Source: Chiloscyllium plagiosum (lineage: Eukaryota). From it: 64,000 nt of DNA. This document shows, in pieces, positions 1-64,000 of the stretch. Position 1 is the first letter of the stretch; every line of letters starts with the position of its first letter. The notes beneath the pieces were generated by a model, which saw only the letters and a program-made list of their open reading frames with translations, was not told the origin of the DNA and did not search any database. The translations under genes and the position numbers were made by a program. The stretch is from positions 70,899,790 through 70,963,789 of the forward strand of contig NC_057718.1 in assembly GCF_004010195.1 (NCBI RefSeq), in the 5' to 3' direction.

Positions 1-715
1 TACCCGTCCATTTCACACTCTCCTCTTCTACAATACGGTCCCTCTCGTTCGTAAATACTGAAGAGAAGTACTTGTTCAAGACCTCTCCTATCTCTTCCGG
101 CTCAATACACAGTCTCCCACTACTGTCCTTGATCGGACCTACCCTCGTTCTCGTCATTCTCATGTTTCTCACATATGCATAAAATGCCTTGGGGTTATCC
201 TTGATCCTATCTGCCAACGATTTTTCATGCCCTCTCTTAGCTCTCCTACTCCCTTTCTTCAGGTCCCTTCTGGCTATCCTGTATCCGTCCACTGCTCTGT
301 CTGAATCCTGTTTCCTCAACCTTATGTAAGCCTCCTTCTTCCTCTTTACAAGACATTCAACCTCCCTCGTCAACCAATGTTCCCTCACACGACCATTTCT
401 TTCCTGCCTGACAGGTACATACATATCAAGGACACGTTGTATCTGTTCCTTGAAAAAGTTCCACATTTCCACGACATCCTTCCCCGACAGCCTGTGCTCC
501 CAACTTATGCTTCTCAGATCCTGTCTTACAGCATCGTAATTACCCTTTCCCCAATTGTAAAACCTACCCTGTTGCATGCACCTATCTCTCTCCATAACCA
601 AGGTGAAAGTCACAGAATTGTGGTCACCATCACCAAAATGTTCACCCACTAACAAGCCCATCACTTGTCCCGGTTCATTACTGAGTACCAAATCCAAAAT
701 GGCCTCCCCTCTGGT
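1..715 (-). mobile_element. CR1/HER1-type LINE ORF2 fragment
   Basis: The reverse complement resembles the CR1 endonuclease-linker region seen at 58175-58470 and 39300-39600. Confidence 0.75.
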
Positions 716-1324
716 CTTCCTTTATATTACTGGCTAGCTTACCCTCGTTTAACATCTTCTCCCCCCTTATTTCATTACTGTTGCCCTCTGTTGGCCTGTG
801 GAAGCTTCCTAATCCTCTGGTTTACCACTGTCCTTTGCCACATTTTATGCTTTCTCTTTTGCTTTTCTGCTATCCCTGACTTCCCTAATCAGCCATGGTT
901 GCCTCATCCTCCCTGTACCATGCTTCTTTGCTGTCTTTCCTGAATTACTCCGAAAAAATGCCATTGCTGTTCCACTGTCTTTCCTGCTAAGCTTCATGCT
1001 TCAGTAGCTGCCTTTATTCAGCTGTAATACTGTTACCTCTGATTCTATCTTCTCCATCTCAAATTGCAGAGTAAATTCAATCCTATTATGATTACTGCCT
1101 CCTAAGGGTTCCTTCACCTTAAGCTCCCTTATTAAGTCTGCCTCATTGCACAACACTAATCCAGTTATTGCCTATCCCTCGTAGGCTCCACCACAAGCTG
1201 CTTTAAAAAGCCATTTGTAGACATTTCACAAATACCCTTTTTCTTGCAATCCACAACCAACCTGATTTTCCCAGTCCACCCACATATTGAAATCCCCCAT
1301 GATCACTGTAACTTTGCCTTTTCT

Positions 1325-1690
1325 AGTTAAAAATCACACAACACCAGGTTATAGTCCGAAAGGTTTATTTGGAAGCAATAGCTGTCGGAGCGCTGCTCCT
1401 TCATCACGTAGCTGTGGAGCAGGATCATATTACACAGAATTTTTAGCAAAATATTACAGAGTCATGCAACTGAAATGATATATTGAACAAACCTAGATTG
1501 CTGTTAAGTCTTTCATCTTTTAGAATGGATTGCAGATTTCAGTTCATTAATATTTAAATCACAGAACTTCTTTTAAGTCACATCTTCAAGATAACTAAGG
1601 TTTTACAAAAAAGTCCGATATCTCAGCTCAGACAATGCATTAAAAGTGTGAGATTAGAGTCTGTCTATATCCAATCTTGAGTCAGACTGC
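1325..1690 (-). mobile_element. Penelope-like pLTR (family A) with decayed hammerhead
   Basis: Starts GTTAAAAATCACACAACACCAGG, shared with 9403, 56740 and 60641. The hammerhead core is mutated (GTGATGA...GACAGCTA on the minus strand). Confidence 0.7.
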
Positions 1691-2960
1691 TGAGGACATT
1701 TGGCCTCAGATCTTCAGGTGACCATCAGGGAGTTGTGATCACTATCACAAAAATGCTCTCTCACCAAGAGATCTGACAATTGACGTAGTTCGTTGCTATG
1801 CACCAAATCCAGTATGGCCTCCCCTCTACTCAGTCTATGTACATATTGAGTCAGGAATCCTTCCTGGACACACCTGACAAAATCCACTCCATCCAAACTA
1901 TTTCCACTAAGGAGGTTCCAATCAGTATTAGGGAAGTTGAAGTCACCCCATGATAACCATGACACTATGACAATCCTGTTACTTCTATACCTTTCCAAAA
2001 TCTGCTTCCCAATCTGCTCCTCTGTGGCACTTTGCTATTGAGGTATCTATAGAAAACTCCCAATAAAGTGACTGCTCCTTCCCTGTTTCTGACTTCCACC
2101 CATACTGACTCAGTAGACAAACCCTTCTTAACAACATGCCTTTCTGCAGCCTCTTTTACCTCCCTTCCTATTCCTTTTGAAACATGTAAACTTTGGAATA
2201 TCCAACAACCATTCCTGCCCCAGTAATATCCAAGTCTCCATAATGGCCACACCACTGTAGTTCCAAGTACTGATTGATACTCCAAGTTCATCACCGTTAT
2301 TCCTGACACTTCCTGCGTCAAAATAAACACACTTCAACCCATCACACTGACTGCAACTTTGCCCTATAGACTGTCTATCCTTCCTCACAGACTGCTTGTT
2401 GTATCTGCCTGTTTACTAGCTACCCCATCCTCTGATCCGTAGCTATGGTTTCCATCCCCCTGCCAAACTAGTTTAAACAGTCCGAAAGAGCTCTAGCAAA
2501 CGTCCCGCCCAGGATATTGGTACCACTCCAGTTCAGGTGCAACCTGTCCTCCTTGTACAGGTCCCACTTTCTCCAGAAGGTATCCTAATGATCTACTTAT
2601 CTGAAGCCAGCTTCTACACCAGCTCTGCAGCCATGTGTTCAGCTGCATTCGCTCTCTGTTCATAGTCTCACCAACCCGTGGCACCAGTAGCAACCCTGAG
2701 ATTACTACTTTGCTTGTTCTGCCTTCTAGCTTCCAAACTAACTTCCTATATTCACTTTTGAGGTCCTCATCCCTTGTGTCACTGGTACCGATATGTACCG
2801 CGACTTCTAGCTGCTCGCTTACCCACCCCCTTAAGAATCTTGTAGACTTGGTCTGAGACATCCCTGACCCTGGCACCTGAGATGCAACATACCGTCCAAA
2901 AGTCTCATTCACGACCATTGAATCTCCTATCACTAATGCTCTCCTATTCTCCCCCTTTCC
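1690..2960 (-). mobile_element. Second CR1 fragment (ORF1 esterase + endonuclease)
   Basis: Motifs RALVIGDSMV, VHIGT, GDFNFPN and SDHNS in the ORF track. Confidence 0.75.
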
Positions 2961-3538
2961 TTTCTGGTGCCCTAGCTCCTGACTACTTTTTGGAGGCCTG
3001 CACATAACTCCAACTATGGTGTTTTTACCTCGGCTTTTCCTTAATTGTACCCACACAGATTCTACACCATCTGACCCTACTTTGTTTCTTACTATTGATT
3101 TAATTTAATTTCTTACTAATAAGGCAACCCCACCTTCTCTGTCCACCTGCCTATCTTTTCGATAGGATGTATACCCTTGAGTATTCAAAGGCGTGGAATG
3201 CCTTGCCTGCAACAGTAGTAGACTCGCCAACTTTATAGCATTTAAATGGTCATTGGATAAACATATGAATGATAACGGAATAGTGTAGCTTGGATGGGCT
3301 TCAGATTTGTTTCACAGGTTGGCGCAATATCGAGGGCCAAAGGGCGTGTACTGCACCTTAATGTTCCATGTTCTATATTCAGCTCCCAATCCGGATCCCC
3401 TTGCAGCCACATCTCAGTAATGCCCCCTACATCATAGCTGCCAATTTTGAACTACCCTACAAACTCACTTAACTTATTCCTGATACTGCTTGCTTCCAGA
3501 TATAATACCTTCAGTCCTGTTTTAACCATCCTTCTTCA

Positions 3539-3836
3539 GCAGCACAGTGGCTCAGTGGTTAGCACTGCTGCCTCCCAGCACCAGGGTCCCAGGTTTGATT
3601 CTAGCTTGGGTGACTGTCTGTATGGAGTTTGCACATTCTCCCCGTGTCTGCGTGGGTTTCCTCTGGGTGCTCCGGTTTCCTCCCACAGTCCAAAGATGTG
3701 GTCAGGTGAATTGGCCATGCTAAATTGCCCATAGTGTTAGATGCATTTGTCAGAGGGGGATGTGGATTCTTCGGAGGGGGCGGTGTGGATTTGTTGAGCC
3801 AAAAGGGCCTGTTTCCACACTGTAGGGAATCTAATC
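3539..3836 (+). mobile_element. HE1 (V-SINE family) tRNA-derived SINE
   Basis: tRNA-like head (TGGCTCAGTGG...GGTTTGATTC), V-domain GGAGTTTGCACATTCTCCCCGTGTCTGCGTGGGTTTCC and a CR1-like tail. Confidence 0.85.
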
Positions 3837-5754
3837 ATTGTCATTCATTCATCCAATATGCTTGAAGTTTGCACACTCTTTCCTATTTGTGTCTGTGCTG
3901 GAGATTTTAATAACCTCTCCTGAGTTCTGCACTCTTACCTCCTCCTTCAATATGGGTTTTCTAATTTCCCCTATTAATGAGCCCTCCCTCTCTATTTAAT
4001 TTAAAGCCCAGTCTACAGCCCTCGTTATGCGATTCACTAGGACTCTGATGAAGTCCGTCCCATTGGAAGTAGTCCATTCTTCCTCACCGGTGCCAGTGTC
4101 CCATTTCAAACCTATTTCTCCCAAACCAATCTTTGAGCCATGCACTTACCTGTTCAATCTTATTGACCCTGTGCCAATTAGCTCATGGCTCAGGTAGTAA
4201 TCCAGAGAGTTTTACCTTATTGGTTCTGCCTAGCTGCTCATACTCCCTTAGCTGTTCATACTGCCCTCGGCTCTAGTTTTATCTCTGTCGTTGGTATACC
4301 TACGTGGATCACGACTACTGAATCTTCATCCTCCCACCCCAAGTTCCTCTGTAGCCCAGATGAGATATCCCGAACGTGAGCACCAGGCAGGCAACACAAC
4401 CGTCGGGACTCTTCATTCTGGTCACAGAGAACAGTGTCTATGTCTCTAACTATACTGACCCAATTACAACAACATTTCTCTGCTCTCTCTCGACTTGAAC
4501 TTCTCCCTGCACCATAGTGCTACTGTCAGTCGGCTCATCCTCCCTGCAGTCTCCATTCCCATCCATACAGGGAACAAAATTCTTGAACCTGTTGGACAAG
4601 GACACGGGCTGATGTTTCTGCAAATCTACCTCCTGGATCCCTCTCTCCATGCCTCACTCACAGCCTCCTGTCCCTGACAACTGGCTGAATTTGAGTTAGT
4701 TAGTCTAAGGGGTGTGACTGTCTCCTGAAACACAGCATCCAGATAACTCTCCCCCTTCCTAATGTGTCGCGAGGTTTGAAGGTCAGACTCTAACTCATCA
4801 ACTCTGAGCCGGACTTCTTTCAGCAACCAACATTTACGACAAAAGTGGTCACTGCGAACCACAATGGGGTCGACCAGCTCCCACATCATGCCGAAACAAC
4901 ACATTACCCATCCTTATTTTATTTCATTAGTTTTGAATTTTTAAAAAATTTTTAACCGTTTTTGTATCTCTGCTTATGTAAGTTGTAACCAAGAAATTAA
5001 CAAGATTCAATTTAAAACAAATTCAAATTTAGCAGACCCCCTTTTTTTAGTCAATCAAATCATAGCCCTCCCATGATGTCACTTTTCAGTTTCGCCTCAG
5101 TCAAAACTTCTACCGAATTGGAAACTCTTACTTTCCCAGACTGCTCTCCGTTCGTTCCCACTCAGCTTTGGTCCCGAAGCGTAGGTCCCAAATCCACACG
5201 GTAAATTTTTACATTTTCTAACCTTCTCAGGCTGCTCTCTGTTTGCTCCTGTTCAGCTCTGGTCTCTTTAAGTGAAGCATAACTTACCTGATTACTTGCT
5301 GTACCTGCACTGTGACACCCAGATCTCCTGCATTTCAGAGCTCTGTAATCTCTTACTACTTAGGTGATATGCTTCTTTTTTACTCTTTCTGTCAAAACGG
5401 ACAATTTCATATTTTCCCACATTACATTCCACTCGGCAGATCTTTGCCCACTCACTTAACCTATGTAGGTTCCTAATGTCCACCTTACAAGTCACTTTGC
5501 TACCTATGTTTGTGTACAAAACAATCACTGGTTCCCCTTTATCTTCATCGCAAGTTACTTTTAAAGTTAAATATGATTTACCTTTGACAAAACCATGTTG
5601 ATCCACATGTTTGCTTTGAATTTATCAATGCTCTGTATTTTTTTAAATAATAGTCTCTAATAATAGCTTCTAAAATTTTCCCTATGACAGAAGTTAAGCT
5701 AACTGCCATGCAGCTTTAGACAACATTTAGAATACTGAGAAGAGGCCTCTTCGG

Positions 5755-6280
5755 TGTCTAATTCTGGTTGCCCATTATAGGAAGGAGAGGCTTCAGAAAA
5801 GATTTACCAGGATGTTGCCAAAAGTGGAAGGCTTGAGTTATAAGGAGGGGCTGGATAGTCTGGGACTTTTTTCACTGGACTGAGAGGTGATCTTATAGAT
5901 GTTTACAAAATCATGAAGGGCATAGATAAGATGAATGACAGGTGTCTTTTGCCGAGGGTGGGGGATTTTAAAACCAGGGGACATATTTTTAACAGGAGCG
6001 GAGAAATATTTCAAAAGATAATGAGGGGCAATTATTTTACGCAGAGAGTGGTTCACGTGTGGAATGAACTCCCAGAGGAAGTGGTGGATGTGGATACAGA
6101 TAAAAAGTTTAAAGAAATTTAGATAAGTACGTGAATAAGAAATATTTGGAGGGATGTGGACCAAGTGCAGGCAGGTGAGACTAGTTTGTTTGGGATTATG
6201 GTCAATATGACCCAAAGGGTCTGTTTCCATGTATCACTCAATGACTATGACTATCACTATGACTATGACTATGACTATTG
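5755..6280 (+). mobile_element. CR1 LINE 3' end
   Basis: TRGH...FTQRVV..WN motif and a (GACTAT)n tail. Confidence 0.8.
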
Positions 6281-6853
6281 GTGGAATGCATCTATTCCGT
6301 GCTTTCTGGAATATCCCCATAAATGTTTGTTGATGCATCTCTAATGACCTATTCCTTAACCAAAATTGACAGTTCACTTTCACCAGCTCTGCTCTCATGC
6401 AAATTCAAATTAGGAGTCTTAGACACATGCTTCTCTTGTTTAAAATGTGGAGTGTTTTCACTATGAGGTCAGTAATTATCCAAAGCCATTGGTCAAAACT
6501 AATCCTAATATGGGTTGCTCGCTGATTAAACATTTATGGCACTAACCAGCCTTCTCTAATCAGCCTTCCTCTTTTTTTTAAACCACATACACTATTTAAA
6601 TGTCTAAAGACAATTCACTGATTTATGTCATGTCAGTTAATACTGTCTTCTCATACTCTCTTTACTGTCTTCCTATACTGCTACAAAGAGTCAACAAGTC
6701 CTTATTAATAACATAGCAATTAAGCAACACTAAGGATGTGTTGCAAGACATTTGCAGAGCTAGTGCAACTTTATACTAGGGTCACAAGTACTAAATACGA
6801 TGGCGAAGTATACTTCTGTCTCATTGAGTCATCCAATTATTCTTAACACTTAC

Positions 6854-6977
6854 CAATATACTTGAAGGGTTTTCCCAGCTTAGTGAGTTGACTCAGACAC
6901 AGTTCCACCACACTTGTTGTCCACTGACTAACTCTGCTAGGCTGATATGCATTTCCACCAATTGCAGCCTCTATTGA
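6854..6977 (-). CDS. DYNLT1: DYNLT1 coding exon 3 ([41 protein letters not shown])
   Basis: 124-nt exon bounded by TTGCAG and GTAAG. Its translation is near-identical to the Tctex-1 core. Remaining exons were not found in the window. Confidence 0.95.
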
Positions 6978-7062
6978 CTGCAAGTAATAGAAAACTGATA
7001 AGTTTTCACAGCTAAGTGTTAAAAATTTAGATAGAACTGAATTATTCTCAATACCATCTTAC

Positions 7063-7104
7063 CTCTTTAATAATGCCACTAATTTCGTCGACAATAAAGG
7101 CAGT
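7063..7104 (-). CDS. DYNLT1: DYNLT1 coding exon 2 (TAFIVDEISGIIKE)
   Basis: 42-nt exon preceded by branch-like CTAAC, a pyrimidine tract and AG, and followed by GTAAG. The peptide matches DYNLT1 TAFVVDEVSNIVKE. Confidence 0.93.
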
Positions 7105-7183
7105 CTCAAGAGGAAAGAAAAAGGTTAGTTTTAGACTTAATATCTTTCTAAAATGCTCTTACTTAAAAAAATCTATTCACTGT

Positions 7184-7891
7184 TGTTATGTCATGGAGAT
7201 GAACCCCTCTGTTAATTAAACCAATCACCCAGAAAAGCTCATCTCACCTCATAATCTGTTAAAATATGAATGACAGAGAACTCACAAATTCCACTATTTA
7301 AAGAAATTAACCTCCTTTTTTAACTCTATAAGTGAACATTAAATAACTATTCACAATTCTAAGCCCCTCTTTCTTTTAATTGCTTATTATCTGCCTCCAA
7401 TTCTATAAGAAAATGCTGTTCCAATAAGACTTATTAAAATTACATCAACTTAATTCCAAAACTACATAGCTGCTGTCTTCTCCTGTCTTCCCTCTTCTGG
7501 CTATGGATCTCCCTGGGCCATCTTTCTTTTTACTGCGAGTATGTTTCATATGCAAAGGTACCTTTGATAGAATGCTTCCTAATTTCTTGGAGAGCAAGAT
7601 GTTAGCTCTCCCTGCGTTTCTGTCTCAATGGTGGCAAAACAATAAATTCAAACTCGATTGGGATTTAGTATCCTGCAGCATAATTTAAACTGACTGGTTA
7701 AATTCAAACTGTTGTCCATTAGCCAACAAAACTCAGGTATCCAGTTCACAGTCAAATGTTATATATTTTCAATTTTTCAGTACAATCTAGGACTGCCATC
7801 TTGTCACATACACAGGTGTTTGTAAGCTCTCAGTTCAGAACAGCATTCACTCTCTCTTAAAGGTACAGTACACACCTTCAACTTCATAACA
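7184..7891 (-). mobile_element. Solo LTR (gypsy/Gmr1-related)
   Basis: TGTTATG...CATAACA termini with a 4-bp TSD CTGT (7180-7183 / 7892-7895). Homologous to 16994-17737. Confidence 0.85.
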
Positions 7892-8429
7892 CTGTATAGT
7901 CAAGGCTTGCAACTGACAATCATCCATGATGCAAAAAAAATTATAAACTATGACATATTTCCGAGCATATTGTTCAACCCTGATTAATAACCACAGCCAG
8001 CGAATGGCTGGGCCTGAGTATCCAAAATCTACAGCCACTGGGGAATTTAGACACAGTTAAAAAAAAATCTTGGAATAAAAAGATTGTTGCAGACTAATGA
8101 CCAAACTGTAGTGAGCACCCAAGTACACAAATGTCCTTGCAAAAGGAAATCTGCCATGTTTAACCACAATGTCCTACGTTTGATTCCAGATTAATTGCAA
8201 AAATCAATGATTTCTAACTGGCCTAGCTAAATCTAGGCCTGGTACCACTAAATGGCTCCTGACTTGATGGGCTGATAGAATAGTTACATCATAGTGATTG
8301 TAATTCTGGATTTTCAGACAACACGATAAAACCTGAAGATACATGCTAAGGCACTGTCCTGGTTCATTATTAATTTGAAAATCTTATGTAACATTTCCAA
8401 GCCTTCTCTATCCAGCAGGAATAAATACA

Positions 8430-9100
8430 ATTCTTTGAACATAGAACAGGAACGGGCCCTTTGGCACAGACTGTTGTGCTGAACATGATGCCAAATTAAA
8501 CTCATCCCTTCTGCTTGCCCTTGGTCCATATCGCTCTATTCCTTGCATATTCAAACACTGATCTAAATGTCCTTAAACGCTCCTGTGGAATCAGCCTTCA
8601 TCACCAACTCTGGCAGCACATTCCAGAGTCCTACCACTATTTATGTAAAAAACTTGCCCTTCACATCTCCTTTGAACTTTCCTCCCCTTACATTAAATGA
8701 ATGCCCCCTGGTATCAGACATTTCAAATCTCAAGGAAAAAGATTCTGATTGTCAATCCCAACTATGTATCTCATAATTTTAGAGACTTCTAACAAGTCTT
8801 CCTTTAGCCCCCGCCGCTCCAGAGAAAACAACTTTTTCTAGCCTTTCCTTATAGCTCATACCCTCTAATCCAGGCAGCATCCTGGTATTCTTCTGCACCC
8901 TCTCCAAAGCCTCTTCCTGTAATGTGGTGACTCGAATTGCATGTAATACCCTTAAGTGTACCCTAACCAAAGTCTTATAAAGCTGCAATGTGACATCCTG
9001 ACTCTTGTACTCAATAAAGGCAAGCATGTCATATGTCTTCTTTACCATCCTATTTATCTGCATGGCTACTTACAGGAATCACAAGATCCTCTATACATCA
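8430..9100 (-). mobile_element. CR1 LINE 3' end
   Basis: LYKTLVRVHL...RMLPGLEGMSYKERL motif. Confidence 0.8.
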
Positions 9101-9400
9101 ACGCTTGGTTTTGGTTAATCATGTTATAGTTATTAACAAAACTGCAGGCAATTTAAAGCATCATGCTTGCACACATAAAAAAAGTCACCCAGTACCATTT
9201 CTCTGCCTCCTTGTAACCCTGCATATACTTCCATTTCAGATAATAATCCAATTCTTTCTTGAATGATGCAATTAAGTGTGCTTTCATCACACGCTCAAGT
9301 AATGCATCGTAATTACCGTGAGAAGAAGATTTTCCTCAGATATCTTTATTTTGGTCAATTTCCTTAAATCTGTGCTCTCTTGCTCTTGATCCCTACATCT

Positions 9401-10199
9401 ACTAAAAAATCACACAACACCAGGTTATAGTCCAACAGGTTTATTTAAAAATACTAGCCGTCACAGTGCTGCTCCTCCATCAAATAACTAGTGGGGTAGG
9501 TTCATAAGACACAGAATTTAAAGTAAAATCACAGTGTCATGCAATTCAAATGATATATTGAACAAACCTAGATTGCTATTAAATTTTTCATCTTTTAGGA
9601 TGGGTTGCAGGTTTCAGTTCATTAATGTATAACCAAAACCTGCAAACCATTTGAAATGATGAAAGACTTAACAGCAATTTAGATTTGCTCAATATATCAT
9701 CTTAATATATGCCCCACTAGTTACCAGATGAAGGAGCAGCATTCTGAAAACTAGTACAGGTAGACAACCCTTTATCTGAAATTCCGAAATCTGAAAAGCT
9801 CCAAAATCTGAAGGATTTTGTGAAGTTTTCATCTCATTAACAAGCTTGTGTGGCATGCAAACAGTTAACCCAACTCCACACCCACTCGATGCGTGTCACT
9901 CAGATATAACGCCAGGGGGTGGCAATGGCCCAGCACTGGCAGGCCTCAATTCTATTTCAGGGCCCGTAGTACTCACAGTGAGTCTGCTGTTTGCTAAGTC
10001 ACTTTTAAATTTCACCATCAAAATGCCACCTATTCTAAAATTCGAAAAATTCTGAATTTCAAAAACTAGCTGGTCCTGAGCATTTTGGATAAAGGTTTGC
10101 GTACTTGTACTTCCAAATAAACCTGTTGGACTATAACCTGGTATTGTGAGATTTTTAACTTTGTCCACCACAGTCCAACACCGGCACCTCCACATCATT
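9401..10199. mobile_element. Fold-back Penelope-like element (family A) with a nested MITE
   Basis: Inverted pLTR arms (from ~9403 and ending ~10159), a ~40-nt 3' tail, and a flanking CCTACATCT duplication (9392-9400 / 10200-10208). Confidence 0.75.
9757..10107. mobile_element. Tc1/mariner-pogo (Tigger-like) MITE
   Basis: Imperfect TIRs CAGGTAGACAACCCTTTATCTGAAAT / ATTTTGGATAAAGGTTTGCGTACTTG, with TA on both sides. Confidence 0.75.
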
Positions 10200-10609
10200 C
10201 CTACATCTGAGCAAAAGGTTTTACTCCTGTCTACTTTTCAGACCCTTCAGGATATTGAATATATTAATCAAATCTCCTCTTGACTTTTTCTTCTTCAAGG
10301 AAAAATGTCACAACTTCACCAAGCTGTGTTACCAAAGTTTCTCATTCCAGAAAAAAAAATTGTCAGGTGAGGTAAAAGATGGGGGCTTGTGATTGTGGGA
10401 TTGGAATGGATTTAGTGGGTTTGTGGAGCAATGGAGTTGTTGTGGGATTGATGGGGAGGGTTTGTGGAATCAGTGAGGAGAGATGGGTTACAGGATTGAA
10501 GAGGACATAGAGGCTGTGGGAAATGGAGGGGGTGTTGCAGAATTTATGCCGAAATCAGGTTGCAAGATTGAGCGTTAATTATGGGGAGATTGCAGAATTG
10601 AAGGTGAAA

Positions 10610-11079
10610 GACGGGCATGCTTTGGAGAGAGTGCAGAAGACGTTTACTAGATTGCTATCTGGATTAGAGGATATGAGCCATAAGGAGAAAAATTCAAGTT
10701 GTTTTCTCTGGAGCAGTAGAGGCTGAGGGGTGACTTGATAGATGTCTATAAAATTGTGAGATGCACAGATCGATTCTGACTGTCGACCTTTTTTCGCAGA
10801 GTCAAAATGTCTAATACTATAGGATATGCATTTAAGGTGAGAGGGGGAATGTTCAAAGGAGATATGAGGGGCAGGATCTTTAACGGTGAGTGGTAGGAGT
10901 CTGGAATGTGCTGCCAGGGATGGTGATGGCATTTCAGCGGCTTTTAGATAAGTACATGAATATGCGAGGAATGGGGGGACTATGGACAAAAGGCAGGCAG
11001 AAATAATTAGTTTAATTTGGCATCATGTTTGACACAACATTGTGGGCCAAAGGGCCCGTTCCTATGTTGTACCATTCAA
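10610..11079 (+). mobile_element. CR1 LINE 3' end
   Basis: ALERVQKTFTRLLSGL motif and a typical 3'UTR. Confidence 0.75.
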
Positions 11080-11274
11080 CAGTCAGTTCTGGTATAACAT
11101 GGTAGTTCTGTTCTCATGCAATCCTGTGTTATAAGTAGCACCATTCAAACTGTTGGGGCCAGAAACATATTATAACCAATACATGCTTTAAAAGTTCACA
11201 CTTTAGGAACAGTATCTCCAATTTGTCAATCACCTTATAGCGATTTCGCATCAACGTCATAGCAGAATGACCTG
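11080..11274. mobile_element. Tigger-like MITE (same TIR family as 46624)
   Basis: CAGTCAGTTCTGGTATAAC ... GTCATAGCAGAATGACCTG|TA. Confidence 0.65.
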
Positions 11275-11894
11275 TATGTTCTATCCCCTTTAAATCTTTT
11301 TCCCTTTACCTTAAATTTATACTCTCTAGACACTGATCCTTCTATCAAAGGGAAAGATTTCTTCCTGTCTGCTCTAGCTATGCTCTTCATAATTTTGCAA
11401 ATCTCAATCATGTCCCTCTCAATCTAGTATTCTCGGAGGAAAACAACTACAATCTATCCAATCTCTCTTCAGAAGTGAAATCCACCAGCCCAGGCATCAT
11501 CCTGGTAAATCTTCTCTGGAATCTCTCCAGTACTGTTACAACCTTTCTAATGTGGATTCCAGAACTGCACACTATTATAAAGTTGTGTAGTGTACTCACG
11601 AACTGGAAGGCAGGAAGCTCGAACTTGTTTGTAAAAATGATGGAGGGGCAGGGAAAGAGTGCATGGCTTCTTTAAGAGGTAGACAGCATTTCTATGCTTG
11701 GAGATTTATATAGAAAATGTGTCTGTAAGGAACTGAAAGTATACAGACAGTTCTAAAATTGAAACATGTATCAATTGCCTGTGTGTTGGAAGCTTTAGGC
11801 TTGTTTTGATGTTTTGGTAGCTACCTTGAAATCAGCCTATTAATTTAAACCAAGCACTTAGAAACTGAAAACCAATCAAATTTAAATCTGATTT

Positions 11895-12217
11895 TTTTTT
11901 AGATTAGATTACTTACAGTGTGGAAACAGGCCCTTCGGCCCAACAAGTCCACACTGACCCTCCGAAGAGCAAACCGCCCAGACCCATTCCCCTACATTAA
12001 CCCCTTCATCTAACACTACGGGCAATTTTAGTATGGCCAATTCACCAAAACTGCACATCTTTGGACTGTGGGAGGAAACCGGAGCACCCGGAGGAAACCC
12101 ACGCAGACACGGGGAGAATGTGCAAACTCCACACAAACAGTTGCCTGAGGCGGAAATTGAACCTGGGTCTCTGGCATTGTGAGGCAGCAGTGCTAACCAC
12201 TGTGCCATCGTGCCACC
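11895..12217 (-). mobile_element. HE1 SINE
   Basis: Full head, V-domain and (AGATT)n tail. Confidence 0.88.
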
Positions 12218-13144
12218 TCATAAGCTGTTAAAGGAAGTGTGAAAATTAGTATAACCTGCCTCTCATCCCCTATCTGTTATAAATGAAAGAAATCCTGATA
12301 AGCAACATCCTTTATAAGCAACAAGTAACAATTTATTTAACCCCAACAGTGAACAAATTAACAGAACTACTAACAAACTGAACAATTTCTCTCGAACCAC
12401 TAACTATTCCCTAACTGAACAAAATTCTACTGGTGTGCTTTTCCAATAAACACAAGTCCCACTTACATAAATCCAAGTATTAAGAAAACTGGGGTAGTAA
12501 AGTAAAGATTAGGTGAGAAAAATGTGTTTTATTTTGGTTACTTGTGATTGGTTAAATCAAAAGTAGGGAAATGGCTCTTAACATTGCTAAAGAAGTTCTG
12601 GGGTTTGAAGACGCTTCACAAATTTGCCAAGAGAGGAAGGATATACTTTTAGACATAGCAAACAGGTTAGAATTGGGTTTAACTAGGGATAAGAAGAGAG
12701 CTGAAATTGTAACTGAGTTAAGCAAGCATTTAGGTTTACCACAGAAACAGTCAGGTGCAGTGGAGTTACAAAAAACTAAATTGAAAATTAGACATTTGGA
12801 GTTAGGAAAAGGAAAGAAGGGCCCAGGCAGAAGAGGAAGAAAGGGAACAGAAACATTTTGAATTACAGTTATAAGCAGATAAAAGACTAAAAGAAAAAGA
12901 CAGCGTTTGAACTTCAAGTTGCAAATTAAACAGGATAGCCGACATAAAAGGATGGAAATGAAGGTAGAAGATATGTTTAGTGAGCAGAAGAGTGATGATG
13001 AGCAGAGCCACTATAGCCAAAGACCTGATTGGGATAAACACAAATATGTCAAATCATTACCAAAATTTGATGAAAAAGATGCAGAAGCCTTTTTCATTTC
13101 CTTTGAGAAATGGGCCAGGCAGGTGAATTGGCCAGATTGTGTGG

Positions 13145-13637
13145 CCAACCAACCCAACCACCCTGTGGCTCAACACTTCAACTCCCCCTCCCACTCCACC
13201 AAGGATATGCAGGTCTTTGGATTCCTCCAATCGCCAGACCACAACAACACGACGGTTGGAGGAAGAACGCCTCATCTTCCGCCTAGGAACCCTCCAACAC
13301 AAGGGATGAACTCGGATTTCACCAGTTTCCTCATTTCCCCTCCCCCCACCTTGTCTCAGTCAAATCCATCGAACTCAGCACCGCCTTCCTAACCTGCAAT
13401 CTTCTTCCTGACCTCTCCGCCCCCACCCCAGTCTGACCTATCACCCTCACCTTGACCTCTTTCCACCTATCGCATTTCCGACGCCCCTCCCCCAAGTCCC
13501 TCCTCCCTACCTTTTATCTTTGCCTGCTGGACACACTTTCCTCATTCCTGAAGAAGGGCTTATGCCCGAAACGTCGATTCTTCTGTTCCCTGGATGCTGC
13601 CTGACCTGCTGCGCTTTTCCAGCAACACATTTTCAGC
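13145..13637 (+). mobile_element. Penelope-like (Neptune-type) 3' fragment, tail-less
   Basis: HPVAQHFNSPSH...EERLIFRLGTL GIY-YIG C-terminus plus pLTR. Near-identical to 38527-39020 and ends exactly at CATTTTCAGC. Confidence 0.8.
13544..13579 (+). ncRNA. Minimal type I hammerhead ribozyme motif (PLE family N1)
   Basis: ATTC-CTGAAGA-A-GGGC(TTAT)GCCC-GAAA-CGTC-GATT. Confidence 0.7.
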
Positions 13638-14273
13638 AATGTTAATTCAGACCAAGTTAGTAGGTAGGGTTAGTGAGGCGTTTGCAGCGCTGTCAAATGA
13701 GTATCAAGAGATAATGAAGATGTCAAACAAACTATGTTGAGTGTTTACGAATTGGTACCAGAAGCATACAGACAACAGTTCAGAAACATAAAGAAGGAAC
13801 CAGGTCAGACTTATGTTGAGTTTAGAAGAATCAAACATAGCAACTTCGATAAATGGGTGACAGCATTAAAGATAGAGAAGACATGAAGATTGTACAGAGG
13901 TTATTCTGCTGGAGGTGTTTAAAAACTCACTTCCAGAGATGATAAGAACTCATAGCAGAAAATTCAAATAGCAAGAATAGCTGCAGAAATGGCGGATGAA
14001 TACGCTTTACTGCATAAATCGAAATTTAGCTTCTGACAGCAAGTTGATTCCATGAGAGGTAGAAATTGGCTAAAAGGGAGATCCTTCAAAGAGAAGTAAA
14101 AAAATAGATTGCACTGATAACAGTTTACCATGTGAAAAAAACATGTTTTCACTGCAATAAGGTATGATACACAAGTCACAGTACTGGTAGTTTAAGAAAG
14201 GCACTGGGAAAAAGGATATGGAAAAAAGGCTAAACCAGTGGGATTAGATGAGTTAGTGAAGAAAATTCCAAAA

Positions 14274-15610
14274 GAACATAGAACAATACAGCACAGTACA
14301 GGCCCTTTAGGCCCTCCCCTATACCTTTCTCTAATCACTTTAAAATTATGCCCCCTTGTGACAGCCATTTCTGCCCCGAGGAAAAGCCTCTGGCTATCTA
14401 TTCTATCTATGCCTCTCATTACCTTGTACATCTCTATCAAGTCACCTCTCTTCCTTCTTCTCTTCAGTGCGAAAAGCCCTCGCTCACTCAACATCTCTTC
14501 ATAAAATATTCCCTCCAATCCACGCAGCATCCTGTTAAATCTCTGCACCCTCTCTAAAGCATGTATATATTCCTATAATGAGGTGACCAGAACTGGACAC
14601 AATACTCCAAGTATGGTTTTATAGAGCTGCAGCAAAATCTCGTGGCTCTTAAACTCAATCGCCAAAATACCATACGCCTTCTTAACAACCCTATCAACTT
14701 GGGTGGCAACTTTGAGTGATCTATGTACGTGAACCCGAAGATCCGTGTGTTCCTCCACACTGCCAAGAATCCTGCCTTTAACCCTGTATTCAGCATTCAA
14801 ATTCGACCTTCCAAAATGTATCACTTCGCCTTTATCCAGGTTGAACTCCATCTGCCAGTTCTCAGCCCAGCTCTGCATCTTGTCAATGTCCCATTGCAAC
14901 CTACAGCAGCTCTCCACATTGTCCACAACTCCATCAACCTTCGTGTCATTGACAAACTTACTAACCCACCTTTCCAATTCTTCATCCAGGTAATTTATAA
15001 AAACTACAAAGAGCAGAGGCCCAAGAACAGATCCCTGCAGGACACCACAGTCACCTCTAGGCTGAATACTTTCCATCCGTTACCACTTGCTGTCATCTTT
15101 TGGCCAGCCAATTCTGCACCCAGACTGCCAAACTTTCCCTGTATCCTGAATGAGCCTACCGTGGGAAACCTTAACAAATGCCTTATTGAAATCCACATAC
15201 ACCACATCTACTGCTCGACCTTCATCAACTTGTCTCATCATATCCTCAAAGACCTCAATAAGGCTTGTGAGGTATGACCTGCCCCTCACAAAGCCATCCT
15301 GAATATCTTTAATCAAACTATGCTTTTACAAATAGTCATAAATCTCATCTCTCAGAATCATTTCCAGTCCCTTACTTACCACAGGCGCAAGACTGACTGG
15401 TCTGTAATTCCCAGAAATTTGTCTTCCTTTTTTTGAACAGTGGAACAACATTCGCCTCCCTCCAATCATCCGGTATGACCCCCGTGGAGAGATGAAACAA
15501 TATTGCCAGAGGCGAAGCAATCTCATTCCCTGTTTCTCATAGTAACCTTGGATATATCTGGTCCAGCCCTGGGGTCTTATCTACCTTGATGCTGCCCAGA
15601 ATTTCCAACA
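14274..15610 (-). mobile_element. CR1 LINE RT-3' fragment nested in the Gmr1 element
   Basis: QGSVLGPLLF, DFNKAF and TRGHNFK motifs. Confidence 0.85.
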
Positions 15611-15739
15611 CAAGAAGTTGAGTAACTGCAGGAAACTGAATGGCCTCGTCATAGGCTGGATAAGATGGTGTTCAATCTCGACAAAGACCTCAGCTCTGTG
15701 GGCAAGATTTACTCAAGAAGAACACAGGAGAAGGTAAAG

Positions 15740-16008
15740 AAATTAAAATATTGAGAGATAGCAGAGCTGGTCAGTTTCTAACAGTAAGAGGTGAAAACAT
15801 TTGCACTCCTTCTGAAGTATTATCTGAGAGAGTGTTAATATGCGGAATACATGGGGAGAGATTAAGTGTTCCCCTGTGTAAGATAAGGCTGGAAAGTCAA
15901 ATTAGGACTGAGGAAGTAACAATGGGAGTGATTGAAAGAGTGTCTATTCCAGGAATACAGTTTGTTCTTGGAAACAACCTAGCAGGATCAAGGAGATGTC
16001 CCTTGTAG
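15740..16008 (+). pseudogene. Gmr1-like aspartic protease remnant
   Basis: IKILRDSRA (decayed LRDTGA) ... GIQFVLGNNLAG. Confidence 0.7.
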
Positions 16009-16993
16009 TGGAGAAGCCAAAGGCAAACTGGGGAACTGAGGAGCTAAAAGAAAAATACCCTGGAATTTTTCTGGAATATGTGGTAACAAGATCCCATAGT
16101 CATAGCTTAATGCAATAAGTAAAAAAAAACAGAAAGACGAAGGAGTTGAGGTCCAGTTAGCTGACACCCTGTTTGATGAAATGGGAAAGGAAAAGTCTGA
16201 ACAGGTTAAGGACCAGTCAGAGGTGTTTAATTCTGAAAGATTAATGGAGTTACAACAAAAAGAGACAATAAAAGATTTATATCATAAAACCTATTCGGAA
16301 AAGAAATCAGAACCTATTCCAGAATGTTATTATCGTAAGGACAGAATCCTAAAGTGGCAAGTTAGTGCAGAGGAGAAATGGGCGGATGTGCACCAGATTG
16401 TGTTGACATGCAAAGTTTTGCGAGTAGCAAATGAACTACCTGTGGATCATCTCGGAGTAAGGAAGACTCAGGCTAAGATACAAAAGCATTTTTATTGGCC
16501 TGGATTACATAAGGATGTAGTTGAATTTTGTCATATTGTCATTCATGTCAAATGGTAAAAAGCCACAGGGAGTAATAAAATCAGCACCTTTAATGCCAAT
16601 TCCTGCATTTAAAGAATCCTTCACACAGATTATGATTGATTGTGTAGGTCCCCTCTCTAAACCAAAAGTGGGAACCAACATTTCCTAACCACATTGAATG
16701 TATCTACCAGATTTGCAGAGGCAATTCCATTACGGAATGACAAGGCAAAAAAGGTAGTGGATAAGTTGTTTGCTTTCTTTACCCATTATGCACTACCCAA
16801 GGAGATTCAGTCAGACCAAGGGTCCAACCTTACTGACAAACTATTTAAGGAGGTCACAGATAGTTTAAGCATGCAACACTTTAAATCAAATTCTGAATCC
16901 CAGGGAGGATTGGAAAAGTGGCATCAGACCCCAGATACCACACTAAGGCTTTATTGCCAGAATTACCCAACTGATTGAGAAAAAGGTACCCCT

Positions 16994-17737
16994 TGTTATG
17001 ACACACTGGTGAACACTGATGCTAATTAAATCAAACACCTAGAAAAGCTCACCTCGCCTGGTAATCTGTTAAAATATGAGTAACAGAGAACTTCCAAATT
17101 CCACTATTTAAACAAAATAAAATCCAATTTATTTTTTAACACTAAAAGTGAACATTAAACAACAACTATTCACAACTCTAAGCCCCCCTTCTCTTAACTG
17201 CTTATTATCTGCCTCCAGCTCGATAACAATAGACTCTTCCAATAAAACACTTAGTAAAATTATATCAACTTAATTTCAAATTCATACAGCAGCTGTCATC
17301 TTTGTGTCTGTCTTCTTCTGACTGAGGTTCTCCCTGGGTTGTCCTCTTTCTTTTACTGCAAATATGTTTCCTATGAAAAGGTACCTTTGATCGAGAGTGT
17401 TTCATTGTTCAGGGTCTCTCTCAATGGCAGTTACTCTATCTGATTTTCAAAATTTTAGCCTTTTTTATATCTCCAACATCAGATCATCTCATTGATTCGA
17501 TGTTGGCAAAACAATAAATTCAAATTCAACTGGGTTTTAGTATCCTCGGGCATAATTGAAACTGGATAAATTTGAATTGTTGTCAAAACAGCAACCAATT
17601 TGGTTATATATTTCACAGCCAAATGTTACATTTTTTCAATTTTCCAGTATACTTTATGATTGCTCTTGTAAGCTCTCAGTGCAGGACAGCATTCACTCTC
17701 TCTTAAAGGTACAGTACACACCCTCAATTTCATAACA
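16994..17737 (-). mobile_element. Solo LTR inserted antisense into the Gmr1 integrase
   Basis: TGTTATG...CATAACA termini, TSD CCCT/CCAT. The host frame rejoins as KGTPFILFAI. Confidence 0.85.
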
Positions 17738-17820
17738 CCATTTATTTTGTTTGCTATTGGAGATGTTCCAAATTTGAAAATCAGATGCTATTGACAGAGA
17801 CCTTAAACATTGAAACACTC

Positions 17821-18079
17821 TTTTAGATTAGATTACTTACAGTGTGGAAACAGGCCTTTCGGCCCAACAAGTCCACACCNNNNNNNNNNNNNNNNNNNNN
17901 NNNNNNNNNNNNNNNNNNNNNNNNNNGACATGCACATTTTTGGACTGTGGGAGGAAACCGGAGCACCCGGAGGAAACCCACGCAGACACGGGGAGAATGT
18001 GCAAACTCCACACAATCAGTCGCCTGGGGCGGGAATTGAACCTGGGTCTCTGGCGCTCGGAGGCAGCAGTGTTAACCAT
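17821..18079 (-). mobile_element. HE1 SINE (contains an N gap)
   Basis: Tail, V-domain and partial head. Confidence 0.85.
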
Positions 18080-18654
18080 GAAACATATTGAAATGAATTG
18101 ACTCCATTTGAGTTGATATTTGGGCATGAAGTAAGAGGGCTTTTAAAATTAATCAAAACAAAGTTGATAGGTCTGAAGTCATAGATCTCAAAATTGGATT
18201 ATGTAGGAGGTGAGAGAAAGATTAAACAGAGTAGGTGAATTAGCTAGACAATATCTGAAGGTGGCACATTATCTCATAAAACAAGAAGCATATGAGAATT
18301 CTAAAATTTGTACATTTACCCATGGGAATAAAGTATCAGTGCTGTTATCAGTAGTAAAGTTTAGTGGTACCTATCAGATTGAGAAGAAGTTAAGTCAGGT
18401 TGATGATCTGATAAAGACGCAGATCAGAAAAAAAATCATCAGGTATATTATTTGAATATACTGAAAACTTACTATGACAGGGACAGGGAACTGGAGAAAC
18501 AGGTATTATTAGTTCCTGCCCCTCAGAGTGATGCGCCTCATAATAAATTAAATAATGAGGAAGCCCTTCAAGAATGGGATAGGTTAGTGAGTTCTCTGTC
18601 TCAGGATCAGAGAAATGAATTTAAAGGCTTGTTGCAGCAATATGAGGACATACA

Positions 18655-19797
18655 CCATACCAATCTGAAGCCCATGTAACCTACAATATTCCATGTACGC
18701 CCATATGTTTGTCCAATGACGACTTGTATGCACTTAAAGTTGGTGAATCTACTACCGTTGCAGGCAAAGCATTCCATACCCTTACTACTCTCTGAGTTAT
18801 CTAACCCTCTGATTATCTTATATGTCTCTATTAAGTCACCTCTCAACCTTCTTCTCTCCAACGAAAACAGCCTCAAGTCCCTCAGCCTTTCCTCGTAAGA
18901 TCTTCCCTCCATACCAGGCAACATCCTGGTAAATCTCCTCTGCACCCTTTCCAAAGCTTCCACATCCTTCTTATAATGTGGTGACCAGAATTGTACACAA
19001 TGCTCCAAGTGCGGCAGCACCAGAGTTTTGTACAGCTGTAGCATAACCTCATGGTTCCGGAACTCGATCCCTCTATTAATAAAAGTTAAAACAATGTACG
19101 CCTTCTTAACAACCCTGTCAACCTGGGTGGCAACTTTCAAGGATCTGTGTACATGGACACCGAGATCTCTCTGCTCATCTACACTACCAAGAATCTTACC
19201 ATTAGCCCAGTACTTTGCATTCCGGTTACTCCGGCCAAAGTGAATCACCTCACACTTGTCCGCATTAAACTCCATTTGCCACCTCTCAGCCCAGCTCTGC
19301 AGTTTATCTATGTCTCTCTGTAACCTACAACATCCTTCGTCACTATCCACAATTCCACCGACCTTAGTGTCGTCTGCGAATTTACTAACCCACCCTTCTA
19401 CGCCCTCATCCAGGTCATTTATAAAAATGACGAACAGCAGTGGACCCAACACCAACCCTTGCTGTACACCACTAGTAACTAGACTCCAGGATGAACATTT
19501 CCCATCATACTCTACATTTTACTATCATTCATGTGGCTACCACCACCTTCTGTCTTCTTTCAGCAAGCCAATTACTGATCCAAACTGCTACATCTCCCAT
19601 ATCCCATTCCTCCACATTTTGTACAATAGCCTTATCAAACGCTTTGCTGAAATCCATATACATCACATCAACCGGTTTACTCTCATCTACCTGTTTGGTC
19701 ACCTTCTCAAAGAACTCAATAAGGTTTGTGAGGCACGACCTAACCTTCACAAAACCGTGCTGACTATCCCTAATCAAATAATTCTTTTCTAGATGAT
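18655..19797 (-). mobile_element. Relatively young CR1 LINE RT-3' fragment
   Basis: Long open RT frame within ORF 18607-19455 containing LGPLLF and FADD. Confidence 0.9.
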
Positions 19798-19869
19798 ATG
19801 GAATGAGATACAGTGGAAGTGATTCAGGTGCGTACATTAACACCATTTAAAAGACATTAAACAAATAAT

Positions 19870-20347
19870 GACTTAATAGAGGTGAACAAGATGAAGAGAG
19901 GCATAGATAGAGTGGATAGCCAGAGACTTTTTCCGAAGGCTGAAATGGCTATCATGAGGGGGCACAGTTTTAAGGTGATTGGAACAAGGTTTAGGGGAGA
20001 TGTCAGATGTAGGTTCTTTACACAAAGAGTGGTGGGTGCATGGAATGCACTGTCAGTAGTGGTAGTACAGTCAGACACATAGGGACATTTATGCGGCTCC
20101 TGGATAGCCACATGGATGATAGTAAAATGTAGAGTATGTAGGTTAGTTTGATCTTACAGTAGGAGAAAAGATCGGCACAACATCAAGGGTCGAAGGGCCT
20201 CTGCTGTGCTGAAAATAAAATACATGGAATAGAAAGATTTCGAAGGATATGGGCCAAGTACAAGGAAATGGGGATAGCATTTTGGTTGGCATGGACCAGT
20301 TTGGGCAGAAGGGCATACCTCCGTGCTGTAGGACTCTATGACTCTAC
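19870..20347 (+). mobile_element. Two CR1 3'-end fragments
   Basis: RGHSFKV...FFTQRVVGAWN motif and tails. Confidence 0.75.
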
Positions 20348-20349
20348 AA

Positions 20350-21524
20350 GATATCACTGAGCCGGGTCAAAGTGAGTAGAGTTCGCTGATCATGTTGATT
20401 CCCAAACCTGATGGTACTCAAACAAATCTGCGTGGATTATTAGAAGATCAATGCCGTAACCAAATTCGACTCATACCCAATTCCATGACTGGAGGACTGT
20501 GTAGAAAAGGTTGGACAAGCCACTTACATCACAAAGTTGGACGTATCTTATGGTTACTCTTTGTTGGAGAGAGCTAACAAAGTTTCTGCATTTGTAACCC
20601 CAAATGGGCTATTATCGATTTAAGTAATGCCCTTTGGAATGAAGAACATACCAGCCACATTTGAAAGATTTATGAACAGAGTTGTGGCAAGATTGACTAA
20701 TTGTACCATCTATATGGATGACTTAGTAATCTTTAACCATTCATGGAAAGATCACATGGTGCATTTGGCAGAGCTCTTTGAAAGATTACATAAGGCAAAT
20801 GTGGTTATAAATTTAGCAAAAATTTGCGAAGGCAGAAGTGACGTTCTTGGGACACAACATTGGACATGAAAGGATGACTCTGAGGAATGTGAAGACGAAG
20901 GCCATCGAGGAATTTCCAAGACCATCCTCAAACAAAAAGATTTTTGAAACTGAGCGGATTTGACCATAACTTTGTTCCAAACTTTAGTAGTACAGTGGCA
21001 CTGCTGACACATTTGCTAAAAAAAAACACAAAGTTTCAGTGGATAGAACAATGTCAGAGGCATTTGAGAATTTAAAAGCCATGTTAACCACCATACTAGC
21101 TTCAGCTATACTAAATTTCTTGAAATTTAGTTACAATAATTGAAATTTAGTTGAAAGTTGCAATCGATGCAAGCGATGTAGGGTTGGAGCTATGTTGATG
21201 CAGGAGGGTGATTTAGAATTGAAAGGTCAAATTGGTTATTTTTTAAAAAAAAACCTCAATATCCATCAGAGAAAATATTCCACCATTGAAAAAGAATTAT
21301 TGTGTTTGGTACTAGTGTTACAACATTTTAATGTTTATGTTACGAACAAAACACCAGAGATAGTTGTATATACTGACCACAACCCTCTGACCTTTTTGGA
21401 AAGATTTAAGGACAAGAATATGAGACTATTTTGTTGGAGTTTTATGTTAGAAGCATTTAATTTACAAAGTGGACATGTTGCATTTCATAAAAACATTATT
21501 GCAGATGCGTTATCACGGGTTTAA
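20350..21524 (+). pseudogene. Gmr1-like reverse transcriptase + RNase H remnant
   Basis: LIPKPDG, MPFGMKN and YMDD (RT); DAS, YSTIEKELL, VYTDHNPL and NIIADALSR (gypsy RNase H). Confidence 0.85.
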
Positions 21525-22129
21525 AAGAAAATTTGTAGATAATATAGAACTGGAAGGGTTCAATATTTTATATGTAATATATATGCAGAATTAATATGAA
21601 ATGTGTAACTTTAGATTACTGACCTATGTATCTTGTGATGATGGTGTTAAGATTTAGAGAAAAAAGGAAGCCATCTTTTCATAATGATGGTTCTTTTTTT
21701 TCTTAAGAGTCTAAGTTTAATTTAGTTTTCTTATTACTTGGATTTATATAAGTGGGACTTGTGTTTATTGGAATAGTATACCAGTAGAATTTTGTTCAGT
21801 TAGGGAATACTTAGTGGTTAGGGGGAATTATTCAGTTTGTTAGTATTGTTAACTATTAGGGTTAATAAATAAATAGTTACTTGTTGCTTATAAAGTGAGT
21901 ATCAGGGATTTCTTTCATTTAACCACTCCTTTATAACAGATTAGGGGTGAGAGGCAGGTTAGTTTCACATTTCCTTTAACAGATTGTGCGGTGAAGTGAG
22001 CTTCTCTGGGCATTTCAGTTTTTATTATCAGAGGGATTTGACTTCCCCTTCATAACAACACAGTACTCAAGTTGTTGCCTGACCAATATTTCATACAGTT
22101 AACTTCCCTGCTCTTAAACTTTTGGCTAT

Positions 22130-23165
22130 AGAGTAAGGATAGTGATGAACGGCCTGCATTTGGATAATTAGTGTAAAGGACAGCGAAGGGAAAGACGTCC
22201 TAGAACATGTTTAGGAAAATAGTCCAATATGAAAGGAAGCACTATATTGCACCTTGTTCTTGGAGATGAAGTGAATCAAGTGTCAGGAGAACGTTCAGGC
22301 CGCAGTAAACATTTAGGTAGGTTATGAGGAAGGATAGATAACAATCCAGAGTGAAAATAATTAACTGGGGTTAATTGGTACAAAAGGTTGGCAGGACATA
22401 TGGCAATAGATTCTTTAAAAGGAGAGAATTTATGCGCAGATAATATTTACACTTGGGAAGGTAGGACAAACAAATCTCAGCTCCCAGATGAGGAAAGAAA
22501 TAGACATTAACATGAAGAAAATGTATTCTTATGACAGGTGTCAAGTGGATAACACAGATGGGAACTGTGCTAAATATATTCAGAGTTCAGACAGGAAATC
22601 AGAGAGATCTTCCACCGTCATAAATTTAGTAAAAAGGTTGAAAAGAAATCAGGATAGGGACATTAAGGGACCAAAAAACAGATTCGACCGTGGAGTCAGG
22701 GCACACAGCAGTTAGTAAATGAATCAAGATAATAAGAATTAGGAAGGAAGTATGTCCTTGAGACTGCTTCACCATTCATTAAGATCATGACTGAACCAGT
22801 ATTCCCCATGCCCACTTTTATCATAACCCTTAATTCCTGTATTGATTAAGAATCTATTTACCTCAGCCTTAAAGACTCACAAGTACTCTGACCTCCAGCT
22901 CTCTCTGCAAGGAGTTCCAAAGATTTTCATACCTCAGAAGAAATGCTTCCTTGTCTTAGTTTTCAATAGGCGCCCTTTATTCCGAGGTCTCTGGTCCTAG
23001 ACTCACCCACAATGGGAAACATCCTCTCAGTATTTATTCTGTTAAGCCTCTTAAGAATCCTACATGTTTCAAAGAGCTCAACTCTTATTCTTCTAAACTT
23101 CACTGAGTAAACTCCCAACCTGTTTAATAGACAATCCCTCAATACCAGTGACATTCTAGTGAACC
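22130..23165. mobile_element. Old CR1 fragments (plus strand, then minus-strand 3' end)
   Basis: Degenerate endonuclease-linker sequence; MFPIVGESRTR 3' motif on the minus strand. Confidence 0.55.
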
Positions 23166-23166
23166 T

Positions 23167-23418
23167 TTTTAGATTAGATTACTTTACAGTGTGGAAACAG
23201 GCCCTTCGGCCCAACAAGTCCACACCGACCCGCCGAAGCGCAAACCACCCATACCCCTACATTTACCCCTTACCTAAGGCTACGGACAATTTAACATGGC
23301 CAATTCACCTAACCTGCACATCTTTGGACTGTGGGAGGAAACCGGAGCACCCGGAGGAAACCCACGCAGACACGGGGAGAATGTGCAAACTCCACACAGT
23401 CAGTCGCCTGAGGCGGGA
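23167..23418 (-). mobile_element. HE1 SINE running into an assembly gap
   Basis: Tail and V-domain; N run from 23419. Confidence 0.85.
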
Positions 23419-24091
23419 NNNNNNNNNNNNNNNNNNNNNNNNNNNNNNNNNNNNNNNNNNNNNNNNNNNNNNNNNNNNNNNNNNNNNNNNNNNNNNNNNN
23501 NNNNNNNNNNNNNNNNNNNNNNNNNNNNNNNNNNNNNNNNNNNNNNNNNNNNNNNNNNNNNNNNNNNNNNNNNNNNNNNNNNNNNNNNNNNNNNNNNNNN
23601 NNNNNNNNNNNNNNNNNNNNNNNNNNNNNNNNNNNNNNNNNNNNNNNNNNNNNNNNNNNNNNNNNNNNNNNNNNNNNNNNNNNNNNNNNNNNNNNNNNNN
23701 NNNNNNNNNNNNNNNNNNNNNNNNNNNNNNNNNNNNNNNNNNNNNNNNNNNNNNNNNNNNNNNNNNNNNNNNNNNNNNNNNNNNNNNNNNNNNNNNNNNN
23801 NNNNNNNNNNNNNNNNNNNNNNNNNNNNNNNNNNNNNNNNNNNNNNNNNNNNNNNNNNNNNNNNNNNNNNNNNNNNNNNNNNNNNNNNNNNNNNNNNNNN
23901 NNNNNNNNNNNNNNNNNNNNNNNNNNNNNNNNNNNNNNNNNNNNNNNNNNNNNNNNNNNNNNNNNNNNNNNNNNNNNNNNNNNNNNNNNNNNNNNNNNNN
24001 NNNNNNNNNNNNNNNNNNNNNNNNNNNNNNNNNNNNNNNNNNNNNNNNNNNNNNNNNNNNNNNNNNNNNNNNNNNNNNNNNNNNNNNNNNN

Positions 24092-24800
24092 TGCCCTGCT
24101 CCAACCTCCCCAAGTCTCCATCTATAAATCTCCCAATACCTTCCCACAACAATTCTCTACCCCACTCCTCAGAATCCCCTCACCTTCATAATTCACCTTT
24201 CTCCCCGAAAATACCCTCATCACCTGATTCCTTCCTCCCCAACAAATCCCTTCATCCTTAGAAACTCTTTCCTCCATGGCATACCTTCCTAATGTCATTT
24301 GGCTCCTCGAGCCTGCTTCACCATTCATTAAGATAATGACTTACTTACAAGTCCCCCATCACCTTCTCCCACTCCTCCAAACCCTCCCAATTCTGCAATC
24401 ATATCTCCTTCCCAATCCCCACATCCATTTGCACCCTAATCTCTCAATCTCAATTCTTCCCACAGTCCTGTTACACCCCAACCTCCCCCTTCCCTGCAAT
24501 CCCCTTGTCTCCCCACGTCTCCTGTTCCCAATGTTGCAATACAACTCATCTCCCCAACTAATCCTGCAACGTTCATCACCCTCCCAATATCCCCGCCACT
24601 GCCTCCAATCCCACAATCTTCCCCCATCTCTATACCCCAATTCTGCAATCCCCAACAATCTCTGCGCCCACAACCTCAATTGTGCCCACTCATTCACACA
24701 ATGCCCTCATCTCCCCAACAATCCTAAATACCCTATTGTTGCCCCCTCGCACACCTTGCAACATCCCTATCTTCCAAATCAAGCAATCCACAAAATTCCT
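24092..24800 (+). repeat. C-rich cryptic low-complexity repeat
   Basis: Recurrent CCCCAAT / CTGCAATCCC / CCCACAA words and strong C/G skew. Confidence 0.6.
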
Positions 24801-26759
24801 CTTCAGAGATTTACCAGGATGTTGCCTGCCTGGAATGTTTCAAGTTGGAACAGAGATAGGACAGACTGAGATTGATTTCCTTAGAGCAGAGGAGATTGCA
24901 AGAGGGCATGATTGAGACGTATGAAGTTATAAAGGCTATACATAGGGTAAACAGGAAGGAACCTTGATAGAGCGATATGTGACGAGGGCATAGATTTAAG
25001 GTGGGGGCAGAAGGTTTAGGGGAGATGTGAAGAAAACTTTTTTCACCCAGAGTGTGGGGGGTTCCTAGAATTCAATTTTGTGTAGGGATAATAGCAGAAA
25101 CCACCAGAATATCGTGAAGTTAATTGAGAAGTGCAATTGAGATTTTGGAGAATAATTTTAGCTCAGGTTGCCTGTTTGCTCATTGAGTTGGTGGGTTTGT
25201 TTTCAGATGTTTCGTCATCATGCTAGGTAACATTATCAGTGAGCCTCTGGTGAAGCATTGGTGTTCTGTCCTGCTTGCTATTTATGTGTCTGTTGTGGTG
25301 GGTGGTATCATTTCCAGTTCTGTTTCAGAGGTTGACAAATTGGGTCCAAATCTGAGAGTTCTGCTTTGAATGCCATGCCTCTAAGAATTTGTTGGCCTAG
25401 TCGAACTGGTGTCCGCTTTCATCTGTGTGTATCGATACCAGTGATAGTTGATCATGTCTTTTGGTGGTTAGTTGGTGCTCCTGTATTCTGGTGGCTAGTT
25501 TCCTGCTGGTTTGTCCAATGTAATGTTTGTTGCAGTCCTTGCAGGGTATTTTGTATATTATCTTTGTTCTGCTGGCTGTGGGTACGGGGTCCTCTAAATT
25601 CATCAGCAGTTGTTTTAGTATGGTAATACGTTTGTGGGCTACCATGATGCCCAGGGGCTGGAGTAGTCTGATGCTCATTTCTGGTAGGGTGTCTAAGTCT
25701 CTGGGCATGTTATGTCTTCCTGTTTAGGTCTATTGTGCAGCAATCAGTGGACTGTGCTTATCGGGTAACTATTGCTCCTGAATACATTGTGTAGGTGTTT
25801 CTCCTCAGCTTCTCATAGTTCTGGGGTGCTACAGTCCATTGTGACTCATTTAACTATTGTCCTGATGCAGCTCCAATTGGGGTGTTGGGATGGTTGTTTG
25901 TGTAGATGAGTATCTGGTCAGTGTGTGTGGCTTTCCTGTAAATGCTGGTCTACAGTTCTCCATTGGCCTTTCATTCTACTGTGACATCCAAGAAGACGCG
26001 TCAGCTATCATTCTCTTCCTCTTTGGTGAACTTTACACCGGAAAGGGTGTTGTTCATGTATTTGTAGGTTTCTTCTAGTTTGTTGCATTTCGTGATGATG
26101 AAGGTGACATCCACATAGCTGACCCAAAGTTTAGGCTAGAAGGTGGGAAGGCCTGTTCATTCTAACTTGTGCATAACTGCTTCTGCAAAAAGTCTTGATA
26201 TTGGTAATCCCATTGGCATCCGGTTGATTTGTTTGTATATTTTGTCGTTTGAAGATGAAGTGATTGTGAGGCACAGGTCTAGTAGTTTAAGGATGCTGTC
26301 ATTGCTGATGGAGTTGGCATTGTCAGGTGTTTGTATCCCTGGTTTGTCTAGCAGTGAGACCAATATTTCTTTGGTTAGGGTAATGTTTATTGATGTGAAT
26401 GGGGCCATCACATCGAAGGAGACCATGACCTTGTCATCCTCTACCTTGAGGTCTTTGATTGATGTTAAGGAATTCCTGGGTAGAGTGGGTTGAGTGGGTT
26501 GAGTCTTCTACCAGGTGTTTTGGTTTACATTACAGTTTCTTTGCTAGCCTGTATGTCGGTGTGCCAGGAAGTGTGACTATGGGTCTGAGGGGGAACCCTT
26601 GCATGTGTACCTTTGGCAATCCATACGAACGGTTGGACCCTTTTTGTTTCATTCTTTGGAGATTGATCTTGTGTAATTTCCTTAAGGAAGCTGTGATGTG
26701 GTTTTCTAGATATGGAGTCTGCTCCATTACCACTGGTTGGTAGATGCTGGTATCAAAGA

Positions 26760-29660
26760 GAACACACAACAAAGAAAACTACAACACAGGAACAGACCCT
26801 TCGGCCCTCCAACCCTGCACCAATCCAGATCTTCCATCCAAACCTGTTGCCTATTTTCTAAGGGTCTGTTTCCCTTTGCACCCTGTCCAATCATGTATCT
26901 GTCTAGATAGATCTTAAATTACACTATTGTGCCTGTCTCTACCGCCTCCACTGGCAATGCATTCCAGGCACCCACCACCCTGTGTAAAGAACTTTTCACG
27001 GTATATCCTTTAAACTTTTCCCCTCTCACTTTGAACTTGTGACCCCTAGCAATTGAGTCCCCCACTTTGGGAAAAAGTTTCTTGCTATCCACCCTGTCTA
27101 CACCTTTCATGATTTTGCAGACTTCAATCAGGTCCCCCATCAACTTCCATCTTTCTAATGAAAACAATCCTAATCTACTCAACCTCTCCTCATAGCTAGC
27201 TAGCACGCTCCATACAATGCAACATCCTGGTGAACCTCCTCTGCACCCTCTCCAAAGCATCCACATCCTTTTCATAACGTGGCAACCAAAACTGTATGCA
27301 GTATTCCAAATGAGGCCAAACCAAAGTCTTACACAATTGTAATATGACCTGCCAACTCTTGTACTCAATACCCCATCCAATGAAAGAAAGCATGCCATAC
27401 GCTTTCTTGACTATTCTATTGACCTGCGTTGCCACCTTCAGGGAACAATGGATCCGAACACCCAGATCTCTCTGTACATCAATTTTCCCCAGGACTTTTT
27501 CATTTACTGTATAGTTCGTTCTTGAACTGGATCTTCCAAAATGCATCATCTTGCATTTGCCCAGATTGAACTCCACCTGTCATTTCTTCGCCCAACCCTT
27601 CAAACTATCTATAGTCTGCTGTATTCTCTGGCAGTCCCCTTCACTCCATCAATCATAGTGTCATCGGCAAACTTACTAATCAGACCACCTATTCCTTCCT
27701 CTAAATCATTTGTGTATACCACAAACAACAGTGGTCCCAGCACAGATCTCTTTGGAACACCATTGGTCACAGGTCTCCATTTTGAGAAACTCCCTTCCAA
27801 TATTCCTCTTTGTCTCCTGTTGTCCAGCCAGTTCTTTATCCATTTAGCTAGTACACCCTGGACCCCATGCGACTTCACCTTCTCCATCAGCCTACCATGG
27901 GGAACCTTATCAAATGCCTTATTGACGTCCGTATATATGACATCTACAGTCCTTCCCTCATCAATCAACTTTGTCACTTTCTCAAAGAATTTTATTAAGT
28001 TGGTAAGACATGACCTTCCCTGCACAAAACCATGCTGCCTATCACTGATAAGCCCATTTTCTTTCAAATGGGAATATATCCTATCCATCAGTACCTTCTC
28101 CAGCAGCTTCCTACCACTGACGTCAGGCTCACCAGCCTATAATTACTTGGATTATTCCCTTCTACCTTTATCAAACAAGGGGACAATATTAACAATTCTC
28201 CAGTTCTTGGGGCCTCATCTGTGTTCAAGGATGCTACAAAGATATCTGTTAATGCCCCAGCTATTTCCTCTCTTGCTTCCCTCAGTAACCTGGGATAGAT
28301 CCCACCTGGACCTGGGGAACTTATCCACCTTATTGCCTTTTAGAATACCCAACACTTCCTCCCTCCTTATGCCAACTTGACCTACACTAATCAAACATCT
28401 ATCCCGAACCTCAAACATCTGTCATGTCTCTCTCCTTGGTGAATACCGATGCAAAGTACTTGTAAAGAATCTCACCCATTTTCCTCTGACTCCATGCATA
28501 ACTTTCCTACTTCACCCTTTCCCTAATTACCCTCTTGCTCCTTATATATGAATAAAAGGCTTTGGGATTTTCCTTAATCCTGGTCACTAAAGATCTCATG
28601 ACCCCTTTTAGCCCTCTTAATTCCTTGTTTCAAATTGGTCCTATTTCCTGATCTTTTTCCAAAGCTTTACCTGTCTTCAGTCACCTAGGCCTGTATGCTT
28701 CCTTTTTTCCTCTTAGCTAGTCTCACAATTTCACCTGTCATCCATGGTTCCCTAATCTCGCCATTTCTATCCTTCATTTTCACAGGAACACGTCTTTCCT
28801 GTATTCTAATCAACCTGTATTTAAAAACCTCCCACATATCAAATGTGGACTTACCTTCAAAAGGCTGGCCCCAATCTACATTCCCCATCTCCAGCTGAAT
28901 TTTGGTATAGTTGGTGTTTCCCAAATTTAGCACTCTTCCCTTAAGACCACTCTTGTCTTTGTCCATGAGTATTCTAAAATTTACAGAGTTGTAATCACTA
29001 TTTCCAAAGTAATCCCATACTGGAACTTCAACCACCTGGCTGGGCTCATTCCTCATCACCAGGTCCAGTATAGCCCCTTCGAGTTAGACTATTTACATAC
29101 TGCTCTAGATAAAACAATGACTGCAGATGCTGGAAACCAGATTCTGGATTAGTGGTGCTGGAAAAGCACAGCAGTTCAGGCAGCATCCAAGATGCTGCCT
29201 GAACTGCTGTGCTTTTCCAGCACCACTAATCCACATACTGCTCTAGGAAACCCTCCTGGATATTCCTTACAAATTTTGCTCCATCTAGACCTCCAACGCT
29301 AAGTGAATCCCAGTCAATGTTGGGAAAATTAAAAACTCCTATCACCACTACCCTGTTGCTCCTAGATCTTTTCATTATCTGTTTACATATTTATGCCTCT
29401 ATTTTATGCTTGCTGCAGGCATATAGTACAGCCCCAACATTGTTACCGTACCCTTCCTATTTCTGAGCTCTGCCCATGTTGCCTCACTGCTCGAATCCTC
29501 CGTAGTGCCCTCCTTCAGCAGAGCTGTGATATCCTCTTTGACCATCAATGCATCGATATCCTGGGACATTTAGTTGTCAATCATGCCCTTCCCTAAACCA
29601 AGTCTCAGTAATATCATACTCGCAGGTATTAATCCAAGCCCTAAATTCATCAGTTAGTTC
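26760..29660 (-). mobile_element. CR1 LINE ORF2 (endonuclease to 3' end) nested in the Poseidon element
   Basis: QHGFVQGRSCLTNL, FADD and ITETW motifs. Confidence 0.88.
29109..29232 (-). mobile_element. 124-bp fold-back micro-PLE
   Basis: 42-bp perfect inverted arms (29146-29187 / 29191-29232), 37-nt tail, TSD ACATACTGCTCTAG. Confidence 0.85.
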
Positions 29661-30243
29661 ATTAGTGTGTTTGCTTTTCCAATGTACTGTGTTCTGTTCA
29701 GGATAACTGTCGTGCACGCTTTGTCCACAGGTAGGATTACAACATTTGTCTTTTCTGAGTTCTTCCAAGGCTTTCAGGTGTGTTGAGGGTGTTCCCTTCT
29801 TTCTTCCTACTTAGTGTTGGTGCCACCGTCTATCTGATAGCTTGCTGGGTTTCTTCTGTAAATCCATTGTCTTTTAGGGTGGTTTCCAGTGCTGCTAGGA
29901 AGCCCTTTTTGTCCATGTCCTTGTGGTTGTAGTTCATCCCTTATACTAGGACAGTTTTTTCAGTGTCTGTGAGTGTTTGGTCAGACAGGTTCTTTATCCA
30001 AGTCTCTGAATTGTCCTTATTATAGCTGTGCGAGAGCTTGGATAGTTTTCCTTGAAGGGCCAATCTTTTCTTTGTCCTCGTCTGCTGTTGTTAAATGCTG
30101 ATGGTTTGTTTGAGCTAAACAGGAAGACACAACACGCCCAGAAACCCTAGTCACACCAAAGACATTTCAGAGATGAGCACCAGACTACTCCAGCCCTGGG
30201 CATTATGGTAGCCCACAAGCCTACTGCCACACTAAAACAACTA

Positions 30244-31053
30244 CAGAGGAACCTCGATTATCCGAACAATATGCGTGGGGAATACAGGGGAACCTCGATT
30301 AGCCAAACATGCTGGGTGGGCACTATTTCGTTCGGATAATTGATTAAATGCCTTTCCTCTGGGGCATGGAGCTTTTAAAGTCTGCTCCCCGTTCAGGTGA
30401 CAAGGCAGCAGCACAGTGCGTGACGCCCCGCCATCAACCCTGTCCAACAATGCCTCCCGCCCCCAAAACCACCCCCACCCCCTAAGCCCGTCCAACACTG
30501 TCCCTCACCCCCAACCCAGTCCAACATTGCCTCCTGCCACCCAACCCCGTACACACCTGCCCCCTCTCTGGGGCAGCCGGACTGGACACCAACAAGACTG
30601 CTGCTGCTGCCTTTGTGGGGTAAGTCTTCATACACATACACACACAACTTTTTACTGCAACTTTTTGACAGATTCCACCTTTACCCTGTACAGGACAATG
30701 TTGGAGAGATTACCTGGGGAAGGGAGGGTTTAAGGTACATCTCTGTGTAGAACTCCAGGGAGAGTGTGGGGACAGAGAGAGAGGGCGGGCAGACAGTCAT
30801 TTGGAGACGGTGCCTGTTTGATCACTGTTGGAAACATATCTTTGATGTAACGTTTCCATCTGGACCTCAATCTCCTTCAGATAATCCGATTTTCGGATAA
30901 TTGGTATTTGGATAATCGTGGTTCCTCTGTATTTTGTTTGAATGCTCAGAAAATCGAATGCCAGAAAACAGTTTAACCAAGTTTAACCTTGCGATCTTGT
31001 TTGGATAATCCAAAATTCGGATAATCGAATGCCAGATAGTCTAGGTTCCTCTA
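30244..31053. mobile_element. Tigger-like MITE containing a second MITE with the same TIRs (30285-30929)
   Basis: CAG(A/G)GGAACCTCGATTA TIRs occur twice at each side, each flanked by TA. The host Poseidon frame rejoins as KQLLMHLKDP. Confidence 0.8.
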
Positions 31054-31208
31054 TACTGATGCATTTAAAGGATCCGTACCCACAGCTAGTGGAACAAATG
31101 TTATATACAAAATACCCTGCAAGAACTGCAACAAACATTACACTGAACAAACCAAGAGGAAACTAGCCACCAAGATACATGAGCACCAACTAGCCACCAA
31201 AAGACATG

Positions 31209-31388
31209 GAGAAAGTGAGAACCACAGATACTGGAGATGTCAAGAGTCGAGAAAGGTGGTGCTGAAAAAGGATCTGAGGAGCAGGAGAGTCGACGTTTCA
31301 GGTATGAAGGGTTTATGCTCAAAATGTTGACTCTTCTGCTCCTCGGATGTTATCTGACCTGCTGCGCTTTCCACACCACCTTTTTGTT
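31209..31388 (-). mobile_element. Degenerate fold-back micro-PLE
   Basis: Tail plus inverted arms, with TSD CACCAAAAGACATG (31195-31208 / 31389-31402). Confidence 0.75.
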
Positions 31389-31413
31389 CACCAAAAGACA
31401 TGATCAAATATCA

Positions 31414-34400
31414 CAAACAGCAGAGGCAAATCACCTATCCAGTGTATTCAAAAAGAACAGGTACCCAATGAACACAGTCAGCCAATTTCTCAGCAACAAA
31501 CCCAAACAAGCAGACCAAACATATCCAGAAACCCTAGCCACTCTCACCTACATCAAAGACATCCCGAAAATTACTGCCAGACTACTCAGACCCTTTGGCA
31601 TCACGGTGGCCCACAAACTCACCAACACACTAAAACAGCAGCTAATGAACTTGAAAGATCCCATACAGACAACAAGCAAAACTTATGTCATCTACAAAAT
31701 ACCTTGCAAGAACTGTAGCAAACATTACATTGGAAAAGCAGGCAGAAAATTAGCCACCAGGATACATGAACATCAACTAGCCACAAAAAGACATGACCCA
31801 CTCTCACTGGTATCCTTACATATGGATGGGGAAGGTCACCACTTCGACTGAGACAACACATCCATCCCAGGACAAGCCAAGCAGAGACGCGCACGAGAAT
31901 TCCTAGAGGCATGGCATTCTAAACGGAACTCTATCAACAAACACATTGACTTGGATCCGATTTACCACCCCCTGAGGAAACGAACAGGAAATGACATCAC
32001 TATAGGAAACCCCATCACCACAGGAAATGACATCACCGCTCCAAGGAAACCCAAACATATAAATAGAAAGCAGGCTATACCACCAGTGCTTCATCCGGAG
32101 GCTCACTGAAAATGTTACCTAGAATGGTAATGCCAAAAGTATCCGAAATAAGGTAGGTGAGCTTGCAGCATGGATAGGTACCTGGCACTTTGATGTTGTG
32201 GCCATTTCGAAGACATGAATAAAGCAGGGTGAGGAATGGATGTTGCAGGTTCCAGGGTTTAGGTCTTTCAGTAAAAACTGGCAAGGCGGTAAAGGGGGGG
32301 AGGCATGGCCTTGTTAGTCAAAGATAGTATAAAGTTGGCTGAGAGAACTTTTGATGAGGACTCGTCTACTGAGGTAATATGGGCTGAGGTTAGAAACAGA
32401 AGAGAGGTCACACTTCTTGGAGTTTTTTTATAGGCCTCCGCAGAGTTCCAAGGAGACGGAAGAAAGGATTAGCAACATTATTCTGGGTAGGAGTGAAAGG
32501 AACAGGGTGGTCATTATGGGGGACTTTAACTTTCCCAACATTGATTGGAAATGTTATAGCTCTAGTACGTCGGATGGATCAGTTTTTGTCCAATGTGTAC
32601 AGGAGGGTTCCCTGACACAGTATGTCAAAGGGCCAATAAGAGGGGAGGGCACATTGGATCTGGTGCTTTGTAATGAACCAGGCCAGGTGTTTGATTTAGT
32701 CGTAGGTGAGCATTTTGGAGAGAGTGACCATAATTCAGTTACGTTTAGTTTAGCGATGGAAAGGGATAGGTACATGCCACAGCTCAAGAGTTATCGATGG
32801 GGCAAGGGCAATTATAATGCAATTAGGCAAGAATTAGGATGCATAGAATGGGGTTGCAAAATGCAGGGGATGTAGACAATCGAAATGTGGAGCTGGTTTA
32901 AGGAATAGATATTGCGTGTCCTTGATAGGAATGTCCCTTTCAGGCAGGGAGTAAGTGATAAGGTAAGCAAACCGTGGTTTACTACTGTAATTGCATCTCT
33001 CATTAAGAAGACGAAAGAGGCTTGTGTTGATGAGGCAAGATGGTACAGATGAGGCGATGGAGAGTTACAGATCAGCTAGGAAGGATTTAAAGGAAACCCA
33101 CGCAGATATGGGAAGAACGTGCAAACTCCACACAGACAGTTTTTAGATTAGATTAGATTAGATTACTTACAGTGTGGAAACAGGCCCTTCGGCCCAACAA
33201 GTCCACACCGACCCGCCGAAGCGTAACCCACCCAGACCCATTCCCCTACATTTACCCCTTGAGTGTGGACCCTGTAGAAATCAGAGAGGTGCTAAATGAA
33301 CATTTCCCATTGGTGTTGACTCAGGAAAAGGAGAATGTTGTACAGGAGAAGAATGAGGTATGAGATATTAGACTAGAAAGGATTGACGTTAGTTATGCAC
33401 AATTCTAGGAGTGAAAGTAGACAAGTCCCTTGGGCCGGATGGGTTTTATCCGAGGATTCTCTGGGAAACTAGGGAGGAGATAGCAGAGCCTTAGGCCTCG
33501 ATATTTGAGTCTTCATTGTCTACAGGTTAAGTACCTGAGGACTGGAGGATTGCAAATGTTGTGCCCTTGTTCAAGAAGGGCAGCAGAGATGACCCAGATA
33601 ATTATAGACCAGTGAGCCTTACTTCTGTTGAAGGAAAGGTTTTGGAAAGGATTATGAGAGATAAGATTTATAATCTTCTAGCAAGCAACAATTTGATTTC
33701 AGATAGTCAACATGGTTTCGTCAAGGGCAGGTTGTGTCTCACAAACCTCATTGAATTTTTTGAGAAGGTGACCAAGCATGTAGATGAGGGTAGGGCAGTT
33801 GACGTGGTATACTTGGACTTCAGTAAAGCCTTTGATAAGGTTCCACATGATAGGCTGATGGAGAAAATGCAGAGGGATGGATTTGAGGGTGATTTAGCAG
33901 TTTGGATTAGGAACTGGCTTTCTGGAAGAAGGCAGCGAGTGGTGGTTGATGGAAAATATCCAGTCTGGAGTCCAGTTACTAGTGGTGTGCCACAAGAATC
34001 TGTTTTGGGACCACTGTTGTTTATCATTTTTAAAAATGACTTAGACGCAGGCATAGGTGGATGGATTAGTAAATTTGCAGACGACACTAAAGTTGGTGGA
34101 GTAGTGGACAGTTTGGAAGAATGTTACAGGTTATGGGGGACTTGGATAAACTGCAGAATTGGGCTGAGTGGTGGCAAATGGAGTTCAATGCGGCTAAATG
34201 TGAGGTGATGCACTTTGGGAAGAATAACATGTCAATGGAAAGATTCTTGTTAGTGTGGATGTGCAGAGGGATCTTGGAGTCCATGTGCATAGATCCCTGA
34301 AAGTTGCCACCCAGGTGGATAGTGCTGTTAAGAAGACATATGATGTGTCAGGTAAAGGAACTGAGTTCCGGAACCGCAATATCATGCTGCAACTATACAA

Positions 34401-35002
34401 AACGCTGGTGTGGCCACACTTGGAATATTGTGTACAGTTCTGGTGGCCCCATTACAGTAAGGATGTGGAAGCATTGGAAGAGGTGCAGAGCAGATTTACC
34501 AGGATGTTGTCTGGTCTGGAGGGAAGGTCTTATGAGGAAAGGCTGAGAGACTTGGGTCTGTTCTCATTGGAAAGGCGGCGGCTAAGGGGGGATTTGATAG
34601 AGACATACAAGATGATCAGAGGATTAGATAGGGTAGACAGAGAAAGACTTTTTCCTAGGATGATGATGTCAGCTTGTACAAGAGGGCATAACTACAAATT
34701 ATTTAGATTTAGATTTAAGACAGATGTCAGAGGCAAGTTCTTTATGCAGAGAGTCGTAAGGGTGTGGAATGTCCTACCTGCCTAAGATAGTCAACTCAGC
34801 CACATTAGGGAGATTTAAACAATCCTTAGATAAGCACATGGATGATTTTGGGATAGTGTAGGGGGACGAGCTGAGAATAGTTCACAGATCAGTGCAACAT
34901 TGAGGGCCGAACGGTCTGTTCTGCGCTGTATTGTTCTATGTTCTATGGTGACAAAATGTCTGAAAATGAACCTTCCTGCTCAGCGAGCAAACCTATATCC
35001 AG
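31414..35002 (+). mobile_element. Second Poseidon-type PLE (GIY-YIG + pLTR), split by a CR1
   Basis: VIYKIPCKNCSKHYIGKAGRKL and AREFLEAWHS. The pLTR is interrupted at ~32128 and resumes at ~34945. Confidence 0.75.
32130..34944 (+). mobile_element. Near full-length CR1 ORF2
   Basis: YRPP, GDFNFP, SDH, NYRPVSLTS, FADD and 3' tail. An HE1 fragment lies at 33090-33260. Confidence 0.9.
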
Positions 35003-35489
35003 AACTGTCACTGGTATCCATACACACAGATTAAGAAGGACACCAGTTCGACTGGGACAATTCATCCATCCTGGGATAGGCCAAACAAAGACATAGAAAT
35101 TCCTCGAGGTGTGGCATTCAACCTGGAACTCCAGTAACAAACACATAGGTTGGTAAATAGGGTCCAAATCTATCAGAAACAGAACCGAAAATGATACCAC
35201 CCACCACAACACATAAACAACAAGTGGGACAGAACACCAGCGCTTCACCAGAGGCTCACTGATGATGTTATCTCGTATGGTGACAAAATGTCTGAAAACA
35301 AACCCACCAGCTCAGCAAACAAACAATCAACCAGATATGCACTTCTGATACCAAGGCACGGAGGATTTGGACAAAGCGCTGAGAAATGGGATCATTAGTT
35401 AGATGGTTATTTTTTACAGGCGTGGAAGCAATGGGGCAAAGGTTTTTTAATGCTGCAGGTCTATGTCCCCAAGAATCTTCCTTCTGCAA

Positions 35490-35870
35490 ATTTACAACCT
35501 GCCCCATCTCTCACCCTCAATCCCACAACCTGATTTCCACACCAACTCTGCAATTCCACCTCCATTTCCCAATCCCTCAAACCCTCCCCATGTTGTCCTC
35601 AATCTTGCAACCCATTTCTCACACAAACCTCCCCCATCAATGCCACAACTCAATCGCTTCCACCTCACCATTTCCCAATACCGCAAATCCCCAATCATTC
35701 ACCTACAATCCTGCAACCCCCATCTACATCCTCCCAATCTGTTGCCCCAATCCTCCAACTGCAACCGCACCTCCAAACCCACCATCACCAATCCCGCGAT
35801 GCCCACAAACCTTCACCTCTATATCTCCCTTCTTCCCATCCCACGAACCCCATCACCACCTTTCTGTAAC
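35490..35870 (+). repeat. C-rich cryptic repeat (related to 24092-24800 and, inverted, to 10370-10610)
   Basis: Shared words CACAAACCTCCCCCATCAAT and CTCAATCTTGCAACC. Confidence 0.6.
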
Positions 35871-36072
35871 TGCTGTTGTCTCGTTGGCCCCGCTTCCCTT
35901 CCGGATATTGTGACTTTTAACGTCGCTCTGAAACAATCAAATATCGAACAACCTTCATTTCCTTTACACAGTAAATAGCCTGTGACTTGCAGAGGCCAGA
36001 CAAGTCGTCTACCAGTTTCTGAACACTGAGCCCAGATGACTCACATTATTTTTAACCCCAGTTGTCACTCAC

Positions 36073-36099
36073 CTCCTCTCCGCTCTGATATTCGTCCAT
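36073..36099 (-). CDS. DYNLT1: Dynein light chain Tctex-type 1, coding exon 1 (MDEYQSGEE)
   Basis: Minus strand reads ATG GAC GAA TAT CAG AGC GGA GAG GAG, then the donor GTGAGT. It resembles the DYNLT1 N-terminus (MEDYQAAEE) and joins exon 2 in phase 0. Confidence 0.9.
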
Positions 36100-36240
36100 T
36101 TTTCTAACGGTTTTACACGTACGCGTGATTTCCGTGCACGAGGTTATGTAATGTTGGAGCTCGCGGTAGGTTTGTGCGTGGCCTTGGAGGTCACTGGATG
36201 GTGCATTTGTTACTTCTGTCAATCGCACGATTGCAATTAT
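36100..36240 (-). promoter_or_regulatory. DYNLT1 5'UTR / small CpG-rich promoter
   Basis: Non-repetitive sequence with a local CpG cluster directly upstream of the ATG. It contains ACACGTACGCGTG, CGGAAAT (minus strand), TTATGTAA and AATCGCACGATT. Confidence 0.6.
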
Positions 36241-36489
36241 GTCACACATTTTTAACTATGCAAAGCAAATTTCTGTTCATAGCTGTTGTAGGAGGAAAAA
36301 AAAACAAATGGCTGCAAATGCTTAGCAGTTTCAAACTGGAAAATAATCAGGAAATTATTAAGTACAGGGTACGATTTCAAAAGGGATGTGGGAGCAGTGG
36401 GACCTGGAAGGTGTTTGAGTTTATGTCATTGAAGGTGGCTGAACAGGTTGTACTGAGATTGCAAATGTCTCCCCTAATCTCCACTTAAT

Positions 36490-38150
36490 CTGTAGGAGAG
36501 CTATAGACAATCCCCATCAACATTTACTGCCTCTTGGTATTTCTCATCTCCACCAAGACTTCATCAAGACTTTCTGAGCCTATGACATTTCTCACAATGA
36601 CATTGCTTCTGTCCTTTACGAACGATATTAACCCATCTCCTTTCTTTTATTTGTTCTTCCTATATGTTGAACATCCCTGGGTGTTAAGTCCCCATCATTG
36701 GTCATCCTCAAACATGTCCTTTTATTTTCAATGATATAAAAGACATGTTTGTGCTGTTGATTTATCTACCTTATTGGGAATGCTCCATGCATTAAGCTTC
36801 AATACTTTTAGACTTGTCCTGTTTCCCTTGTTAGTTAGCTTTATTTTGTATTAAGGCCCCACTTGTTTTTCACTTTTTTTTGCCTTCTACTTTAGCTTCT
36901 TGATTTTCTATCTTTCGTCTCTATCCTTGTTTACCCTTTCTCTGTCTCCCTCATCAGGTCCCTATTCGAGCACAAACAAACCATGCCATGACGGCATTGG
37001 CCCCAATCCTACCCAGATGTGACCAGAACCGATCCCAGGAATCTGCACCCCTTCCTCTGCAGTATTTCTTCAGCCTTATGATGTATCCTGTCATATCTAC
37101 ATCTGTTAGCATGTGACACTGTGGTATCCCTGAGAGTACTACCTTTGAGGCCCTACTCTTCTTTTGTCCTAACTTCCTGTACTCACCTGTAGGACTTCAT
37201 TCCTTTCATATGGTTCGTGCTGATATGTACCATGACCAATGGCCATATTGAGCAATATACAGCATTGGATTAGGAGATACAGGGAGGCTTATGCAGACAC
37301 TGAGGGCTCAGAACAGCAGAAGCCCAAAAGGAGTATTGAATGCGCATAATGGAATTCAAAAAGGAGAGTTAAAAGAAGACGTGATACTGGATAAAGGAAA
37401 ATCCTAAATTGCTTTACAAATGCATTAAAGGATAACAAGGGAAATAGTAGGATACATTACAATGATAGCAGTAATTTGTGCATGGAGCACAATGATATGG
37501 GTATAGAAATTGGGGAGAAGGTCTGTGATACAATTTTTAAAAATTAGCCTAACTAGAAGATTTGGCAGGCTTAAAAGTAGATCCATTTCTGGGGCCAGAT
37601 GAAAGATATCTGTTAAGTGAGGTAAGGTAGTAATTAGCAGGGTGCTTGCAAAAAGTTTCAATTCCTCTCTGGCCTTAGGAGAGGCACTGGAAGACTGCCA
37701 GTACGGTTATTCAAGAAGGCAGCAAGGGATAAACAAGGAAATTCTAGGCAAATCAATCTAATCTCAGTAGTGAAGAAACTATTGAAAGCAATTCTGAAAG
37801 ACAGAATGAAGGTGCATTTGGAGAAGCAGTGATTAATCAAGAACAAGCAAGGTGAAGAGGTCAATTGTTAGGGGACACAGGTTCAAGGTGCAAGGGGGCA
37901 AGTTTAAAAGAGATGTGCAAGGCAGGTTTTTCACGCAAACAGTGATGAGTGCCTGGATTATGCTGCCAGAAGAGGTAGTGGAAGCAGACAAAACAGCAGC
38001 ATTCAAGAAGCACCTGGATTAATACATGATAAGGAGGGAAGAGAGGGATACGGATCCTGTAAAGTGAAGTTTTAGTATGGAAGGGCAAAATGTGATGGCA
38101 TAGGCTTGGAGGGCCAAAGGGCCTATTCCTGTGCTATATTGTTCTTTGTT
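36490..38150. mobile_element. Old CR1 fragments
   Basis: Degenerate ORF1/endonuclease on the minus strand, then RT N-terminal and 3' tail on the plus strand. Confidence 0.55.
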
Positions 38151-38402
38151 CTTTATATTCCCAGTTTAGTCGTTGAACTTAAATTCCACCAACTACCTTG
38201 TTTGAATTTGAACCCATGTCAACAGAACACTAGCCTGGGCCTACGAATACTAGTCCAGCTGCATTTACATCTGTGCCCCCAACTCCCTGTGCCATGATGC
38301 CCATCACCATACCGAGTGACACAGATGTGATAAGCACAAATTAACTTTATTAGACAGCAATACATCGCAGAGGTAACTCCAATAAATGGTACAAGCAAAT
38401 AA

Positions 38403-39056
38403 GATTCACCTGCACCTCCACACACATCATCTATTGCATCCTCTGCACCCGATGTGGTCTCCTCTATATTGGGGAGACAGGCCGCCTACTTGCGGAGCGT
38501 TTCAGAGAACACCTCTGGGACACCCGGACCAACCAACCCAACCACCCTGTGGCTCAACATTTCAACTCCCCCTCCCACTCCACCAAGATATGCAGGTCTT
38601 TGGACTCCTCCATCGCCAAACCACAACAAAACGACGGTTGGAGGAAGAACGCCTCATCTTCCGCCTAGGAACCCTCCAACCACAAGGGATGAACTCGGAT
38701 TTCACCAGTTTCCTCATTTCCCCTCCCCCCAGCCTGTCTCAGTCAAATCCATCAAATTCAGCACCGCCTCCCTAACCTGCAAACTTCTTCCCGACCTCTC
38801 CGCCCCCACCCCAATCTGTCCTATCACCCTCACCTTGACCTTTTTCCACCTATCACATTTCCGACGCCCCTCCCCCAAGTCCCTCCTCCCTACCTTTTAT
38901 CTTAGCCTGCTGGACAAACTTTCCTCATTCCTGAAGAAGGGCTTATGCCCGAAACGTCGATTCTCCTGTTCCCTGGATGCTGCCTGACCTGCTGCGCTTT
39001 TCCAGGAACACATTTTCAGCTCTGATTACCAGCACCTGCAGACCTCACTTTCTCCG
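38403..39056 (+). mobile_element. 5'-truncated Neptune-type PLE (GIY-YIG + pLTR + tail)
   Basis: FTCTSTHIIYCILCTRCGLLYIGETGRLLAERFREH; TSD CAAGCAAATAA (38392-38402 / 39057-39067). Confidence 0.88.
38927..38962 (+). ncRNA. Minimal hammerhead ribozyme motif (family N1)
   Basis: CTGAAGA-A-GGGCTTATGCCC-GAAACGTC. Confidence 0.7.
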
Positions 39057-39254
39057 CAAGCAAATAATCACCTTGCGGAGGTCAGTGCAGGCAGGTTTGA
39101 TCTTGTTCTTGCCCATTTCCCTCATTAACGGGCTTGTTAGCTGTCAGACATGCATGTACATGGACCTGCATACTTGCACCCCTTTTGCATTGTTAGGTTG
39201 TATAGGGCACAATATACAGGTACCACAATGCTGCAAGGATCAGACAGGTCTCTA

Positions 39255-40435
39255 GAGGGTTACAAGGTAAATAGGAAGGACCTGAAGAGTGGACTTAGGA
39301 GAAGTAGAAGGGGGCATGAAAAAGCCTAGCCAGGTACAGTAAAGGAAAATCCCAAGGCGTTCTACACTTATGTGAGGAACAAGAGTATGGCCATTGTGAG
39401 GGTAGGGCTGATCAGAGACAGTGGAGGGAACTTGTGCCTCGAGTCGGAGGAGGTAGGGGAGGTCATTAATGAATACTTTGTTTCAATCTTCACTAGTGAG
39501 AGGGGCCTTCTCTTTTGTGAGGACAGCATGATACAGGCTGATATGCTCAAACAGGTTGCTCCTAAGAAGGAGGATGTGCTGGAAAATTGGAAAGATGTGA
39601 AGATAGATAAGTCACCTAGGCCAGATGGGATATACCCAAGATTACTACAAGTGGGATTGCTGTGCCTTTGCCAATGGTCTTTGCATCCTCGCTGTCCACT
39701 GGAGTAGTACCAGATGATTGGAGGCTGGCAAATGTTATTTCTTTGTTCAAGCAAGGGACGAGGGATAACTCTGGGAATTACAGACCAGTCAGTCGGTGTT
39801 GGCAAATTATTGTAGAGAATTCTGAGAGACAGGATTTATGATTATTTGAAAAAGCATAGCTTGATTCGAGATAGTAAGCATGGCTTTGTGCGGGGTAGAT
39901 CATGCCTCACAAGCCTTATTGAATTCTCTGAGGATGAGACAAAACATATTGATGAATGTAGAGCAGTGAATGTGGTGTCTATGGATACTAGCAAGACTTT
40001 TGGTAAGGTTCCCCATGGTAGGCTCATTCAGAAAATAAGGAGGCATGGGAGACAAGGAAAATTGGCTGTCTGGATACAGAACTGGCTAGCCCGTAGAAAA
40101 CAGGGGGTGGTAGTAGATGGAAAGTATTCAGTCTGGAGCTTGGTGACCACTACTGTTCTGCAGGGATCTTGTCTTGGACCTCTGCTCTTTGTGATTTTTA
40201 TAAGTAACTTGGATGAGGAAGTGTAAAGGTGGGTTAGTGATTCATTTTGAAGGCTGAATTTAAATGCAGATTACAGGGTTAAAGGCAGGATTCTTGGCAA
40301 TGTGGAGGAACAGAGGGATCTTGGGGTCTGCATCCATAGATTGCTTAAGTTGATAGGGTTCTTGAGAAGGTGAATGGTGTGTTGGCTTTCATTAGCAGGG
40401 AGATTAAGTTCAAGAGCTGCGAGGGTATTCTGCAG
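39255..40435 (+). mobile_element. CR1 LINE ORF2 fragment
   Basis: DKSPRPDGIYPR, HGFVRGRSCLTSL and LGPLLF motifs. Confidence 0.85.
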
Positions 40436-41430
40436 GAATTCACCAAAGTTGCACCTTCCAAACTCAAGACTTGCATCTTTTAGAAGGACAAGGACAGCAG
40501 ATGTATGGGAACACCACCACCCATAAGTTCCCCTCAAAGCTACACAATCCTGATTTGAAGCTATATTACTATTATGCCACTCCTTTACTATCACTGGATC
40601 AAGATCTGGAACTCTTTTCCAAGCAACATTGTGACTATACCAAGTTCACCTTCCAAGAAGTTGCTCATTATTGTTTTCTCATGGGTAATTAGGGATGGGC
40701 AACAAATGAGACAAACTGGCCAGAGATGAGTCATGGATAGGAGTGCAAGCCACTGGACTTTATGAATCGAATGACTTATCCATGTCCCCTGAAAAAATGC
40801 ACTGTCCCTGATACCTTGCTGGTGAACTAGCTATCATTAGATCCAAAACAGAGGAAATGGGAAACATTGCTTCAGATCTCAGTGGTACAGCACGCCCTTT
40901 AATGTGAGTCAATTGAGGGACATGATCGATCACTTTTTAAACCGGGTGATGCAATAGAAAAATGTTTCTACCAAATGCTTCAGGTCTGCCTAGAACAGGA
41001 ACTGGATGATGAAGAGGAAGATACATTTATATTGTTAGCCTGTGACTGTAGTGTCAGATCAGCTCTTCTGGGGACCTCAAAACATGGGACTTTAGAGGAC
41101 ATACTGGGTTTGAGTCTGCTGTGCCTTCTCACCAAACACACATTCATATGACTCCTCCTCAATGGTTGCATAAAGTCGGATTGTCTGCTAGACTCTGCTA
41201 TTCAGGGAAATGGACTCACTACCATTTACTTCCAAAAGTCATGGTTAGCGGCTAACCTGCTATTTGACAGCCAGCCTCATGAATATTCAGTTTCAGTACC
41301 AAGAATCCTAATGAGCCCTTTGAAGTGAAAATTGAAAGGGGTGAATGATATTGGCGGGGTTAGCAGGGGAAGTTCCAAAAATTCTTATTGTTGGTTCTTC
41401 ATAGGTAATAGAGGGCCAATGGTGTACAGG

Positions 41431-41897
41431 GCTGAAAATGTGTTGCTGGAAAAGCGCAGCAGGTCAGGCAGCATCCAGGGAACAGGAGAATCGACGTTTC
41501 GGGCATAAGCCCTTCTTCAGGAATGAGGAAAGTTTGTCCAGCAGGCTAAGATAAAAGGTAGGGAGGAGGGACTTGGGGGAGGGGCGTCGGAAATGTGATA
41601 GGTGGAAAGAGGTCAAGGTGAGGGTGATAGGTCAGACTGGGGTGGGGGCAGAGAGGTCAGGAAGAAGATTGCAGGTTAGGAAGGCAGTGCTGANNNNNNN
41701 NNNNNNNNNNNNNNNNNNNNNNNNNNNNNNNNNNNNNNNNNNNNNNNNNNNNNNNNNNNNNNNNNNNNNNNNNNNNNNNNNNNNNNNNNNNNNNNNNNNN
41801 NNNNNNNNNNNNNNNNNNNNNNNNNNNNNNNNNNNNNNNNNNCAGCAACACATTTTCAGCTCTGATCTCCAGCATCTGCAGACCTCACTTTCTCCTC
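41431..41897. mobile_element. Fold-back PLE (family N1), centre in an N gap
   Basis: GCTGAAAATGTGTTGCTG ... CAGCAACACATTTTCAGC plus a 37-nt tail. TSD A(A/T)TGGTGTACAGG. Hammerhead at 41489-41524 on the minus strand. Confidence 0.8.
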
Positions 41898-42010
41898 ATT
41901 GGTGTACAGGGTTTGGTGTTCATTTGCAGAATTCAAAGGGGCTGTGAAAGACTGGGCAATCAAATTACCCACAAATATGGAGACGGAAAGACAAGAATTG
42001 GCAGGCATAG

Positions 42011-42320
42011 ATTTTTTAGATTAGATTACTTATAGTGTGGAAACAGGCCCTTCGGCCCAACAAGTCCACACCGACCCGCCGAAGCGCAACCCACCCATTC
42101 CCCTACATTTACCCCTTATACCTAACACTACGGGAAATTTAGCATGGCCAATTCACCTGACCTGCACATCTTTGGACTGTGGGAGGAAACTGGAGCACCC
42201 GGAGGAAACCCACGCAGACACGGGGAGAACTCCACACAGTCAGTCGCCTGAGTCGGGAATTGAACCCGGGTCTCTGGCGCTGTGAGGCAGCAGTGCTAAC
42301 CACTGTGCCACCGTGCCGCC
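42011..42320 (-). mobile_element. HE1 SINE
   Basis: Full-length head, V-domain and tail. Confidence 0.88.
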
Positions 42321-42632
42321 TTTGTGGTAGAACAACCAGGGGTTTGCAGGAAAAAGCCAGTGATCAGACAGCAGGATGTCTGCAGCAGCCTCAAGGAATT
42401 CCTTCGAATCTGGGAAGCCCGGGGAAAGACATCAGCCAAAGGTAAATCTCTCTCCTTCACTCCATTGTTATATTGCATATTCAAAGCAGTCATAGGTGGT
42501 GAATACATTGTAGGGAAAGTTAAAGCCCACTGTGTGACTGCCACCCAGAAAATAAACTGGCTAGGGAAGGAGTGTGTACTGGGATGACATGGTACAAGGT
42601 ACAGTCAGACAGAAGAGATAGCCAATGTTGAA

Positions 42633-42985
42633 ATGATTAGATTACTTTTAGATTAGATTAGATTAGATTAGATTAGATTAGATTACTTTACAGTGTGGAA
42701 ACAGGCCCTTCGGCCCAACAAGTCCACACCGACCCGCCGAAGCGCAAACCACCCATACCCCTACATTTACCCCTTACCTAACACTACGGGCAATTTAGCA
42801 TGGCCAATTCACCTAACCTGCACATCTTTGGACTGTGGGAGGAAACCGAAGCACCCGGAGGAAACCCACACAGACACGGGGAGAACGTGCAAACTCCACA
42901 CAGTCAGTCGCCTGAGGCGGGAATTGAACCCGGGTCTCTGGCGCTGTGAGGCAGCAGTGCTAACCACTGTGCCACTGTACCACCC
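42633..42985 (-). mobile_element. HE1 SINE with expanded (AGATT)n tail
   Basis: Full-length copy. Confidence 0.88.
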
Positions 42986-43759
42986 ACAAATGCTAAGCCT
43001 ACAGAAGATTTAAGGACATCACAGAATAAGGATCCTGAATTAAAGGAAAAAAAGGATGGCCAGTAGCCCCCAGGATGGAAAAGTGGAAGGATGAGATCCG
43101 AATAGAACAGAGGGTGATCCTAAAACAAGGAAAAGATGTGGTGGTTAGGAAAGACAGGAACGTCCTGTTGCAGGCATGTCATGATTTGCATGGCCACCTG
43201 AGGTAACACAAACTAAGGAAAGGTTTATTACTTGGATGTGGTGGTGAGACTGGGAAAAGGATGTGGAGCACTATGTCGCAAACTGAACTGCACCCAAAAC
43301 AATCCTGAACCACAGCATATTAAGGGAGAATTAGGTCACACTTACTCAGGAGAGGAGCCTTAGGATAAACTATAGCAGACCCCCTCTACTTGCTAAAGGA
43401 GAATTCTAACCATAATAAGTGTATTTACTGAATGGGTGGAAGCATTCTCTATATGATCTAACACCACTAAGACAATAATAGAGATTCTGTTCAAATGAAT
43501 GGGGATGTCATGCTCTCAAGAATCAGATTGGGGAAGCCATTTAATGGCACAGGTAATGTGATGACCCTGTTCAACATAAGCAGACATTTCAAATTCTTAC
43601 CAGCCATAGTCCAGTGGTATACTGGAGGCTTTGAATCGGATGCTCAGAGACCACAAGGAAACTAGTGCAGGGATATAACAATACATGGGAGCACATGCTG
43701 TGAGGGCTGGATAGATTTGTCCTACTGAAGCAACGAGGGTGAAGGAACCTTGGATGTCA

Positions 43760-44395
43760 GATTACAGGGTTAAAGGCAGGATTCTTAGCAGTGTGGAGAA
43801 ACAGTAGGATCTTGGGGTCCATATCCATAGATCCCTCAAAATTGCCTGCCAAGTTGACAAGGCAGTTGAGACGGCATATGGTGGGTTGGCTTTCTTTAGC
43901 AGGGGAATTGAGTTTAAGAGCTGCGAGGTTATGCTGCAGCTCTGTAAAGCCCTGGTTAGACTACACTTGGATTAATGTGTTCATTTCTGGTCATGTCACT
44001 ACAGGAAGGATGTGAAAGCTTTAGAGAAGGTGCAGAGGAGATTTACAAGGATTCTACCTGGACTATGAAGAAAGGTTGAGGGAGCTCGGGCTTTTCTCAT
44101 TGAAACGAAGAAGGGTGAGAGATGATTTGATAGAGGTGTACAAGCTGATGAGAGGCAAAGATAGAGTGGATAGCAAGCGACCTTTTCCCAGGACGAAAAT
44201 GGCTGTCATGAAAGGGCATAATTTTAAGGTGATTGGAGGAAGGTTTAGGGGAGATGTCAGAGATAGGTTCTTAAGGATAGATGCATTAAGGACATTTAAG
44301 TGACTCTTGGATAGGCACATGGATGACAGTAAATAAATGGTATGCAGGTTAGTTAGATCTTAGAGTAGGATAAAAGATTGGCACAACATGTATGT
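43760..44395 (+). mobile_element. CR1 LINE 3' end
   Basis: LGLFSLKRRRVRDDLIEVYK motif. Confidence 0.8.
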
Positions 44396-44610
44396 TCTAA
44401 TCCATGAACACTATGGGCAATATTGCATGGCCAATCCACCTAGGTTGCACATCTATGGACTGGGAGTAAACCAGAGCACCCAGAGGAAACCCATGCAGCC
44501 ATGGAGAGAATATGCAAACTCCACACAGGCAGTCACATGAGGGTGGAATTGAATCCAGGTTCGTGGCACTCATTAGTAGCAATGCTAAGCATTGAATCAT
44601 TGTGCTGCCC
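44395..44610 (-). mobile_element. Older HE1-like SINE
   Basis: Diverged V-domain and head. Confidence 0.7.
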
Positions 44611-45094
44611 CAATTACAATTGGCTGGCGCCCATAAAATCTTACTCAAATAGTCAGCATAAGAAGCAGGAACCTTGGATGTGAGAAGAACAGCTTTAACC
44701 TCCATTCAGCCAGCTATAACCAGGTAGTAAAAATGTCTTTACTATATCACATTTGCAAAGCAGATTTTATGTGTGTGAGAACATAGTCAAGTAAGAACTG
44801 TAAGGTTACTTGGGAAATTAGAGGGACTGACAGGTTTCATAGGATTGAATGTATATATCTTGTATTTCAATGAAAATAAACCATGTCTCAATACTAGTGT
44901 AAAATGAGTACTAGCCAATAAGCAAGTAAATCAGATGCACAAAACTATGATTATAATAGCACCTTCCAAACCCATGACCTCTACTTCTTAGAAGGACAAA
45001 GACAGCAAATGTATAGGAGGAACAAGACCACCTGCAAGTTCCCCTCAAAGTCACATGCCATCCTGAATGGATGCTATATTATTATTCTGTTATT

Positions 45095-46560
45095 CCTTCA
45101 GGGCTCTCCACTTCTTCCTGCAGCAAAGGTCTAAACTATCCCCATCCACCACCACCGTGTTCCACTTGACCAAGTTCATTCTTACCCTCAACAACTACTC
45201 TTTTAACTCCACTTGTTCTCTTCAGATCAGAAGGGTAGCCATGGGCACCCATGTTATTTCAGAGTGGTGTTGAAAAAGCACAGTAGGTCAGGCAGCATCC
45301 GAGGAGCAGGAAAATCAACGTTTCGAGCAAAAGCCCTTCATCAGGACCCGAAACATTGATTTTCCTGCTCCTCGGATGCTGCCTGACCTGCTGTGCTTTT
45401 CCAGCAACACTCTGATCTAAACTCTGGTTCCAGCATCTGTAGTCCTCACTTTTGCCGAGGCTCCAGTTATGCCTATTTCTCCATGGGGTACATTCCTTGT
45501 TCTAGTCCTATTCTGGCTACCTCCTTCTCCAGTATATTGATAATATAATTGGTGCTACTTCCCTTTCTCGTTTGGAATTGGAAAAGTTCATTGGTTGCGC
45601 TTCCAATTTTCACCCCACCCGCACTTTCACCTAGTCTATCTCTGACTCCTCCCTTCCCTTCCTTGATATCTCTGTTTCCATTTCTGGGAATAAACTGACC
45701 ACTAACATTCACTATAAACCCACTGTCTCCCACAAAAAATTCTGGACTATGCACCCTTGCACCCTGTTTCTTTTAAAGACGCCATGTCATTCTCCCAGTT
45801 CCTCCGCCTCCATCACAAATGTTTTGATGAGGTCAACTTTGTCAAGGGAGCCTCCGAAATGTCCACCTCTTCAATCAAGGATTCTTCAGCACCATTGTCA
45901 ATAGGGCCCTCAACTGCATCCGGCCCATATCCAGTGCTTCTGCCCTCACGCCCTCTCTTCCTTCCTACTACAATGACAGGGTTCCCCTTGGCCTTACCTA
46001 CTAGACCATCAGCATCCTCATCCAGAAGATCATCAGCTGCCATTTCCACCACCTCCAGTGAGATGCCACCACCAGACACAAATTCTGCTCCCCTCTCTTG
46101 TTTGCCTTCTGCAGGGACTGTTCCTTCCAGGACATGCTGATCCACTCTTCTTTCACTTCCAACTCTCTCCCATAGCTCCATGGCACCTTGCAATGCAACC
46201 ACCAAAGGTGTAGCACCTGCCCATTTACCTCCCACCTCCCCAGTATCCAAGAGCCCAAACATACCTTCCAGGTGAAGCAGACTTTATCTGCACTTCTCAC
46301 AATCTAGTCTATTGCATTCGTTGTTCATAATGTGGTCGCCTGGGTGACCACTTCACAGAACATCTAAATTCTGCCCGCAAAAATGATCCTGAGCTTTTAA
46401 TTGCCTGCAACTTTAACACACCATTCTGTTCCCTCGCCATCATCTCTGCCTCAGGCTTGCTGCAATGCTCCAGTGAAGCTCAGTATAAACTGGAAGAACA
46501 ACACATTTCCATTTGGGGATTCTGCAGCCCTCTTGGACTCAATATTGAGTTTAATAATTT
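45095..46560 (+). mobile_element. Neptune-type PLE RT-GIY-YIG fossil (3' pLTR probably resumes at ~48190-48490)
   Basis: QIRRVAMGT, YIDN (for YIDD), LPFLDISV, FSQFLRL, Cys-rich linker RCSTCP, and NLVYCIRC. Confidence 0.75.
45259..45456. mobile_element. Fold-back micro-PLE (family N2) inserted in the PLE RT motif
   Basis: Inverted arms plus a ~40-nt tail. Hammerhead on the minus strand at 45313-45346 (CTGATGA-A-GGGCTTTTGCTC-GAAACGTT). Confidence 0.75.
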
Positions 46561-46623
46561 TTGTACCTAATCTCTGCCTTGTCCCAGACCCCCACCACAC
46601 ATGCCAGGCCATACTATAAGATG

Positions 46624-48150
46624 CAGTTTGTTCTGCTATAATGTGGTAGTTGCGTTCTTGTGTGACCTTGTGTTATAGAAAATTGTGCAATGGGGCCTGT
46701 GGGAAAAAAGAGTTAGTAAAAATTGAAACAAAAATAATAGTTAGCCTAACACAAATGATAGCGCAGTCTCAGTAAATGTTAAAATCATATATTTAATTGA
46801 AATAATACAATAAATTTAACACTTTAAAGGGTTTCTGAGTTTGCTGAGTTACAGTACAGTATTACAACAGGGACTGAGGGTCATTACTTTAAGGTGCAGT
46901 TTTTTACAACAAAAGAAAATATTTAGTCCAGAATGTATGGCTGTGGTTCATTGTCTGCAAATTGTTTCTTGGGGGTTGGCATAAAAAAAGGCATCTAGTT
47001 TTTGCTGCTTTGCCATCTTTCTTCTTTCATGAAGAAACTGTTCATAGAGTGCCATATCCTGCTGCATTCTGCATTGTAGTCATTGCCTTCTAAGAGCTGC
47101 AACTGCTTCTGAACTTCCCTCAGGATAGAAGACAAAAGAGAAATGGAATGTTCTCATGGTGCTGCATCCTGGACTTCATCGTCTTCAGCTCGAGCTTCAA
47201 TTTCCCCCACAGCAACAAGTTGTTTTAGATCAGTTTCCATTTCTTCAAGTCCAACTTGCTTTGCAAGAGCAACAGTGTTTTTTGATGGTTGGAAAGTCCT
47301 CTGACAATTCTTTAGATTAGGTTAGGTTCCCTACAGTGTGCAAATAGGCCCTTCAGCCCAACAAGTCCACAATGACCCTCAGAGAAGTAACCCACCCAGA
47401 CCCATTCCCCTACATTTACCCCTGCCTAATGCACTTAACACCATAGGCAATTTAGCATGGTTAATTCACCTAATCTTTGGATTGTGGGAGGAAACCGGAG
47501 CACCTGGAGGAAACCCACACAGACATAGGGAGAATATGCAAACTCCACAAAGACAGTCGCCCAAGGTTGGAATCGAACCCAGGTCCCTGGCGCTGTGAGG
47601 CAGCAGTGCTAGCACAGAACCAATGTGCCAATTGTACACCTTTTTACACCTTTAAAATCACAAAGAAAACCTTGGAGAAGCTTCTGCCAAACTACATGCA
47701 AGCAGTCCTTAGTGACATCACCTCAGGCCTCCACATTGTGGTTGGTAGCATTCTTAGTGTTAAAGCTCTTCCAAAATTGGAGAATGCTGTTCTCATTATC
47801 CGCCTCTGCTTCCTGAATGTGTGCCTTAAATAATAAGCTTTAAAAGCTGCTATTGCATGCTGGTCCATGGGTTGAATGAGAGAAGTTGTGTTTGGAGGTA
47901 GAAATAGCACTTTGATGTTTTTAGAAAGCTTGGTGCATTGCCCAAAATGAAGAGAATCTTGAAATCCAAATCTTTTCTCCTGCAATAATTTCTAAAACCA
48001 TCCTCGAAAACTTCAACGACAAGGTCAGAAAAAAATTGCCCCGTCATCCAACGTCTTTTGCTTGACCTTAAGGTAACCGGAGAGTAAATCGCATAATAGC
48101 CAATGGGATTGCACATATAAAAAAAAGTTCCCCAATTCACCAATCACATT
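46624..48150 (-). mobile_element. pogo/Tigger DNA transposon fossil (DDE_1 transposase)
   Basis: TIR CAGTTTGTTCTGCTATAA; ILFILGNAPS; KVLFLPPNTTSLIQPMDQHAIAAFKAYY. Confidence 0.85.
47311..47625 (-). mobile_element. HE1 SINE nested in the Tigger fossil
   Basis: Tail, V-domain and head. Confidence 0.85.
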
Positions 48151-48934
48151 ACAGCCAAATCATATTGACAAATACATGTTTTAGGAGAATGATCTGTAGT
48201 CAGCCATTACACATTACCTATTGTTAGCCACTAACAGTCTCCATTAATATCTATTCATCCTCCCAGCCAGATGGTTATCAACTCCTTTGTCTGTCCAGCT
48301 GTTCTTCTTTGTCTTTGGGCTCTATTCCTACTTATCGTTAATTCCCTACACCCTCCCCCACCCTATCGTCTGCAATATAAACTGGCAATTCCTAGGTATC
48401 ATCAGTTCTGAGGAAGGGTCATTAACTTTGATTCTCTTCACAGATGCTACCAGACCTGCTGAGCTTTTCCAGCAACTTCTGTTTTTGTTTCTTATTATTC
48501 TGTTAAGTTTTCTTATTGTTTAAATAGATACAACAACTATTACTATTTAACCATTCCAATTTAGTAACATCCCATAAACACACCTCTTGGCAGAAAGGCA
48601 AATTCAAACACTGATTCTCATATGCAGTTTTCTAATCCAGGAGGAAAAAGCATCAAGGGAAAACTCAGACAGAGTAGCAGCACGAGACATTCATTGAAGC
48701 TTCTTTTGAGACCCCAATAACTTCTGCTTAAATCTAAAACTAAAAACAAAGACAACTAGGAAGCCTGGTCTGTAAGAGCTGGCCACAACCAGTGTCCCAA
48801 CTTCAAATAAAAACCCTAAGGCATCACAAGTTGTTTACTTTCTTAGAGATACCTCATCACCTCTGCCTCACCACCTCACTTAAACAGGACAAAATAACCT
48901 CTTGAAAGCCACTTAATTGTCACACAGTACCCCG

Positions 48935-50270
48935 GGTCATTAATGTAATGTCCTTTCTGGTAGGCTTATCCAGAAGATTAAGATGCATGGGATCTACAGT
49001 GATTTGACCACTTGGTTTCAGAATTGGCTTGCCCATAGAAGGTAATGGTAGAAGGGTGTTTTTCTGGCTGGAGGTTGTGACTATATGCATATATATGAAT
49101 ATGTATGACTTAAATGAAAATATAGATGGATGAATTAGTAAGTTTGTAGATGACACACAGACTTGTCGATGTGTAGGTAGTGTAGATGGTTATCAAAGGA
49201 TACAGTGGGATATAGATCAATTGCAGATATGGGCGAAGAAATGGCAGATGGAATTTAATCCAGGTGAGGTGTTGTATTTTGGGAGATTAAATGTTAAGGA
49301 AAAGTATACAATTAATGACAGGACCCTGAAGAGCATTAATATACAGAGAGATCTTTGGGTTCAAATCCATAGCTCCCTGAAAGTGGCTGCGCAAATTGAT
49401 AGGGTGGTATGGCATAGTTGCCTTTATTGGTTGAGGAACTGAGTACAAGAGTCAGGATGTCATGTTTAATTTGACATTATATTTGATTTGATTTATCATA
49501 GTCACGTATACCTAAGTACTGTGAAGAGATTTGTTTGCAAGCAATACAGGCAGAGCATAGTAAGCGATGACGTACAGATCATCGGGTGCTTAGACAGAGT
49601 GAGGCATACAGGTTACATGGTACAGAAGGCGTGCGAAGCAAGATCAACATTAACAAGATCAATATTATTTGAAGTTAGATAGTCCATTCATTTGTCTAAT
49701 AATGGCAGCTTTATAAGTCTTTGATTCAGAGTATTGCGTTCATAGCTGGTTGCCACATTACACCAAGTTTGTGGCGGCTTTGGAGAGAGTGCAGAAGAGG
49801 TTTACCAGGATGCTGTCTGGATTAGCGGGTATAAGCTATAAGGAGAGGTTAGCAAAACTTAAGTTGTTTTCTCTGGAGTAGTGGAGACTGAGGAGAGATT
49901 TGATAGTCTATAAAATTATGAGATGCATAGATAAGGATGATGGTCAGGATCTTTCTCCCCCCAGAGTTGAAATGTCTAATAATAGGGGGCATGCATTTCA
50001 GGTGATAGGGGTAAAGTTCCAAGGAGATGTGAGGGGCAAGTTTTTTACACAGAGCATGATAGGAGTCTGGAACACGCTGCCCAAGGTGATGGTGGAGGCA
50101 GATATGATAGCAGCATTTAAGGGACTTTCAGATAAGCATATGAATATGTAAGAAATAGGAGGATATGGACCAAGGGCAGGCAGAAGGGATTAATTTGGCG
50201 TCATGTTCGACACAATATCGTGGGTCGAATGGCTGGTTCCTGTGCGATACTGTTTTACGATCTATGTTTT
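48935..50270 (+). mobile_element. CR1 LINE RT-3' fragment with a short unrelated insertion (~49465-49710)
   Basis: WAKKWQMEFN and RGHAFQV..FFTQ motifs. Confidence 0.75.
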
Positions 50271-51116
50271 ACCATTATAAGGAAAGGGAAGAAAAAATCC
50301 AATTCTCCAGGTCAGGAAATTATGAAATATTCCTCAAAATGATGAAAGAAGTGTTCAGGCCAGAATATCAGAAGAATTTCAGAATGGGCTGGTTGTGAAG
50401 TGGAAATTATATAGAAATCAAGCAGTGGGTTTAGATCAGCAAACTTGAAGTTAAGTCGGGCAGCTGTAAGTTTGCGAAAGGTATGTTATCATTTTGGATA
50501 CCTTGCAAAGGATTGTCAGACTTTGATGGATGAACAGGCATGGAACCACTGTACAAATGTGGCCATGGACATAATGACCACTGGACTGTGGGAGAAAGAA
50601 AGGAGGAGAGACAAAAGCTTACACCCAATAGTTGACCAGAATAGATGTTTCTAAGAGCAGATGGGACCCAGCAACTTGGTGGAGACTAGCCCTCTGATCA
50701 CTCAGGATAGGAGACACCCATATGTTTGTTGATGTGCTGTTAGGGGGCCAGGAGTGTAGTATGTTACAGGGGTATCTGTCTTGATTACAGATTTGGACTT
50801 GTCAGCAACATTGAAAACTATAACTGTGTCTAGGATAGGAGAACAACTTAGACTAAAGCAAAGTGAAAGGTTAATAATCCCTCTCCAGGTATAGATGTGT
50901 AAGAGGATGAAAGAAGTATTCTCAGAGTGGACCATTTAACAAAACCGTACACTTTAATTAGCCACAGGGTGGTAAGATAAATATACTTGACCCTCTTAAA
51001 TTACACCTTTATTATAAAATAGCTGTGTTGAGCAACAAAGCGAAACAACATGGGAGGCAACACTGTGACCAAAGGACAAATCAATATTGTATTCCATGAT
51101 GATAAGGTTACCTATT

Positions 51117-51373
51117 GTTGAAACTTTATTGCTGGAACAGCACAGCAGGTCAGGCAGCATCCAGGGAACAGGAGATTCGACGTTTCGGGCACAGGCCCTT
51201 CTTCAGGAATGAGCAGAGAGTCCTGAAGAGACCTCTCTGCTCATTCCTGAAGAAGGGCCTGTGCCCGAAACGTCGAATCTCCTGTTCCCTGGATGCTGCC
51301 TGACCTGCTGTGCTGTTCCAGCAATAAAGTTTCAACTTTGATCTCCAGCATCTGCAGACCTCACTTTCTCCTC
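51117..51373. mobile_element. 257-bp perfect fold-back micro-PLE with two hammerhead motifs
   Basis: 104-bp perfect inverted arms (51117-51220 / 51233-51336), 37-nt tail, TSD TAAGGTTACCTATT (51103-51116 / 51374-51387). Confidence 0.92.
51243..51278 (+). ncRNA. Minimal hammerhead ribozyme motif (mirror copy on the minus strand at 51175-51210)
   Basis: ATTC-CTGAAGA-A-GGGC(CTGT)GCCC-GAAA-CGTC-GAAT, with stem I fully paired. Confidence 0.78.
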
Positions 51374-51487
51374 TAAGGTTACCTATTAGATGGCATTCTA
51401 TCAGAGGGGGATTAGCATAGTTGCAGGAATTAGAGGGGGAATCTCCAAGAACATTAAACAAAATGAATTGAGGAAGTGGATTGGCAA

Positions 51488-54420
51488 GGGGAGGCAATGC
51501 CCTAGTGCTATTATCACTTGACTATTAATCCAGAAACCCAGCATAATGTTTTGGAGACCTGGGTTCGAATCCTGGCGTGGCAGATGATGGAATTCGAATT
51601 CAATTAAGAAAATCTGGAACTAAGAGCAGACTGATGACCATGAAACCATTGTCAATTGTTGAAAAAAACTCATCAAGTTCACTAATGTCCTTTAGGGAAG
51701 GATATCAGACATCCTTATCTGGTTTGGCCTACATGTGACTCTAGAGCCACAGCAATGTGGTTGACTCTCAACTGCCCTATGAGATGGCCTAGCGAGCCAC
51801 TCAGTTGTATCAATTGCTAGAAAGTCACAACAAAGAAATGAAAATGGACGGACCACCTGGCACCGATCTTGGAACCTGAAAAGATAATGGCAAAAACACA
51901 AACATCCCTGTTGACCGTGAAAAGTCCTTCTTACCAATATATGGCGGCTAGTGCTAGACTTTGAACCGATCCGGCAGCTCAAGACTGGGCATCCATGAGG
52001 TGCTGTGGGCCATCAACAACAGCAGAACTGTACTCCAACACAATCTGCAACCTCATGGCCTGGCATACCCCCCGCTCGACCATTACCATCAAGCAAGGGC
52101 ATCAACCCTGGTTCAGTGGAGAGTGTAGGAGGGCATGCCAGGAGCAGCATCAGGCATACCTAAAAATGAGGTGTCAACCTGGTGAAGCTATCAAAAGGGC
52201 TACTTGCATGCCAAACAGCAAGTGGTAGACAGAGCTAAGTGATACCATAGCCAATGGATAAGCTCTGCAGTCCTTCTACATCCAGTTGTGAATGGTGGTG
52301 GACAATTAAACAACTCACTGAAGGAGGAGGCTCCACAAATATCCCCATCCTCAATGATGGAGGAATCCAGCACATCAGTGCAAAGGATAAGGCTGATGCA
52401 TTCACAACAATCTTCAGTCAGAAGTGCCGAGTGGATGATCCATCTTGGCCTCCTCCAGTGGCCCCCAGCCACAGATACCAGTCTCCAGCCAATTCAATTC
52501 ACTCCACGTGATATCAAGAAACAGCTGGAGGCATATGATATTGCAAAAGTAATGGGCCCTGATAACATTCCGGCAATAGTACTGAAGATGTGTGCTCTAG
52601 AACTTGCTGCTCCCCTAGCCAAACTCTTCTAGTACAGTTGCAACACTGGCATCTACTAGACAATGTGGAATTATTAGACATTATTAGACCTTTAGTAGAC
52701 ATTTCAATTGACAGGTGTGTCCTGTACACAAAAAGCATGACAAGTTCAAACCGGCCAATTATTGTCCAATCAGTCTACTCTCCATTATCAGTAAAGTGAT
52801 GGAAGGGGTTATCAACAGTGCTACCAAGCAGCACCTGCTCAGTGACACCCAGTTTGGGTTTCACCAGGGTCACTCAGATCCTGATCTCATTACAGCCTTG
52901 GATCAAACATGGACAAAAGAGCTAAATTCCAGAGGTGAGGGGAGAGTGACAGCCCTTGATGTCAAGACCACATTTGACCAAGTATGGCATCAAGGAGCCT
53001 TGGCAAAACTGGAATCAATGGGTAGGAGAGGGGGCAAACACTCCACTGGTTAGAGTCATACCTGGCACAAGGGAAGATGGTTGTGGTTGAGGAGGGTCAA
53101 TCATCTCAGCTGCAGGACATCTCTGCAGGAGTCCATCAGGATAGTGTCCTAGGCCAAAAAAACTTCAACTACTTCATCAATGACCTTCCCTCTGTCATAA
53201 GGTCAGAAGTGGAAATGTTCACCGATGATTGCACAGCTTTCAGCACACCATTCGTGACTCCTCAGATACTGAAGCAGTCTGTATTCAAATGAAACAAGAT
53301 CTGGACAATATCCAGACTTGGGCCAATTAGTGGCAAGTAACATTCCTGCCACATAAATGCCAGACAATGACCATCACCAATAAGAGGCACTCTAACCACC
53401 GCCCCTTGACATTCAACGGTATTACCACCACTGAATCCCCCACTGTCAACATCTTTGGGGTTACCATTGACCAGAAACTCAACTGAACTCACCACATAAA
53501 CACGCTGGTGACAATAGCAGGTCAGAGGCTAGGGATATTGCGGCAAGTAACTCACCTTCTGATACCCCAAAGTCTATCCACCATCTGCAAGGCACAGGCC
53601 AGGAGTGTGATGGAATACTCCCCACTTGCCTGATTGGCTGCAACTCCAAAACACTCAAGAAGCTTGACACCATCCAGGACAAAGTAATCTGTTTGATGGG
53701 CACCACATCTACAAACATTCAATACCTCCTCCACCACCAGTGCTCAGTAGCAGCAGTGTGTACTATCTACAAGACGCACTACAGAAATTCACCAAAGGTT
53801 CTTAGACAGCAGCTTCCAAACCCATTAGATTACATTACATTACATTACATTACATTACAGTGTGGAAACAGGCCTTTCAGCCCAACAAGTCCACACCGAC
53901 CTGCCAAAGCGCAACCCACCCATACATTTACCCCTTACCTAACACTACGGGCAATTTAGCATGGCCAATTCACCTGACCTGCACATCTTTGTGACTGTGG
54001 GAGTAAACTGGAGCACCCGGAGGAAACCCACGCAGACACGGGGAGAACGTGCAAACTCCACACAGTCAGTCCCCTGAGGCGGGAATTGTAAGGCAGCAGT
54101 GCTAACCACTGTGCCACCGTGCCGCCCATGACCACTTCCATCGAGAAGAACAAGGGCAGCAGGTACTTGGGAACACCACTATCTGCAAGTTCCACTCCAA
54201 GCCACTCACAACCCTGATTTGGGAATATTTCGCCGTCCTTCATAGTTGTTGGTTGAAAATCCTGGAATTCCCGCTCTATCAGCATTGTGGGTCAATCCAC
54301 AACAAGTGAACTGCGGTGATTTAAGAAGGCAGTAACCACGAACTCCTCAAAGGCAAATAGAGATGAGCTATCAATGTTGGCCAGCCAGTGATGCCCAAGT
54401 CCCACAAATTAATTTTTAAA
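51488..54420 (+). mobile_element. Non-HER1 LINE (CR1/Jockey-group-like RT) with a tRNA-like 5' head
   Basis: B-box GGTTCGAATCC at 51562-51572. GPDNIP, PISLLSIISKVME, QFGF, FDQVWH and FTDD motifs. The 3' tail is shared with 40430-40730. Confidence 0.75.
53825..54126 (-). mobile_element. HE1 SINE nested in the LINE
   Basis: (ACATT)n tail variant, flanked by CCCAT on both sides. Confidence 0.85.
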
Positions 54421-54611
54421 AAATGACTTTATGGATGGGGTTCCATGTGTATGTGAGCAGAAATCCGTGTAGTGGCGGTTGAACAAATGTGAACAAGAGA
54501 AAGGTAGAAAGCAATGGAAAATAGGAAACGTTTCAACCCCAGGTAGTAGAACTAGTGGCACTAAAGGAAGACATATGTGCCACAGAAGAGAGAAGGGCTA
54601 ACATTTATACA

Positions 54612-54701
54612 TCCCTGATGAAGGGCTTTTGCCTGAAACGTTGATTTACCTGCTCCTCGGATGCTGCCTGACCTGCTGTGCTTTTCCAGCACCACTCTAA
54701 T
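54612..54701 (+). mobile_element. 90-bp tail-less PLE insertion starting at a hammerhead
   Basis: TSD CTAACATTTATACA (54598-54611 / 54702-54715); CTGATGA-A-GGGCTTTTGCCT-GAAACGTT. Confidence 0.8.
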
Positions 54702-56741
54702 CTAACATTTATACAGGCAGTAGGTCTGCCTTTGGGATAGTACGTGATTACACAGTAGCATGGAGCTAGGGGGGTACATCGCTTCAAAAGGATGGCATAG
54801 ACAACATGAGACAGTAAGTAAGGAATTAATAGATACTGCTAGACTACCACTAGTAGCAGCAGTGGTAAAGGTTAAAGGATGTCAGAAGAAAACTGAACCT
54901 ATTCAATAGGGTAATCAATGGACAGATGAAGCAGCTAAGAAAGCAGCTACAATAGGCCTTGAGCATCAGGTTGTAGCAGTATCAATTGGGCTAGGGGGAA
55001 TAAATATAGTAGATTTGCACCAGGATATGAAAGAGGATGAGTAAAGACAGTGGGAAGAACAAGAGTCAGTAAAAGGTGTCATTGGCATTTGTTGAAAAGC
55101 AGAAAGGGTTGCATCACTATGCTGCATTCAGCATGACCTAATGAAAATGCACCTTGGAAATGCACACCATGGAGGGAAACTATGTTGGGGAAGATAGACA
55201 TTTGCTGGTGATGGCATGGAACAGGAAGAGACATAGCAAAACACTCAGAAATACCTGGTATGTGCCCAACATAACCCAGGAAGACCAGTCAAGTGAGTTC
55301 CAGATTCCTACCTTCTGGGTGAAAATGTATTTTCTCACATACCCTCTAAACCTCCAGCCCCTTACCTTAAATCTATGGCCCGATCATTGAACCTTCCAAG
55401 GAGAATAGTTTCATATAAGGAAAACAACCCCAGTTTTGCCATTCTCTCTTATCTGAACAGCATACGTCTTCAGTCCAGGCAACATCATGGTAAATCTTCT
55501 CTGCATGTGCGATTACATCCTTCCTATAATGGAAGATTCAAGAGCAGTACTCTAGTTGTAGCCTAAATAATGTTTTCATGCATCACCTTGCACTTATCAG
55601 AATTGAATTCATTTGCCACTGATTAGCCCATCTGCCTGGCCCATCTTATCCTCCTGTAGCCTAAGGCTATCCTCCTTGGTATTTACCAGCCCACCAATTT
55701 TGGTGTCATCCACAAATGTACTGACAAACCCTCATGCATTCAAGTCTAAATTGTTTATATATATATATATATACCATAAACAGCAAGGACCCCAATACTT
55801 ATCCCTGCAGCATGCCAGGATGCAGGCTTCCAGTTACAAAACACCCCTCGACCATCATCATCTACTTTCTGCTACCCAGTCAATTCTGTAACCAATTTGC
55901 CAAACTTCCTTGGATCCCATGGGCTCTTACCTTTGCTATCAGTCTTCCATGCAGAACTTCATCAAAATCTTACTGAAGTCCAAGTAGACCAAATTGAATG
56001 CATTGCCATCTTTACCAACCTGCTTACCTCTGAAAAATTTTAATCAAGTCCATTAAGTGTGACTGCCTGTTAACAAAATGATGCTGACTGTTCTTGAATA
56101 ATCACTGGCTCTCCAAGTGCAGATTAATTCTGTCCCTCATTTAGAATCTTATCTTTGTCCTCTGGCTCCATGCACAAATTACTACCATGGTGCTTAATGG
56201 AACCTACTTTTTCTTAGTTTTGCTTTTGATTAGATTCCCTACAGGGTGGTAACAGGCCCTTTGGTCCAACCAGTCCACACCGACCCTCCAAAGAGCAACC
56301 CACCCAGACCCATTTCCCTCTGACTAATGCACCTAACACTATAGACAATTTAGCATGGCCAATTTACCTGACCTGCACATCTTTGGACTTTTATCCCTAA
56401 TGTATTTAGATCTTTCCCTTATTTTACTTATCATTATTCTTTCATGCCCCTATTATGTTCTCTTGATTTACTGATTTTCTTCTTAAGTTTCCCCTTGCAT
56501 GTTCTGTACTCCTCACGGTGTTCTGCTGTTTTGAGCCCTCATCTACCATAGGTTTCCCTTTTTCTTTTTATCCAATATTGTATATCCCTTGATATCCAAG
56601 GTTCACAGGATGTGATTGTCTTTATTGGAACACGTTGGCCTTATACTCTCTATGTTTCTTTCTTGAATGCGTCTCACTGTTCTGACACAATACACTTAAT
56701 GGTATTGGCTACATCCAAATCATACTTGATCTTATTAAAGT

Positions 56742-56832
56742 TAAAAATCACACAACACCAGGTTATAGTCCAACAGGTTTAATTGGAAGCACACTAGCTT
56801 TCGGAGCGACGCTCCTTCATCAGGTGATAGTC
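56742..56832 (-). mobile_element. ~90-bp tail-less PLE (family A) insertion
   Basis: TSD GATCTTATTAAAGT (56728-56741 / 56833-56846). Confidence 0.82.
56792..56826 (-). ncRNA. Minimal hammerhead ribozyme motif (family A)
   Basis: Minus strand: CAC-CTGATGA-A-GGAGC(GTC)GCTCC-GAAA-GCTA-GTG. Confidence 0.78.
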
Positions 56833-58174
56833 GATCTTATTAAAGTCAGCCTTCCCTCAGTTTAGAACTTTGATTTTAGATCCATTCTTGTCCTTTTCCA
56901 TGACAATCTTGAATGGAGCTATGATCTCTGATGTGTAAAATTGTCCCACATTGATAGTTTAGCCACTTTTCCAGCTTTGCTATCTAAAGTTAAGTCCAGA
57001 ATTGCTTCCTTTCTTGTAGTCGTAGCGTCATAGAGACATACAGCATAGAAACAGAACCTTCAGTCCAACTTGTCTATGCCGACCAGACATCCTAAAAAGA
57101 TGAATTCCCAATTGCAAGCATTTGGCCCATATCCCTCTTAACCCTTCCTATTCGTATACCCATGCAAATGCCTTTTAAATGGTGTAATTGTACCAGCCTC
57201 CACCACTTCCACTGGCAGCTCATTCCATACAAGTACCACCCTTTGTGTGCAAACATTGCCCCTTAGGTCCCTTTTAAATCCTTCTCCTCTCACCTTAAAC
57301 TAATGCCTTCAAGAATCACAGAATCCCTACTGTGTGGAAGCAGGCCATTCAGCGCATCGCGTCCACACTGACCCTCTGAGGAGCATCTCACCTAAACCCA
57401 TCCCCTGATCCTATCCCTGCATTTCCCATGACTAATGCCCCTAGCTTGTACACCCATGGACACTATGGGTAATTTTGCATGTCAAACCCACCTAACCTAC
57501 ACATCATTGGACTGTGGGAGGAAACCCACACAGTCACAGAGAGAATATGCAAACTCCACACGGACAGTTGCCCGAGGCTGGAATTGAACCTGGGTCCCTA
57601 TGAGGCAGCAGTGCTAACCACTGAGCCACCGTGCTGTCTCATCTAGTTTTGGACTCCCCCACCTTGGGGAGAAGATCTTGTCTATTTACCTTATCCATGC
57701 CCCTCATGATTTAAAAAAACCTATATAAGTTCACCCCTCAGCCTCCTATGCTCTAGGGAAAATAGCCCCAGTGTATTCAGCCTTTCCCTCTAGCTCAAAC
57801 CCTCCAAGCCTGGCAACATCCTTGTAAATCTTTTTCGGATCCTTTCAACTTTCACAACATCCTTTCTATAGCAGGGAGACCATAATTGCACACAGTATTC
57901 CAACTGCCTAACAATATCCTATAAAGCTAAGACATGACGTCCCAACTCCTAGACTCAACACACTGATCAACAAAAGCAAGCATACCAAACATCATCTTCA
58001 CTGTCTTATCTACCTGTGACTCCACTTTCAAGGTCTCTTTGTTCAGCAATACTCCCCAGGACCTTGCCATTAAGTGTTTAAGACCTCTGCTGATTTGCCT
58101 TTCCAAGATGCAACATCTCACTTTTATCTATCATATTTGTCACAAATACCTTCCAACATTTTTGACAACACTAC

Positions 58175-59682
58175 AGGGTAGGAATAGGTCCAGTCAAGGA
58201 TAGTAGTGGGAAGTTGCATGTGGAGGCTGAAGAGATTGGGGAGACACTGAATGAATACTTTTCTTCAGTATTCACTCAGGAACAGGACATTGTTGTCGAT
58301 GTGAATACTGAGTCACAATTAAGTAGAATGGATGGCTTTGAGGTATGTAGAGAAGAGGTGTTGGAAATTCTGGAAAGGGTGAAAATAGATAAGCCCCCTG
58401 GGCCTGATGGCATTTATCCTAGGATTCCCTGGGAAGCAAGGGAGGAGATTGCAGAACCATTGGCCTTGATTTNNNNNNNNNNNNNNNNNNNNNNNNNNNN
58501 NNNNNNNNNNNNNNNNNNNNNNNNNNNNNNNNNNNNNNNNNNNNNNNNNNNNNNNNNNNNNNNNNNNNNNNNNNNNNNNNNNNNNNNNNNNNNNNNNNNN
58601 NNNNNNNNNNNNNNNNNNNNNNNNNNNNNNNNNNNNNNNNNNNNNNNNNNNNNNNNNNNNNNNNNNNNNNNNNNNNNNNNNNNNNNNNNNNNNNNNNNNN
58701 NNNNNNNNNNNNNNNNNNNNNNNNNNNNNNNNNNNNNNNNNNNNNNNNNNNNNNNNNNNNNNNNNNNNNNNNNNNNNNNNNNNNNNNNNNNNNNNNNNNN
58801 NNNNNNNNNNNNNNNNNNNNNNNNNNNNNNNNNNNNNNNNNNNNNNNNNNNNNNNNNNNNNNNNNNNNNNNNNNNNNNNNNNNNNNNNNNNNNNNNNNNN
58901 NNNNNNNNNNNNNNNNNNNNNNNNNNNNNNNNNNNNNNNNNNNNNNNNNNNNNNNNNNNNNNNNNNNNNNNNNNNNNNNNNNNNNNNNNNNNNNNNNNNN
59001 NNNNNNNNNNNNNNNNNNNNNNNNNNNNNNNNNNNNNNNNNNNNNNNNNNNNNNNNNNNNNNNNNNNNNNNNNNNNNNNNNNNNNNNNNNNNNNNNNNNN
59101 NNNNNNNNNNNNNNNNNNNNNNNNNNNNNNNNNNNNNNNNNNNNNNNNNNNNNNNNNNNNNNNNNNNNNNNNNNNNNNNNNNNNNNNGTCATACTATAGG
59201 AAGGATGTGGAGGCACTGGAACTGGTGCAGAAGATGTTTACCAGGATGTTGCCTGGTATGGTAGGAAGATCGTATGAGGAAAGGCTGAGGCACTTGGGGT
59301 TGTTTTCATTGGAGAAAAGAAGGTTTAGGGGTGACTTGATAGAGGTGTATAAGATGATTAGGGGTTTAGATAGGGTCGACAGTGAGAATCTTTTTCCACG
59401 TATGGAGTCAGTTATTACAAGGGGGCATAGCTTTAAATTAAGGGGGGGGGGGTAGGTATAGGACAGATGGTACGGGTATGTTCTTTACTCAGCGAGTCGT
59501 GAGTTCGTGGAATGCCCTGCCAGTAGCAGTGGTGGACTCTCCCTCATTATGGGCATTTAAGCGGGCATTGGATAGGCATATGGAGGATAGTGGGCTAGTG
59601 TAGGTTAGGTGGGCTTGGATCGGCGCAACAGGCCGAAGGGCCTGTACTGCGCTATATTCTTCTATGTTCTATGTTCTATGTT
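58175..59682 (+). mobile_element. Young CR1 LINE (RT centre in an N gap)
   Basis: DKPPGPDGIYPR; TRGHSFKLRG; (TATGTTC)n tail. Confidence 0.88.
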
Positions 59683-60259
59683 TGCCAAACTTCCTTATAT
59701 TTTAATTGAACTGTAATTTCTATGCCTTCTTGATTCCCCTTCTCTGTCTTCTAATTCTGGCAACTTATCTCCCCATGCTGACCCTTCTCTTTGGATCCCA
59801 TCTTCCAGTCAAGTTAGTTTAAACCCACCCCAACAGTAAACCGCCCCTCAAGGGTGCTGATCCTATTCAGTTCAAATGCAATCCACCTGCTTGTACATAT
59901 TCCACCTTCTCCACCGACAGCCCCAATATTTCAGAAATCTACAGTGCTCCCATCTTTCAATCACAACTACTACCTTGTTTTCTCAGAAACACAACTTGTG
60001 GAAATATCATTGACATGGGGAATTCCCCTTTGTCGCTGAATTTGGTTGGCATTATATCCTTAACTATATTCTGTAGTGTTGTCAAAAATTAAAAAATAGA
60101 ATGTGTTTGGCGGATTATTATCCCTAACATGTCTCATTTGTCAAAGGATAAGTAGTGCTTTTAATAGAGAAGAATATTTGTTCTTAATATCAGTTCTGTT
60201 CACTCTTATATATAAAGGATATTATTAAAGTAGAAAGAGTGCCTGGACCTGGACCTGGA

Positions 60260-60640
60260 AGTTATAAGGAGAAACTGGATAGGCTGGGACTATTTTCCTT
60301 GGAGTGGAGGAGATTGATGTATACCTCATAGGAGGTATATATAATCATGACAGGCATTGAGAAGGTAAACAGCTTTTCTCCATGGTAGGGAAAGTCTAAA
60401 ACTAGGCGCAATAGGTTTAAGGTGAGACTGGAGAGATACGAAAGAGTCCAGAAGGGCATTTTTTTTCCACACAGAGAGTGTTGTCATTTCAGATTCATGG
60501 TTGGGATGGGTATGGAGGGATATGGACCAAATGGAGCCAAATGGGACTAGATTAGTTGTGAAAACTGGACTGTAATCTGGGTGGTGTAGACAAATTGGGC
60601 CAAAGGGCTTGTGTCCACGCTGAAAACCTCTATGACTCTA
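60260..60640 (+). mobile_element. CR1 LINE 3' end
   Basis: SYKEKLDRLGLFSLE motif and tail. Confidence 0.7.
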
Positions 60641-60759
60641 GTTAAAAATCACACACACCAGGTTATAGTCCAACAGGTTTAATTGGAACCACACTAGGTT
60701 TCAGAGCGCCACTCCTTCATCAGGTGAACTTTCTACACCCTAGTCCAACACCAGCAAAT
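60641..60759. mobile_element. Family A micro-PLE: inverted body plus forward tail only
   Basis: Imperfect TSD CTATGACTCTAGTT / CTACGACTCAAGTT. The tail resembles 10158-10195. Confidence 0.7.
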
Positions 60760-62097
60760 CTACGACTCAAGTTGGAATTGTCTTATGCCTACATTTTAGA
60801 GCAGAACATCTTCTGTGATTGTCATTCCTATGCAGTCGAATGTCTCTAATGATCCGACTCTGGTCTGTTTTGCCGATTTCCTCTCTTCACAGTTATCCCT
60901 TCCGCAATGCAGAGCTCCTGAAATAGCTCATTAAGCTCCTCTGTATCCATTTCTCTCTTAAAGTCCCTATTTAAATCCCTTTGACTATACTTTTGGCTAT
61001 TCCTTTTAAATAACTTTTCCTTTAGTTTGCCTCCTTTGTAAATTATGTCTCTGTCACTTCAGGCTGTTTTTCTATGTTAAAGCTGCTATATAAATGCAAA
61101 ATGTGGTTTTTAGATGAAATATTAAATGCATTGTAACAGGTGTCAAACATTTTAAATTCAATGTTCTTGAAATATAATTAAGTAAATGTTGGGACTTAAA
61201 AACATGCCAAGTGATATACACACCGAGAAAAAATGGAGCCTTCAGGGATGTTTCTTAATTGCAATATAATATAGTTGACAGAAGAAATTTTATGAGCATC
61301 ACATTGAAAATCTTCTTTATTAAAGATACTTGTAAAAATAAACACCAAAACTACATTGTAGAATAAATTGCATAGTTATGGTGTGGTTGGGGGCTCTTAC
61401 CCAGAATACACAGAGCAAAGTAACCCTGGGGTCAATGCTGTGATTCTACACTGTAATATATGGCGCAGTTACCTGATATACATCCTATTCGTGAATAGTT
61501 GTCTTATCCCTCACTTTCAAAGACGAACATTGATAAACAATAGCATTATTTTACATTTTATGACACATACTTTGTTGAAACTATAGGTATTTTTACTGTG
61601 ATAGCCTTGAGTTAATGTTCGTCAGTAGATACAGGAGCAGGATACTCTCCAAGGAAAGCAGAATATTTTATAGCTAACTGGCTTTGTGAGTAAAGTGTAA
61701 GCCTTGTCAGTCTTTGCTACTTATTTATTGAATGATTTCCAATGTACTTATTTCCATTTACTGTCATAATTGCTTTTCTTCCCATTGTAAATATGTCATT
61801 ATTTAGCTAATTTATTTATTTGAAGATGCAGGTGATACATTTCATTACGAGTTGACCCAAGAGATAAGCAGAAGCATTGCACTGCAGTCCTTGACACTGA
61901 TTGGGGAAAATACAAAGGGCCTTTGGGAGAGAGTGTGATTTTTTTTTCTCCATTAGATAACATTACTTGTTAGAAAGTATGAGCACGACAGCATTTTTTT
62001 TTTACCCTTTACTTAAATGGTGGCAACTCCTGGGTTAAAATATGATATCAAACCACTTAAGAATAGAAATCATAGTTTGGTGAGGATCCAGAAGAAT

Positions 62098-62510
62098 TTT
62101 AAGAAGATTTGTAGCTCAGATTGAGGTTCTTGATGTAGGTTTGCTCGCTGAGCTGGAAGATTTGTTTTCAGTCATTTCATCACCATAATAAGTAACATCT
62201 TCAGTGAGCCTCCGAAGGAAGCACTGGTGGTGTGGCCCATGTTCTACTTATATGTTTGAGTTTCCTAGGGTTGATGATGTCATTTCATTTGGTGACATCA
62301 TTCCATATGGTGATGTCATTTCTGGTTCTTTTTCTCAGAGGGTGCTAATTAAGATCAAACTCAATGTGTTTGTTGATAGAGTTCCAGTTGGAATACCATG
62401 GGGGCTATACTACCAGTGCTTCATTTGGAGGCTCACTGAAGATGTTACCTAGTATGGTGATGAAATGTCTGAAAACGAACCTTCCAGCTCAGCAAGCAAA
62501 CCTATATCCA
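62098..62510. mobile_element. Fold-back Poseidon-type PLE
   Basis: Inverted pLTR arms, ~32-nt tail, TSD GATCCAGAAGAAT (62085-62097 / 62511-62523). Confidence 0.8.
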
Positions 62511-63429
62511 GATCCAGAAGAATCTTTGGAAAATCCACGTAATCTAAATTAAAACAGTCCCACAAAAGTTAATAGGTTATTATATTTAGAGAGGAAATGT
62601 ATCAGATTATATTATTTTTCTGTATTTTGTTCATCGTTACCAATTATGTTTTTAAAACTGCAGTAAACTAACCTACTTGAAGAAGCAAATAATTATTATG
62701 CTTGAAGAATTTATTAATATCAAACTGAATAATGTGGATTAATTTTCCACGAAGTTCAGATCTTTGAGTTAAATGTCGCAAGACTGCTGCAACAATACGT
62801 TTCCCAGAGGCAAACAATTGGCCATCTACATGTTCACTATCCAGTTAAGAACGGCACGAAATTTCTCTGCCAAACCCGTACAGGAAAGGGATGGTGGCAA
62901 AAGACTCAACAACCCTATTTGGAGATTGAAGAACGAAAGGGTGTGTCAAAGTAGGGTGCCGTTAAGATGTTGAAAAATGTACACAAAAAAAAAAATCAAA
63001 TAGTCGAAGGTCAGAGACAATTGGAGCGATGGGCAAATACCCCCGAGTGGATCATTTTAGCCATGAATATACAGTTCCCTGTATGCAGTCCCACCCAACA
63101 ATTTGCAGTCTGGGTCGCCTCCATTGAATACATTCCTCAGGTGGCAGTAAAATCTTTCCTATTTGGGGTCTTGGTCGCTTAAGTGTGAGGAAATTCTCAG
63201 GCTGTCCTGGAAAAGTTGATTGATGGCAGGAATGTGTTGCGTTGTCCCGATGCTGCTTTATTTCCCTTGATAATTGGTGTCAGAATTAAAGTGCAGGCGT
63301 TGAAAGACCCCAAAATCCTGGCCATCACGTTTAGTGGATTTTACCAGATGGACAAAGACCATCACCTGTAGCGTTCAATTCCACTGTACAATGGATAATT
63401 TAAGACTGACTCATTTCTTGAAATACAGA

Positions 63430-64000
63430 TTTCAGATATGGTTCTGTTCGCCGAGCTGGAAGTTTTTGTTGCAAACGTTTCGTCCACTGTCTAGGTGACA
63501 TCCTCAGTGCTTGGGAGCCTCCTGTGAAGCGCTTCTGTGGTGTTTCCTCCGGCATTTATAGTGGCCTGTCCCTGCCGCTTCCGGTTGTCAGTTTCAGCTG
63601 TCCGCTGTAGTGGCCGGTATATTGGGCCCAGGTCGATGTGTTTGTTGATGGAGTTTGTGGATGAATGCCATGCCTCTAGGAATTCCCTGGCTGTTCTCTG
63701 TCTGGCTTGCCAGGGAATTCCTAGAAGCATGGCACTCATCCACAAACTCCATCAACAAACAAATCGACCTGGACCCAATATACCGGCCACTACAGCGGAA
63801 CCTGAAACTGACAACCGGAAGCGGCAGGGACAGGCCACTATAAAGGCTGGAGGAAACACCACAGAAGCGCTTCACAGAAGGCTCCCAAGCACTGAGGATG
63901 TCACCTAAACAGGGGANNNNNNNNNNNNNNNNNNNNNNNNGCGAATACCTTGTATAGGTGTTCCTCTTCCTCTTTTTGCCGTTCTGGTGTGCTGCAGTGT
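63430..64000. mobile_element. Young Poseidon-type PLE, fold-back, running into a gap
   Basis: AREFLEAWHSSTNSINK is encoded on both strands. Arms at ~63490-63690 and 63709-63915. Confidence 0.85.
63471..63510 (-). ncRNA. Minimal hammerhead ribozyme motif (Poseidon family)
   Basis: Minus strand: GCA-CTGAGGA-T-GTC(ACCTAGACAGTG)GAC-GAAA-CGTT-TGC. Confidence 0.75.

Follow-up and report, generated by a model that had tools for sequence, protein, structure and literature searches.

Minimal hammerhead ribozymes in three Penelope-like lineages of the shark Chiloscyllium plagiosum, and stub copies that probably record the 5′ end of uncut RNA

The repeats of three lineages of Penelope-like elements (PLEs) carry minimal hammerhead ribozymes (min-HHRs) that are predicted to act only as dimers, and most copies are likely to be reverse transcriptase (RT) run-off stubs ending at the 5′ end of an uncut, probably capped RNA. 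We analysed a stretch of 64,000 nucleotides (the window) together with copies drawn from the whole genome.

Results

Hammerhead motifs of the window

An earlier note on this DNA had listed 16 hammerhead motifs by their leftmost positions, and all 16 are present, nine of them on the minus strand (41489, 51175, 45313, 56792, 1376, 60692, 63471, 25203 and 62168). The strict core pattern, CTGANGANG-N8-20-CGAAA(CG/GC)TH, has eight matches in the window, with C3 at 13548+, 38931+, 51247+, 41520-, 45344-, 51206-, 56823- and 63507-, and each of them joins the CUGANGA and GAAA core to an NUH; 200 first-order Markov simulations gave a mean of 0.0 matches and a maximum of 0. The seven copies that had been called decayed do carry changes in the core, the palindrome or G10.1-C11.1, and the motif at 54612 combines C11.1>T with a stem I mismatch. 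Four families had been proposed, but identity between N1 and N2 amounts to 83-91% across motif and tail, so that the list represents three independent lineages. The label Poseidon spans two subfamilies, P1 (63471) and P2 (the four decayed sites). Broken or partial copies absent from the first list lie at ~9450-9485, 29150-29230, 31306, 32103, 45347, 48400 and 63889. An Rfam scan of the window returned no hammerhead family match even at E<=10, and no tandem array of hammerhead-bearing units is seen there, which led us to reject a retrozyme reading. The features are the following.

13544..13579, plus strand: N1a min-HHR, intact core, predicted cut between 13575 and 13576
13145-13637: Neptune-type 3′ fragment of ~490 nt, ending with the N1a motif 13544..13579
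38927..38962, plus strand: N1a min-HHR, intact core, predicted cut between 38958 and 38959
38369..38742, plus strand: broken GIY-YIG C-terminal remnant 5′ of the 38927 motif, with 65-78% identity to P0001, a Neptune-type protein
41489..41524, minus strand: N1a min-HHR, intact core, in a copy that meets an assembly gap at 41694
51175..51210, minus strand: N1b min-HHR with stem I ATTC:GAAT, forming the left half of an inverted, head-to-head pair
51243..51278, plus strand: N1b min-HHR, right half of that inverted pair, with the long tail
45313..45348, minus strand: N2 min-HHR stub, one G-U in stem II
45347-45420: truncated inverted copy joined head-to-head to the N2 stub 45313..45348
54611..54646, plus strand: N2 stub that begins at the motif, C11.1>T, stem I mismatch
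56792..56826, minus strand: family A (A2) min-HHR with AGCT palindrome, intact core, stub start just 5′ of the motif
60692..60726, minus strand: family A stub, broken palindrome (GAAACCTA)
1376..1409, minus strand: family A copy, C3 and GAAA both broken
9722..9755, plus strand: family A copy, broken core and palindrome
~9450-9485, minus strand: second broken family A copy near the 9722 copy
63471..63510, minus strand: P1 (Poseidon-type) min-HHR, intact core, left arm of the inverted pair 63483-63916
63536-63742: GIY-YIG C-terminal remnant within that P1 inverted pair
63889..63916, plus strand: P1 partner copy, cut off by an assembly gap at 63917
25203..25242, minus strand: P2 motif, G8 broken, 3′ of a broken RT and GIY-YIG ORF (25292-26760)
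35256..35295, plus strand: P2 motif, G12 broken
62168..62207, minus strand: P2 motif, U16.1 broken, inverted partner of 62433
62433..62472, plus strand: P2 motif showing decay of the CpG type (TG palindrome; C11.1>T)
31369..32140, plus strand: Poseidon-type GIY-YIG remnant (Pfam PF01541, E=0.0026, under the curated cut-off) and, 3′ of it, a P2 motif
~32103: that P2 motif, broken and truncated
48400..48480, plus strand: stub of the older N3 subfamily, its motif shortened by an internal deletion

Stems, palindrome and class

As judged from their sequence, the motifs are of a class already known, which Cervera and de la Pena described in 2014 as the min-HHR (PMC4209133). Among the features given in that paper, the two sets have in common CUGANGAH, one base left unpaired ahead of stem II, G10.1-C11.1, GAAA, a palindromic 15.2/16.2 (CG or GC), NUH and a short stem I. 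In the shark motifs one unpaired base follows the core, stem II contains G10.1-C11.1, stem I closes the motif, and a palindromic 15.2/16.2 replaces helix III in nine of ten subfamily representatives. The forms of 15.2/16.2 recorded in 85 sampled stretches were CG (33), GC (7), the CpG-decay products TG (12) and CA (9), and others (6). The AGCT palindrome is no novelty, GAAA-GC-U motifs (turtle) being found in the supplement of the 2014 paper, in the part searched.

The claim that stems differ in sequence while staying paired is upheld as covariation between lineages: over ten hand-picked subfamily representatives, stem I pairs in 28/30 cells against 14.3 on shuffling and stem II in 30/30 against 19.4, with a G-C at pair 1 of stem II in all ten. 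When four deep lineages are compared, 12/12 are paired, a score matched by one of 24 permutations. Stem I is ATTC:GAAT, as first described, in the N1b pair 51175/51243 only; in N1a (13544, 38927, 41489) and N2 it is ATTC:GATT, where pair 3 is a U-U mismatch, and N1a is the commoner of the two N1 forms. The N core is better kept than its flanks (2.4% vs 5.8% non-CpG changes, p=0.01), and the family A core is conserved no better than its flanks (p=0.38).

Host elements

In each of the three lineages a Penelope-like ORF for RT/GIY-YIG lies directly 5′ of the motif, of Neptune type in two and of Poseidon type in one, which agrees with the first description of the motifs as minimal type I hammerheads of PLEs. 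The N lineage has frames of 893 and 749 aa, each joining RT and C-terminal GIY-YIG in a single ORF as in EN+ PLEs. The 893-aa frame (locus L129) contains RVT_1 (E=6e-8), GIY-YIG (E=3.5e-4, under the cut-off), the motif DKG and a linker of the form CX4CxxC, and ends 160 nt 5′ of an N1b motif. Upstream of family A lies a second such C-terminus with CX4CxxC, in broken frames of which only the C-terminal part is seen, and its protein identity to N is only 24-33%. In Poseidon-type copies RT and GIY-YIG are both present, in broken form. The CX2-5CxxC linker between RT and EN reads CNRRRCNTC in P0001 and CHGNHCKMC in family A, and by this linker N and A would fit the Neptune/Nematis clades; translations of loci L139 and L141 have no linker zinc finger before GIY-YIG, and by the same character P1 and P2 would fit the Penelope/Poseidon clade.

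The copies have the habits of EN+ PLEs, with 5′ truncation, inversion and an optional tail of 30-40 nt. A full pLTR-ORF-pLTR tandem was found at none of 38 loci, where all long copies are 5′-truncated or run into gaps, and an active element with its 5′ repeat is thus not seen; a search for the junction between 5′ repeat and ORF gave no common sequence past the tail.

Most Neptune-type copies are stubs with a fixed 5′ end

Stubs of ~95-135 nt make up the majority of copies in both Neptune-type lineages, and their 5′ ends cluster 4-8 nt upstream of the core and not at the cut site. Among N copies with a detected tail and no boundary gap (n=207), 112 extend to -29 or further; 69 of these stop at -36..-29, and the next 24 nt account for only 9. 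This pile-up recurs in three separate locus sets (44/126, 11/28 and 14/53). Across the genome, exact 36-mers (n=18,012) retain the next 4 nt downstream in 16,912 cases (94%) and upstream in 8,971 (50%), a loss that upstream differences between subfamilies could inflate. The base before the start is G in 2,926 copies vs A in 1,413, while a genome sample has 21% G and 30% A. Target duplications of 7-12 nt flank 8 of 11 G-stubs with unique flanks, and the junction G lies inside the duplication in seven of those eight; it therefore belongs to the target as well and is not untemplated in the strict sense. For L1/SVA, the extra G found where full-length copies begin has been ascribed to cap copying (PMC3287187). 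Stub lengths cluster at ~92-107 and 126-134 nt, and Neptune-type copies end at either of two positions in the tail. Among 30 G-stubs, inversion is seen in 19.

A short self-complementary stretch at the core start, TTC-CT-GAA in N and ATCA-CC-TGAT in A, overlaps the pile-up, and therefore fold-back alone could create this clustering: cDNA from a long template would fold back or stall there, and the copy start would mark no RNA end. We regard this as unlikely. It is true that the palindrome is present in both lineages with a pile-up, that P1, which is without it, has none, that the peak bin holds 26 inverted copies among its 45 and that a short fold-back junction recurs at -31. However, the other 19 peak copies are non-inverted, stubs in unique flanks show clean target duplications, the sharpest A2 peak (-37/-38) is upstream of the palindrome with a G preceding three of four copies at -37, and at the junction G is twofold over A.

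In P1 no pile-up at the motif is seen, 26 of 30 copies reaching at least 78 nt upstream by eye, and a capped-end model is therefore not general. A splice acceptor at the pile-up was rejected, the family sequence having no AG there and the unique-flank stubs no common upstream exon; in Drosophila virilis an intron ending at helix I is mentioned in the 2014 paper (PMC4209133).

Dimers and cleavage

In a double hammerhead, stem I pairs the 5′ arm of one copy with the 3′ arm of the other. It had been suggested that families sharing ACGT could heterodimerise, a proposal that fails for N with Poseidon, which are mismatched at the first stem I pair at both sites; because stem I forms in trans, such heterodimers should fail despite their common ACGU, and the model predicts N1 x N2 and P1 x P2 as the only compatible pairs. 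The motifs are predicted to cut only as dimers. In 5/5 homodimers computed, folding as a double hammerhead gives lower stability than either two separate monomers or the cofold minimum (for N1a, -10.5 vs -16.4 and -24.1 kcal/mol). RNA reads, from a library poorly suited to mapping 5′ ends, cover both strands with no pile-up of starts or ends, and a cleavage signal is seen neither in these reads nor in copy ends. Exactly at the predicted cut begin 4 of 207 copies, which is not above the 2.7 per nucleotide at -28..-4, and we rejected a cut-site footprint in copy ends, a comparison of low power.

Discussion

A model of how the stubs may arise can be outlined. Transcription of Neptune-type elements would start at the A of an initiator-like motif in the 5′ arm of stem I, at -32 from the scissile bond in N and about -37 in A2. 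Reverse transcription would prime internally, ~60 or ~100 nt downstream of the cut site; priming within the 5′ repeat would give stubs of 95-135 nt, priming within the 3′ repeat ordinary 5′-truncated copies, and fold-back or second-strand priming the head-to-head pairs. The natural dimer of an active element would be the 5′ and 3′ repeat copies of one transcript, probably assisted by protein, and cleavage would be a side or regulatory step and not the source of most templates, leaving the dispersed stubs as passengers that decay. For the fuller version of this model, in which Neptune-type transcription starts at the first bases of the hammerhead (a capped 5′ arm), stubs record the uncut template, and cleavage limits transposition, and a lineage-specific stem I and palindrome keep lineages from cutting one another, we put the chances at about even.

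A close parallel is PAc, a Poseidon element from Anolis carolinensis (Frangieh et al. 2024, PMC11167929), which likewise has a hammerhead in its pLTR. Two internal RT start sites, shown in vitro, define its optional tail, and the two clusters of stub lengths match them. Its uncut RNA is the dominant template, RNA-seq has no ends at the cut site, and cleavage is protein-assisted and dispensable for insertion. Whereas that work concerned one Poseidon element in vitro, the same logic is drawn here from genomic copies of Neptune type with a fixed 5′ end. The 2014 paper reports min-HHRs, mostly as single motifs, from fish elements of the Xena, Poseidon and Neptune types, the searched part of its supplement contains no cartilaginous fish, and a pile-up of copy starts such as ours is not described in the portion considered (PMC4209133). 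Animal non-LTR retrozymes also carry type I hammerheads from PLE pLTRs, and a survey of them includes one chondrichthyan genome, which was positive; they form tandem arrays, unlike the motifs of the window (bioRxiv 10.64898/2026.07.22.740005). Small PLE hammerheads cleave as dimers according to Lunse, Weinberg and Breaker (RNA Biol 14:1499), as cited in a review (PMC6765202). Among the literature matches listed, none is a paper on a chondrichthyan PLE hammerhead, and none deals by title or abstract with transcription start at a PLE hammerhead.

Might cleavage by the ribozymes be routine in vivo? A 5′ copy paired with a 3′ copy would then release a circularised unit-length RNA as the main template, the model that Cervera and de la Pena put forward in 2014 (PMC4209133), and dispersed copies would cut host transcripts. 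The retention of core and stems between lineages and the better conservation of the N core would suit such a role, a religated circle could likewise yield long copies whose motif is intact, and a few copies do begin exactly at the cut. Nevertheless, these are no more frequent than at neighbouring positions, stubs starting at -32 cannot derive from cut RNA, no RNA read terminates at the cut, a partner on the same strand lies within 5 kb of only 8 of 57 intact cores, and the activity reported in the literature is low or protein-dependent (PMC4209133, PMC11167929). We consider routine cutting improbable.

That the motif is retained mainly as a promoter element or protein-binding fold, its catalysis vestigial, seems very improbable: it does lie at the inferred transcription start, the internal promoter of D. 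virilis Penelope has an RGACGTGY element (PMC2377424), the most successful subfamily has a U-U mismatch in stem I and Naiad elements spread without canonical hammerheads (PMC8557442), but three lineages retain every catalytic position, NUH, G10.1-C11.1, the palindrome and both stems, or show covariation in them, beyond the needs of a DNA element.

How widespread are these motifs? By sequence pattern, the genome contains 164,239 intact cores, against 63 in controls. The copy number bears out the earlier view of a very large set, but to call the motifs self-cleaving overstated the function, most copies being isolated or head-to-head stubs that decay, with no cleavage signal seen. The 2014 counts, ~4,000 for coelacanth and ~9,000 for Xenopus, used a structure-aware descriptor and are not strictly comparable; still, ~164,000 cores, about 18 times the top figure of that survey with a looser pattern, place this genome among the richest for the motif. 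A specialist would expect a min-HHR in any fish PLE; Rfam detects none of these hammerheads. The fixed 5′ ends offer a testable handle on the hammerhead's role, and suggest a precise transcription start and uncut templates. If the model holds, internal RT start in the 5′ repeat would mass-produce ribozyme-only stubs, over 100,000 of them here; cleavage would be a switch that removes the 5′ cap and the 3′ priming tail, limiting transposition rather than enabling it; and the family-specific stem I and palindrome would stop lineages from cutting one another.

Results

Hammerhead motifs lie at all 16 positions listed in the earlier note, nine of them on the minus strand. The strict pattern CTGANGANG-N8-20-CGAAA(CG/GC)TH matched eight times in the window and never in 200 simulated windows; motifs failing it carry changes in the core, the palindrome or the closing pair. 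An Rfam scan of the window returned no hammerhead match, and the window has no tandem array of the motif. The proposed division into four families had to be redrawn: N1 and N2, 83-91% identical, belong to a single lineage, Poseidon splits into two subfamilies (P1 and P2), and an older subfamily, N3, is also in the window.

Across the genome (3.56 Gb, 101,977 contigs), searched by sequence pattern alone, the ACGT core had 132,716 matches against 54 for the reversed pattern and the AGCT core 31,523 against 9, counts that assembly duplicates may inflate; the 57 intact cores in 1.10 Mb of sampled stretches are in line with them. The 2014 survey (PMC4209133) called about 4,000 and 9,000 motifs remarkable. 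The very large set of self-cleaving motifs that had been suggested is borne out in number; no cleavage signal appears in copy ends or RNA reads.

The carriers point to two element types. At locus L129, elsewhere in the genome, an 893-aa frame matches RVT_1 and GIY-YIG, carries a CX4CxxC linker and ends 160 nt upstream of an N1b motif; at its start (L129:6561-6000) a ~39-residue repeat occurs four times, possibly an assembly artefact. Upstream of family A, broken copies reveal a different C-terminus (24-33% identity to N) of the same type, also with the linker. P1 and P2 motifs lie downstream of a GIY-YIG domain lacking it. By the linker diagnostic for separating Neptune/Nematis-type from Penelope/Poseidon-type elements (PMC8557442), N and A classify as Neptune- or Nematis-type and P as Penelope/Poseidon-type. 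In the window, coding remnants lie upstream of 13544, 38927, 25203, 63471 and the P2 copies. An RT/EN fragment of an older Neptune-type element, now broken (45097-46561, plus strand) and 33-51% identical to the Neptune-type protein P0001, appears to have received the N2 inverted pair at 45259-45415.

The window also holds many broken CR1/L2-like LINE reverse-transcriptase fragments, broken Gypsy-like fragments with integrase zinc-binding and RNase H-like stretches, and at least ten copies, 68-97% alike, of a ~310-nt repeat, probably a SINE, in or next to which three of the assembly gaps begin.

Other repeats in the window (LINE-like and Gypsy-like fragments identified by eye)
3539-3836, ~310-nt repeat
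11899-12217, ~310-nt repeat
14382-15587, CR1/L2-like LINE
15664-16558, Gypsy-type LTR retrotransposon-like
17927-18078, ~310-nt repeat
18607-19797, CR1/L2-like LINE
21144-21524, Gypsy-type LTR retrotransposon-like
23166-23418, ~310-nt repeat
27070-28331, CR1/L2-like LINE
33411-34785, CR1/L2-like LINE
39330-40238, CR1/L2-like LINE
42012-42321, ~310-nt repeat
42673-42984, ~310-nt repeat
47317-47630, ~310-nt repeat
53840-54126, ~310-nt repeat
56218-56389, ~310-nt repeat
57320-57642, ~310-nt repeat

Where do the copies begin? N copies were located by the tail 3' of the cut (identity at least 88%) and traced upstream; removing 14 of 221 with a gap at the boundary left 207, just four of which begin exactly at the cut site.

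Start positions of N copies relative to the predicted cut (n=207)
Beyond -60: 34
-60 to -37: 9
-36 to -29: 69
-28 to -4: 68
-3 to +2: 11
Further downstream: 16

Around exact N1a 36-mers genome-wide (n=18,012), the next four bases are kept downstream in 94% and upstream in 50%. For A2, 19 of 30 loci begin at -42 to -21, with a peak at -37/-38, and eight reach at least 100 nt upstream; P1 loci have no such pile-up. In N, copies start at the A of TCATTCC, a sequence that fits the initiator consensus. Genome-wide, the preceding base is G 2,926 times and A 1,413 times. The first 30 G loci comprised 19 inverted and 11 with unique flanks; eight of these 11 have target duplications of 7-12 nt (two look like a single locus that was duplicated), with the junction G inside the duplication in seven. 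Stub lengths at G loci cluster near 95 and 130 nt.

Stems covary between lineages. Among ten hand-picked subfamily representatives, stem I is paired in 28/30 cells (14.3 with shuffled 3' arms) and stem II in 30/30 (19.4), and nine keep the palindrome; the four deep lineages pair in 12/12, matched by 1 of 24 permutations. Because the representatives are related and were selected for having the motif, these figures are description more than probability. Both unpaired cells are U-U at pair 3 in N1a and N2, the commonest subfamilies, so the stem ATTC:GAAT reported earlier holds for N1b only. In copies located via the upstream flank alone, non-CpG cells changed in the N core in 8/330 against 103/1,782 in flanks (p=0.01; seven variable flank columns set aside), whereas the family A core is not kept above its flanks (31/320 against 152/1,856, p=0.38). 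Core and palindrome are intact in 21/33 N and 6/32 A copies. This pattern fits selection on active lineages followed by decay after insertion. The two palindromes differ in CpG content: ACGT, in N and P, includes one and turns into TG/CA forms as it decays (85 sampled stretches gave 21 of these and 33 intact), and AGCT, in family A, lacks CpG.

In a double hammerhead the palindrome links two copies, and stem I joins the 5' arm of one to the 3' arm of the other. Pairing comparison makes N1a, N1b and N2 mutually compatible, and P1 with P2 over two pairs. The suggestion that families sharing ACGT could heterodimerise is not supported for N with P1 or P2, which have ACGU in common yet cannot form the first pair of stem I at either site; N and A are incompatible at the palindrome, as expected for the AGCT family. 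The active fold was never the computed minimum, homodimers included, in agreement with published activity that is low or protein-assisted (PMC11167929 and PMC4209133). Within 5 kb, 8 of 57 intact cores have a same-strand partner of the same family and 19 an opposite-strand one, in a view limited by 10-kb stretches; most copies therefore lack a cis partner. At another locus, L050, two P1 motifs lie 372 nt apart on the same strand (9226 and 9598), near the mean unit of 363 bp given for chondrichthyan retrozymes in bioRxiv 10.64898/2026.07.22.740005.

RNA reads came from one single-cell poly(A) run, made from this species or a relative. On an N1a copy, 1,507 reads map to both strands, and depth jumps at the stub start, with unrelated flanks beyond; this shows that stubs are transcribed by read-through in host transcripts. 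No position there has many read starts or ends; these reads are uninformative on cleavage. Across 38938-38987 in run X19, A>G changes, core As included, are 2-10 times commoner in one read orientation (38945, 89/420 against 14/280; 38952, 28/459 against 2/335; 38954, 47/468 against 10/338); CpG-type changes lack significant orientation bias, and one A>G site, 38914, is not biased in this way. The bias looks like A-to-I editing of head-to-head pairs, affecting the GAAA core.

Discussion

A Poseidon RT has been shown to start synthesis at two internal positions 3' of the hammerhead, with uncut RNA as its template, and to extend both strands of the target (PMC11167929). Extrapolating from that study, priming in the 5' repeat would let the RT run off a capped end at the motif, leaving a stub; starts in the 3' repeat would give ordinary truncated copies, and second-strand priming or fold-back would give inverted pairs. 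The junction G may be a copied cap pairing with a target G; a cap-copy origin of an extra G has been argued for L1 and SVA (PMC3287187). The main rival is that starts pile up through fold-back at the short palindrome, which overlaps the core. If an active element does cleave its RNA, the simplest arrangement would be for the 5' and 3' copies on a single transcript to pair with each other, and the cut would take off the cap and the priming tail.

The motifs in the window were correctly noticed; they belong to a class already known, here in a host group for which it seems not to have been listed. What this work adds is the core count and a fixed, G-marked 5' end.

Follow-up and report, generated by a model that had tools for sequence, protein, structure and literature searches.

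Complex insertions of Penelope-like elements (PLEs) that carry an endonuclease (EN+) have a described layout. Canonical PLE insertions contain an inverted, 5'-truncated pLTR copy and a tail of 30-40 bp at one end only (Craig et al. 2021, fig. 2, PMC8557442). The inverted pLTRs described by Arkhipova et al. (2013, PMC3846280) are accompanied by target-site duplications (TSDs) of 8-10 bp, a 31-bp tail and palindromes at the inverted junctions, and the same layout is given as curation advice in PMC8969392. The biochemistry comes from the Poseidon element PAc of Anolis carolinensis (Frangieh et al. 2024, PMC11167929), whose PLE protein, a predicted dimer, cleaves and extends both strands. Reverse transcription starts at two internal sites, the interval between them is the 30-40-bp tail, and hammerhead cleavage is not needed; a product in which two cDNAs are joined is not among the in vitro results. 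The minimal hammerheads of metazoan PLEs require a second sense copy; they occur on opposite strands as dual motifs with a spacing of ~100-700 bp, and truncated PLEs give rise to single ones (Cervera and De la Pena 2014, PMC4209133). By the working definition of bioRxiv 10.64898/2026.07.22.740005, animal retrozymes are built of units repeated in tandem, so that two or more hammerheads follow each other in series.

The window analyzed here, a 64-kb stretch of transposon-rich cartilaginous-fish DNA, contains an insert in which two stubs of a PLE end module with a hammerhead stand head to head, the tail being present on one and absent from the other (Table 1). This layout is not unusual and corresponds to the described PLE insertion pattern: complex EN+ PLE insertions have the same head-to-head truncated copy, one-ended tail, outer TSD and repeat hammerhead (PMC8557442, PMC3846280). 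The TSD of 14 bp differs from the 8-10 bp of the rotifer PLE examples (PMC3846280), and in contrast to the rotifer and fly Penelope insertions described, the present locus is from a shark, putatively Neptune-type, ORF-less and only 257 nt in total. The literature search, which covered few subscription papers, listed no paper devoted to shark PLE hairpins or to twin priming in PLEs, and the supplements of PMC4209133 and PMC8557442 may hold shark examples. The particular shark PLE subfamily may be undescribed; its kind is known. A single locus of this kind matters little. As a clean, minimal PLE integration with a verified empty site it is a test case for the origin of the inverted repeat and tail, and it serves the question of whether two primed cDNAs are joined or one cDNA is folded back.

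Table 1. Features of the insert and of related fold-backs in the 64-kb window.
Feature	Position	Strand	Remarks
Left TSD copy, 14 bp, TAAGGTTACCTATT	51103-51116	+	Direct repeat with the right copy; organism B, in which the orthologous site is empty, has it once
Inverted, tail-less, 5'-truncated copy of PLE end module (pLTR)	51117-51220	-	Of the two family termini, its outer end is the inner one
Minimal type I hammerhead motif	51175-51210	-	Core C3 at 51206; predicted cut after 51179
Unpaired centre, 12 nt, TCCTGAAGAGAC	51221-51232		Head-to-head junction of the two module copies
Sense copy of PLE end module	51233-51336	+	Hammerhead core lies 14 nt downstream of its start
Minimal type I hammerhead motif	51243-51278	+	Core C3 at 51247; predicted cut after 51274
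PLE tail, 37 nt, one end only	51337-51373	+	Tail end is the outer family terminus
Right TSD copy, 14 bp, TAAGGTTACCTATT	51374-51387	+	
Fold-back, 124 nt	29095-29246		14-bp TSD, perfect 42-bp arms, 3-nt centre, 37-nt tail
Fold-back	31195-31402		14-bp TSD; adjoins a second PLE GIY-YIG remnant
Fold-back, sister subfamily	41420-41911		12-bp TSD, same tail, centre is N gap 41694-41842
Fold-back stub	45254-45457		23-nt centre, no TSD found

The coordinates that a sequence-only reading had assigned to the TSD, the 104-bp arms, the 12-nt spacer and the 37-nt tail are all correct on re-check, and its observation of zero arm mismatches holds for the assembly sequence, in which 104/104 positions of the arms are exact reverse complements. 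The TSD pair cannot be extended on either side. The hairpin has a folding energy of -241.3 kcal/mol compared with -90.7 ± 4.9 kcal/mol in 100 shuffles (z -30.9), and the chance expectation of the flanking 14-mer pair is 2e-5 for the ranges searched; therefore, neither the 104-bp hairpin nor the 14-bp TSD is a product of chance. The insert, extremely truncated and with no ORF between its arms, codes for nothing, as had been claimed. An ATG at 51293 opens a frame of 27 codons that runs to the end of the tail, and the one candidate ORF-start peptide had no scoring match in the protein search (0/1).

The PLE origin of the insert, also proposed earlier, is supported by the match of the right arm plus tail to positions 38924-39055 of the window (89% identity over 132 nt; 119/134 ungapped). 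An element ends with this segment, and the remnant of its ORF, upstream, contains a GIY-YIG domain (Pfam PF01541, E 3.6e-5, above cut-off). The endonuclease remnant (38357-38596) is 73-76% identical to proteins named from bamboo shark, 56-62% identical to proteins of another shark and a skate, and 53-56% identical to full-length proteins with reverse transcriptase (RT) and GIY-YIG domains and a CX2-5CxxC linker. This linker marks Neptune and Nematis alike (PMC8557442); for the Neptune clade it is taken together with a CCHH motif. It is located upstream of GIY-YIG in 6/11 relatives, including P0002 (73% identical) and the full-length P0005 and P0007, and is read from these relatives, the GIY-YIG copy in the window being cut off before it. 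Neptune is presumably to be preferred over Nematis on host range and linker length, and the source element would be a Neptune-type, GIY-YIG endonuclease-bearing PLE. The subfamily of the insert is a sister of that of the 38.9-kb copy, which would not be the exact parent. The locus combines membership of a GIY-YIG family, a one-ended tail in the 30-40-bp range, an inverted 5'-truncated copy, a TSD and a pLTR hammerhead motif. A screen for host genes using 139 stop-free frames of at least 85 aa gave 17 Pfam matches at E 0.01, 16 of them to transposon domains, and revealed no host exon, although short exons would escape such a screen. The sole non-transposon match among the 139 frames is a weak one to DUF3399 at 20755-21015 on the minus strand (E 0.0023, below cut-off). 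The subfamily pattern has no matches in metagenome contig collections or in viral contigs, and the six contig loci found with a shorter pattern are all chance 23-25-nt matches with nothing alike beyond the pattern.

The termini of the module recur across the window. TSDs were searched at 11 chosen window loci and an anatomy routine was applied to six chosen fold-backs. Duplications of 12-14 bp are present at 6/11 loci, only 7-8-bp matches at one and none at four. The tails of the five fold-backs homologous to the module, the present locus included, measure 37, 40, 37, 38 and 37 nt, and a fold-back of another family has a 32-nt tail and a 163-nt centre. The inverted arm ends at the same point, 37-40 nt short, in 5/5 homologous fold-backs examined. 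Their readable centres are 12 (present locus), 3 and 23 nt long; one of the remaining centres is hidden in an N gap and one is not separable by the ungapped routine. The tail of the present locus is found again at 41.9, 39.0 and 45.4 kb, and the ends of tail-less copies at 13.6, 29.2, 41.4, 45.3 and 54.7 kb fall at approximately one homologous position. The inverted arm of the sister-subfamily fold-back begins at the same point as in the present locus and extends over more than 260 nt. At 54598-54715 there is a solo copy, tail-less and with a 14-bp TSD of its own; it stops approximately at the inner terminus, which identifies this terminus as an independent start site. Tails and inner ends are shared and centres vary, so the two termini belong to the family, whereas each insertion has a centre of its own.

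The sequence-only reading had left a choice between a one-off product of PLE integration and a self-propagating family. The fixed family termini, the insertion-specific centres and the empty orthologous site argue for the former, and the identity of the locus as a one-off PLE insertion is highly probable. The best explanation, and a likely one, is a single retrotransposition by an endonuclease-bearing Neptune-type PLE. A two-primer mechanism drawn from published PLE biochemistry is also favored, with somewhat less confidence. The GIY-YIG endonuclease would nick both strands 14 nt apart. The bottom-strand 3' end would then prime reverse transcription at the outer start site (the tail end) and the top-strand 3' end would prime at the inner start site, which lies 37 nt deeper. 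Both cDNAs would stop just upstream of the hammerhead, one at -14 and the other somewhere from -14 to -26, probably at the template's 5' end or close to it, and repair would join the two cDNA 3' ends head to head to leave the 12-nt centre. A single source would have served as template for both arms, which would account for their identity; this source is a subfamily whose expansion followed the split from organism B. The model accounts for the fixed position of the inner end and for solo copies that have no tail. PAc and the present locus both have two termini a tail apart and primer ends without homology to the template, and the top-strand primer of the locus ends in ATT, a motif that PAc prefers (PMC11167929). 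PAc belongs to another clade, Poseidon and not Neptune, and its module holds the ORF start (PMC11167929), for which the 27-codon frame is a candidate at the present locus.

An unlikely alternative to the two-primer mechanism is a one-off PLE insertion in which a single cDNA folds back by self-priming or template switching, with the spacer as the turn-around. Perfect arms follow automatically from such an event, and palindromes at inverted junctions are read as self-priming in PMC3846280. Folding back is also an easier explanation than the two-primer model for the 9-nt repeat of the spacer. The opening 9-mer of the spacer recurs at 51245-51253 and is the reverse complement of 51200-51208, which corroborates the earlier remark that the spacer repeats the start of the ribozyme core; with a single folded cDNA, the repeat would be a record of the snap-back. 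This alternative leaves unexplained why the inverted arm stops 37-40 nt short in every homologous fold-back examined and why a solo tail-less copy has its own TSD, and the in vitro experiments demonstrate a pair of start sites on both strands (PMC11167929). Slippage at the join, suggested earlier, would be a candidate origin of the spacer. The 14 arm nucleotides upstream of the hammerhead core match sister copies at 10-11/14 positions and on this comparison are parent-derived. The spacer matches the upstream sequence of the sister subfamily at 5/12 positions in either orientation when ungapped (P 0.16), and global alignment to three sister copies gives P 0.14-0.21 for the plus reading and 0.27-0.50 for the minus reading (3000 spacer shuffles). 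The spacer may be parent-derived, in either orientation, or templated filler. Two sister copies have a pyrimidine run ending in AG, splice-acceptor-like, 25 nt upstream of the core (38890-38906 and 41545-41561), and the spacer starts one base from the register of this run.

Four of the 24 sequencing runs listed were aligned to 50800-51700 at 88% likeness. One contig from the related organism B (run X12, depth 7.6) joins 50800-51102 directly to 51374-51456, with a single target copy at the empty site and 15 differing letters in 386 flank positions (3.9%). Both outer junctions are present in two samples of organism A, the source organism: junction contigs cover 50800-51140 with 0 differences and 51351-51658 in run X1, and 50800-51141 and 51353-51565 in run X3. 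Next to each TSD copy these contigs include 21-25 letters of the element, short of the 31 required for a bridge, as is to be expected of contigs that break off at a repeat. The empty site in organism B and the filled junctions in the two organism A samples establish that the insertion is real and that the 14-bp repeat is a true TSD. The inversion is independent of the assembly because the left junction contigs are antisense and the right junction contigs are sense. None of the listed contig pieces crosses the centre (51221-51232), so the 100% arm identity and the spacer are read from the assembly. Similar hairpins in the assembly hold N gaps (41694-41842 and 63917-63940), so the arm identity could be partly the consensus of the assembler; a gap such as 41694-41842 is common where an inverted repeat has to be assembled. 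Among the joints listed there is no empty allele in organism A, and the X12 empty-site joint is likewise absent from that list. Loose contig ends pile at 51371-51373, with 596 (X1), 586 (X3) and 457 (X12) contigs at 51372, and these ends have unrelated flanks (flank agreement 0.33-0.35).

The missing bridge across the centre among the listed pieces and the N gaps in two other window hairpins would suit a reading in which the outer junctions are real but the assembly has simplified an inverted structure, longer or less perfect, to the 104/12/104 centre. This is very improbable given that the insert is free of Ns, the spacer sequence is unique, short fold-backs of like build, without gaps and with mismatched arms, are present in the vicinity, and X1 matches the assembly without a difference over 50800-51140.

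Non-LTR retrozymes of animals were reportedly described by Cervera and De la Pena in 2020. Non-LTR retrozymes resemble the present locus in being non-coding and PLE-related and in having a type I hammerhead, and differ in being arranged head to tail with at least two hammerheads on the same strand, whereas the locus is an inverted pair with one hammerhead per strand (bioRxiv 10.64898/2026.07.22.740005). With this arrangement the locus falls outside the retrozyme definition. The TSD, the hammerheads and the lack of coding capacity would suit a self-propagating, non-autonomous, retrozyme-like hairpin family that moves as a unit with a fixed junction, and non-autonomous PLE derivatives do exist (bioRxiv 10.64898/2026.07.22.740005; non-autonomous Chlamys, PMC8557442). 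Against such a family are the single copy of the junction within the 64 kb and the different centres of the homologous window copies. Other family copies yield 570 joints across the hairpin, and 15/15 of those listed skip the spacer (51154-51211 to 51240-51293). There are no head-to-tail tandem units, and folding prediction indicates that the single sense minimal hammerhead of each transcript is masked by the antisense arm. The proposal of a self-propagating family is thus not sustained, and its chance of being correct is very small. A MITE, or a DNA transposon of the fold-back type with long inverted repeats at its termini, would also be short, non-coding and flanked by a TSD, but its probability is close to nil and it is largely refuted by the homology of the arm to the end of a GIY-YIG retroelement, the 37-nt tail that makes the right-hand repeat non-terminal, the variation of the 12-14-bp TSDs in length and sequence, and the existence of solo and tail-less copies.

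A motif scan and helix pairing support the claim of one hammerhead per strand, both motifs being predicted. The plus-strand motif consists of a 4-bp helix I, a CUGAAGA core, an extra A, a 4-bp helix II that opens with a G-C pair, GAAA, and a palindromic, loop-less helix III. In the minimal hammerheads of metazoan PLEs (Cervera and De la Pena 2014, PMC4209133) the core is the same, with an extra base between positions 9 and 10.1 and the same G10.1-C11.1 pair, and helix III is likewise palindromic and has no loop. The cores at the present locus are only ~40 nt apart compared with 100-700 bp for the dual motifs, and helix II of the predicted hammerheads is 4 bp long compared with 7-8 bp in Schistosoma (PMC4209133). 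Rfam gives no match at the gathering score in the whole 64-kb window. Around the locus there are 20 matches up to E 10, all below gathering and none to a hammerhead family. These are mostly to miRNA models that answer to any hairpin, and a miRNA identity was rejected. Forcing hammerhead helices I and II within the hairpin costs ~68 kcal/mol in the folding calculation, which agrees with the earlier suggestion that the hairpin sequesters its own ribozyme, a prediction that applies if the whole insert is transcribed. The insert is predicted to be most likely inert because, from whichever side transcription comes, the antisense arm precedes and masks a single sense hammerhead that has no partner.

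The age of the insertion is bounded by the flanks. The haplotype of sample S2 differs from the assembly at 8/555 flank positions (1.4%, interval 0.6-2.8%) and contains the insert. A rate from another shark, 7e-10 per generation with a tenfold-wide interval, is given in PMC10587355, and leads to crude age bounds of ~10 and 28 million generations, S2 being possibly a distinct lineage. Zero arm mismatches have P 0.22 at the younger bound and P 0.02 at the older. The description of the insertion as recent therefore stands insofar as it postdates the split from organism B and fails insofar as it is not new, being on two haplotypes ~1.4% apart. The subfamily letters at 51194/51259 account for 22-40% of the depth of the family in organism A but for 2% of it in organism B, a contrast in summed depth, which is no copy number, that points to expansion of the subfamily after the split. 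The S2 haplotype (run X3) also has a 10-nt deletion at 51107-51116 in the left TSD between short GTT repeats; this deletion at the foot of the hairpin is likely a later microhomology deletion.

Transcription was sampled in 2% of the reads of one single-cell polyA run, a weak test in library type and depth. The run search listed no RNA data set that contains the element, which is evidence in neither direction. The sample contains 2058 aligned reads, 97% of which continue into unlike sequence, and RNA depth in this 2% is zero on the unique flanks 50800-51109 and 51389-51481. The unlike continuations and the zero depth on the unique flanks indicate that the family RNA derives from other loci, with no sign of read-through here. 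The insert probably has no function. A broader conjecture, rather improbable, is that the very many fold-back stubs left by this young Neptune subfamily of a shark record in vivo, as direct footprints, the priming of reverse transcription at both nicks of a staggered cut by a dimeric PLE enzyme. Where crossed by read-through transcription, these stubs would at the same time be the source of long, perfect double-stranded RNA, which would supply Dicer or ADAR with substrate and silence the parent family. If this were true, the integration chemistry of a retroelement would build its own silencing trigger, and small RNAs against the parent family, if shown, would link the integration mechanism to self-silencing in a vertebrate.

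Other structures in the window vary the same build. The 124-nt fold-back at 29095-29246 is truncated ahead of the hammerhead and has the same build without a ribozyme. The stub at 45254-45457 interrupts the RT remnant (45100-46552) of an older PLE of the same clade, as seen by tblastn. A palindromic core that might suit a dimeric endonuclease is present in the target sites at 51105-51113 and 41424-41429 and absent from four other window TSDs. Fold-backs of other repeat families occur at 63436-63916, 62085-62523 and 9412-9771, two of them with hammerhead motifs; the first has arms of ~210 nt and a 17-nt centre and ends in an N gap (63917-63940). Short hammerhead-headed stubs of another family are on the minus strand at 56770-56835 and 60645-60735.
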